Below, one piece after another: positions 1-64,000 of a stretch of DNA of 64,000 nucleotides. The position numbers and the translations under genes are program-made. Every line of letters starts with the position of its first letter. The stretch's first letter is position 1. The notes below the pieces were generated by a model. The model saw only the letters and a program-made list of their open reading frames with translations, did no database searches and was not told the origin of the DNA. Source of the DNA: Octopus sinensis (lineage: Eukaryota); NCBI RefSeq assembly GCF_006345805.1, contig NC_043011.1, forward strand, positions 5,270,001 to 5,334,000, read 5' to 3'.

Positions 1-959
1 AGCGATCTCAACCTCATCAGACAAGTTGTCAAATTTGTCCAAACAAGTGTTCTGCCTCCTAAATGCATTGAAGGATTTGCATCTGATATGAACTCAGATC
101 CAATGGGCTGGCAATGCAATACTGTAACCAAACAGCCATATCATTCCATCTACCAGAAACATGGTATATAGTCTCAGATAAACATGTGACATTTACTTTA
201 TAAAACAATGTTCATGTTGACCTTTTTATGCAAAAATTAATTACAAAGCATTATTCTACACAGCAGTATAATTTGATTAAAATTTCAAAATAGTAGATGT
301 GTCTCTTTTGTTACCATTCCAACCGAGACCAATTCTGACTACGATACAAGAATCCTGTTTTAAAGTAATCTAAATTAAAATTCTCCATCAAAATTTATGT
401 TCCAAACACCAGCTTCATAATATCAACTTTATAATGCCAAAGCTGTTCGCTAATTTTTTCACATTTTGAAAATTAATGAAAAGAATGGCAACGGTTTTCA
501 ACAAAAATACTCTATCAAAAGAGACAAAACAAACAGGTTTTAAGTAATACATGTTTTTCTCTTGTTCTCAATCTCTCTCCTTCTCTCTTGCTCTCTCCCC
601 CTTTTCTATGTCTACTTCTTTCATTCTCTCTCTCAGTCCTGGCATTACCTGTTCATTGAAACACAGTAAGGTCTCTTAAAATAAAGAACAAAGTGATTAG
701 TCTGAGAGTTAATGTTTTATGCTTTTGATACAATAAATTGTTTACAATAAAACCTATTGACACTCAGGTTTAACATACTTTGTTTTTAATAACAATAATA
801 ACAATAACAATAATAATAATAATAATATTTTAAGTTTAGTTTAAATAAGCAGTGTTATTTTGATTTCCACCACCTCTATCACCACAATAATATTAATATC
901 TAGAGAGGAGATGTGGGGTTAGACTAAATGGAAAGAGGAGTAAAAAATGATTTGGAATG

Positions 960-1522
960 AATGATGCAATAAAGAAAATAAAATGCAAAAATCAGACACC
1001 TGCATAAATTTAAATGGTCATGTAGACAGAATTCCACAGAAGGAAAGGTGTGCAAGAAAAGATTCTTCAAACTGCGCCAACTAACAGAAGACCTAAAGGG
1101 CAGACCACAAACAGGATGGTATGATATCCATGATGGCGGAAGGCTGCAAGCTAGCAGAAACATTAGCACGCTGGGTGAAATGCGTAGCCGTATTTCGTCT
1201 GCCGTTACGTTCTGAGTTCAAATTCCACCGAGGTTGACTTTGCCTTTCATCCTTTCGGGGTCGATAAATTAAGTACCAGTTATGCACTGGGGTCAATATA
1301 ATCGACTTAATCCGTTTGTCTGTCCTTGTTTTCCTATCTGTGTTTAGCCCCTTGTGGGTAGTAAAGAAATAGGTATGATAATATCCATAGTATTAACTGG
1401 TCATGCTTAGGGGCAGAGCAGTTGATTTTAATTATGGTTGCTTCTGGCAGAACCCTATGTAGGAATTGCATGAGGACTGTACCCACAACAGCCTACTTAA
1501 GAAAAAGGGCCGGTGAAAATGG
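960..1522 (+). mobile_element. Old degraded RTE-like 3' fragment interrupted by a SINE
   Basis: Fragmentary GHVDRI and RRPKGRPQTGWYD-like motifs; SINE inserted at about 1140-1374. Confidence 0.4.
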
Positions 1523-2966
1523 ATAAATCTTTTATCTTTTATTTGTTTCAGTCATGAGACCAAATTCCTGCTCGGACACTGTTTTGAAGAGTCAAATGAG
1601 TCGACCCCTGTACATTGTTTTTTAAGCTTGAAACTTATTCTATTGGTGTCTTGATGAAATGTTAAGTTACAGGATGTAAACAAACAAACAATGGATGTTA
1701 AGTTACAGGGACATAAACAAACAATGAATGTTACGGAGAAGAACAAATACAAACACACACGCACGCGCACACACACACACATGCACGCGCACACACACAC
1801 ACACACACACACCACACACACGTGGTTGTATGGCAAGAAGTTTGCTTCCCAACAACATGGTTCCAGGTTCAGTCCCACTGTGTGACACCTTGAGCAAGTG
1901 TCCTCTGCCATATAGGCCGGGGTTATTGAGAAAAGGACCTGAATATTGAGAAAAGGACCTAAATGGGATGCCTTTGATCATAGGATTGTGCAACCTGGCT
2001 TGACATGGGGCAGGGCTAAACAACAACAAAACAACAACCACATCTAGCCACCATCACAATCTGTAACACCAACTGTGCCACCACCACCAACACCAACACC
2101 ACAACAACAAAAGTTCAACTGCATCATTACCTATTTCTTTATTACCCACAAGGGGCTAAGCACAGAGGAGACAAACAAGGACAGACAAATGGATTAAGTC
2201 GATTATATCGACCCCAGTGCGTAACTGGTACTTAATTTATTGACCCCGAAAGGATGAAAGGCAAAGTCGACCTCGGCGGAATTTGAACTCACAACGTAAC
2301 GCAGACGAAATACCGCTAAGCATTTCGCCCGGCGCGCTAACGTTTCTGCCAGCTCGCCGCCTTATCAACTGCATCATCATCATCACCAACATTATCAGTG
2401 CTAACAGCAAAAAACATCCTTAGTAGTAGCAGCAGCTGCAGCACTGCCACCACCACCACCACCACCACCACCACCTCTATCGCTATTACTGTAATTGCCA
2501 CCACAAACCACCCCCATGACAATCACCACTATCATCACTACCACCACCACCAACGCCAACAACAACAACAACAACCATCACCACTACCACCACCATCACT
2601 ATCACCAGTGCCATACAAACTTCACCGCAAAGAAAACCAAGTGGCAACGACATATTTCAATATAGGCTAATTGAAATGTTTATATCAGATTATAATTTGA
2701 ATTTATGAAAAGGAAAAAAAAAAGGTAAAGGAGTAGCAAAGTTGAGAGGCGGGGGGGGGGGGATAGGAGGGCAGGAATAGTTAGTTTATACTTGTTTAGG
2801 GGGTTAATTTATATATAATGTTTACAAAGGAAATGGAACTAGAACTGACTGCTGCTGAAAGTGATTAAGAAAAAGTGGAGAGAGAGAGAGAGAGAGAAAG
2901 ATAAAGGAAAGAGAGAGAGAGAGAGAGGAAAGAAGAGAGAAGGTGTGGGGAGAGGGAGAGAGTCAA

Positions 2967-2997
<31 letters not shown>

Positions 2998-4013
2998 GAC
3001 AGTAACTGCTTTGTTAGAGGTCAATTCAGGTATGACCTTTCAGAAACTAGGATTTATTGAAGGGTTAACAAATGATGGAGGATGAAGATACCTATTTCTT
3101 TATTACCCACAAGGGGCTAAACATAGAAGGGACAAACAAGGACAGACATAGGTATTAAGTCGATTACATCGACCCCAGTGCGTAACTGGTACTTAATTTA
3201 TCGACCCCGAAAGGATGAAAGGCAAAGTCGACCTCGGCGGAATTTGAACTCACAATGTAACGAAAGACGAAAAATACGGCTACGCATTTCGCCTGGTGTG
3301 CTAACGTTTCTGCCAGCTCACCGTTCACCCGTAACATATGCTCTCAGTAACAAAAACTAAAAAAAAAAAAAAAGCCCTATGCATCTGATGGTGATGGTGA
3401 TGGTGATAATGATGAGAATTTCTGACATTGGCACAAATCTTTGAAAGGGAAGGAGGTGCTGGCACTTACCTTCTTTGTGGCCTTACTTCTAATTAATTTT
3501 GAAAAGAATAAATTTTGAATAATTTTGTAAAATCTAATAAAATAATATGTGGCTCCCTCTAGAGATGGCAATTAATACAAGGCACATAACCATCCCCTCA
3601 TACTAAGACAGATTTTTAAATTTGAAGGGTACAGGCCTTATATTGACTCAAATATGTATTTTTATGTTATTGACCCCTGTAAAAATAAAAGGCAAAAAAA
3701 TCAACATCAGTGGGATTTGAACCTAAAGAGCTACAACTAGATACTGCCAAACATTTCCTTTGATGCTCTATCAATTCTACAAAGATATCCTGGAATTAAG
3801 CTTTCCAGACCCTTCCATTCTAGACTGAGGTTCTGATTATTAATCTTTCATTAGCCCTGTTTCTGATGAAATATCTGATGTGTTTTACTTAATTTTGAAA
3901 ATGATCTGGATTTTAGAAGGATTTAATGACATAAAGAGCTTTACCATTATTGGAACATAATCTATCAAAAACGTTCTTACGTAAAATTATAGAAAATTCT
4001 AATTTAAATATAC

Positions 4014-4440
4014 TCTCTTTTCCTCTTTTACTTGTTTCAGTCATTTGACTGTGGCCATGCTGGAGCAACGCCTTTAGTCAAGCAAATCCACCCCAGGACT
4101 TATATTCTCTGTAAGCCTCGTACTTATTCTATCGGTCTCTTTTGCCGAACCACTAAGTTACGGGGATGTAAACACACCAGCATCGGTTGTTAAGTGATGT
4201 TGGGGGGACAAACACAGACACAGAAACATACACACACACACATATATATACACACACACACATATATATACACATATATATATGACGGACTTCTTTCAGT
4301 TTCCATCTAGTAAATCCACTCACAAGGCTTTGGTCGGCCTGAGGCTATAGTAGAAGACACTTGCCCAAAGTGCCACGCAGTGGGACTGAACCCGGAACCA
4401 TGTGGTTGGTATGCAAGCTACTTACCACACAGCCACTCCT
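4014..4440 (-). mobile_element. SINE family A, minus-strand representative
   Basis: Other minus copies at 8853-9202, 27027-27432, 30168-30566, 33412-33899, 34468-34886, 42062-42406, 53560-53944 and 57665-58190. Confidence 0.92.
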
Positions 4441-4553
4441 ACACCAATGGATACTTTTATCCTTTAACATTCAGATTACTTTGTCAAAGACAATGCTTAT
4501 TTATTCATATTGCTTTGAATTATTCATGCATTATTCATAAGAAGTTTGGATGT

Positions 4554-4591
<38 letters not shown>

Positions 4592-4978
4592 TTGTGTCTG
4601 TGGTTGTTCACCACCACTGCTTGACAAGCAGTATTGGTGAGGTTATGTTCCTGTAACTTAGCAGTTCAGCAAAGGAATCAATAGAATAAGTACCAGGCTT
4701 TACAAAATTTAATAAGTATTGGGGTTGATTCGTTAGACTAAAATTCTTCAAGGCAGTGCCCCAGGATGGCCACAGCCTAATGATTGAAACAAGTAAAAGA
4801 TAAAAGATAAAAAGTGTTTGTTCATTTAAAGAATGGCATTGTAACGTAGGTGTGAGAGGCCAGGTGTAGCTGATTTGAACATAAAACGAGAAGCATATTT
4901 GAGCTGGATATGACCAGTTTAAACGTTGAAATGCTCAAGGGTTGAAACAGGTCTCAAATTACTTTAGCATAGAAAGGG

Positions 4979-5206
4979 TTAACTCTTTCGTTACCAACCC
5001 GGTTGAAACTGGCTCTGGCTCTGTAGTACAAATGTCTTGTTTTCATAAGTTTTGAATTAAAATCTTCCACCAAACCTTAGTCCCAATTTATGGTCCTAAC
5101 ACAAGCTGAATGATAACTAAATTATTTTATTAAATTCTTTGTTATACTTAAGTAATTGAAAGAAATACAGAGCATCTCAAAATAAATACAGTAACAAAAG
5201 GGTTAA
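4979..5206. mobile_element. piggyBac-type MITE (about 220 bp)
   Basis: TTAA at both ends, TIR C(C/T)CTTTCGTTAC / GTAACAAAAGGG. Confidence 0.85.
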
Positions 5207-5408
5207 GTGACCCTTGGTCTCTTTCTTTTTCATAACTTCTATAGCACTTTATTTATCATCTCTTGTTTAACATGATACCAGCATGATTTAGAAGTGGTGA
5301 TGGTAAAAGGACGATGGTAAATTCGATATTTGCATATAATTTGCTAAATGCTCTTCCTGCTATTAACCACTCATCTATGTAATCAAAATGGAACCATCAT
5401 CATCAGAT

Positions 5409-5825
5409 AGGCGTAGGAGTGGCTGTGTGGTAAGTAGTTTGCTTACCAACCACATGGTTCCAGGTTCAGTCCCACTGCGTGGCACCTTGGGCAAGTGTCT
5501 TCTACGATAGCCTTGAGCCGACCAAAGCCTTGTGAGTGGATTTGGTAGACGGAAACTGAAAGAAGCCCGTCGTATATATGTATATATATATGTATATGTG
5601 TGTATATGTTTGTGTGTCTGTGTTTGTCCCCCCAACATTGCTTGACAACCGATGCTGGTGTGTTTATGTCCCTGTAACTTAATGGTTTGGCAAAAGAGAC
5701 CGCTAGAATAAGTACTAGGCTTACAAAGAATAAGTCCTGGGGTCGATTTCCTTGACTAAAGGCTGTGCTCCAGCATGGCCACAGTCACATGACTGAAACA
5801 AGTAAAAGAGTAAAGAGTAAAGAGA
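5409..5825 (+). mobile_element. SINE family A (tRNA head, CORE-like CCTTGGGCAAGT, central microsatellite, CR1-like tail); representative of more than 20 copies
   Basis: A/B-box-like head GTGGCTGTGTGGTAAG...GGTTCAGTCCC. Plus-strand copies at 6855-7278, 8400-8820, 12879-13285, 15012-15425, 24213-24602, 31182-31625, 35518-35922 and 62526-62930. Confidence 0.92.
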
Positions 5826-8800
5826 TAGGCAAATTAAGGCAAGCAGTGGAATACAAGACACCCAGTGAGCTTTTCGATTTCTTGACCACAGAGGTCAGTA
5901 AGCTATGACCCTTCAACATTCAGATTCCTCGGTTCAAATGTAAAGCTTGGACATTCACATTTTTAAAAATTAATCAAGCATTATCTCATAGCTTTGAGAT
6001 TTTGATGATGTGATTGCTTATTTTCAGAATGACTTTGTAGGGTAGGTGTAACAGGCCTGATCTGGATGGCTCAACCATAAAATAGGTGGAATATTTGGGT
6101 CAGAATGGTTAGTTTAAACACTAAAGACCAAAGCCTTGTGAGTGGATTTGGTAGACAGAAACTGAAAGAAGCCCGTCGTATATATGTATATATATACGTG
6201 TGTGTGTATATGTTTGTGTGTCTGTGTTTGTTCCCCCACCATCACTTGATGACTGATGTTGGTGTGTTTACATCCCATTAACTTAGCAGCTCAGCAAAAG
6301 TGACTGATAGAATAAGTACTAGGCTTACAAAGAGTAAGTCTTGGGGGCGATTTGTTCAACTAAAGGTGGTGCTCCAGCATGGCTGCAGTCAAATGAATGA
6401 AACAAATAAAAGAATAGAAGAAAAGAACAACAGACTATTTTTCTTCTTAAATCCTTAAATCCTTAAAAATGTTTTAGCCCGAAGGCCGCGGCCATGCTGG
6501 GGCACCACCGCTTGGTAACAATTTTATGTTAAATTAATACCAGTAACTAAGATAAACCCAATAAAATTGAATTATTCACTGGAAATCAAAAATAATTGAA
6601 GTCAATCACTTGACTCTGATCACCCTTTGTCTCACATTCATCAATTTACATAGTTTTATACACTAATAAATCCTGCTTCATCTTGTAAAATTCACTCCAT
6701 GACCATGTTTCTTCCTACAAATAAGGATATTAACTTGTGTTCAAGCTGAACATCAACCAAATCCTTCTCATCAGTCAGGTGTGGGGGTGAGTTGCAAAAT
6801 TTGTGGGCATTGCCAAGACACTCCTGATTAACACTTAAAAATATATTGAGGTATAGGCGCAGGAATGGCTGTGTGGTAAGTAGCTTGCTAACCGACCACA
6901 TGGTTCCGGGTTCAGTCCCACTGCGTGGCATCTTGGGCAAGTGTTTTCTGCTATAGCCCAGGGCCAACCAAAGCCTTGTGAGTGGATTTGGTAGACGGAA
7001 ACTGAAAGAAGCCTGTCGTATATATGTATATATATATATATATGTATGTGTGAGTATATGTTTGTGTGTCTGTGTTTGTCCCCCTAGCATTGCTTGACAA
7101 CCGATGCTGGTGTGTTTACGTCCCCGTCACTTAGCTGTTCGGCAAAAGAGACCGATAGAATAAGTACTGGGCTTACAAAGAATAAGTCCCGGGGTCGATT
7201 TGCTCGACTAAAGGTGGTGCTCCAGCATGGCCGCAGTCAAATGACTGAAACAAGTAAAAGAGTAAAAGAGTAAAGAGTATAGGTGCATTTTTCTGAATAA
7301 GTCATTCGAAAAAGTACAGAACTCAATACGTTACTGGATTATTTACCTTAATTTAGTTCTGATCTTCTTGGTCTCATGCTAACCCTAACCCTAACCCTGT
7401 TAAGACACACTCCATGTTTCATTCATCAGGGGCTGGTAAACTACAATAATCAACATTAGACCTCCCTTGTAAAAATTAAATATTACGTGAGTTGAGAAAG
7501 TGTATAATCTATGACCAAAGCTTTAAAAAATACATCCTGAAGTTAATTTGTTCAACTAGAAATCCCTTGAAGGCAGTGCCCCAGCATGGCCACAGTCAGA
7601 TGACTAAAACAAGTAAAAGATAAAACGTATAAGATAACATAGTCCAACTGGATTGTTATAACTCGAATGTTTTTAACCATAGCACTACTTAATCAAAGCT
7701 GACCTTGTAATAAATAATACCAAGCAAACTGCTTTAACATCTGTCTCCAAACTAAATGTAAACAAAAATTTTTTTGAGTTCCATTTGTAAACAAAATATT
7801 TTTGCGTTATGAATTTGATTTTAATTAAAACAAAATAGCATACATAATGTAGTAGGGTATTTGAAGAAATAAGAAGCAGATGTGTGGCTTAGAAATTCCT
7901 CTTACATATTTCCATGTACGTTCTATTGTCTTATGCAGTTACGATATGCATTGCATATGTATAGAGTTCATTCACATGTACAGGCAGTATCGTATTGTTT
8001 ATATGAAGACAGACACCTACAAACAAAAGCGTGTATATGCACACATTCATACAGACACACACAAACCATTTAATTATGCAGCTATGCCTGTATATGAGGG
8101 TGGGCAGAAAAGTTCGTAGGCTGACTATGAATGAGTGATGTTAGACCTGTGAATTCTTATTTCTTTACTGCCCAGAAGGGGCTACACACAGAGGGGACAA
8201 ACAAGGACAGACGTCTCCGTAACTTAGCGGTTCGGCAAAAAGAGACCGATAGAATAAGTACTAGGCTTACAAAGAATAAGTCCTCGGGTCGATTTGCTTG
8301 ACTAAAGGCGGTGCTCCAGCATGGCCACAGTTAAATGAATGAAACAAGTAAAAGAAAAGAAAGAAAGCTCTATTCAGGAAAATTACTAATAGTATATAGG
8401 TACAGGTGTGGCTGAGTGGTAAGTAGCTATAGGCACAGGCGTGGCTGTGTGGTAAGTAGCTTGCTTACCAACCACATGGTTCCAGGTTCAGTCCCATTGT
8501 GTGGTAGTTTCGGCAAGTGTCTTCTATTATAGCCTTGGGCCAATCAAAGCCTTATGAGTGGATTTGGTAGACGGAAACTGAAAGAAACCCGTCACATATA
8601 TATGTATATGTATGTATGTATGTCTGTATTTGTCCCCCCACCATCGCTTGGCAACTGATGTTGGCATGTTTATATCCCTGTAACTTAGCAGTTCAGCAAA
8701 AGTGACTGATAGAATAAGTACTAGGCTTACAAAGAATAAGTCCTGGGGTCGATTTGTTCAACTAAAGGTGGTGCTCCAGCATGGCCGCAGTCAAATGACT

Positions 8801-9585
8801 GAAACAAGTAAAAGAATAAAAGAAATGAACAAACAGACTATTTTTCTTCTTAGTCTTTTACTCATTTCAGTCATTTGGCTGCGACCATGCTGGAGCACCA
8901 CCTTTAGTTAAACAAATCGACCCCAGGACTTATTCTTTGTAAGCTTAGTACTTATTCTATCGGTTTCTTTTGCCGAACCGCTAAGTTACGGGGACGTAAA
9001 CACACCAGCATCGGTTGTCAAGCGATGTTGGGGGAGGGGGGCAAACACAACACACAAACATACACATATATATATATATATACATACATATATACAATGG
9101 GCTTCTTTCAGTTTCCGTCTACCAAATCCACTCACAAGGCTTTGGTCGGCCCAAGGCTATAGTAGAAAACACTTGCCCATGGTGCCACGCAGTGGGACTG
9201 AACTTGGTAACAATTTTATTTTAAATTAATACCAGTAACTAAGATAAACCCAATAAAGTTGAATTATTTAGCTGGAAATCAAAAAACTGTGACAAAGAAA
9301 AAAACAAAAACTTCACCAAATGTTAATACCCTACATTCTGCCCACAGCAGCTAATCTTGGAGAACCAGCTTTATCAGTCTCAAGAAAAGGAAAGAAAGAA
9401 AAGAGATTGTTAACAGTGCAATGTACTTCAACTGAAGCACATATCTAAATCAGCAGTAACAACTTCAAACTTATTCAGATAAGATCATTAAGGAAACAAT
9501 ATCAAAGTAATCTGGAGCTGTTTTAAATAATTATAAGGGTTCACAAAATGAATGTAAAAATATAAAATGCCATGTAAAATATACT

Positions 9586-10042
9586 TTAACCATTTCATTA
9601 CCAACCCAGCCGAAACCGCTTCTGGCTCTGAGTACAAATGTCTTGTTTTCATAAGTTTTGAATTAAAATCATCCACCAAACCTTAGTCACAATTTATGTT
9701 CCTAACACTAGCTCAATGATAACTAAGTTATTTTACTAAATTCTTTGTTATATTTAAAGTAACTGAAAGAAACACAGAGCATCTCAAAATAAATATGGTA
9801 CCAAAAGGGTCAAAATCACCATGATATTCTTAACCCTTTTGATACCAACCTGGCTCTGTAGTACAAATGTCTTGTTTTCATAAGTTTTGAATTAAAATCA
9901 TCCACCAAACCTTAGTCACAATTTATGTTCCTAACACTAGCTCAATGATAACTAAGTTATTTTACTAAATTCTTTGTTATATTTAAAGTAACTGAAAGAA
10001 ACACAGAGCATCTCAAAATAAATACAGTTATGAAAGGGTTAA
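9586..10042. mobile_element. Two adjacent copies of the same piggyBac-type MITE (9586-9812 and 9830-10042)
   Basis: Near-identical to 4979-5206, TTAA-type ends; an older copy lies near 300-530. Confidence 0.85.
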
Positions 10043-10302
10043 GACAATTGGTTTAAGACAAAGGGTTTTCTTTTTCTTGATGTAAAAGCAGATGAGTAGA
10101 AAGTATTTTGATCTGCTTGGTTAATGGGACGTGATTTCAAACCTTGTTTTACCCTAATTTGTTTTGGAATAAGATGGTTATATATATATCACCATTTCAT
10201 CAAGCTGAGAGGAATAGGTAGGCATCCTGTTTTTATTTTCTGGGAAGGTTACCCATGAAAGACTAACATCATGTCCAAGGTGGAGGAGAATTATTGCTCA
10301 TT

Positions 10303-10542
10303 TACGTAGAAGCACCATCCGAGCGTGGCCGTTCGCCAGCCTCGTCTAGCACCTGTGTCAGTGGCACGTAAAAAGCACCCACTACACTCACGGAGTGGTT
10401 GGCGTTAGGAAGGGCATCCAGCTGTAGAAACACTGCCAGATCTGTGTGGGCCTGGTGCTGCCTTCGGGCTTCCCAGACCCCAGTTGAACTGTCCAACCCA
10501 TGCTAGCATGGAAAGCGGATGTTAAACGATGATGATGATGAT
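10303..10542 (+). mobile_element. RTE 3' tail fragment
   Basis: Matches the RTE tail at 22445-22630 (GGCACGTAAAAAGCACC...GGATGTTAAACGATGATG). Further minus-strand copies near 18350-18430, 24815-24930 and 32732-32882. Confidence 0.85.
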
Positions 10543-11405
10543 GTAACAGGCACAGGTGTGGGATGTGAAGTAAGAAGTTTGCTCGCCGCACCATAAGGTC
10601 TCAGGTTCAGTCCCACACTATGACACCTTCAGCAAGATCCTTCTACTAGGGTCTCAGGCTGACCAAAGCCATTTGAATGGATCTGGTAGATGAAAACAAA
10701 CTGAAAGAAGCTTGCTATATCTTTTATCTTTTACTTGCTTCAGTCGTTAGACTGGCCATGCTGGAGCATCACCTTGAATAATTTTTAGCCAAACAAATCG
10801 ACCCCAGTTTTTTTTTTTTTTCAAGCCTGGTACTTATTCTATTGGTTTCTTATGCCGAACTGCTAAGTTATAGGGACGTAAACACACCAACACCAGTTGT
10901 CAAGTGGTTGCGGGGGACAAACACAGGCACAAAGATACACACGCACATACAACGAGCTTCTTTCAGTTTCCGTTGACCAAATTCACTCACAAGGCTTTGA
11001 TAGGAGACACTTGCTCAAGGTGCCACACAGTGGTTTGAACCCAGAACCATGTGGTTGAGAAGGAAGCTTCTTACCTCACAACTACACACACATATATGTA
11101 GGCGAGCTGGCAGAAACGTTAGCACGCTGGGCGAAATGCTTAGCGGTATTTCGTCTGCCGCTACGTTCTGAGTTCAAATTCCGCCGAGGTCAACTTTGCC
11201 TTTCATCCTTCCGGGGTCGATAAATTAAGTACCAGTTACGCACTGGGGTCGATATAATCGACTTAATCCATTTGTCTGTCCTTGTTTGTCTCCTCTGTGT
11301 GTCGCCCCTTGTGGGTAGTAAAGAAATATATATGTAGGTAAGTGTGTGTGTGTTTGTGTGTTTTTGTCTCCTTGTCTTGATTTCATATAAATTATTCTAT
11401 GATAG

Positions 11406-11576
11406 CAATAATAAATCTCTGAATGAGATGTAAACAGTAGCTGCTCGACAACGTAAAGCATACTAGCCATCTCAATATGGCCAACCACTAAGAGTGGGTG
11501 TTACTGCAGCCCTCAGCCATCAGTAACACCCACCTTTAGTGGTTGGCCATATTGAGATGGCTAGTATGCTTTACGT
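11406..11576. other. 170-bp insertion containing a 56-bp-arm hairpin, flanked by a 13-bp direct repeat
   Basis: Arms 11451-11506 and 11521-11576; TATTCTATGATAG at 11393-11405 and 11576-11588. Confidence 0.85.
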
Positions 11577-13043
11577 ATTCTATGATAGTTGTAAACAAAT
11601 GTAACCATCGTGCAAGCAGTGTCCTTTGTTTATAAATACAGTTAATGCAAACTTTAAATATTAATGCTATTGGCTGTCAGCTACAAGAATCTCCTCCAAC
11701 CGTAATAAAGAAAATATTAGATAACCCCAAATCTAAACATTTGAGTGCAAACACAATCATTTATCCTAGTTGGTTAAATATATACTTAGGTGTATATTTT
11801 GATATTGTTTGTTCCTTCTCAAGCCATGCCTGGCTTATAAGGGCCGGTTTCCCAGTTTCCTTGGTATATAGGTTCCCCACCTGGACAGGAAGCTGGTCTG
11901 TCACAGGTGAGCTGCATGATGCAGGAGGAAAGAATGAGAGAAAGTTGTGGCGAAAGAATCAGCAGAAGTTCACCATTACCTTCTGCAGGAGCCGCGTGGA
12001 TCTTAGGTGTTTCACTCATAAACACACACATCGCCTGGTCTGAGATTCGAACCTGTGATCCCTTGACCACGAGTCCGCTGCTCTAACCACTAGGCCATGT
12101 GCCTCCACATACTTTGATATAAGATTATTATATAAGCATCACATGAAACACTTAACACTAGATTTTACAAGGCCAGTAAATATATTTACATACAATGCTT
12201 TCCTTTTACTTAATACTTGTTTGTTGTTGTTTAGCCCCAGGTCAGCTTTGATCAAGCAGACTTATTATAATCAAAGGTATTGCAGCTGTGACCACCACCC
12301 TATTATTGTGTTGAAGGAAAATGTAGAAAAGGAAGACCAAGAAAATATGGGCAGAGGTAGTGAAAGCCAATCTCAGAATACTGAATTTCACAAAAGAGAT
12401 GATAAAGAGTTGCAACAAATGGTGAGACAGTGTGTTGGAAAGGATCCACCCGCCCCATGTAAGCGAGGAAAAGCAGATCTAAATGATGATGATGAAGGAT
12501 GATGAAGAGATACTGTAACGAAGACTTCATTATCTTACAAGTCATTCACTCTCTTTAAAGATAGTGGCAGGGTATGATATATATATATTTCTAGTAGGTT
12601 GAAGAACCATATACAGGAATTTTTTTGTAATCAAATAAGTAGATATATAGATAAACTATATATGCTATAAAAGCATTAATAATGATAGAGGTTAACAAAA
12701 TTAGTAACTTACTTATGTTTGCAAAAAAAAAAAAAAAAAAATGAAAAGAAAAAAGAAATTATAATCAAGTTCAAGAGGGCAAGTCAGCCTTTTGACGTGT
12801 AGTTGTTCAAATAACTATTTCATAATTACTTAATAACATTCACCTGTTTAAAATAAGAAAGCAACATTTTGTTTTCACAGTGGCTGTGTGGTAAGTAGCT
12901 TGCTAACCAACCACTTGGTTCCGGGTTCAGTCCCACTGCGTGGCACCTTGGGCAAGTGTCTTCTGCTATAGCCCCGGGCTGACCAATGCCTTGTGAGTGG
13001 ATTTGGTAGACGGAAACTGAAAGGAGCCTGTCGTATATATGTG

Positions 13044-13074
<31 letters not shown>

Positions 13075-13339
13075 TTGTTTGTCTGTGTTTGTCCCCCTAG
13101 CATTGCTTGACAACCGATGCTGGCATGTTTACGTCCCCGTCACTTAGCGGTTCGGCAAATGAGACCGATAGAATAAGTACTAGGCTTACAAAGAATAAGT
13201 CCTGGGGTCAATTTGCTCGACTAAAGGCGGTGCTCCAGCATGGCCGCAGTCAAAATGACTGAAACAAGTAAAAGAGAGTAAAGAGATTAATACACAACAA
13301 CAGAACTTTAACTGAGGTTAGCAAAGGAACCAGGGTATA

Positions 13340-13750
13340 TGAAGATGCTGAAGTCAGTGAGACAGACTGAGCCAATAAGGATGGTTGAGTCAAGGAGGGT
13401 GAATTGATCTAACATGGAAAATTGAAGCAAATAGGGAAACTGAGCCAACAAGATTGAAGCAACCAGAAAGATTAGAGCTAATGGAGATTGAACGAAGAAA
13501 GAAGATTAGAGCCAACGAGGGTGACTGAAGCAACAAAGAAGATTACAGCCATTTACAGGGATTGACCAAACAAGGAAGATTAGAGCGAATGAGAGAGACT
13601 GAACCAATGAGGGAGACTGGGTCAGTAAGAAAGGGATATAGAGCCAAAACTGATGAGTGAGATTAAGCCTGTGAGAGAAATTGAGCCAACATTGGAGCTT
13701 GAATTAGTGAAGAAGTCAGAAGGAGACTTAGTGAGTGAGACTGAGTCAGT
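13340..13750. repeat. Degenerate purine-rich minisatellite, about 20-21 bp period
   Basis: Recurrent GATT(A)GAGC(C)AA / GACTGAGCCAA motifs. Confidence 0.65.
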
Positions 13751-15759
13751 GGGGTGGGGGGGGTGAAACCATCCCAAACAATGGCAGATCCCTCAAGTCT
13801 TTTGATTGACTAGATACATGCCATGTATCCTGACTCAACGTAGCGTAATATTAATTTTTTTCTAAGTAACTTAATGGGTCCATGTAGTTTAATAACGATT
13901 TAGATAACAATCAAAATTAAATTTCAGTAATCTATAACAAGTAAACAAAGACAGTAAAGTTGTTGATCTGTTGTGTTAAGGCAGTGAGCTGGCAGAAACG
14001 TTAGCACGGCGGGCGAAAGCTTTGTGGTATTTCGTCTGCCGTTACGTTCTGAGTTCAAATTCCGCCGAGGTCGACTTTGCCTTTCATCCTTTCGGGGTCA
14101 ATTAAATAAGTACCAGTTACACATTGGGGTCAATATAATTGACTTAATCCATTTGTTTGTCTTTGTTTGTCCCCTTTGTGTTTAGACCCTTGTGGGTAAT
14201 AAAGAAATAGGTATTTCGTCTGCCACTACGTTCTAAGTTCAAATTCCGCCGAGGTCGACTTTGCCTTTCATCCTTTCGGGGTCGATTAAATAAGTACCAG
14301 TTACGCATTGGGGGTCGATATAATTGACTTAATCCGTTTGTCTGTCTTTGTTTGTCCTCTCTGTGTTTAGCCCCTTGTGGGTAGTAAAGAAATAGGTATT
14401 GAGTTCATGTTGTTGTGTTATAGTTGAGACAAACTAAGGAGTGTGGGGTTAATGTCCGATCAGCAAAATAATATATTCTCTTCATGTAAAGATAATTTTT
14501 TCATGGTTTATTCTAGAGTAATAAAAGACCTTTGCAAGCTTCTGAGACAAGTGAAAATGGCCACTTAATGCTCAGCTTCAGCATTTATAAGTATACATCT
14601 TTAAGAAATATGAAATATGTAACAAGGAAGGATTTTTAGGGTCTCAAGAAGGAAAGATTTAGTAAATCTTTTAAGTATGGCTGAAGGACCTGGTCTGTGA
14701 ATGATCTTGCTGGTCCAGAGCTGAACTGCTTTTATGTAACAGCAACTTAAATCAACAAAAGAACTTCTAACTTGCTGGAAACAGTAGTCAAATCTTCCTC
14801 ATACAGAATACCACAAAAAAAAAAAAGGCAAAAATCAGCTGGAATAATTTTGATCATAAGTCTGCTTGATTAGGCTATAGCTGCAAATAGAATTCTCTCT
14901 CAGAGCATTCTAAAATATGACCCATGAATCTCAGGGTGGAACTTAATTCTATAATATTATATAAAATTACTGCGCAGGAGTGGCTATATAGGCACAGGAG
15001 TGGCTGCATATAGGCGCAGGAGTGGCTGTGTGGTAAGTAGCTTATTTACCAACCACATGGTTCCGGGTTCAGTCCCACTGCGTGGCACCTTGGGCAAGTG
15101 TCTTCTACTATAGCTTCAGGCCGACCAAAGCCTTGTGAGTGGATTTGGTAGACGGAAACTGAAAGAAGCCCATCGAATGTATGTATATATATATATATAT
15201 ATATGCGTGTGTGTGTTTGTGTGTCTGTGTTTGTTGCCCTAGCATTGCTTGACAACCGATGCTGGTGTGTTTATGTCCCCGTTACTTAGCGGTTCGGCAA
15301 AAGAGACCGATAGAATAAGTACTGGGCTTACGAAAGAATAAGTCCCGGGGTCGAGTTGCTCGATTAAGGGCGGTGCCCCAGCATGGCCGCAGTCAAATGA
15401 CTGAAACAAGTAAAAGAGTAAAGAGCATGTTTGAAAGTAGCAAGCTTGGTAGAATTATTAGTACGCCAAACAAAATGTTTAGCAACATTTTTTTCTTGCC
15501 CTTTATGTATACTGCTAAGGTCAAGTTTGACTTTCATCCTCTCGGCAGGATAGGTGAACTAAAGTACAAGTGAAGTACCGGGGTTGATGCAAACAGCTAA
15601 ATTCCATCCACCAATTTTGAACAATTATTTTACTGCATAATTGGCTAAAATTCATCAAGGGTGTAACTTATCTGATTTCATGTCTATATCAGAAATCAAT
15701 ATTTATTGAGTTCATATTACTGACATGCAATGATTTCCCTTTTCTTTTCTTTCTTTCTT

Positions 15760-16016
15760 TACTATCATTATTATTATTTATTATTATTATTATCATTATT
15801 GTTATTATTCTTATTCTTATTATTATTATAGTTATTGTCATTTTTATTATTATTATTATCATTTTTATTATTATTATTATCAATTTTATTATTATTATTA
15901 TTATCATTTTTATTATTACTATCATTATTATTATCATTATTATTATTATTATCATTTTTATTATTATCATTATTATCATTATTATTATTATTATTATTAC
16001 TATTGTTATTATTATT
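15760..16016. repeat. (ATT/ATC)n compound microsatellite
   Basis: Directly visible; explains the poly-N/I/L ORFs. Confidence 0.95.
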
Positions 16017-16019
16017 GTG

Positions 16020-16812
16020 CGTGAGAAAACCCGGCAAGACCAGTGAGAATAGTCAAAATCAAAATCAAACCAAATCAATTCATATATCAGAAAGCAGAAC
16101 CAAATTGAGGTCGATCAACATCAGTGGGAATTGCAGCTGTGGTTAAGCGAACCATCCGATCGTGGTCGTTGCTGCCGCCGCCCCGTCTAGCCTCCGTGTC
16201 GGTGGCACGTAAAAGCACCATCCGTTCATGTCTGTTGCCAGCCTCGCCTGGCCCCCGTGCAGGTGACACGTAAAAGCACCATCCGTTCGTGGCCGTTTGA
16301 CAGCTCTGTCTGGCCCCCGTGTCGGTGGCACGTAAAAGCACCATCCGTTCGTGTTCGTTGCCAGCCTCGCCTGGCCCCCATGTCGGTGGCATGTAAAAGC
16401 ACCATCCGTTCGTGTCCGTTGCCAGCCTCGCCTGGCCCCCGTGCCGGTGACACGTAAAAGCACCATCCGTTTCGTGGCCGTTTACCAGCTCTGTCTGGCC
16501 CCCGTGTTGGTGGCACGTAAAAGCACCATCCGTTCGTGTCCGTTGCCAGCATCACCCGGCCCCGTGCCGGTGACACGTAAAAACACCATCCGTTCGTGGC
16601 CGTTTGCCAGCTCTGTCTGGCACCTGTGCGGGTGGCACGTAAAAAGCACCCACTACACTCACGGAGTGGTTGGCGTTAGGAAGGGCATCCAGCCGTAGAA
16701 ACACTGCCAGATCTGACTGGGCCTGATGAAGCCTTCCAGCTTCACAGACCACAGTTGAACCGTCCAACCCATGCTAGCATGGAAAACGGATGCTAAATGA
16801 TGATGATGATGA
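16020..16812 (+). mobile_element. RTE 3' UTR-derived fragment with about 8 tandem 60-63 bp units and the RTE (GAT)n tail
   Basis: Units GGTG(G/A)CACGTAAAAGCACCATCCGTTCGTG...; the terminal ~170 bp match the RTE tail at 22445-22630. Confidence 0.85.
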
Positions 16813-17399
16813 TTATTGTTATTATTATTATTGTTATTGTTGTTGTTGTTGTTATTATTATTATTGTTATTATTGTTGTTGTTGTTGTTGCCATCGAAGT
16901 GACACTGGGGTAAAATATACAAAGCCTAGAATACCCATCACGACCAGTCATAACATCAACACCAGTTAGACCAGTGACAAGTAGAAATGTAGAATTTCAA
17001 TGTCTGTGCACATATGCAAAACACACATACAACAAGCACTGCACACTCGTGCCACACTGGGACATAATATTTTATAGTTTATTGAAACTGACCCAATAGC
17101 AGGTCACTCTAGTGTTTCACTGATGTAATGTTAGTTCCTCAGATAACAATAAATTCTATTTCTGCTTGGGGAATCAGCAACTCTAATCCAAATTTCATTC
17201 ACAAAGTATTGGTCAATATGAAATTATGTATGAGACATTTGCCCAGTGTGTTTACACCCTAGATCAACCCTACCAGACCAGGTGGTTACAAACCAAACAT
17301 CAAACACTAGCATTCCAGCATAAAATCCATGAAATCAGTCTTCATCATCAAATGTTTACCAAAATCTTAAGAATGTTCTTTCATATATACTGTGATACA

Positions 17400-17720
17400 A
17401 GATACTGTGATAGCCTGGGCTTCCAAGGCCCACAGCTCTTCAATATCCTCCCGAAGAACCTAAGAGACTTGCATGGGGTGGATGCAGATGTCTTTAAAAT
17501 AAAACTGGATCTCTTCCTGTCAGGTGTCCCAGATGAACCAACTTCACGGCAGGAGGTGCAGATGAGGGCAGCTGCATCGAACTCTCTCATGCACCAAATG
17601 GCAATTGCTAAAAAGCATTCGTGAAGTAAAATCATGTAGCAACACCAAATGGCGGTGCCCCAGCATGGCCACAGCTTGTGAGCTGAAACTAGATAAAAAT
17701 AAAAATAAAAAAATAAAAAT
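17400..17720 (+). mobile_element. CR1-group LINE 3' end (ORF2 C-terminus and tail)
   Basis: GPQLFNILPKNLRDLH...FKIKLDLFLSGVPDEP...AASNSL is typical of CR1/L2-group ORF2 ends, followed by GGCGGTGCCCCAGCATGGCCACAG and (TAAAAA)n. Confidence 0.8.
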
Positions 17721-17979
17721 ATGATATTTATTCTTTATTTTTAACCTTTTTAGTCACTGGAGAATGGCCATGGTGGAGTGCCATCTGGAAGGTTTTAATT
17801 GAACAAACCAACCCCAGTACTTATTTACTTTAAAGTCTAGTATTCTACTTCCAAGATAGAGGAGCGTAAACAAACCAACACAAGTTGTAGGGTGGTGGGA
17901 CAAAACAGAAACAAAAGATTCACACACACACAGATACAAACAATATATATGTTTGTATATATTTTTATCTGTGTGTTTG

Positions 17980-18027
<48 letters not shown>

Positions 18028-18108
18028 CACACACACACACACATATATATATATATGCATGTGTATATATACATATATATATAAGAGACCAAAGTGTACG
18101 TATGCTGC

Positions 18109-18280
18109 AATATGTATAAAAAAAGGAATACAAAAAATCGGACAAGGACACAGGAACTTGACCGAGGAAAAAAAACTTCAAATGACCTCTGTCCGTGTTT
18201 CATCTTGTCCCTTTTGTATCATCTGTCTGGATGTTTTGCGTTCTTGTCCAATATTTTGTATTCCTTTTTTTATACGTATT
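18109..18280. mobile_element. Small foldback element with about 40-bp inverted ends inside a microsatellite
   Basis: AATATGTATAAAAAAAGGAATACAAAAAATCGGACAAG vs CTTGTCCAATATTTTGTATTCCTTTTTTTATACGTATT. Confidence 0.65.
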
Positions 18281-19163
18281 TTTTTTACACATATGTATAT
18301 GCACGTGTATATATATATGTGTGTATGTATGTATGTATGTATGTATGTATCATCATCATCATCATCATTTAACATCCGCTTTCTATGCTAGCATGGGTTG
18401 GACGATTTGACTGAGGTCTGGCAAACCAGACTCCATGTATGTATGTATGCATGCATGGTCACACCAGTTTTATCCTGTCTCCACCTCCACTTAGAACTTT
18501 TCTTGGACTATTCTATCTGGATTCTCTACCTGAACTTTCTTCTACTCTCCTATACCTGGACTCCTACACTTCGGCTGCACCTCTCCTACCCATAGATCAC
18601 ACTGGACTCTTCCTTTGATGAGAAATCGCTCCAATACACCACAACCTTTTGAACTTTTCTAAACTATTTTGTAGTTTCTGCTTTTTCCTATTCTTCCCCT
18701 TTCTCTTTGATCTCCCCTTCTTCCTAGCTCTCCTGTGTGACCCCTCTGTCTGCCATTCACCATGATAGATTGCTAACCACTAAACCTTTTTCTATTTTCT
18801 CTCCCTGTTTATTTCTGTGTTCCTTTCTGTCGAAGAGCGTAGGCTCGAAATGTAAAAGACTTTCTCACTGCCCGAGCATTAAATTAATACATCTGTTTGT
18901 GGTTCGTTTACACACCTGTCTTCATCTTTTGTTTTTTTGTAAATTCTCACAATATATATATATATATATATATATACTCTTTTACTCTTTTACTTGTTTC
19001 AGCCATCCGGCTGAGGCCATGCTGGGGCACCATATCTAATGTAGGATAAAATTTTTTCGCAAAAAAAAATTTTATCAATGGGCAGCATATTAAAAAACAC
19101 CTTTAAAGGTTAAATTATAACAACTTATAAACACTTCGTTTGCCCTTATTTATAAGTTGTATA

Positions 19164-19210
<47 letters not shown>

Positions 19211-19211
<1 letters not shown>

Positions 19212-22200
19212 GTCCCCCCCACATCTCCTTCCCAGTTTTCAGAGTTGGCACTATCAATGTTGGTACATTGACAGGCAAGTCTAGTGAGATTGTAGAGATG
19301 CTAGAGAGAAGACAGGTTGATGTATGCTGCATACAAGAGGTAAGATGGAGAGATGCTTCGGCTAGGGTCCTCACGGGCAAGGCACTTAGGTACAAACTCT
19401 ACTGGCAAGGTAACGCGGAAGGTGTAGGGGGTGTAGGCATTCTCCTTGCGGAGGAATGGGTGGATAAGGTCATAGAGGTTGTCAGGGTTTGTGATAGAGT
19501 GCTTAAGCTCAGGTTGGTCCTACAGAGTGGCACAGCTATGATTATCTCAGCCTATGCCCCACAAGCGGGACTACCAAATGATCAGAAGGACAACTTTTAT
19601 GATACCCTTCTGCAGGCTACTTCAAAGACTAGTAACAAGGACCTCATCTTTGTAGGTGGAGATTTTAATGGGCATGTTGGGCGGGAATCGGGTATCTTCA
19701 CTGGGGTACATGGTGGCTATGGTATTGGCACCAGAAATGATGAGGGAACTAGACTGCTGGAATTCTGTGATGCATGTAACCTTTCAATCTGCAACACTAA
19801 CTTCAAGAAGCCAGTCTGCCACCTTATAACTTATCAGTCAGGAGACTCCGCTAGCCAAAATAGACTTCATCCTCACCAGACAACGGGATGCAGGGTTGCT
19901 CTTGAATACAAAGACCCTCCCGGGTGAAGAATGTATCCCTCAGCATAGACTAATCATCAGTGACTTTAAGCTTGAGGCCAGAAGGACTCCAAGAAACAAA
20001 CCAATCCAGAAAAGAAGGATTTGGAGGCTAAAGAACCCTTCGCATGGTCAGAAATTTAGGGACATACTCATCAAGAAATTTGATGAGAGGGAGGAGGAGC
20101 TTCAGACGTCAGACATAGAAGGTAGCTGGGAATTCCTACGGGACAGCTTGTTGAGTGCCACAGACCAAGTCTGTGGATGGTGCAAAGTCCCTTCCAGACC
20201 TAGAATTACGTGGTGGTGGAATAGTGCAGTAGATAAAGCCATCTGTGAAAAGAGACGGGCCTGGAAAGCCTGGAAGGATGGGGGCAGCAGGGAACTGTAC
20301 CAGATAGCCAAAAGGGAGGCTGGGCGGCAGGTATACATTGCCAAAGATGTAGCAGAAAAGAAGAAGTTTGCCAATGTCCAGCGTCGCAAGGATCAAAGAG
20401 CTGAAGTATTTCGGATTGCCAGACAGTGTGTCAGAGAAAATAGCGATGTTATAGGAGAGAAATGTGTCCGCATGGATGATGGGGCACTTGCTTTTACTAC
20501 TAGTGAAAAGAAAGAGGCTTGGAGAAGCCATTATGAAAGACTGCTGAATGAGGAGAATGAATGGGAGGAGGAGAGCCTGCCAAATGTTGACCCAGTAGAG
20601 GGACCAGCTACCCGAATAGACAGCTCCCTTGTAGATAAGGCAATTAAGGATATGAAACCAGGCAAAGCCCATGGCCTATCAGGAATCACTGCTGAGATGC
20701 TTAAAACAGCTGGCTATGTGGGCTATGCCATAGTCACCCGCATTGTAAACCAGGTAGTTCACAATGGAGTCATACCCAATGACTGGTGCAGCAGCACCAT
20801 AGTCAACTGCTACAAGGGTAAGGGTGATGCTCTGGATAGAAATAACTACAGAGGTATCAAACTGTTGGACCAGGTGATGAAGGTCTCAGAGAAGGTCATA
20901 ACCAATCTCATTAGGGAGAGAATTTGCTTAGATGAAATGCAGTTCGGTTTTGTACCAGGTAGAAGCACCACTGATGCTATATTCCTGGTCCAACAACTGC
21001 AGGAGAAGTACCTAGCTAAAGATAAACCCCTCTACATAGCTTTTGTAGACTTGGAGAAAGCCTTTGACAGGGTTCCCCGTTCCCTTATCTGGTGGTCGAT
21101 GCGGAAACTGGAGATTGAAGAATGGCTAATAAGGGCTGTACAGGCTCTATACAGAGAGGCTGTCAGCAAGGTTAGGATTGGCAACGAATATAGTGAAGAA
21201 TTCCGGGTAGAAGTAGGTGTGCACCAGGGCTCAGCCCTCAGTCCCCTTTTATTCATCATAGTCCTTCAGGCAATAACAGAGGAATTCAAAACGGGATGCC
21301 CCTGGGAGCTCCTCTATGCCGATGACCTAGCTCTCATAGCAGAATCACTACCGGAACTAGAAGAGAAATTTCGGGTGTGGAAGCAAGGGTTGGAATCAAA
21401 GGGCCTTAGAATAAATGTAGCAAAGACCAAAGTATTAGTAAGCAGCAAGAGGTACTCAGCACACATCCCCTCGGGTAGGTGGCCCTGCTCAACCTGTAGG
21501 AAGGTACAGGTAGAAACTCCATAAGATGCACCCAATGTAAGTTATGGACACATAAGAGGTGCAGCAACATTAAAGGGAAATTAACAGATAAGATAGCTTT
21601 CATGTGCGGCAGATGCACAGGGACAATAGACACAACAGACACTCAGAAAACAGATTCCATCACACTCCAGGGAGAGAAACTAGAAGTAGTTGATAGTTTC
21701 CGCTACCTGGGTGACCAAGTTAGTAGCGGAGGTGGATGCACAGAGAGTATCACCACTAGAATACGAATAGCCTGGGCAAAGTTCAGAAAGCTCCTACCCC
21801 TACTGGCAACAAAAGGTCTCTCCCTCAGAGCAAAAGGTAGATTGTATGATGCATGTGTGCGAACTGCCATGCTTCACGGTAATGAAACATGGGCTGTGAC
21901 TGCAGAAGACATGCGTAGACTTGAAAGAAATGAAGCTAGCATGATCCGCTGGATGTGTAGTGTCAGTGTGCACGCAAAACAGAGTGTAAGTATCCTGAGA
22001 GAAATGCTGGATATAAGAAGCATCAGATGTGGTGTGCAAGAGCGACGCTTGCGATGGTATGGTCATGTGCTGCGGATGGATGAAGAGAGATGTGTGAAGA
22101 AGTGCCACTCCCAAACAGTTGAAGGTATCAGGGGGAGAGGTAGACCCAGGAAGACATGGGATGAGGTGGTCAAGCATGACCTCAGAGCATTGGGCCTCAC

Positions 22201-22630
22201 TGAGGCAATGGCGAAGGACCGAGATCTCTGGAGATATGCTGTGACTACAAAGACCCGGGCTGCTTTCTGCAGCAATTCCACATACCCCCTACCCATTCTA
22301 AGTACCCCGGATCCCCAAAGTACCCTGGATCCCCAAAGTACCCCGATCCCCAAAGTACCCCGGACCTCGTTGCCCCCGTGCCGCTGACACGTTAAAATGC
22401 TCGAACCGATCGTGACGATGCCGGACCCTCCGGCCCCTGTGCAGGTGGCACGTAAAAAGCACCCAATCCACTCACGGAGTGGTTGGCGTTAGGAAGGGCA
22501 TCCAGCCGTAGAAACTCTGCCAGATTCAGACTGGAGCCTGGAGCGGCCCCTGGCTTCCCAGACCCGGTCGAACCGTCCAACCCGTGCTAGCGCGGAAAGC
22601 GGACGTTAAACGATGATGATGATGATGATG
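19211..22630 (+). mobile_element. RTE-clade LINE, nearly full ORF (APE endonuclease + RT + PHD-like finger), two frameshifts, 3' UTR and (GAT)n tail
   Basis: APE motifs GTINVGTL, CIQEVRW, GDFNGHVG; RT motifs QFGF, FVDLEKAFDRV, GVHQGSALSPLLF, LLYADDL, FRYLG; C-terminal RRLRWYGHV and RGRGRPRKTW. Frameshifts near 19860 and 21503. Tail ends GGACGTTAAACGATGATGAT. Confidence 0.95.
22300..22366 (+). repeat. 18-bp tandem repeat (AAGTACCCCGGATCCCCA) x about 3.5 at the RTE ORF end/3' UTR
   Basis: Directly visible tandem units. Confidence 0.85.
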
Positions 22631-23016
22631 TACGTACACACACACACACAAACACATAACTGGCTTCTTTCAGTTTCTATCCACCAAATCTACTCACAAG
22701 TTTATAGTTGGCCTGGGGATATAGTAGGAAACACTTGCTCAAGATGTGTCATTTATACGTAACAAGTACGTATGTACGTATGTACATACATACATATATG
22801 TATATTTGTTATTCTTTTGTCTTTACTGTGTATACTACATACAAATGGATGTCTAACAAGATGAACAATGTCAATGAATAAATTAGCAATTTAATCTTCC
22901 CCATTCATCTACCTGCCTATTAATCAAGCCAACTATTTTTGTGTAATGAAGAAAGATAATATAGATCTGCTCTAACATGCTTCTCTTAAGGTCAAGCAAC
23001 AACAGCAGCAACAACA

Positions 23017-23412
23017 GTGGAGGCTTAATGGCCCAGTGGTTAGGGCAGCGGACTCGCAGTTGGAGGATTGCGGTTTCGATTCCCATTCCGGGCGTTGCGT
23101 GTGTTTATTGAGCAAAAACACCTAAAGCTCCACGAGGCTCCGGCAGGGGGTGGTTGCGACCCCTGTTGTACTCTTTCGCTCCAAATTTCTCTCACTCTTT
23201 CTTCCTGTTTCTTGTCCCTCAACTTCCTACGCAACCACTGAGCCTTGATGCACATTCATCCATCCGTCGATATTCTCGGTGTCGGGGGTTGACCTGCTTT
23301 CTCTTCTGCGGGTCTTACGAATAGCAAAGGGCCATGTTTCGGACTTCTCACATCTTGCGAACTCTGGGACGAAGACCGTTCGCTCAACAGCAACAGCAAC
23401 AGCAGCAACAAC
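23017..23412 (+). mobile_element. SINE family C (tRNA-derived head, variable tails)
   Basis: Head TGGCCCAGTGGTTAGGGCAGCGGACTCG...GGTTTCGATTCCC; copies at 11805-12108(-), 25570-25857(-) and 56835-57218(-). Confidence 0.85.
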
Positions 23413-23599
23413 AAATGCAAGCTAGATCAACTTTGATATTGCAACTTAAAGCATCATGGTCTAAGATATAAAGCTATGCTATTGACAGAGTACAAACTTC
23501 TGACTTATAGGTAATCTAGCAAATGGAGACATGTAGTAAAGAAATAGGTACTGGTTCTGTTACTCTCTTAAAGCAAACCATTAAGTTATAGGAGTGTGA

Positions 23600-23928
23600 A
23601 ATACCAGTGTCAGTGGTCAAGCAATGGAACAGACAAACACACACACACACTGGCACTCCATTGGTTACAACAACAAAGGCTCCAGTTGGTCCAATCAATG
23701 GAACAGGTTGCTCGTGGAATTAATGTTCAAGTGGCTGAGCACTCCTCAGACATACATACCCTTAACATAGTTCTCAGGAAGATTCAGTGTAACAGAAAAT
23801 GTGACACAGCTGGCCCTAGAGCAATCTGAAATAAAGCATATTGCTCAAGGACACAATGCATTGTCAGGAATCAAACTCACAACCTTATGGTCGTGAGCAG
23901 ACTACCCTAACCACTAAGCCATGAGCTA

Positions 23929-23930
<2 letters not shown>
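23600..23930 (-). mobile_element. SINE family D (old tRNA-derived SINE); second copy at 29030-29340
   Basis: Minus strand ATGGCTTAGTGGTTAGGG...GAGTTTGATTCC...GTGTCCTTGAGCAA. Confidence 0.65.
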
Positions 23931-23967
<37 letters not shown>

Positions 23968-26230
23968 TACATATTCATATATACACAAAGGGCTTTCGGA
24001 GTTTCCATCTATCATTCGGAGTTTCCACCAATTCATTCATAAAGTATTAATTGACTCGAGGTAATAGCAGAAAGCACTTGCCCAACGTGCTGTACTGTGG
24101 GATTGAACCCAAAACTATGTGGTTTCAAAATGAGCTTCCTGACCATACAACTGAGTCTGGACCTATGATTACATTGCTACAATCAGGATTTGAAATTGTT
24201 ATGAACATAACATAGGTGCAGGAGTGGCTGTGTGGTAAGTAGCTTGCTAACCAACCACATGGTTCCGGGTTCAGTCCCACTGCGTGGCATCTTGGGCAAG
24301 TGGCTTCTACTATGCCTTGTGAGTGGATTTGGTAGACGGAAACTGAAAGAAGCCTGTCGTATATATGTATATATATATAAGTGTGTGTGTGTATATGTTT
24401 GTGTGTCTGTGTTTGTCCCCCTAGCATTGCTTGACAACCGATGCTGGTGTGTTTACGTCCCCGTCACTTAGCGGTTCGGCAAAAGAGATCGATAGAATAA
24501 GTACTGGGCTTACAAAGAATAAGTCCCGGGGTTGATTTGCTCGACTAAAGGCGGTGCTCCAGCATGGCCACAGTCAAATGACTGAAACAAGTAAAAGAGT
24601 AAATAACATCCTAGTGTTTTATTCCCTTTTTGAGAGAGATATTAGAATAAATTTATTAACAATATGCGAATATGAAGCACAATATTTGACATAGCTTGAC
24701 ATGAATTAGTTGTGTCAACAATGAAAGGCAATCTGTCAACCTGATGAGGACTAACAGCCATTTGTTAACAACTGAGCACATAGCTTTTCTAAACAGAATA
24801 TCTGCCAGCATAATCATCATCATCATCGTCGTCGTCATCATTTTAACGTCTGCTTTTAAATGATTGCATAGGTTGGATGGAGTTTGTTGAGGCATATTTT
24901 CTTTGGCTGGATGCCCTTCTTACTGTCAAACCATCCCTGTTTCCAAGCAAGATAATGTTTCCTCATTGTCAGATGTTTGCGTAGAATAATGAATTCTATT
25001 CATTTACAACTATCATATCAAGACAAGGACATGTACACAGACACATATGTATGTATGTATGTGTGTGTGTGTGTGTTTAACCGAGAAACCGGCTCTTATG
25101 AGCCAGGCATGGCTCGAGAAGGAACAGACAACAAAAAGTACCATCAAAGATGTGATAGTAAAATAAATAAAAACTGAGTCAAAGCAAAGCATAACAACTT
25201 ATCTAACCCATGCCAGCATGGGATGCAAGGCGTGGCTGTGTGGTAAGAAGCTTGCTTCTCAACCACATGGTTCTGGGTTCAGCTCCACAGTATGACACCT
25301 TAGGCAAGTGTCTTTTACTACAGCCTTGGGTCAACCAAAGCCTTGTGAGTAGATTTGGTAGACGGAAACTGAAAGAAGCCCATCATGTGTATGTGTGTGT
25401 GTGTATGCACCCCAACCCCTGGCTTGACAACAGGTATTGGTGTGTTTGCCTCCTTGTAACTTAGCAGTCCAACAAAAGTGACCAATAGAATAAGTAATAA
25501 GCTTTAAAAAAGGGAGTGAGCCAGTCAAATGGCTAAAACAAACTAAAAATAAAAGATAAAAGATATATATATTACGTGGGATCACGTGACCGACCAGGCT
25601 ATCAGATGTTGTTACACATCGCTGGTCACAATGCGCTTTTTGCATTGTTTTAGCCTTCAAATGACGCCAACCCGTTGGCTAAGCGAGCAGGCCAACAGGA
25701 GAAAGAGAGAAAGTTGTGGCGAAAGAGTACAGTAGGGATTGCCACCACCCCCTGCCGGAGCCTCGTGGAGCTTTTTAAGTGTTTTCGCTTAATAAACACT
25801 AACAACGCCTGGTCTGTGAATCGAAACCGCGATCCTACAACCGCAAGTCCGCTGCCGATTTGAATAATCAAACTTATGCTTTTTTCAAGTTATATTAGTC
25901 ATAATAATTGTGCAACATCTGTTTCAATTGCACTAATTGCATATTTATATGCATTGATTTATGCATTACTGGTATGATCACTTCAGGGTATACAAGTACG
26001 ATATTGTTCAAGGAAGAATTTTCCTCTGTTATTAGTTTGAATTAAGCTTGGTAGTAGTAGTAGTAGTAGTAAAGCATGACATTCATCAATGAGCTGTTTT
26101 TCTCAACTGATTGTTTGGGTAAAATCCAGCAGCAGCAGGGTTTGTTGAGGTTGGCAAATGTCCTTAGTTAGTTGGGCAGTGGTTATCTATAGAATATGTT
26201 TCTTTTGACTGATATATATATATATATATA

Positions 26231-26604
26231 TAACGGGAAGGTTTACGAAAATAAACAAAAGACGAAGGCAGGTGGAGTACAAACAAACAAATGTTTTAGT
26301 ATGGCGCTCAGGAATAGAAATAAAACAAGTCTTTTACGTTTCGAGCCTACGCTCTTCAATAGAAAGATACACAAAAAAGAAACAAGGAGAGAAATACACA
26401 CACACACACACATATATATATGATAAATGTATATATGTATATAACGGGAAGGTTTACGAAAATAAACAAAAGACGAAGGCAGGTAGAGTACAAACAAACA
26501 ATTGTATTAGTATGGCGCTCAGGAATAGAAATAAAACAAGTCTTTTACGTTTCGAGCCTATGCTCTTCGACAGAAAGATACACAAAAAAGAAACAAGGAG
26601 AGAA

Positions 26605-26607
<3 letters not shown>
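26231..26607 (-). mobile_element. Tandem dimer (211-bp period) of a short hammerhead-like-motif element (retrozyme/PLE-derived)
   Basis: Units 26231-26396 and 26442-26607 separated by CA/TA microsatellite; motif TCTTT-CTGTCGA-a-GAGC-RTAG-GCTC-GAAAC-GTA-AAAGA at 26541-26578 and, degenerate, at 26330-26367. Related plus-strand copy at 18790-18950. Confidence 0.7.
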
Positions 26608-26670
<63 letters not shown>

Positions 26671-27591
26671 GCACACACACACACACAAAGTATGGGAGTT
26701 TAGTTCTCAGGAGATCTAAATGACTAGGTACGCTGGGTAAGTGCTGTAACAGATTACTAGGGCTCCAAGGTTATAGCCGAGATGAGAGTTATGGAGCCAT
26801 TGCAGATTTCCGATATAGCAGATATATAACTCTTAAAAAGGACAACAAACGTTGAGGCAAGGCAAACATCTCAAGTCATATATGTCATCCAATAATAATA
26901 ACAACGTATGACTTGTGATATTTGTCTTTCCTGAACTTTTGTTGTTAAGAAATAACAGGACATAACAACAAGTGTCTTTCGACTAAGAATGAATTCAATT
27001 AAGCTGGTGGAAGTATATATATATTACTCTTTACTCTTTTACTCTTTTACTTGTTTCAGTCATTTGACTGCGGCCATGCTGGAGCACCACCTTTAGTCGA
27101 TCAAATCGACCCTGGGACTTATTCTTTGTAAGCCCAGTACTTATTCTATCGGTCTGTTTTGCCGAACTGCTAAATGACGGGGATGTAAACACACCAGCAT
27201 CGGTTGTCAAGCAATGCTAGGGGGACAAACACAGACACACAAACACACACATATGTATACATATATACGACAGGCTTCTTTCAGTTTCCGTCTACCAAAT
27301 CCACTCACAAGGCATTGGTCAGCCCGGGGCTATAGGAGAAGACACTTGCATAAGGTGCCACGCAGTGGGACTGAACCCGGAACCATGTGGTTTGTTAGCA
27401 AGCTACTTACCACACAGCCACTCCTGCGCCTATATGTATATATATACATATATAAATATTTAAAAATTGAGGGAGATAAATTAATATTAATTTTAATATC
27501 AATTTAAAACCAGTAGTCCAGCATTCAAAAAATCTGAGGAGTCAGAGAAAATTCAAATATATGTGTATATTGGCAGGGCTGGCCTGCTAGG

Positions 27592-28271
27592 TAGCCGGCC
27601 AGAATGCTAGAAGAAGACCATCAACGATCAAACTAAAAGGGAAATTCTCTAGAGGAAGAATTCAGCGAACACCAGAACCAACTTTGGCGGGCAGGACATA
27701 TGAAAAATTAAATAAATAACAGACTTAAATGCATACCTCGGTTTCGGTCTTAACAAAAGAATTACTTGCATAATTCAAGTGTCCGTGACTTCATCAGTAC
27801 ATTTGGTCCTCGAGATGCAAACCGCAAGACTAACCCCAGCTCTCTGTGTCAGGACAGACACGTGCTTAGTCTTACTGATTACATCGGGAATAAAATTTCA
27901 AATGTCTTGGTTCTGAAGCCCTTCGCTTCAGGAGTCTCTCAGCGCGCCAGAACCAAGACATTTGAAATTTTATTCCCGATGTAATCAGTAAGACTAAGCA
28001 CGTGTCTGTCCTGACACAGAGAGCTGGGGTTAGTCTTGCGGTTTGCATCTCGAGGACCAAATGTACTGATGAAGTCACGGACACTTGAATTATGCAAGTA
28101 ATTCTTTTGTTAAGACCGAAACCGAGGTATGCATTTAAGTCTGTTATTTATTTAATTTTTCATATGTCCTGCCCGCCAAAGTTGGTTCTGGTGTTCGCTG
28201 AATTCTTCCTCTAGAGAATTTCCCTTGTAGTTTGATCGTTGATGGTCTTCTTCTAGCATTCTGGCCGGCTA
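27592..28271. repeat. Near-perfect palindrome: 324-bp arms, 32-bp spacer
   Basis: 27592-27915 is the reverse complement of 27948-28271, with one mismatch seen. Confidence 0.97.
28059..28136 (+). ncRNA. Minimal type I hammerhead ribozyme (mirror copy on the minus strand at 27727-27804)
   Basis: AAATGTA-CTGATGA-aGTC..long stem II..GACc-GAA-ACC-GA-GGT-A-TGCATTT: 7-bp stem I, GUA cleavage triplet. Confidence 0.8.
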
Positions 28272-31200
28272 TATACATATATAAATACACATATTTAGAT
28301 ATATATTCAAATACACATAAGTACATACGTACACATAGGTACACATACATACATACATACATATGTATGTGCACATGGGTATTGGTGGATACCCACATAA
28401 ATGCCTTGTTATATTTAATTCCAGTGAAGTGGAGTAACTCTCTAAAAGGGATGTAACTCAGCTAAACCCCAGCTTAACCATTTAATAAATCAAAAGCACA
28501 AACCCAGATAGATGTATATAACTATTTCTTTATTACCCACAAGGGGCTAAACATAGAGGGGACAAACAAGGACAGGCATAGGTATTAAGTCGATTACATC
28601 GACCCCAGTGCCTAACTGGTACTTTATTTATCGACCCCGAAAGGATGAAAGGCAAAGTCGACCTCGGCGGAATTTGAACTCAGAACGTAACGACAGATGA
28701 AATACCGCTAAGCATTTCGCCCGGCATGCTAACGATCTGCACCGTCCCTACCACCATCACCATTACTCTTTTAATGTCCGCTTTTCCATCCTTGCATGAG
28801 TCAGACAGAATTTGAGTAGATTTTTCTGCAGTTAAGTGTCCTGCTTGTCATCAACCCAAACATATTTCCAAATAAGGTAATATTTTCTTATGGTCAGATA
28901 TATTTTTGAAGGATATTGGAAATGAATGATACAGCTTGTATCAGTGATGGAGAGGCCCATTTACAACAATCATGCTAAGTCAAGACAAGAAGGCACAAAC
29001 ATATGTACACATACTTATGCACATAACAAATTAGTACTCCATCAGTCATGACGATGGGTGTTCCAGGTGATCTGATTGATGGAAATAACCTGCTCCTAAA
29101 ATTAATGCGCAAATGGCTAAGCACTCTACACACATACAATCTCAGGGAGGTTCAGTATGGCCCAGAATGTGATAAGGATGGTCCTTTGAGTTACTGGTAC
29201 AACTCATTTTCGTCAGCTGAGTGGACTGGAGCAATGTGAAATAAAGTGTCTTGTTCAAAGACGCAATGCACCACAAGGAATTGAACTCATGACCTTACGA
29301 TCATGAGCTAAGTACACTGACCACTCAGCCACATTTCTTCACACATATGTACATACATGCATATATATAAACACACATATACACATATACAAATATATGA
29401 TGGGCTTCTTTCAGTTTCTGTCTACCAGATCCACTTACAAAACTTTGGTAAGCCTGGGGCTATAGTAGAAGACACTGGCTCAAGATGCCAGACAGGTTGA
29501 CTGGATCTGAAGCCAGAGTTGAAATCACCTGCCCAATGAGCAGTGTAGGGTGATTGAACCTGAAATTACAGGGCGGTAAAGCAAACACCTTACTGTTTTG
29601 CTCACAGTTTTTCAAATTAAGTGAAAACTTTCAAATTTGGTATACTGGTGTAATTTTTCATGCTGAATCTGATTTTGTTATTTACTTGTTCCAGAAAAAT
29701 TTTAGAAAAATGTTACAGAGGTGTAAAGTTTGATTATTTTACCCAATTAGAAAACAGCATTTGGAAGCTGGCATTTTATGTATGGTAGCTGTCTATGGCA
29801 ATATTAGACAAAACATTACAACAACAATAGAAGTTTTAATAAGTTTATTTTAAATAAAGTCACGTGAAATGTTGAAACAAATAAACAAATGATCTGAGTT
29901 AAAAGTTATGAAAATGAGGTAGAAATAGGACAGCGGCTGAAAATATCCATTCATTTAAAAAAACAAAAAAAATAAGGATGAAGATGACAATAATGAAGCA
30001 GTACAGTCAGAAAATAGGTAATTGTCAAAATAGATGAGTAAAAACAATACACATGCTCGAATTTTCAAGTAGACTATAGCTTGGCTTGTTACTATGGAAA
30101 CAGACACCACTATGTCTGTGGCTTTCGATAGGCTAAAATTCCCCAAAATTTGCAAAATTTAAAACCTTTCTCTTTTACTCTTTTACTTTTACTTGTTTCA
30201 GTCATTTGACTGCAGCCATGCTGGAGCACCACTTTTAGTCGAGCAAATCGACCCCAGGACTTATTCTTTGTAAGCCTAGTACTTATTCTAAAGGTGTTTT
30301 GCCGAACCGTTAAGTTAAGGGGACGTAAACACACCAGCATCAGTTGTCAAGCGATGTTGAGGTGACACAGACACACAAACACACACACACATATATATAC
30401 ACATATACACGACGGGCTTCTTTCAGTTTCCATCTACCAAATCCACTCACAAGGCTTTGGTCAGCCTGAGGCTATAGTAGAAGACACTTGCCCAAGGTTC
30501 CATGCAGTGGGACTGAACCCTGAACCATGTGGTTGGTAAGCAAGCTACTTACCACACAGCCACTCCTTTTATTTATTAATAGCAAAAATCAATTTCATTT
30601 CCATAATTAGTATACAAAACTACATCAATGCACTAAATTTGAAGACAAAATGAAATTAAAAGAACTGGAAGCTGTGAGCGAAACAGAAAAGATCCTAAGT
30701 ATATATTTTTTTTCATTTAAACAATTAGTCTAGTCCTTTTACATGGCAACATGTGGATGTATGAATGGTGCCACATCTGTTCTGTAGTCGTAAGCTTTGT
30801 CATGAGCATAATTATTCAATCTTTAAGTCAATTACCAACACATAAGAAACAACGTAGATAAATAAATATAATGTTAAATCGATATTAGGTCACAGCTGAT
30901 AAAACTGATGTCTAAACACCATGTTATTTGGGAAGATTACTCAGAATATATTAATGGTCAGTCTGTTTTCTAGTGAGCTAACTGCATAAGGTCCCGGCTG
31001 GACAGTCTGGCAAATGTAACTTGAGAATTGGTGTAGCTGATGTTTGTTGATGCCTAACCCATCAGCATTTCAACCAGTCATGTCCAGCCAAAAAATATTC
31101 TACCTTGTTTCATGTTCAAACCAATCTCATACAATCCAGCATCTCACACCTATCCTAGAATATCACTCTAAAAATAAACAATAGGCGTAGGAGTGGCTGT

Positions 31201-32883
31201 GTGGTAAGTAGCTTGCTTACCAACCACATGGTTCCGGGTTCCGGGTTCAGTCCCACTGCGTGGCACCTTGGGCAAGTGTCTTCTGCTATAGCCTCGGGCC
31301 GACCAATGCCTTGTGAGTGGATTTGGTAGATGGAAACTGAAAGAAGCCTGTCGTATATATGTATATATATATGTGTTTGTGTGTGTATGTGTTTGTGTGT
31401 ATGTGTTTGTGTGTCTGTGTTTGTCCCCCTAGCATTGATTGACAACCGATGCTGGTGTGTTTACGTCCCTGTAACTTAGTGGTTCGGCAAAAGAGACCGA
31501 TAGAATAAGTACTAGGCTTACAAAGAATAAGTCCCGGGGTCGATTTGCTCGACTAAAGGCGGTGCTCCAGCATGGCCACAGTCAAATGACTGAAACAAGT
31601 AAAAGAGTAAAAGAGAAAAGAGAGAGTGTTTGTCTGATTAGTCTGAATGTTAAAGGGTTAAATGGAGATATGATACAGGGAATGTGAGTGGTGGGCGCTA
31701 ATGGATTGTTTTCATCAGTCCTGGAATCACTGAGGGTTACTTGGATTATTTATGATCCTGTAACTCCTGATTCTTGAGTTCTTTAGCAGAGTCAATTCCT
31801 TGCAGGAAACTGGGCCCAGGTCTCTAAGTCTGCTGTCCTCCCACTAGCCTTGGAGTTTCGGAAAAAAAGCCAAAAGCAAGCAATGTGGTAAGAAGCTTGC
31901 TTCCCAACCACATGGTTCCAGGTTCAATCCTACTGTGTAGTACCTTGCGCAAGTGTTTTTTACTGTAGCCTTGGGCTTTGTGAGTGGATAAGGTAGATAG
32001 AAACTGAAAGAAGCCCAGCATACACGTGTGTGTTCCTCACACCACTTGAACTCATGACCTTACAATCATGAGCTAAATACACTGACCACTAGGCCACATT
32101 CCTTCACACATATGTACACACACACATACACATATACAAATATATGATGGGCTTCTTTCAGTTTCTGTCTACCAGATCCACTTACAAAACTTTGGTTAGC
32201 CTGGGGCTATAGTAGAAGACACTGGCTCAAGATGCTAGGTAATGTTGGGGTGTTTATGTCCCTGTAACTTAGCAGTTTGGCCAAAGAGATTGATAGAATG
32301 AGTACCAGGTAAAAAAAATTAAATAAATACTTGGGTTGGTTCACCGACTAAAAAAAAAAATTTGATGTGGTGCCCCAACATGGCCACAATCTAATGACTG
32401 AAACAAGTATAAGTAAAAGATAAAGCACAAACCTTCCTCCTTTGACTATGTAGGATAAATAATTTTAAAAAATAAATAAAAGCCAGCTTACAGAGGCTGC
32501 TGGTTCATATCCTGTTATATCATTGGTACTATGTTCAATCAATGACCAAAGCAGTTGAATGGTTTTAAATCCCCTACTGATTGAGTCTATCAAGTTTTAG
32601 CTAGGCATTAGGACAATTCATTGCTGTAGTCATCAACAGCAGGGTTATGGAAATTGGAGGATTATTTGGTCGAGTTTAGTTACTTAGTCTGTAAAAAGAG
32701 TTCAGTGTCCTTCTACACAGGATGAGATTTATCATCATCATCGTTTAACGTCCACTTTCCATGCTGGCATGGGTTGGACGATTTTGACTGAGGGCTGGCA
32801 AACCAGACGGTCGCACCTGGCTCCAATCTTGATCTGGCAGAGTTTCCACAGCTGGATTCCATTCCTAATGCCAATCACTCCGT

Positions 32884-32950
32884 GTTATATATTAGTTATA
32901 TATTAGTTATATATGAGTTATATATGAGTTATATATTAGTTATATATGAG
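32884..32950. repeat. 11-bp tandem repeat GTTATATAT(T/G)A x6
   Basis: Directly visible. Confidence 0.9.
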
Positions 32951-33666
32951 AAGAGAAGAGAGTGAGTGATAAAAAAAGGAGTGAGATGTGGTCTTCTGAC
33001 CTCTCTAGGTGAGTAGCAACTCCTGATAAGAAGAAATATGGACTATAATGACACATCCAACACACGTCAGCATGGAAATGGAAAGCTGATGGGGGGGGGG
33101 GGGGGGGTCATAAAATGTTGATGTAAACCCTCAGTAAATCATGCATTTGACACCTTCCAGCAATAAACCTTCTAACACATGCTGCTTAAAGCTCATGTAA
33201 ACTGCATGGAATTACAATGCCTGATCAGCCTCTGTTGGATACCATCACTCACAAGAGTTGAGACAATATGTTAGGGATAAACGGCTGTGTGGTTAAGAAG
33301 CTTAACCACATAACATTTTAAAAAAAATATTGGACATGGTGCAAAATTCATTTCCTACCATTTCTTATAATAATCATGATGAGAAAGTCATAAAAATTAA
33401 GAATTTCTAGTCTTTTATTCTCTTATTCTTTTACTCTTGTTTCAGTCATTTTGACTGTGGCCATGCTGGAGCACCGTCTTAAGTCGAGCAATTCGACCCC
33501 AGGACTTATTCTTTGTAAGCCCAGTACTTATTCTATCGGTCTCTCTTGCCGAACCACTAAGTTACAGGGACGTAAACACACCAGCAACGGTTGTCAAGAG
33601 ATGTTGGGGGGACAAACACAGACACACACACACATATACATGCACACACACACACACATATATATG

Positions 33667-33736
<70 letters not shown>

Positions 33737-33989
33737 GATGGGCTTCTTTCAGTTTCCATCTACCAAGTCCACTCACAAGGCTTTGGTCGGCCCGAGGCTA
33801 TAGTAGAAGCCACTTGCCCAAGGGGCCATGCAGTGGGACTGAACCCAGAACCATGTGATTCGTAAGCAAGCTACTTACCACACAGCCACTCCTGCACCTA
33901 TTAAAAAAACTTCATTTCTGTTTTATGTGTATTCAAGTCCCAAAGTTAGTTAAATTTCATAGAGTTAAATAATTTAGGCCTTAAGGTTA

Positions 33990-34678
33990 GGCAAACTGCA
34001 ATATGTAATTAGGGTTTAGGTTTAGGGTTTAGGTTTTAGGGTTAAGGTTTTAGGGTGGAATAGCATTGCACAAGTATAAAACTAACATTCTTATCTATCT
34101 CTGTGGCTTGTAAAGTTCACCAATATTCTGCATGAATGCTTCGAACAGATCTACCCCCTTGTGCACATGCCTCCACATTTATTCACACAGGTGGCTGGTG
34201 AGGTTTGCATGCCGTGTGTATGTCTCATTCATTTGGCATTTGATCTGCCGCCATAGATTCTCGATGTTGTTCATGTGAGATCCGGTGAGAGGATCCACAA
34301 AGTTGTAGCTGTGGTTGACAGTGAATTGCTGGAAACTAGAACCTCCAGCAGTCACTTGTTGTTGTGCAAGGGTTGATGTGTTGGAGAATTATTGTTCCAG
34401 TGTGGCCCTATCCTGCTTGTTAATTGGCAATGCAACAAGAAAAGTTCCCTGGGTCTCACGGCATATACTCTTTTACTCGTTTCAGTCATTTGACTGCGGC
34501 CATGCTGAGGCACTACCTTTAATCGAGCAACTCGACCCCGGCACTTATTCTTTTGTAAGCCCAGTACTTATTCTATCGGTCTCTTTTGCCGAACCGCTAA
34601 GTGACGGGGACATAAACACACCAGCATCGGTTGTCAAGCAATGCTAGGGGGACAAACACAGACACACAAACACACAAA

Positions 34679-34724
<46 letters not shown>

Positions 34725-35385
34725 ACGGGCTTCTTTCAGTTTCTGTCTACCAAATCCACTCACAAGGCTTTGGTCGGCCCGAGGCTATAGTAGAAGACAT
34801 TTGCCCAAGGTGCCACGCAGTGGGACTGAACCCGGAACCATGTGGTTGGTAAACTAGCTCCTTACCACACAGCCACTCCTGCACCTATGCCTCCAAACAC
34901 CCACTGTCCTTTCACAAATCTCCCACAACTGTTCTTTGTTTTGCTGAATTTCGATGTGTTGATTTCAACTGTAAGTCCAGGGCCTTCAACGGGTCGGTCC
35001 TTGTGCAGTTTTGTCTCCACCGACCACTGACAGATTTCACAACAGTATGAAAAATAATCCGATATGGTTTCCGTGGATGTTGTTAACATGTTGTCATTAT
35101 CAGAGTCCCTGTCCACCGATGAAATGCTTGTTTCATGCACAGTTTGCTTATACAGCATGCTTCACACATTGCAGATTTTGTTCAGCTTCGTTTTACAAGA
35201 TGGGCAATGCATTTGTTTGGCTACCACTGACTCTTCAACTGACATTTTGAGGCTAAGTCCTTCTACAGGTTTATGCCACGCTTTTTCCCTCGTCTCTACA
35301 ATGTTGCCAAAGCAGTAGACGAAGAGGGTTGCTCATAATCCAACATCTTGGAGCAAACTGAGAACGCACATGTTGGTGGCATGGA
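33990..35385 (-). mobile_element. Decayed Merlin (IS1016/IS1595-like) transposase region, split by a SINE at 34468-34886
   Basis: VEINTSKFSKTKNSCGRFVKGQWVFGGI | CRET..., TVNHSYNFVDPLTGSHMNNIENLWRQIK; TTAGGG-like repeats at 34008-34056. Confidence 0.85.
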
Positions 35386-37416
35386 TATTTATATTTTATG
35401 AGAGAAATAGTCTGGTATTTTTGATGTTATTATTATTATTCAGGTCACTATCTGGAATCGAACTCGGAATCTTGGAGTTAGTAGCTTGCGCTCTTAACCA
35501 CTACGCCATATGCTCATGGGCGGAGGAGTGGCTGTGAGGTAAGTAGCTTGCTAACCCACCACATGGTTCCGGGTTCAGTCCTACTGCGTGGCATCTTGGG
35601 CAGGTGTCTTCTGCTATAGCCTCGGGCCGACCAATGCCTTGTGAGTGGATTTGGTAGACGGAAACTGAAAGAAGCCTGTCGTATATATGTATATATATAT
35701 GTGTGTGTGTGTGAGTGTGTTTGTATGTCTGTGTTTGTCCCCCTAGCATTGCCTAATAACCGATGCTGGTGTGTTTACGTCCCCGTCACTTAGCGGTTCG
35801 GCAAAAGAGACCGATAAAATAAGTACTGGGCTTACTAAGAATGAGTCCTGGGGTCGATTTGCTCGACTAAAGGCGGTGCTCCAGCATGGCCGCAGTCAAA
35901 CGACTGAAACAAGTAAAAGAATAGTCTGCTGCCATCTACAGCCTGTACTGTGCACAATAGTATTCTAACGCATTTCAATCATTTAAAACGCAATTTTATG
36001 GTGGGGAGGGGTACAAAAAGAAATCTTTCCCTATCCGAGAGGTACTTGAAGGGTAAACTCTACCAGACTGACATACCCTAAATTCGCTAAATAACGATGA
36101 AGTTTTCATCAGGTGAGAACAGATAACGAAACCTACTTAAACATACAAAAAGTCGCATATGTCAAAGAACACATACACACGAGATAATATGAGCGCCTTT
36201 AAGTAGTCGCTTGGCTAGCTGGAAATAACTACCAACCTCCCACTCAAACCAGTTTAGAAATGTAAATGTAAAATCTAAAAAAAATTAAAATTAAAAAGCT
36301 TTTGAACGTAGTCCTGGACGCATTGTCTGAAAAATATAACAGAAGGGTCATGACTAGAAGGCTATGACCGTAAAGCCTGTTCGATCAGTGCCGTCCTGGG
36401 CCAACAACAAAGCGCGCGTGTGCACGCACATACACGATAAATCTCAATACACGAAACTCTAGACCGTTTTTCACTCTGTAACTTCTAGCGATTGATAATA
36501 TATATATGTATATATACTCGTGTTATGAGTTCTATTTTCCTATTTTGTATCACCAAACCTATGTGTAAATATAGAAAAATGCATGCATGCACACAAACAT
36601 AGATGAATGCACGTAAAACATATTCTAGAAAGATCCAAAAGAGAGAAAAAAGAAGAGACGCATTTTATTTTTCCTCTCTGTTCTGTTCGACAATTGCTTT
36701 TGTTTTTTTGTTTTTTTTCTTAAACGAATTTTACGCAGTATTTTAAGAAAGATGTGACATTCATGATTTTTTGTTATTTTTTTTTCATGAGATTTTATCG
36801 ATGTAAATGAAACGAAATGTCTAAGATGAAGCAACATATCCCGAACCGAAAGCTCTCTGTTCGGCAGCGCGTGACAGGAAGAATAAAATATTTGTCACAC
36901 GAATATGAAAGAAAAAAAAATTCTTTAAAGAAATGAAATAATTATACAAACTAAACTACGCACACAGAACAACAATAAAACTATAAAGATCCACCAGGAA
37001 GAAAAACAAAACAAGGAAGAACGAAGGATCACTACAAGATGAAAGTTGAATCCATTTGAAATAAGGATAGACGCAAAAAACACTCCGTTTCCAAATCTAA
37101 ATGCGAAACTGGGAAAGTCGGTCCATTCATTCAATTGTTTAGCTTTTAATCCCGTTTATTCACTTTGTTTTTGTATTTGGTTTTGCAAGATTCTTGTTAT
37201 GAATTCCTGTTTTTATTATTGGCGTAATGACCCTCCCGAGGCTCAGTTATTCCGTTTTATGAAAAAGAAAAAGAAAAAATCTCTCGGTGGCAAGAATCTG
37301 TCCTTTCCACCTTCTAAATTCTTATGTGAATAAAAGACGAAAAAAAATTTTTTTTTCGAAGAGTATCAAAAATTATTACGGCACAAAATATTAACCTTTA
37401 AAATAATTAGATAAAT

Positions 37417-37466
<50 letters not shown>

Positions 37467-37720
37467 CAGAGAGAGAGAGGAGACAGAGAGAGATGCTATT
37501 TGCAATAGCTATGCATTAATAAAGAACGTAGTTTTCAGAGAACAAGCAGAGAAATCTGTAACAAGGAAATTATTTTTCATTCAATTTATCCACATCGAGA
37601 AGAATATAAAAATTAAAGACAAACAAAAAACACAGCACCTTGCCACAGTTCCTTTAAGTGAAAAAATATATTATGAAATTTAAAGCATCTGCAGTTCTTA
37701 TAAAATGTATGGATTCTTAC

Positions 37721-37878
37721 CTATGTTGATCGAATTTGGCAAATTTCCTCCATTCTTTTGGGTTGCTTTTGTAAGACTCCATCAGAGACTTAACTTCTTC
37801 GATGTTAACACGATCACTATCGAAAACCTCGCGTAGTTCCTTACACAAATCATCTAAAGTGGCCACTGTTTTAACCAT
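37721..37878 (-). CDS. CDO1: Cysteine dioxygenase type 1 homologue, first coding exon
   Basis: Hand translation gives MVKTVATLDDLCKELREVFDSDRVNIEEVKSLMESYKSNPKEWRKFAKFDQH(R), matching the CDO N-terminus (human TLADLIRILHQLFAGDEVNVEEVQAIMEAYESDPTEWAMYAKFDQYR). Kozak context ACCATGG, upstream in-frame TAA near 37921-37923, phase-2 donor AG/GTAAGA at 37721/37720. Not in the ORF track. Confidence 0.93.
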
Positions 37879-38024
37879 GGTTGCTTGCAAATGGTAAGCA
37901 CTGCAGGAGAGGGTCTCGTTTTATAAGCTGTCGTCGATGTTGTTCTTGCGGTCGAAGGTGTGTTGACTGTGGACAAGAGAACGGAAAAGATAGTCGGAAT
38001 AAAGATAAATGTTATGTAGTGGTG

Positions 38025-38130
38025 TTTATATATTGGTTGCTGCTCTTTCTTCAATGATCACACCCAAGCAAAATAAATGTGCATTGGTTTTGCTGGAGAA
38101 AAAGCACGTTGTTAGGTGTAATTACGTCAC
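38025..38130 (-). promoter_or_regulatory. Putative CDO core promoter: TATATAAA (38025-38032), CCAAT (38032-38036), CRE/ATF-like TGACGTAA (38122-38129)
   Basis: Motifs read on the minus strand about 150-250 bp upstream of the ATG in CpG-retaining unique sequence; no transcript evidence. Confidence 0.55.
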
Positions 38131-38466
38131 AGCAAAGCTCTCTGAAGGTGGCAGTTAGGGTAAGGCAGCATTATCGGTACGTACGCACCACCACACGACA
38201 GCAGGTGTGTTAGAGTACATAGATACGTGAACTTCAGCATCGCATTAGGTGAAACCACAACACAGAACATACCTACGACAACATTATAAAAAGAAAGGGA
38301 CATGATATCGCATTACATAACAGATAGTTGTAAATCGTTTTATAATACATAATAAACATCTATGCAGGTGCATTACACAATACAAAGAAATAGCAGCCAA
38401 ATCTCAAAGCATACTATACCATTTTACATAGCGGTAACGGCACATTTGATAGTGTAATCGGTTAAG

Positions 38467-38752
38467 CTCTAGTTTAGGACCCAGTAACTAAAAAATAGTG
38501 TGATAGGAGTAAAAATAATGTATACTAAACGAATAGGAAAAAAAAAAAAAAATGCGCGCGCTGGTGGGGAGGACCCGGAAAATTCACGATGTGAATTTTC
38601 CGAGTCCTCTCTCCCCGCCCGTGAATTTTCCAAGTCCTCTCCCCCCAGTTCGTCCGCGCACATTTTTTTTTTTCATATTCGTTTACTATACATTATTTTA
38701 CACCTATTACACTCATTTTTTTTCAATTTTGTGACTGGGTCCTAAACTAGAG
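38467..38752. mobile_element. MITE/foldback with about 90-bp TIRs upstream of CDO
   Basis: CTCTAGTTTAGGACCCAGT... / ...ACTGGGTCCTAAACTAGAG. Confidence 0.85.
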
Positions 38753-40937
38753 ATTAATCGAAAATTCTACCGTCCGTCTTAATACTGGTACTGTCATAAA
38801 CAAGAAGGATGCACTAAAGTAGTTCTAGTCAGACTCCTTAAAAAACGGGATGGTCGCGGTCGGAAGGCCTTTGATTATAGATAACCATCGAGACTGACCT
38901 AGGGCTTAACATCAAATATACCAGATAAGTCAACAAGGGAGCCTTTGAGAGGGCGCTAGAAATAGCAGCTTCCTCCGTCTTAAAATGAAAATCAATGTAA
39001 AACGTTGTCCTGGATGCACTGTTCCAAGGAAAATGACAGAATGGTCACGAGTGAACGCCTTTGATAATAAGTCTGCTCGATCAGGACTGACCAAGGGTTA
39101 AATACTACATCATAGTATTACATCGCACACACACAATGTACTACAATGTAGTACAATAGTAGGGAGACTGCTTGTGTGACCGAATTCATTGTGAAACATG
39201 TTTTGAGCATGAAAACGTTTGTTTTCTTAATTAAAACAATTAAAAACAGAGAAACGTGTCCAAGGTGTAGGAGGGACTTCGAAAACATTTACGGAATGAA
39301 TGAATGAACGGATTGCATTGAAAAAAATATGAATGAATGAATGAGCAGTGAAAAAATATTCACCGGTGATTTTGTTACAAGTCGGTCCCTACACATCTGA
39401 TAGTAGCAAGGTAATTTAGATTTACAAGGGGCCAAGTTGGCGTTGCTATAAAAGGAGAATTTTTTTTAATGTTGTGTATACATCACTTCAACTAAAAAAA
39501 AATTAAGGGTTGTCTAGTTAAAGAGTAAAGTTTACAAGTATAGACTAACTCCACTGTACAGTAAGAATTTACTTAGGGAATGGATTTGCGTTAAGGAACT
39601 GAAAAATAAAAATTAAAAAATTTCTTTATGCAGTAAACGTTTTCAGACAAAGTAGTACTTGAAACTGCAGCGTATTAAAATTACTGATTTTACCAATCTA
39701 GGAAGAGATGAAGAGTACAGATCATCCGAGTACAAAAACTAAACAACTTTTTGCTTCGAGACGATGAGGGAACTTCCATCTGGTCGCTTTACATGTTAGA
39801 AACAGCAGTCATACCGCCCTTATATATCACATCCTAAACTCTTAGAAAAGAACACGCTAAATAATATAGTTCTGAATTTCCAGCATTTAGTAATAAGACG
39901 AGATGTTCATGGTTGGAATATTTTTTTATCATAGCTTTGCTTGACCAGAGCTGACATGGGGTTAAAGTCATAAATAAATAGGTAAATAAATGCAAACGCT
40001 AACTCACATCATTCGCATTTAAATGAAATATCAAGTTGAATTCAATTAGGAGTAAGTGCTCTTTTAGAATACACAATCTTTCTTTTCGGCAGACCCAACA
40101 ATAGAAGGCACACACAAATCGTTTTGTTACGAGACATACGTGTGATAAGGTCGTTTAAATAACGATAAATTTATGAATTAAAGTATTAAAATAATATATT
40201 ATAATCGTGAATTCAGAATGTTTTTTGTTAAACCTAAAAAAGAAAAAAAAATTTATTTGATATTTCTTTTTCTTTCCTTTCATTTATGAAATATAAACAT
40301 GTTCAGTCAAAAATTGCGTAGTATAGACTATAATAAAACAATGCGTTTAAATAAAAATTTTCTGGGAGATAGTTAAAATTCAAAATCAACAATAAATATT
40401 AGACAGTGAAAGATTCATTCGGAAATTTCATTTTAAAAATATATAATTAAGCACGAAATTCGTGATGCCTTGGAGAAAGGGACACGAAAAGTTATATTAG
40501 GAAGGCAACTTGTAAATAAAATAGTAGTCGCACGTTTAAACACGCACACACACATTTATACACGAAGCACTGGTTAATAATAGAATAGTGAAACTGTTGT
40601 ATACAATACTCAGGTGAAAGAGTTTAAGAAAGAAAATTAAACAAAACCTACGAAGAGATGACAACCAATAAGGCTTTTGCCAGACTATCTACAGGGACTG
40701 TTATTGTCAAGACAACATGTGAAAGGGAATTATAGAAAGGGGATGAAATTCTCACTAACAGATATATGGAAGTTTCCACGCATCGGTTCGTTAAAGCTCC
40801 TTCTTTTTCTTCAATGGAAATTCACCGGGGTTTTTTTTCTTCTTTTTTTTTTAACTAATAAACAATAGAGAGATTGCAGATTTAAGTGACTTTCTTGATT
40901 TGAAGATTTATCTTATTAAATCCTCTTCTACTCGCCC

Positions 40938-41014
<77 letters not shown>

Positions 41015-41067
41015 GTATATGTGTGTGTGTGTACGTATAAATGTATACGTTTATATCTATATCTATA

Positions 41068-41098
<31 letters not shown>

Positions 41099-41151
41099 TC
41101 CCGCGAGCACACAACTACACAACACATACATAAACACAGTATATACACATA

Positions 41152-41205
<54 letters not shown>

Positions 41206-41674
41206 TGCACGCACGTACACACGTGTGTGTTTATGTCTGCCTTTATCTACCCCCCACCGCCGACTTTCCTGACAGTCTGTGACGTGTGGGAAATTATAAG
41301 AGATAGAGAGAGAGAGAGCATGGAGTGTGGGAGAGAGAAAATAGTAAATTGGTGTCGCGTTCATCCTGTGAGAGATATATAAATACAACAGTGTTCGGAA
41401 TTCGATCATCACATATTTCACAATATGTGGTGTGTGTGTATGTGTGTGTGTGACATGTGTATTTGAGATGAGACATGTCTGTGTACAGAAGCACGGGGAC
41501 GGTGGTACTGACTTGGCAGTCGTTGTTTTTCATATGATGTATAGCCTCTGTTCTTCCTTTTCCTTTTCTGTTGTCGTTCAGCAATGACAGTGGGGATGTA
41601 TTTGACTGCATTCTCTATTTTTGCTTATCCATCCATCCTTCTATCTATCCATCCATCCATCCATCCAACCATCC

Positions 41675-41749
<75 letters not shown>

Positions 41750-42589
41750 AAGCGACAAGCCAACGAGGAAGGCCTCTACAGAGTCGTTCGAGTCTGCCAG
41801 AAATAGCAGTCAAATCTCATTCAAATTACCGCCTGGAAAAAGGAAAGAACACATTAGATACTGCAGTCATACAAACACTTAAGAAGACAACAGAATACTA
41901 ATAACTAGAATGTTTTCCATTTGGGTCGGCTCCACTGAAGTCCCCTTTGGGCCAAACAACAAGTATAGAACGAGGAAGCTTCTATGCAGTCGTTCAAACT
42001 GTTAGAAACAGTAGCTAAATTGTCTTTAAATCGTTTTCTAATGTCTTTTGTATATATATATACTCTTTTACTTGTTTCAGTCATTTGACTGTGGCCATGC
42101 TGGAGCACCGCCTTTAGTCGAGCAAATCGACCCTGGGACTTATTTTTTGTAAGTCTGCTACTTATTCTATCGGTCTCTTTTGCCGAACCCCTAAGTTACG
42201 GGGACGTAAAAACACTGGCATCGGTTGTCAAGCAATGCTAGGGGTACAAACACAGACACACAAACACATACATACATATACATATATATACATATATACG
42301 ACAGGCTTCTTTCAGTTTACGTCTACCAAATCCACTCAGAAGGCATTGGTCGGCCCGGGGCTATAGCAGAAGACACTTGCCCAAGATGCCACGCAGTGGG
42401 ACTGAACAGGCGTGGCTGTGTGGTAGGAAGATCGCTTCCCAACCACATGGCTCCAGGCTCAGTCCCACTGCGTGACACCTGGCACATTGGGTAAGAGTCT
42501 TTTACTATTTAAGCCTTGGAACGACCAAAGCCTTGTGAGTGGATTTGGTTGACGGAAAGTGAAAGAAACCCATTGTATATATATATATA

Positions 42590-43881
42590 CGAGGGGCGTT
42601 CAATAAGTAATGCCCCTGACCCACTTCCCATAGCAGTAGAGCAACGAAACTTGGCACAGTTATTAGTCTTTTTCTACATAGGAACCACCCAGAGTTACGC
42701 ATTTCTCCCATCGTTTGATGCAGCTCTGGAGACCGTTTTTGTAAAAGACCCCAGCTTGGTCCTCCAACCACAACGTGACTTCAGAAATCAAGGCTGCATC
42801 ATCTGGGAAACGCTTTCCTTTCAAAAACATCTTCATGGCTGGGAAGAGGTGAAAACCAGAGGGTGCAAGGTCAGGAGAGTAGGGCGGATGGGGGAGGAGT
42901 TCATAGCCGCACGCCTGTGCTTCTGATCTGGCGACACGCGAGTTGTGGACCGGAGCGTTGTCCTGCAGGAGGAGGATGCCTTTGCTGATCTTGCCCCGCC
43001 TCTTGATGCTGATAGCTTCTCTTAATTTCTTCAAAAGTGAAGCATAATAGGCTCCTGTAATTGTGGTACCCTTTGCCAGGAGATCTGTCATCACTACTCC
43101 GTCCTGGTCCCAGAAGACTGAGTATGACCTTGCCAGCGGAGGGCTGCACCCTTGCATTCTTTGGAGGAGGTGAGTCACGGTGCTTCCACTGCATTGACTA
43201 GGCTTTGGTCTCTGGATCATAGTGATGGACCCAGGTTTCATCCTGTGTAATCAATCTTTTGAAAAATTTTGACTCATCTTCTTGGCACATCTCCAAATTC
43301 ATCCTCGTGCACTCGACGCGTTATTGCTTCTGGAAAGGTTTGAGCAACCTGGGAATCCATCTGGCAGACACCTTTTGCATATGCAAATGGCCATGAATGA
43401 TAGTTTCCTCAGACCCGGTACTAATCTTGACCTCATGGGCTATTAGGCGAATAGTTATGCGTCGATCTTCCAAAATGGCAGCCTCAACTTGACAGACAGA
43501 TGCCTCATCAATAGCAGAAGGGGGGCGACCAGATTTGGGAGCTGTTTCCATAGAGTTCTGACCATGTTTGAATTCACGATGCCAGCGTTTTACAAGGTCA
43601 TATGATGGGGCATCATCACCATAAGTTACTTTCATTTCATCAAAAGTCTCCCGTGGTGTGCGTCCTTTCAAATACAAAAACCGGATCACTGCTCGCCACT
43701 CAACAGGCTCCATTTCACACTTGACTCAGTTCAAACACCTGTAAATCAGAAACCACAATTAGTTCAGAGCTGTAATTTGCCACTTAATCTATAGAGATAT
43801 AAATAATTACACATGGAAAAATTCCAGCTAGATCAAACAACTGCAAGTGGGTCAGGAGCATTACTTATTGAACGTCCCTCG
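42590..43881 (-). mobile_element. Full-length mariner (Tc1/mariner, DD34D type) transposon with disrupted transposase
   Basis: 37-bp TIRs CGAGGGGCGTTCAATAAGTAATGCCCCTGACCCACTT (2 mismatches), TA TSD. Motifs WIPRLL, ITQDETWV, QDNAPVH, HPPYSPDLAPS. Stop at 43321 plus a frameshift. Inserted in the microsatellite of a SINE. Confidence 0.96.
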
Positions 43882-44379
43882 TACATAATGTATATGCGTG
43901 TGTGTGTGTCTATGTTAGTGTTTGTCCGCCACCACCGCTTGACAACCGGTGTAGGTGTGTTTGCGTACCCGTAACGTAGCAGTTTGGCATAAGTGACTGT
44001 TAGAGTAAGTACTAGGCTTTCAAAAATAAGTCCTAGTGTAGATTTGTTCGACTAAAATCCTTCAAAGCGGTGTCCCTGCATGGCCGCAATCGAATAACTG
44101 GAACAAGTAAACAGAGGTACCCGGTGTTGCTCGAGATTAAAATTGCATCATTTTTTAATTGTTTTACTTGTTTCAGTCATGTAACTGCGGCCATGCTGGA
44201 GCACCGCCGTTGGTCGAACAAATCGACCCAAGGATTTATTCTTTGTAAGCCTAGTGCTTATTCCATTAGTGTATTTTGCGGAACCGCTAAGTTATGGGAA
44301 CGTAAACACAGCAACATCGGTTGTCAGACAATGGTGGGGGTACAAAACAAATACACACACACACACACACACAAGGGAT

Positions 44380-46970
44380 ATTGCACTGTTTCCCTAGCCT
44401 TGAATAATCAGAAATACTACCATGTGAAACTACGTGCTCAGAAACTTGTGCACTGACCTAATTCTGGGTACGGACTTCCAAGAACAGCATGAAAGTATAT
44501 ACGGAGGACAGAGATCACCATTAACATTTACTGCGCTAACAGCTATGAAAACTGATCCTCCAAAACTATTCGCTCATCTCAGAGAGGGCTGTAAACCTAT
44601 TGCAGCCAAATCGCGAAAATACTCGGAACGTGATCGAGAGTTCATCAGGACAGAAGTACGCCGCTTAGCAGATGCGAACATTATTGAACCTAGTAACTCC
44701 CCATGGAGATCGCAAGTGTTAGTTGTTCAAAAAAAGAAAAAGGTGAAGAATGGTGATTGACTACCCAGAGACGATTATCAAATATACACAGCTTGGTGCC
44801 TACCCCTTTCCTAAAATTGATGAGTTAGTGAACACTATTGCCAAGTATAAAGTCTACAGTACTATAGAATTACGTTCGGCATGCCATCAGATTCCTCTAT
44901 CAGAGAAAGACTGTCAATTTACTGCCTTTGAAGCTGATGGTAAATTATGGCATTATACTAGGATTCCATTCGGAGTAAATAACGGCAGTGCATGATTCCA
45001 ACGTATAATGGACGACTTCGAGAGTAAATACAAGCTGCGAGATACGTTCCCATTCATAGACAATTTAACCACATGTGGGAAAGATCAAAATGACCACGAT
45101 AAAAATTTAGAAAAATTTGAAATGGCAGCAAAAAGTGAAGGGCTTACCATGAATGAAGACAAGTGCGTTTACTCAACAACAACTCTTGACTTTCTTGGAT
45201 ACCGTATCGCGCACAACAACCTCAGCCCTGATTCAGTAAGGCTTGTTCCACTCTTCAATCTTCCTATACCAACTGACCAGAAATCATTAAAACGTATAGT
45301 CGGTATGTTTTCTTATTATGCTAAGTGGATCTCCATATTTTCTGACAAAATATATCCTCTAAATAACGTATTAAAATTTCCTTTAAACAGCCAACGAGTA
45401 AAAGCGTTTGAGTCATTAAAAGTAGAACTAGCCAATGCTGCCATTCAAGTAATAGATGAGGACATTCCATTTACTGTTGAGATGGATGCTTCGGATTTTG
45501 CCATATCTGCGACACTAAATCAAGATAGAAGACCAGTCGCATTCCATTCTCGCACGCTGCAAGGTAGCGTGCAAGCAATTATCGAATCAATTCATCATTG
45601 GAGACAATTTCTTCTAGGTAGACATTTTACATTAATTACTGACCAACGCTTTGTTGCATTCATGTATAATTATAAAGAGACGAGTAAAGTTTAAAATGAT
45701 AACATTATGAGATGGCGCATTGCGTTATTTCCATACTCATATGATATTCGCTATCGTCCAGGACTCAGTAACATCACTCCGGATGCATTCACAAGGTTAC
45801 GCTGTTCAGAAATTAGTTCACATTCACTTTATGAGTTACATGCAGCACTGTGCCATCCTGGTGGAGTACGCCATCATCATTTCGTCTGCAGTAGAAATCT
45901 TCCATATTCGTTAGAGAACGTGAAACAAATATGTAGGCATTGCTCTATATGTCAAGAAGTGAAACCACAATATTATAAACCAGACTCAGTTAACTTAATT
46001 AAGGCCATGCAGCCCTTCGAGCGAACTTCCATCGATTTCAAAGGTCCGATTCCTTTCACGAAGCATCCTTATCTTCTAACAATAGATGACGAATACTCTC
46101 GGTTTCCGTTTGGTTATCCGGTATCTGACACATCAGCTCGGACTGTAATAAAGTGTCTTACTGACTTGTTCTGAGTTTTCGGTATGCCCAGTTATGTACA
46201 TTCAGATCGTGGAACTACCTTTATGTCTTCAAGATTGAGAGAATGGCTCCTCAGTAAGGACATTGCAACGAGTAGGACGACACCATACAGTCCCACTGAG
46301 AACAGTCAAGTAAAGATATAATGGTATTATTTGGAAGTCAGTACTACTCCCTTTGAAAACCCGTGCCCTTCAGTATCTTCATAGGAAACAGTTCTTCCAG
46401 GCGTGTTGCATTCAATTAGATCTCTACTTTGTACGTCCACTAACGCCACTCCTCATGAAAGTCTTTTTAACTATCAAAGACGTTCAGCAACAGGAACCTC
46501 TATGCCAACATGGCTTCTTAACCCAGGACCTGCGCTTGTTCAAAGGAACAATCGCACTAACAAGTATGACCCTATCGTGGACCAAGTTGATTTAATCGAA
46601 GCCAACCCCCAATACGCTCACGTCCGTTACCCTGACGGTCGCGAAACCACAGTATCCACAAAACAATTGGCATCACCAGGGAAGACTAACCCAACTGATA
46701 ACCTAACCTAAACCTTTGTCTCTCAAGAGCCACACAGAGAGCCAACTGAAATTTCTCCTCCTCCTAGAGATAACCGCCAAGAACAAAATGACGAATCCCC
46801 GCAGCAGCGTCGATCATAAAGGATTCGGAATGCCCCGGGAAGGCCTGATCTATGATTCTTTTTCCTTCTTTTTCTAGGAGGGAGTGAATGTTATGCAAAT
46901 AACGTTGATATAAAGAGCATGCGCATTTGACAGGAAGAGGAAGAGAGAACGGCCATTCGGAATAACGTAC
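44380..46970 (+). mobile_element. Decayed Ty3/gypsy LTR retrotransposon pol (protease remnant, RT, RNase H, integrase), PPT and start of the 3' LTR
   Basis: DLILGTDF, EPSNSPWRS, IDY, AYPFPKID, FIDN, DASDFAISATL, HPG, IDFKGP, HSDRG. PPT AGGAGGGAGTGAA at 46876-46888 then TG at 46889. Many stops and frameshifts. Confidence 0.93.
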
Positions 46971-47967
46971 AGGATTATGACTAAAAATTAGTTTCTTTGA
47001 ACCAAGATTTAATGGCTATACATGACAATCCCCTACAAACCTATGCAACATCAGACGCTCAGTCTCCTGTCCTTTAGATAACCACTGCCTCACGAAAAAC
47101 ATCGTTTACAAGTGTACAGTATCAGCTGCCAACTGTAACTACATAGGTATATCGGCACATGCAGCACCTCCTTTAAAATGATAGTGAGTAACTACTACTC
47201 CAGTTTCAAGTTCCAAACAAAATCCAACAACACATCGTTATTTCAGTTTATCAATAATCTAAAGATTGATTCAACTCGTTCCATCCTCAAGTAGTCCATA
47301 GTCACCCACGTCAAACCATACAGCAACTATAACAAGGGTGATCTCTGCATAGCCGAGCTCTTAGCTATTTTGTAATCCACGAACTGTCTTAATGAACGCA
47401 GCAGTATAATTTTTACCTGCGAACATCGATCACTAAATCTATTCTCAAAATACAAATAACAACAACCCCACCTCGCTTTTTTACTCCTAACCTTCATAAA
47501 TTTTCTCTCACTATCACTATATATTAAATCAACAGTATATCTTCCCATTAACTCCTTATTGTCATTTACATACTTCTCTCTGTATTTTTCCTTACTATTT
47601 AAACAAAAAGAAATTCTCTTATTTCACCTGTCTCCCTCCCCTGAACTTACAAGTACATACGCCAGTATACATCTCTAATACTTCATACTGTAAACACGCT
47701 CACCGCACACAACATAAAATCCTCAACTGCAAGCCACTCGTAGCCGCCACAATTCTTCCCCATTCTCTCTTGCTTTCTTCATGCATACTTTTTTCTTCAC
47801 CTTGACCATAAATATTTCCTCACCCTCTTCCCTCCACATTATCGTTTTTCAAATACCACTCCCCTTGCTAATTTCTGTGATTCGGCCAAAACAACCTTAT
47901 TGAATACTACCATTCAATTGCCCTTTCTTAAATTCCTCATTTCTCTCACTTCCTTATGTTCTTTTCA

Positions 47968-48198
47968 GGCGGCGAGCTGGCAGAAACGTTAGCACGCCGG
48001 GCGAAATGCGTAGCCGTATTTCGTCTGTCGATACATTCTGAGTTCAAATTCCGCCGAGGTCGACTTTGCCTTTCATCCTTTCGGGGTTGATAAATTAAGT
48101 ACCAGCTTCGCACTGGGGTCGATGTAATCGGCTTAATCCGTTTGTCTGTCCTAATTTGTCCCCTCTGTGTTAAGCCCCTTGCGGGCAATAAAGAAATA
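47968..48198 (+). mobile_element. SINE family B (tRNA head plus Nin/Deu-like domain GACTTTGCCTTTCATCCTTTCGGGGTCGATAAA)
   Basis: Copies at 1140-1374, 2130-2362(-), 3091-3325(-), 11100-11327, 13979-14398 (internally duplicated), 28522-28740(-), 54345-54730 and 58500-58698(-). Confidence 0.88.
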
Positions 48199-48341
48199 TT
48201 TCTTTCTTCTTTTAATCATTATTTCTCTCTGCATTTATATTCTCCACTCCTACTGGGCTCTCTATAGATTATTGATTGAATCTTCCATGTGCTAACACGT
48301 ACTTCCTTGCGACAGAGTAAACTTTCATCTAATCAAGATAT

Positions 48342-48433
48342 TCTTGGCCTGAAGAATAGCTTGCGGTATACACCACGCTTGGCTATTTACCACTTCCGAG
48401 GTTCCACTCACTATGAAACATATGTAACCCGGA
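48342..48433 (+). ncRNA. Hammerhead motif of the 47-48 kb PLE, degraded stem I
   Basis: CTGAAGA-ATAG...CTAT-GAA-ACATATGT-A. Confidence 0.65.
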
Positions 48434-48460
48434 TCTTATCTATAACATTCCTTATCTCTC

Positions 48461-48509
<49 letters not shown>

Positions 48510-48511
<2 letters not shown>

Positions 48512-48560
48512 AGTAGAGATACCCAGCGTTGTTCGGGATTAAAATTGGAAAGATTTTTTG
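48510..48560 (-). mobile_element. Isolated Helitron 3' terminus
   Basis: Minus strand CCCGAACAACGCTGGGTATCTCTACTAG, like the 3' end at 51449. Confidence 0.6.
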
Positions 48561-48831
48561 TTTTAATTGTTTCAGTCATGTGACTACATCTATGCTGGAG
48601 TATCGCCTTTAGTCGAACAAATCGAGCAAGGATTTATTCTTTATAAGCCTAGTACTTATTCTATTAGTGGCTTTTGCCGAACCGCTAAGTCACAGGGACG
48701 CAAACACACCAACATCGGTGTCAAGTGATGGTGGAGGTACGAACCCATAAACAAATGTATACATATATACGACAGACGTCTTCTTGTTTCCGTGTACAAA
48801 ATCTACCCACAAGGCTTTAGTCGGCCTAAGG

Positions 48832-48876
<45 letters not shown>

Positions 48877-48960
48877 TATATATATATCTATATATATATA
48901 TATACGCACATATATATTCACATATATATGTCTACATATACATACATAAATGTATTTATA

Positions 48961-49014
<54 letters not shown>

Positions 49015-49047
49015 ATATTATATATATATATATAATATATATATATA

Positions 49048-51386
49048 GTTAATCTTTATTCTAACATCCCTCACAACCTAGGAATAGAAGCGATCACCTT
49101 CTGGCTGAATAACTACCCCTTTGAACTCCCAACTCGCATAAACAAAGACCTTATAATAGAAGGACTTAGATTTATTCTCGAAAACAATTACTTTATTTTT
49201 GACAATAATTTCTACAGACAAAGATCAGGAACAGCGATGGGCACGCGTACTGCACCATCTTTTGCCAACCTAGTGATGGGATACCTCGAGAAAATACTCT
49301 ACCGGATAACACTCGAGAAATTTGGAAACACCTTCTCCACCTATATCCAGAACAACTTGAAAAGATACCTCGATGACTGTTTCATCATCTGGGACAAAAG
49401 TATAGAGAAACCTGAGGAATTTAAAATACTATTAAATGGAATAAATGATAATATACAATTCACGATGGATCATAACGAAGAAGAATTACCATTTTTAGAC
49501 ATCCTCATTAAGAAAACCGGCAACAAATTAGAGACAGATATCTACTATAAACCGACAGACTCTAAACAATACCTACCCTTTGATTCATGCCACCCACGAC
49601 ACACTAGAATAAATGTCCCTTTTTGTTTAGCTAGAAGGATCTGCACCACAATATCAGACACAACACCCGACACACACGTCTCCAGGAACTTAGAACCACA
49701 CTCACAATAGAAACTATCCACAGCCCAATAGACAGTGCAATCCAAAGGGCACTCAAATTAAGTATAGAAGACCTGAGACAAACAAAACCAAAAAAGAAAG
49801 AACAATTAAAAACCCTTCCCTACATCTCTACCCAACAACCCACTCAACAATGAGGCCTTCAGCACCATACTACAAAGCACAGCCCTACTAAAGGGAGACC
49901 CAAAGATGAACCGGATCCTCGAAACACACACCATCATTAAAAGTAAACGGCAACCAAAATCCTTGAGAAGGATTTTAACCCAAGCTAAACTGCACTCAAC
50001 ATCAACCACAAAACCAGCAGTTAGAAAATGTGGAAGGCCCAACTGCGGAATCTGTGTCATCTTGATTTATACTAGAATTTATACTAGAACAAGGCCATCA
50101 GTTCACCATTAGAGCAAACTTCACCTGCGCATCAGAAAACTTAATTTACATCATAACATGCGCAGGCTACAATAGGCAGTATATAGGCCATACAAAAAAT
50201 AGCTTACGTAACAGGATGGCGGTGCATAAATCACAAATTAGAAACCCTGAATACCGGAAAATACCGGTCAGCGGACACATAGATAGATGTGCTGGAAATG
50301 TAAATCCGAAATTTACAACTTACCCGCTTTATAAATTCAGTGACAGCGTAACCTTCACACAACGCCAAAATAAAGAACTGTATTTCATCAAAAAATTTAG
50401 ACCAAGTTTGAACACCCCGGGCTAGGAATATTAAAACAAAAGATTGGTCCTCCGAAAAGGAGAAGCGAAATTCCACCACGGCCGCTGCCTTAAACAGTCA
50501 CTCACACTGACAGAAATATGTCTTAGGGAAAGGGAAAAAAAATCATAAAAAGATCTCTACGAGCAGATCTAATCCTGATTCGTCAAGAAACTGATGACGT
50601 ATTACCTCAGTGGGCAATCTATTGTCACCCTGCTTGGTCGGTTTCCACATACGATACAGCTACGGGTCAGACCCGATTCTGATTGGTCTAAACATTGATG
50701 ACGTCTCGTTCTGCTGGACTAGCCACCTAACGAGATGATTGGTCAAAACAGTGATGACGTCACGTTCCGCTGGACTAGCCACCTAACAGGATACAGACAT
50801 GGGTCAGATCTAATACAGCTATAGGTCAGACCCGATTCTGATTGGTCGAAACATTGATGACGTCCCGTTCTGCTGGACTAGCCACCTAACGAGACGATTG
50901 GTCAAAACTTTGATGACGTCCCGTTACGCTGGACTAGCCACCTAACAGGTGATATAAGACCCAAACATTTCACAAGATTCACCAGAACTATTCGAACAGA
51001 CACCAACCAACAGTCATCACAGTTGCTCCCATTGGAACACAAGGTAAAACCTAAAATGAATTCCTCGCTTTTTCAAGAACATGAATATTTTATATATTGA
51101 ATGCATATCACCACTATGAACTACTACTTCATACTCTTTAAACATATAGCATGGACTCGCTCCACTATATATGAATTTTTTTATTATATATGAATTTTTT
51201 ATATTTGATAGCATGAACTATCTTTTTTATATATAAATTTTTTTTGATAAGGTTCGTCATTTCAAGAACCGAAACATGTTAAATAAATAATGTATATATA
51301 AAAATCAAAAATTTGTCTAATATAGCATCATTTTCAAACTTCATTTTTTACAAATATATACCCACTCGTATACGAGCTAATCTTAT

Positions 51387-51390
<4 letters not shown>
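49048..51390 (+). mobile_element. Penelope-like retroelement (Neptune-like), 5'-truncated: RT, GIY-YIG endonuclease, 3' UTR/pseudo-LTR
   Basis: NLYSNIP, GTAMGTRTAPSFANL, RYLDDCF, LPFLD, YYKPTD, CGRPNCGIC linker, NLIYIITC...YIGHT. Flanked by (TA)n on both sides. Confidence 0.93.
51238..51287 (+). ncRNA. Hammerhead-like motif with U3-A8 core in the PLE pseudo-LTR (second copy at 61625-61667)
   Basis: TTGATAA-GGTTC...GAACC-GAA-ACATGT-T; stem I is weak (A/T only). Confidence 0.6.
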
Positions 51391-51446
<56 letters not shown>

Positions 51447-51448
51447 GA

Positions 51449-53556
51449 CTAGCAGAAATACCCGGCGTTGCACGGGTTAAAGAAAAAATTAAAATTTAAA
51501 AACGCCGTCTAGATTACGCAGGTCTCAACTGCTAGTAGCTAAGATACCAACTTTGTATGTAACTCTGCAACACATGCCAACATGGAACATAGACGTTAAG
51601 TGAAATGCGAAAAGAAAGTTTTCAACTGATATATGTATATAAAGTAAATACACGTTTGTCTAACTTATTTCGTAACCAAAAAAAAACAGGTACAGATTAT
51701 AAGCAATGAAAGGCCGTGCGTAGAGTACACAAGCACACTCACACACACACACAAACAGACAGCGAATATATCACGTTATTGTTTCACTTTTATACACACA
51801 GATATACATCCATGCATGTCAGTCGAAAAGTGAAAGTGTAATAGTGATACTTTAACACTCAATGGTTTTACACTTCTGTATATGACATGGACCTATGCAT
51901 CTTCATACACTGTTTTCTGTCTTGCCATGTTTATCGCTGAGAATGTAGAGGTTCTTTTCACCTCCAACTCTAGGACATCCAGCATACAACTGACCATGTG
52001 AAGACACAAGGTTGAAGGAGGCTAAGTCCCATCACCTTTAGAGATTGACCTTGAGCTTTGTTGATAGACATTGCAAAGCTAAGTTTGACAGGAAACTGCA
52101 GTCTCTTAAATTGAAATGGGAGATCATTTGAGATGAGAGGTATCCTTGGAATGAAGACATTGTAACCCTTCATGTTGTCATAATGAAGAAGCGGTTTCTC
52201 AGCTGCATAGGAGACTTGCACATTTGTGCCTCTGCCAGAGTAGTATCCCAGCGTGCATCATCTTCTAGAAGACCTCTGAGATGGCAAGCCTGGTGATATG
52301 TTTGACATACTGTGTTATAAGGCTGTAAATGATGTGGGTCCCTTAACATGGTGTAATAGAAGCCTTAGATAGTACAGGATTATGACTAAAAATTAGTTTC
52401 TTTGAACCAGGATTTACTGGTTATACATGACAATCCCCTACAAACCTATGCAACATCAGACGCTCAGTCTCCTGTCCTTTAGATAACCACTGCCTCACAA
52501 AAAACATCGTTTACAAGTGTACAGTATCAGCTGCCAACTGTAACTACATATGTATCGGCACATGCAGCACCTCCTTTAAAATGATAGTGAGTAACTACTA
52601 CTCCAGTTTCAAGTTCCAAACAAAATCCTCGAATTGAAGTGGGCTCCGGTGAATTATCAGAAATTCCCCACCCCCTTCTAAAACACCTACCCCGCAAAAT
52701 TTTGTATATTCGAAATCTACATGATATAACACATATTCGTAGAAAAGTTTAGTAAAAAATATGCATTTTTCTGAAAGTTATGATCATCCAAATTGGATAT
52801 GGGTGGGGACAGTTATGACAAATTTGACACTTTCCTTCCAGGCTTGGTTATATATGTATACAGAAATAAACGAGTGCCGAAGATAGTAAACAATGAAAAT
52901 GACTTGGTAACGGAAATTATATTTCTTAATACGACGGGCAGAAAGTAAATAAGAAATTTTTAACGGGAAATATTGTACGGGTTGGAAAGAAATTTGTCAC
53001 TCAGTGAACCAAAGAGGAACCATCGAAGGAACCAGAAAGAAGCTGACAACAGAAAAACACAAAAACATACGGATTGAAATGAAATTTAGGAAGACAGCTC
53101 TGTCAGTAAATTATGAAGTTACTTACATCAGTAATTGTGAACTTCTTTCTGTCAGTACTTCGTTGTTGTTTGTTTGTAGTAACGATTGAAAACTTAGTGA
53201 AAACAATAACACGGAGGTTAAGCAATTGAAGGTGAAAAGAATAGTGTCTGAAAATTGAAAGTGAAAACAAGAGCTATATATGTTACAGAGAGATAGAGAG
53301 ATATACATAAAGTTATGTTACGTCACTGGCGCTAGAAAACCGGAAGTCAATATTTTAAAACTTTCAAAGACGTGAATGTAATATAAAAAGCAATATTTAT
53401 TATTTCTAATAATTTTTAATAAAAAAAATCAAATGAACAGCCTTTTATTTGTCCGAGGTCAAATTATTCATGCATCACAAGTATGGAAGCAATTGGTGAA
53501 GCCGTTTTCGTGTGGTAAGTGAAGACGCACTCATCTCTATTTTATATATTATTAGA
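51449..53556 (-). mobile_element. Non-autonomous Helitron with internal RepHel fragments
   Basis: 5' TC after A; 3' hairpin CCCGTGCAACGCCGGG then CTAG before T. Fragments YYLRLLLHHVKGPTSF, TYHQACHLRGLLEDD and VFIPRIPLI...FKRLQFPVKLSFAMSINKAQGQSL (PIF1 helicase). Confidence 0.92.
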
Positions 53557-54749
53557 TATCTTTCTCTCTCTTTCTCTTTTACTTGTTTCAGTCATTTGAC
53601 TGCGGCCATGCTGGAGCACCGCCTTTAATCGAGCAACTCGACCCCGGGACTTATTCTTTTGTAAGCCCAGTACTTATTCTATCGGTCCCTTTTGCCGAAC
53701 CGCTAAGTAACGGGAACATAAACACACCAGCATCGGTTGTCAAGCAATGCTAGGGGGACAAACACAGACACACAAACACACACACACACATATACATATA
53801 TATATATATATATACATATATACGACAGGCTTCTTTCAGTTTCCGTCTACCAAATCCACTCACAAGGCTTTGGTCGGCCCGAAGGTGCGACGCAGTGGGA
53901 CTGAACCCGGAACCATGTGGTTGGTAAACAAGCTACTTACCACATATGTATGTATGTATTTATGTATGTATAGTTATATCTTTATATTGATATTAGATAT
54001 ATGACTTTTATCTTTTATTTGTTACAATCATTAAACTGCGGCCATGCTGGGACTGCCTTCAGTATTTTAGTCGAACGAATCGATACTAGTGCTATTTAAA
54101 AAGCCTATGTAGACTCAATCAGTCGGTAGGTTTTTTTTTTTACGGAATTGCTAGGTTACGGGGACTTAAACACGCCAACTCCGATTGGCAAGCAGTGGTG
54201 GAGAACAAGTACAGACACATATATGCGCGCGCACACGCACACACACACACACACACACACAATCAGCTCACAAGGTTTTGGTCGGCTTGGGACTCTAGTA
54301 GAAGACAAGCGCCCAAATTGCCGTGCAACTACCTACACAGGCACGCCTGCATGGCAAAAACGTTAGTACACCGGGCGAAATGCGTTGCCGTATTTCGTCT
54401 GCCGCTACGTTCTGAGTTCAAATTCCGCCGATGTCGACTTTGCCTTTCATCCTTTCGGGGTCGATTAAATAAAGTACCAGTTACACACTGGGGTCGATAC
54501 AATCGACTTAATCCGTTTGTCTGTCCTTGTTTGTCCCCTCTGTGTTTAGCCCCTTGTGGGTAGTAAAGAAATAGGTATTTCGTTTGTCGTCACGTTCTGA
54601 GTTCAAATTTCACCGAGGTCGACTTTGCCTTTCATCCTTTCGGGGTCGATAAATTAAGTACCAGTTGCATACTGGAGTCGATCTAATCGACTAGTCCCTC
54701 CCCCCCCAAAAAAAAAATTTCGGGCCTTGAGTAGACAAGAATATATACA

Positions 54750-55352
54750 TGCATGCATGCATACATACATACATACATACATACATACATACATACATAC
54801 ATACATACATACATACGTACGTACGTACGTACATACATACACACATACATACATACATACATACATACATACATACATACATACATACATACATACATAC
54901 ATACATACGTACGTACGTACATACATACACACATACATACATACATACATACATACATACATACATACATACGTACGTACGTACATACATACATACATAC
55001 ATACATACATACATACATACATACATACGTACGTACGTACATACATACACACATACATACATACATACATACATACATACATACATACATACATACATAC
55101 GTACGTACGTACATACATACATACATACATACATACATACATACATACGTACGTACGTACATACATACACACATACATACATACATACATACATACATAC
55201 ATACATACATACATACATACATACATACATACGTACGTACGTACATACATACATACATACATACATACATACATACATACATACATACATACATACATAC
55301 ATACATACATACATACATACATACATGCATACATACATACGTACGTACGTAC
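54750..55352. repeat. (CATA)n microsatellite with periodic CGTA variants
   Basis: About 600 bp, directly visible; explains the ORFs at 54654-55480. Confidence 0.97.
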
Positions 55353-55592
55353 GTGTGTGTGCGTATGCATATATATATTTTATCTTCTACTTGTTTCGGT
55401 CATTTGACTGTATGACATGCTGGGGTACAACCTTGAAGGTTTTAGTTGAACAAACCGACACCCCAGGACTTATTTTTTAAGCCGAACCGCTAAGTCACGG
55501 GCTTGTTAAACACACCAGCACCTGTTGCCAAGCAGTGGTGTGTGTATATACACACACGAGTGAGTGAGTGAATGAGAGAGAAAGAGCGAGAA

Positions 55593-55637
<45 letters not shown>

Positions 55638-55848
55638 CCTACATCAAAATGTTACTTTTGTAGGCCATTAAAAGTTATAAACAGATAAAAAATTATGACT
55701 TTAAACAATAGTTTTGCTTCCATCCCACAATTGGTCGATATATCAATGTAGCTGCAAGAATCAATACTCGACATTATAAATAGTACGTACGATATTAGAC
55801 TTGAGCAATGTTACAAATTATTATTTCTTGATGTCTAAAAGTCTAATA

Positions 55849-56275
55849 GGATCTTTTCGGTTTGAACGGCAGTTCTTTCTAGCGGTGTCATATGAAATTG
55901 TCACCCATAATTATGACCCTAGTATCGATCTATTGCATTTCTATCTGTTTTAGGGTTAGGGTTAGTTCGGGTTAGGGGTGGGGGAAGGGTATCTTTTTTT
56001 TCTTCACAAATGTAAATAAACCCAATCAGTTTCTTAAACGAGGGACATATTCATACGGCACAATGTTTTTTTTTTACCTCAATAGACGTCAGTGATTGGT
56101 TGAAATTGCAGAAATTGAAGAAAAAACAACAGATATCTTACAAACTATAGAATTTTCTCAATAAAGCCAAGAGAAAAAGATGTTTTATAAACACATTCTA
56201 CCAGTATACGAAGTTTAAAATTTTTTAGTTACCTAGAAATTATGTTAAAAACTGCCATTCAAACCGAAAAGATCC
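55849..56275. mobile_element. MITE, probably Merlin-type
   Basis: 26-bp TIR GGATCTTTTCGGTTTGAACGGCAGTT, perfect 8-bp TSD GTCTAATA (55841-55848 and 56276-56283), GG/CC termini, internal TTAGGG repeats. Confidence 0.88.
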
Positions 56276-56381
56276 GTCTAATATCATACGTTCTGCCAGT
56301 TGAGTATATTGCAAATATACTCAACGAAGTAAATGACTCAGCATTCCACAATTTTGTTCGATGGTACACAAACACACGCAC

Positions 56382-56412
<31 letters not shown>

Positions 56413-57920
56413 ACACACACACACACACACACACGTGCACATATATATATCCACTAGCATTCCCGTGTCGTCAAAAATGCCCACAGTTTTATTAGTGATA
56501 GAAAAGGGTGTATGAAAATAATGGGTGAAAGTGCTGATAAAATGTCAGTAATGGAGTAAATGTATGTATATACACAGAATTGAAGCACCTGAACAATCAG
56601 ACACTGTTGTGAAGACTAAGGTGAAAATATTATGATCCACGTAATGTGTGTGTGTGTGTGTGCATGTGATTTGAAAAAGGTATGTAAAAGATAATTTATT
56701 GTAATAGCGTACCATTCTGTTAGTAAACATATTTTTTCTTGCACACGCACACACACACACAAACACACATGCGCGAGCATACACACAAACACACACACAG
56801 AGTCTTGCTTAATATGGGGTGGGGTTAAAGATTTGTTGATGCTGCTGTTGTTGTTGAACGAACGGTCTTCGTCCCAGAGCTCACAAGCTGGGAGAAGTCC
56901 GAAACGTGGTCCTTTGCTATTCGTAAGACCCGCAGAAGAGAAAGCAGGTCAACCCCCGACAACGAGAGCATCGACGGATGGATGAATGCGCATCCAGGCT
57001 CAGCTGTTGCGTAGGAAGTCGGGGACATGAAACATGAAGAAAAAGTGAGAGAAAGTTGGGGCGAAAGAGTACAACAGGGGTCGCCACCACCCGCTGCTGG
57101 AGCCTTGGTGGAGCTTTAGGTGTTCTCGCTCAATAAACGCACACAACACCCGGTGTGGGAATCGTAACCGCGATCCTCCGACCACGCGTCTGCTGCCCTA
57201 ACCATTGGGCCATTGCCACTTGTTGATGCTGCTTAAATCTCAGCCAATTGACCACTGCATCATCATTCCGTGTAATCCGTTTATGAGGAGAAAAATATTG
57301 AATACACGACAAGAGTGATAAGGAAACGAGGAAGGTACCAGGTAGTTGTGAGATGTGCTAGAAAGAACAGTTAAATCTCCCTTAAATCACCTTTTCGTCT
57401 GAAAATCATTTTGAAATTATAAACAAATTGCAGATTCAAGCACTCCGTAATTTAAAACTATGACTAAAAACAAAATTCGGGAAAATGTCGAAATTTTAGC
57501 ATTTATTTTTAGTGAATTTTTTTTTTTTTAATCTCACTATAGTTTTTAAATTACGTTTCATTTTCTGTTTGAAAATGAAGGATGTGGGGACCGGAATCGG
57601 TGTCTCGCTGATTCTAAATTTATTTTTAAGCTCCGAGGATTCTCTCATCATTTTTAAGTGTGTTACTCTTTACTCTCTTTACTCTATTACTTGTTTCAGT
57701 CCTTTGACTGCGGCCATCCTTGAGCACCGCCTTTAGTCGAGCAAATCGACCCCAGGACTTATTCTTTTGTAAGCCTAGTACTTATTCTATCGGTCTCTTT
57801 TAGCCGAACCGCTAAGTTACGGGGACGTAATACACCAGCATCGGTGGTAAAGCGATGCTGGAATGTTGGTGGTACAAACACAAACACACAAACACAGACT
57901 CAACACACACACACACATAT

Positions 57921-57985
<65 letters not shown>

Positions 57986-58025
57986 GTATATATATTATAT
58001 ATATATATATATATATATTATTATA

Positions 58026-58072
<47 letters not shown>

Positions 58073-58906
58073 CGACGGGCTTCTTTTTTAGTTTCCGTCT
58101 ACCAAATCCACTCACAAGACTTTGGTCGGGGCCCGAGGCTATAGTAGAAGACACTTGGAACTGAACCTGGAACCATGTGGTTGGTAAGCAAAAAAAAAAA
58201 CAATATTGGCCAAAATCAGTACTGAGTATAGTGGCGTGATTGAAAAAAAAATTCAGTCTTTCAATTTTTTTTTATTTGTCTCCTGTTGTTTTTAAATACG
58301 TAGTGCGCAAAAAGGAAAAGGGGAGAGAGAGAGAGAGAGAAAAGGGGACAAACGCTATCCGAAAGTGGAGAAGGGAGATTGATAAATTTTCGTTTTTTCA
58401 TAAAAAGCTTCCTTCTGTCATTTGCAAGGGTGTTGTGAAAAACAAATTTGAAAAATTCTTATCAGAGCCGAGAAAATCCAACTTATTTGAGTGTATTATT
58501 CTTTTCTACTCTAGGCACAAGGTCCGAAATTTTAGGGGAAGAGGCCAGTAGATTAGATCGACCTCAGTACACAACTGGTACTTAATTTATCGACTCCGAA
58601 AGGATGAAAGGTAAAGTCAGCCTCTGCGGAATTTGAACTCAGAACGTAAAGACAGACGAAATACCGGCGTGCTAACGTTTCTGCCAACTCGCCGCCTTAT
58701 GAGAGTGTACTTTTCTGAAAGTACGCCAAAGACTTTCGGAATAGCACACCTACATAGCAAAAGTGTGAATATCAGCCGGCAACGACGGGATACTCAGCTA
58801 GTGTGTGTGTGTGTGTATGGACAGACCATAGTTGAGCTCCAGATTCGATAATTATACGAATGACGAGTCCAATGTAGGTCATGTATTAACATGTATATAT
58901 ATATAT

Positions 58907-59828
58907 GGCCTAGCATGTATAAAAATTCAATAGACAGCATATTCTCAATATAAAATAGTGTCTTTTTAATCACAAGAGAAACTACCTTTAACAGGTAGTT
59001 TTACACGCTAGAAGAAGCAGTCAAAACGACCAAAACCACATTTAAGAACAATTTCGAAGGGAATGAAAAATAAAAACTTTTAACTTGTTATTTTTTACGT
59101 ATATGATTTTAGCATTTCGAAGATCAGCTCGGCATTTTTCATTTACTGCCGACTGAAACTGCGCTTGCGCGGTGAATTTGAAAACATTATAACATATAAT
59201 GATGAGACACGTGTTATTTGTCTCTAAATTAAATGTTATGTTATGTATTAATGTTATTTTTGCGGTTGAAGCTTTGGCTGTTATTTCTAGTGGGTGAATG
59301 GCCTATTATGGCCGTTCCTTGATTGTTATGTTTGAACTTAAAAATGGTCTATGACTATTTAATTTTTTTCCCACTAGGCCGCTGGTGGCAAAAAAATTCT
59401 ACAAAATTTTTTGGCACCCTATATTGATTAATTATGAATTTTCTGGTTAATTCCGTAATGGAATCGGCGGCTTATATTTATTTGCTGCCGATAAATTTGG
59501 CGCGAGTGCGATGATTTGAAAATTTTAGGTCAGATATTGCCGAGGCGGGACGGAAAGCCTCGTGAAAAATATCTGTTCCGACTTGGCTATTTCTTACTGA
59601 TGATTCTAAGGGCCTATGGAAGATTGGCTTGATTTAATTTAATCAGTAGTTTACCATTAAACAGTAGATGAAACGGTGCATCGTATAAGAAAATTACAGG
59701 GTAATGTTTTTTTATTTTCTCCTGGTTTACGAATTGATGTTATTTTTGCGGTTGAAGCTTTGGCTGTTATTTCTAGTGGGTGAATGGCCTATTATGGCCG
59801 TTCCTTGATTGTGATGATATATATTATA

Positions 59829-59872
<44 letters not shown>

Positions 59873-60435
59873 TCTATATATAATAGTGTACAATAAACAC
59901 AAGAGAAGCTACCTTTAGCAGGTAGTTTTACACGCTAGAAGAAGCAGTCAAAACGACCAAAACCATATTCAAGAGCAATTTCGAAGGTAAGGAAAAATAA
60001 AAACTTTTACCCTGCTTATTTTCCTTTTACGATCATATCTAGATTTCGAATTTTTCTAGTAAATAAAATAACTTGCTAGGCGAAATTCTCATCAGTAACT
60101 GCGCCATAACATTAACATTTAATTTAGAGACAAATAACACGTGTCTCATCATTATATGTTATAATGTTTTCAAATTCACCGCGCAAGCGCAGTTTCAGTT
60201 CGGCAGTAAATGAAAAATGCCGAACTGATCTTCGAAATGCTAAAATCATATACGTAAAAATAACAAGTTAAAGTTTTTATTTTTCATTCCCTTCGAAATT
60301 GTTCTTAAATGTGGTTTTGGTCGTTTTGACTGCTTCTTCTAGCGTGTAAAACTACCTGTTAGGTAGTTTCTCTTGTGATAAAAAGACACTATTTTATATT
60401 GAGAATATGTGTCTATTGAATTTTTTACATGCTAG

Positions 60436-60438
<3 letters not shown>
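58907..60438. mobile_element. Foldback structure with about 340-bp inverted arms, internal direct repeats and a hammerhead; likely an inverted PLE pseudo-LTR arrangement
   Basis: 58907-59245 is the reverse complement of 60105-60438; direct repeat at about 59251-59326 and 59737-59812; third partial arm at 59898-60010; (TA)n flanks. Confidence 0.85.
60029..60102 (-). ncRNA. Minimal type I hammerhead ribozyme, canonical core
   Basis: GCAGTTA-CTGATGA-GAATTT...AAATTC-GAA-ATCTAGAT-A-TGATCGT: 6-bp stem II, palindromic stem III, AUA triplet. Confidence 0.82.
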
Positions 60439-60523
<85 letters not shown>

Positions 60524-60658
60524 GGGAGATGTACTCGCATAGCAAGTAATTTGATCTGAGATCGTGTGCTGAAACGAAAACAATTGCAGCGTGGAAGGTG
60601 TTTATAAGCCTTTAAGAAAACACACAAGGCCGTCGATTCACTTCAACATTAAGTTTAA

Positions 60659-60708
60659 TTTGTCAAAATATTTTCGTCGCTAAAATCCGCGACCTGTTCA
60701 CTGACAAA
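60659..60708 (-). ncRNA. Hammerhead-like motif with G3-C8 swapped core
   Basis: TTTGTCA-GTGAACA-g-GTCGC-ggatttta-GCGAC-GAA-AATATT-T-TGACAAA: perfect 7-bp stem I, 5-bp stem II, palindromic stem III. Confidence 0.75.
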
Positions 60709-60744
60709 GTCCGTGCTGCACTGGTTGGTATATATATATATATA

Positions 60745-61730
60745 CTGGACAGGATACAGACAAGGGGCAGAGATTAGTCAGAATATTGATGACGTCCTTT
60801 TCTGCTTGACTAGTCCCTAACAAATACAGACAAGGGGCAGACCTAATACAGCTATAAGGTCGTGATTGTCAGAATTTTGATGACGTTCCGTTCTGCTTGA
60901 CTAAGCCACCTAACGAAACGATTGGTCATAACAGGATACAGACAAGAGGCAGTTATAATACAGCGATAGGTCACGATTGGTCAGAATGTTGATGACGTCC
61001 CGTTCTGCTTGACTAAGCCACCTAACGAAACGATTGGTCATAACAGGATACAGACAAGAGGCAGTTATAATACAGCGATAGGTCACGATTGTCAGAATGT
61101 GATGACGTCCCGTTCTGCTTGCTAAGAGCCACCTAACGAAACGATTGGTCATAACAGGATACAGACAAGAGGCAGTTATAATACAGCGAGAGGTCACGAT
61201 TGGTCAGAATGTTGATGACGTCCCGTTCTGCTTGACTAAGCCACCTAACGAAACGATTGGTCAAAACGTTGATGACGTCACGCTACGCTGGACTGACCAT
61301 CTAACAGTGTTATAAAACCCGACAATTCACAAGATTCGCCAGAATCATCCAGCGAACACCCCCATTGGTCATCACAGTTGCTCAAGGTAAAAATGAATTC
61401 CTCGCTCTTTCAGGAACATCAATTTTTTATATGACTGCATTCCACCACTTTGATCTATTTTTTATATATCACCACCACGAACCACTGCATCATACACTTT
61501 AAACATATAGCATGAACGAACTCACTTCAAACTAAATATGAACTGTATGATGTCTGACTCCATTGTATATTATAAATGAATTTCTTATATTTGATAGCAT
61601 GAACTATCTTTTTTTATATATAACTTTTTTGATAAGGTTCATTTCAGGAACTGAAACATGTTATAATGTATATATAAAAATTAAAAATTGTATAATATAG
61701 CAGCATTTCGAACTTCATTTTTTACAAATA
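60745..61730 (+). mobile_element. Solo pseudo-LTR/3' UTR of the same PLE family as 49048-51390, with a 111-112 bp tandem array
   Basis: Colinear similarity to about 50690-51355 (GATTGGTC...GATGACGTCCCGTTCTG, CACAAGATTC, TTGATAAGGTTC...GAAACATGTT); flanked by (TA)n. Confidence 0.85.
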
Positions 61731-61778
<48 letters not shown>

Positions 61779-61819
61779 ATATATATATAGAATATATATA
61801 TATATATATATATATAAAT

Positions 61820-62524
61820 TAACAGAATAAGATAAAAAAAAAACAAGGCAGTGAATAGTTTTCATAACATTTATAAACAGAAGGTCCTCACAGCTGTTTC
61901 GAGTATTTTATATATCCCTTCATAAGGGACGGTGCGAGAGAATGTTTAAGTAATAGTTATAGATAAGACATGAAATACGAGTGAAGTGGAGGAATGAAAA
62001 CAGACGTGAGATACGTAAGGATATTGTATCTGCAGTTTCATTATTTAAGCAGAATGGTGTATATATAAGTTTCCTGTACGTTGTGTTTGAGTTTCATTGG
62101 TATTTGTAATTGGTCATTCCAAGCATAGAGTCTTGTAAACGGTGTTATTCGATGGAGGGCTTAAAAGTTGGGAATGTGTTTGTAAGGTCAAATCAAAAAC
62201 AGGAAGAGGGAGACAAAAAAGGTGGGGAGAGACAATAAATAAATGAAGAAAGAGGTGTGCTAGCTAGTAGTCAGGATAAAATGATAGAAGGAAGGGAGAG
62301 ATGAGGAGGAGAGAGAGAGGAAGAGATGAGAGGGTAAAGAGTAAAAGAGTGTGAGGTATGTTGTGATAGAGCTTAAGGGATTGGGCATAGAAAATATAGA
62401 GAAAAGGTACGGGATAAGGGTAGAAAAATTGAGGTGGAATGAAAACTGGGGAATATAAGTTAAGTTTCGTAAAAGGACGGGTTAGTACTGAATAATAGAA
62501 GAACTGAAGAATTTACATCTGTAA
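61820..62524 (-). mobile_element. Probable PLE 3' UTR remnant with a degenerate hammerhead
   Basis: Pyrimidine-rich minus strand ending in a hammerhead-like motif (61884-61930) next to (TA)n. Confidence 0.5.
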
Positions 62525-63173
62525 AGGCGCAGGAGTAGCTGTGTGGTAAGTAGCTTGTTTACCAACCACATGGTTCCGGGTTCAGTCCCACTGCGTGGCA
62601 TCTTGGGCAAGTGTCTTCTGCTATAGCCCCGGGGCGACCAATGCCTTCTGAGTGGATTTGGTAGACGGAAACTGAAAGAAGCCTGTCGTATATATGTATA
62701 TATATGTATATGTATGTATGTGTTTGTGTGTCTGTGTTTGTCCCCCTAGCATTGCTTGACAACCGATGCTAGTGTGTTTATGTCCCCGTCACTTAGCTGT
62801 TCGGCAAAAGAGACCGATAGAATAAGTACTGGGCTTACAAAGAATAAGTCCCGGGGTCGATTTGCTCGACTAAAGGCGGTGCTCCAGCATAGCCGCAGTC
62901 AAATGACTGAAACATCTAAAAGAGTAAAGATGTATACACCCATACGTATCTACACATGTATATAGACATTTACATACATCAACATATACATACGCATACA
63001 AAATCTTGTATGTTACATGCATTCATGTATATTCACATTCATTTGTATCCATTTTACTATATATAAATTCTTGCATACATAAATGCACACATACAGACTC
63101 GCACACGCGCATAAATGTATGAGAGCGTATATATACACACATGCACACACACATACACAGAGGCAGGTATGTG

Positions 63174-63209
<36 letters not shown>

Positions 63210-63532
63210 TATATATATGTGTGTTTATTTCCTCCCTGCCTGAGGTTACCGTGGTCTTTTCTGTAGGCTTTTCTTTCCAAAGATGAACCTAATCGTGTTT
63301 GTTACTTTGAAAAAAAATACATTTTTTTTCTTTCTGTGATACACGATCCCTTTTGATCGCTTTTTTTTTCTTCCGATCCCTTTTGATCGAAATTTTACAT
63401 TTATTTCCTTTATTTCTTCTTTTTCCTTTTCCATCTCTGAAAAGAAAAGCTCTACATTTGTAATTGTCCCCTCTGTGTCCAGCCCTGTGTGGCCAATAAA
63501 AAAAGTTATCTATCTATCTGTCTATCTATGTA

Positions 63533-63591
<59 letters not shown>

Positions 63592-64000
63592 GTCTATGAA
63601 TCTGTCTGTCTATCTATCCGTCTGTCTGTCTGCTTTTATAAAACGAAAACGCAGAATGATTACAGATAAAATGCTAATTCAGGGTTGGTCTGGTGTTAAA
63701 CAAGTTAAACAATAACAACTTTATTTCTTTACATAGAAATCAACATGTTGTTATTTCGTGCGTATATAATATGGATAAATACATAAATAATTCAGTAGTT
63801 ATATAAGTCAATGCGTATTTAACTTCTAGCTTGTACTTCTCAATCGCTTTTGTTCAAACACCTTTCTTTAGTCCCGGAGAATCATCAAGCACCCCGTTTC
63901 ATCTTTTCGTGGTCATTAAAATGTGTACCAGTTGAACACTGGGGTCGATGTAATTGACTTACATTTTCCCCCCGAACATGCTCGCCTTATTCCAAAATTT

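Follow-up and report, generated by a model that had tools for sequence, protein, structure and literature searches.

Minimal hammerhead ribozymes are known from the pseudo-LTRs (pLTRs) of Penelope-like elements (PLEs). According to the parts of the main description that were available (Cervera & De la Pena 2014, PMC4209133), these motifs are of type I, with a short stem I, a G10.1-C11.1 pair and a palindromic 15-16 region, all also seen or predicted at the locus described here, and with an extra nucleotide after A9, as in families A, F and G below; they cleave weakly and only as dimers. The same parts report numerous divergent families within a single genome, copies that are mostly solo and 5'-truncated, pairs on opposite strands, and a U3-A8 family, all of which are also encountered here. 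Endonuclease-bearing PLEs are described, in the available part of PMC8557442, as showing 5' truncation, an inverted 5' copy, an optional tail and a microsatellite target. For Poseidon, a PLE of Anolis, Frangieh et al. (2024, PMC11167929) describe a pLTR hammerhead that cuts only with the help of protein and is not required for insertion in vitro; a C3G/G8C double mutant gives partial rescue of a PLE hammerhead. Retrozymes have been proposed to be PLE derivatives in a 2026 preprint (10.64898/2026.07.22.740005). The role of hammerheads in PLEs is an open question.

The window analyzed here is a 64,000-nt stretch of the Octopus sinensis genome (NC_043011.1, 5,270,001 to 5,334,000). The initial annotation had marked eleven hammerhead-shaped motifs in it, of several unrelated families and of the minimal PLE type. 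All eleven coordinates do mark such a motif, the minimal PLE type is supported, and the motifs belong to seven repeat families, termed A to G. They represent about nine insertions, since 27727 and 28059 lie in the arms of one inverted insertion and 26330 and 26541 form a tandem pair. The cores are located at 18827+, 26362-, 26573-, 27797-, 28066+, 48349+, 51244+, 60095-, 60701-, 61629+ and 61926-, within the following features:

About 18711-18951, then (TA)n: 5'-truncated PLE whose 3' end carries the next motif
18823..18858, plus strand: family A motif, core CUGUCGA (C3-G8, U6) with an extra A; stem III AUGU (ACGU in the family)
26330..26367, minus strand: family A motif whose core has decayed to CUAUUGA (G5A); unit 1 of the 211-nt tandem pair 26210-26623
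26541..26578, minus strand: family A motif with its U6 core intact; unit 2 of the same pair
27592-27922 and 27941-28271: arms of a head-to-head inverted family B insertion, ORF-less 543-nt unit
27727..27804, minus strand: family B motif in the left arm, CUGAUGA, long irregular stem II, stem III ACCGAGGU
28059..28136, plus strand: family B motif in the right arm of the same insertion
47036..48460, plus strand: decayed 3' part of a PLE, with a broken GIY-YIG remnant (about 47062-47430), then the family C motif; ends at (TG)n
Near 47970-48200: SINE insertion inside this decayed PLE
48349..48432, plus strand: family C motif, CUGAAGA, loop 2 of about 50 nt, stem III ACAUAUGU; closing pair of stem I lost in this copy
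49046..51385, plus strand: 5'-truncated PLE between two (TA)n tracts, with a frameshifted RT and GIY-YIG ORF (49036-50425)
51241..51283, plus strand: family D motif at the 3' end of this PLE, core UUGAUAA (U3-A8), stem III ACAUGU, weak stem I
59885..60438, minus strand: insertion of the ORF-less family E unit (about 440 nt), 5' part inverted, (TA)n flanks
60032..60099, minus strand: family E motif with the canonical core CUGAUGA, a long stem II and AUCUAGAU as stem III
60525..60722, minus strand: family F insertion (about 200 nt) with (TA)n on both sides, representing the 3' end of a second PLE lineage; starts at the preferred 5' end of the family
60659..60708, minus strand: family F motif, GUGAACA (G3-C8) with an extra G; stems I and II of 7 and 5 bp, stem III AAUAUU
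60746..61730, plus strand: shorter 5'-truncated family D PLE copy, 3' non-coding part only, ends at (TA)n
61625..61667, plus strand: family D motif (U3-A8) of a subfamily with interrupted stem I and G10.1-U11.1
61884..61930, minus strand: family G motif, decayed here (CUUAUGA, G17); commonest core of the family CUGAUGA, stem III ACAGCUGU

Every motif of the window belongs to a family with many copies (289-3,898 candidates at first look, with 40 scored in each search). Four of the eleven copies are visibly damaged: 26362 by G5A, 61926 by G5U and G17, 48349 by loss of the closing pair of stem I, and 61629, which retains a single closing pair in stem I and whose G10.1-U11.1 is common to its whole subfamily. 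The 61926 copy is also the sole exception to the rule that position 17 of the window motifs is not G.

A strict descriptor, in which positions 3 and 8 were left free, was run on the window and on an unbiased 1.0 Mb sample of the genome. It found 4 motifs in the window, where block-dinucleotide shuffles gave none in 99 of 100 cases and one in the remaining case, and 13 in the sample against 0-1 in 10 shuffles, an excess over shuffled sequence rather than an equal frequency. Positions 3 and 8 are paired in 12 of these 13 motifs, and in 16 of the 17 found in the same sample by a relaxed descriptor (0-1 in shuffles). The seven families reach 26 copies per Mb in the sample, family A, the commonest, contributing 15 and F 4; the window holds its 11 motifs in 64 kb. 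That searches confined to the canonical core would miss many motifs had been foreseen, and this is borne out. Rfam likewise names none of the eleven: no match reached the gathering score in the window, no hammerhead appeared among the 150 of 178 weak matches listed, and none was returned by a rescan of 59950-60430. Both approaches underestimate the motif numbers of this genome: A and F, which outnumber the other window families in the unbiased sample, have non-canonical cores. The microRNA matches of Rfam in the window were microsatellite artefacts, and a weak candidate at 59485, which has no G10.1-C11.1, was left uncounted.

Families A to G all have the core N3-U-G-A-N-N8-A ... GAAA, with positions 3 and 8 forming a Watson-Crick pair, and B to G have A at position 6. 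Natural covariation of the 3-8 pair is stronger than the initial annotation had stated, with all four Watson-Crick pairs occurring genome-wide. C-G is the pair of families A (52 of 64 copies), B (58/58), C (18/25), E (23/23) and G (26/26), U-A that of D (49/49) and G-C that of F (81/84); A3-U8 was found in a family outside the window. A Watson-Crick majority at 3-8 is seen in all 13 multi-copy families of the open descriptor, as well as in B, C, G and the A-U family. Among 11 copies with homologous motifs in the F lineage, the pair is U-A in 3, C-G in 2 and G-C in 2 and is unpaired in 3; stem II is 96% paired and stem I 45%, and the covariation score of 0.339 was reached in none of 500 shuffles, a control that ignores relatedness. 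Family A has U at position 6 in 60 of 64 copies and thus departs from the A6 of minimal type I motifs, which its sister family carries; an alternative register, with an inserted nucleotide in place of U6, was discarded on visual inspection, as it breaks stem II. The NUH site and the palindromic stem III region are both present, the latter as ACGU in A, ACAUAUGU in C, ACAUGU in D, A(U/C)CUAG(A/G)U in E, AAUAUU in F and ACAGCUGU in G, but it is imperfect in B (ACCGAGGU).

The longer copies of four families place the motif in a wider context. Families A, C, D and F, which account for seven window motifs, are the 3' ends of 5'-truncated PLEs, with RT and/or GIY-YIG sequence upstream in longer copies. 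The PLE at 49046..51385 is 82% identical to a genomic copy in which an open 781-aa frame (RVT_1 and GIY-YIG) precedes the family D motif, and this motif lies downstream at 18 of 30 GIY-YIG loci. On the same strand and within 2 kb upstream, PLE protein matches were found in 7 of 61 copies of A, 4 of 24 of C and 5 of 83 of F, most copies being too short for an ORF; upstream counts for A, B, C, E, F and G exclude matches produced by SINE translation in one query. Longer copies of F have an RT and GIY-YIG ORF upstream of the motif, those of A are colinear with RT/GIY-YIG sequence, and in C the upstream evidence is an endonuclease remnant only, colinear with the motif. A Pfam search of the decayed family A frames gave no match. 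The clade labels (Neptune, Nematis, Hydra), including the Hydra-like character of the family C remnant, are putative and follow linker motifs; the endonuclease tree is a short one that leaves most branches unresolved (2 of 13 starred). The family G element begins at (TA)n near 61820 and reaches at least 62525, with no ORF found; no PLE ORF was seen upstream in 23 copies or in 10 longer copies, and G is probably the 3' pseudo-LTR of a Penelope-like lineage.

The proposal that these are short non-coding ribozyme retroelements therefore holds in form for B and E, which are ORF-less repeating units, but not for A, C, D and F, which derive from the 3' ends of PLEs that encode protein. Seven 543-nt units of B stand head-to-tail at one genomic locus, each with a hammerhead and no ORF, and three ORF-less units of E are similarly arranged at another, with a type I hammerhead in each. 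Copies of both families are circularly permuted and longer than one unit, as would be expected from a circle and, just as well, from an uncut multimer. No parent PLE was found among the copies examined: upstream of family B, only two incidental PLE matches at a single locus were seen among 56 copies, and none among 25 copies of E. The 3' ends of B lie at two internal TA-rich sites and continue into (TA)n in 28 of 30 copies, and its 5' ends are scattered from -37 to -1166. Insertion at (TA)n microsatellites, as had been suggested, is seen directly in the joints of the copies, and the four traits of endonuclease-bearing PLEs listed above, inverted 5' arms included, are all present.

Predicted stems I and II are strong in A, F and intact G, partial in D, where stem I is weak, and in E, and poor in C and in stem II of B, the irregular form of which has a mean pair probability of 0.13; folding prediction fails for family C and for the family D copy 61629. 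In the model, intermolecular stem III pairing is favoured in 4 of 11 motifs tested. With queries wholly 3' of the cut site, none of 30 copies of B and none of 29 of F started at the cleavage site, the nearest being at +7 and -4, respectively; in an earlier set of B, 1 of 20 copies starts within 2 nt of it. Copy ends show no sign of cleaved RNA as template. Cutting looks dispensable for insertion, because the commonest family carries U6 and there is no accumulation of 5' ends at the predicted cleavage site.

We consider it likely that these hammerhead folds belong to the 3' pseudo-LTRs of several PLE lineages and to two ORF-less units, and that copies arise by target-primed reverse transcription (TPRT) at (TA)n from mostly uncut RNA, with predicted cleavage that is slow and helped by a dimer or the PLE protein. 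Minimal type I folds would thus sit in the 3' pseudo-LTRs of A, C, D, F and probably G, and the tandem units of B and E are probable riders that borrow PLE enzymes. Selection on source elements may keep the 3-8 pair, G5, A9, GAAA and the palindrome, with inserted copies presumably decaying neutrally, and any cleavage would be an occasional processing or circularization of tandem transcripts, not a step in every insertion.

Other readings of the same data are less probable. If all seven families were independent short non-coding retrozymes spreading as circular RNAs, the form of B and E would be explained, as would the 200-400 nt to which the majority of A, F and G copies are limited and the preferred 5' end of F, which suggests that short F transcripts may be copied independently. 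We nevertheless judge this improbable: longer copies of A, C, D and F run colinearly into RT/GIY-YIG sequence, the 5' ends of these families form a truncation series that does not loop back to their own 3' ends, and for D the reading is refuted within the window by the ORF at 49036-50425 upstream of 51244. Much the same doubt applies to the view that the motifs no longer cut and that the fold is kept for a non-catalytic job, such as an RNA handle for PLE protein, a dimerization palindrome, or a translation or promoter element. It draws on the U6 of the commonest family, given that A6C costs up to 10^4-fold in Mg2+ in the available part of PMC7151607, on the broken stem I of the D subfamily beside an open ORF, on the 5' ends, and on Xenopus retrozyme dimers, of which only 1 of 9 cut in vitro. 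The 3-8 tertiary pair, however, is formed in the active conformation and has been kept through double changes in several lineages, which would be difficult to account for if the active core were not under selection.

Chance folding in AT-rich repeats, with covariation arising from counting copies of few repeats, is largely refuted and very improbable. Copies within a family are indeed not independent, one double change in stem II of F could be two CpG decays, and the window density exceeds the sample mean; but the shuffled megabase yields next to no matches, pairing at 3-8 prevails in the 13 open-descriptor families and in B, C, G and the A-U family, and the motif occupies the same place relative to different PLE ORFs. 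Within the preferred reading of PLE 3' ends and riders, a bolder combination is conceivable, although we find it rather doubtful. The genome would constitute a natural saturation test of the hammerhead core (C-G, U-A, G-C and A-U at 3-8, U fixed at 6), all variants being catalytic with dimerization or PLE protein; B and E would be circular-RNA retrozymes primed by PLE enzymes where the circle matches the nicked (TA)n, and F might also spread as a capped 200-nt pLTR transcript, its cap copied as an extra G, in a SINE-like exit from the PLE.

The genome offers young, high-copy natural variants side by side, covering each of the four 3-8 pairs, U6 and a stem II of 2 bp, on ORF-bearing as well as ORF-less carriers, so that selection on catalysis, as opposed to the fold alone, becomes directly testable. 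Earlier work has reported natural cases of the U3-A8 swap, PLEs included (PMC3088659, PMC4209133). A literature search found no natural G3-C8, A3-U8 or fixed U6 family; the work of Przybilski & Hammann (2007) on 3-8 exchanges was outside its scope. Natural variants with U3-A8, changes at position 6, U4C and a two-base-pair stem II are reported in the available part of Perreault et al. (2011, PMC3088659), where the exchanges at 3-8 and 6 are only U3-A8 and A6C, as rare single cases and not families of thousands of copies. Similarly, the available parts of PMC4209133 do not describe G3-C8, A3-U8 or a family-wide U6, and the searchable part of its supplement has no octopus entry; several families here also differ from those hammerheads in palindromes of 6-8 nt and loop 2 inserts of 30-50 nt.

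B and E resemble the metazoan non-LTR retrozymes (Cervera & De la Pena 2020, PMC7229834) in being tandem units that lack an ORF, carry a single type I motif each and share the genome with autonomous PLEs; in size, the units fall within the 51-972 bp given by Li, Clavereau and Pollet (2026, 10.64898/2026.07.22.740005). Unlike retrozymes, B and E, known here from DNA copies, have 3' ends at internal TA-rich sites joined to (TA)n, and their motifs appear to resemble the minimal type with a long stem II instead of the canonical loop-loop type. The elements of this locus may be likened to Poseidon (PMC11167929), whose pLTR hammerhead and two preferred 3' ends (the "tail") recur here, and whose template is uncut RNA, with no ends at the cut site. 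The differences are that priming occurs without homology in Poseidon, whereas the 3' ends of B and E are in TA-like sequence matching the target, and that the G3-C8 pair engineered there is natural in the octopus.

All eleven hammerhead motifs claimed in the initial annotation mark hammerhead-shaped sequences, and its coordinates fall at, or very close to, the ends of the stems. The two family B motifs are one insertion counted twice, and four copies are damaged. The motifs fall into seven repeat families, listed here by core position in the window:

18827, 26362 and 26573: family A; 26362 damaged (G5A)
27797 and 28066: family B, one insertion
48349: family C; damaged (stem I unclosed)
51244 and 61629: family D; 61629 damaged (stem I interrupted)
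60095: family E
60701: family F
61926: family G; damaged (G5U, G17)

In structure prediction, both stems I and II are well supported in A, in F and in an intact copy of G, and partly so in D and E; B stem II and family C fare poorly. An Rfam search of the window motifs named none of the eleven as a hammerhead.

The strict form of the search descriptor required stem I, a stem II containing G10.1-C11.1, GAAA, a perfect palindrome and NUH, and left positions 3, 6, 7 and 8 free. It found 4 motifs in the window; 99 of 100 shuffles contained none and one contained 1. In an unbiased sample of the assembly (100 stretches of 10 kb, 1.0 Mb), the same descriptor found 13 motifs, versus a single one across ten shuffles, and a relaxed descriptor found 17, versus 0-1 in six shuffles. 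The motif rate in real DNA, a comparison that the initial annotation had proposed, is well above that of shuffled sequence. First-look searches of the assembly gave 289-3,898 candidates for each family, and each search scored 40 of them. The unbiased sample held 26 copies of the seven families (A 15, F 4, B 3, and 1 each of C, D, E and G), which would extrapolate to about 70,000 in the assembly of 2.72 Gb; at this genome-wide rate, the window is locally rich in motifs.

Family D is the 3' end of a Penelope-like element (PLE). A frameshifted RT and GIY-YIG ORF occupies 49036-50425, just upstream of the motif at 51244; the motif lies downstream of GIY-YIG in 18 of 30 GIY-YIG loci, and one relative has an open RVT_1 and GIY-YIG frame of 781 aa. 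About 900 nt separate the F motif from an upstream GIY-YIG ORF distinct from that of D, with the PLE link seen in 5 of 83 copies. Remnants of RT or endonuclease, colinear across 1.1 kb, precede A in 7 of 61 copies and resemble the D protein (E 5e-10 and 3e-12). The C motif in the window is preceded by a broken endonuclease, with a SINE between the two, and the family appears to fit the Hydra clade by its described features. A series of 5' truncations, inverted 5' arms and joints at (TA)n or (TG)n are common to A, C, D and F.

Families B and E are built otherwise. B is a 543-nt unit without an ORF, found seven in tandem; for E, three tandem units of about 440 nt each were found. Dispersed copies of both are permuted and often exceed one unit in length. 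Among 30 B loci, several of them near-identical duplicates, 28 copies stop at either of two TA-rich sites inside the unit and continue as (TA)n, and the 5' ends are scattered from -37 to -1166. The proposed population of short non-coding ribozyme retroelements is right in form for the ORF-less tandem units B and E, but is not supported as a general reading: A, C, D and F have RT and/or GIY-YIG sequence upstream in longer copies. In family G the 3' end is fixed, a tail is optional and inverted arms occur; the sequence upstream is non-coding over at least 600 nt, and no ORF was found among the copies examined.

Several other features were observed in the window:

5415-62934, both strands: about 25 copies of a SINE, very abundant and some 400 nt long, that contains a (TA/CA)n tract; no hammerhead was found within it
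11457-11570: near-perfect 114-nt hairpin with arms of about 48 nt
19121-22387: LINE-type retrotransposon in three frames, with an endonuclease-like frame and RVT_1 (E 6.5e-30)
42663-43725, minus strand: Mariner-type transposase remnant (Transposase_1 match)
44428-46890: broken LTR-retroelement pol region (RT and RNase H matches, integrase-like frames) with a purine-rich tract at its end
46956-46999 and 52375-52560: another piece of the endonuclease region of family C, 5 kb downstream; a protein match of 97% identity at 52467-52556 suggests a local duplication
50654-50949 and 60824-61267: 56/112/159-nt tandem repeats in the 3' non-coding part of the D PLE, differing in number among copies
51447-52270: Helitron-like fragment in the microsatellite after the D element; its helicase-like peptide was judged by eye and has no Pfam match

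Outside the window, several families combine a loop 2 of 41-52 nt with 8-nt palindromes (loci L147, L216, L303, L308, L312 and L087), and two of them come after Hydra-like endonuclease remnants.

Natural covariation at the 3-8 pair, also claimed initially, is real and wider than proposed: C-G, U-A and G-C are joined by A-U genome-wide. Each family has a fixed pair. This is C-G in B (58/58), E (23/23), G (26/26), C (18 of 25 copies) and A (52 of 64, with C-A in 11, as expected from CpG decay). D has U-A in 49/49 copies and F has G-C in 81/84. With an open descriptor on 2.0 Mb of enriched assembly DNA, all 13 multi-copy groups had a Watson-Crick majority (9 C-G, 3 U-A, 1 G-C). The fourth pair, A3-U8, was reached outside the window by following GIY-YIG loci downstream. 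Stem I of its family spans 6 bp and stem II 2 bp, with ACCGGU; of 1,273 candidates, the 40 scored are 96-100% identical, and AUGAAUA is present in 27 of 28 core-keeping copies (20 stretches from 45 listed places, plus three other loci). This young PLE family lies at L189:2059-2102 (G000:C12), L364, L366 and L375-L394; one of its subfamilies shows a compensatory change in stem I, and about half of the copies bear a 3' tail. U4C cores (CCGACGA, CCGAUGA) occur in several further families (L002, L058, L159, L169), including an A sister family that keeps A6.

One homologous lineage comprises 11 copies from F and two sisters of it. At 3-8 they have U-A in 3, C-G in 2, G-C in 2, U-G in 1 and no pair in 3; stem II is 96% paired, with two pairs doubly changed. 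Their covariation score was matched by 0 of 500 shuffles, a control that ignores relatedness, on an alignment in which stem I aligns poorly. In a short endonuclease tree, the ORF of F and that of a U3-A8 sister are joined at 99/96, and A3-U8 groups loosely, not firmly, with D-type U3-A8 elements (86/96). These groupings make at least two separate 3-8 swaps likely. Sisters of F with U3-A8 or C3-G8 cores were seen at L310:1813-1905, L084, L075, L313, L243 and L288, and the U3-A8 sister also makes head-to-head palindromes from a preferred 5' end.

Folds, carriers, copy ends and covariation are the established part of this account. For insertion, the PLE endonuclease would nick (TA)n and the RT would start copying the RNA at internal sites that it prefers; short 3' pieces with one hammerhead each would then remain after truncation and inversion. 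Families B and E are probably non-autonomous, with circles or multimers left uncut as the source of their copies. Predicted cleavage looks dispensable for insertion, because copies do not start at the cut site (0 of 30 in B and 0 of 29 mapped in F, with queries wholly 3' of the site; 1 of 20 within 2 nt in another B set), the commonest family, A, has U6 in 60 of 64 copies, and the D subfamily adjoining the open ORF has a broken stem I. The 3-8 pair nevertheless persists through double changes, which argues that source elements are selected for the active core. Both would be compatible with a slow ribozyme, aided by a dimer or by protein, whose role is to trim or circularise tandem transcripts.

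In F, 16 of 29 copies begin 50-60 nt upstream of the cut. This preferred end is likely a transcription start with a copied cap G: of the copies stopping there with AG kept, 14 of 21 have a preceding G where the element has a pyrimidine (palindrome arms counted twice). A 3' splice site is the rival reading, and branch-point-like and pyrimidine-rich sequence stands before the end.

Hammerheads in PLE ends, with retrozyme-like derivatives, are a known picture. Minimal hammerheads in pseudo-LTRs, many families per genome, opposite-strand pairs, a U3-A8 family, and cleavage that is weak and dimer-only were described by Cervera & De la Pena (2014, PMC4209133). U3-A8 and A6C occur naturally (Perreault 2011, PMC3088659), A6C being strongly impaired in Mg2+ (PMC7151607). 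Non-LTR retrozymes have been defined (Cervera & De la Pena 2020, PMC7229834), and Li et al. (2026, bioRxiv) derive them from PLEs; in that study, cleavage was seen for 1 of 9 dimers. Frangieh (2024, PMC11167929) showed that protein assists cleavage, that C3G/G8C restores it in part and that insertion can proceed from uncut RNA. PLE anatomy with its (TA)n bias has also been reported (Craig 2021, PMC8557442); further sources are PMC3884650, PMC6155905 and PMC13725137. Our literature search, which covered few subscription papers, found no report of octopus hammerheads or of natural G3-C8 or A3-U8, variants that figures or supplements may show. To this known system, the current work adds the natural G3-C8, A3-U8 and U6 families (U6 covered only within searches on other core variants) and maps of where B, E and F copies end.
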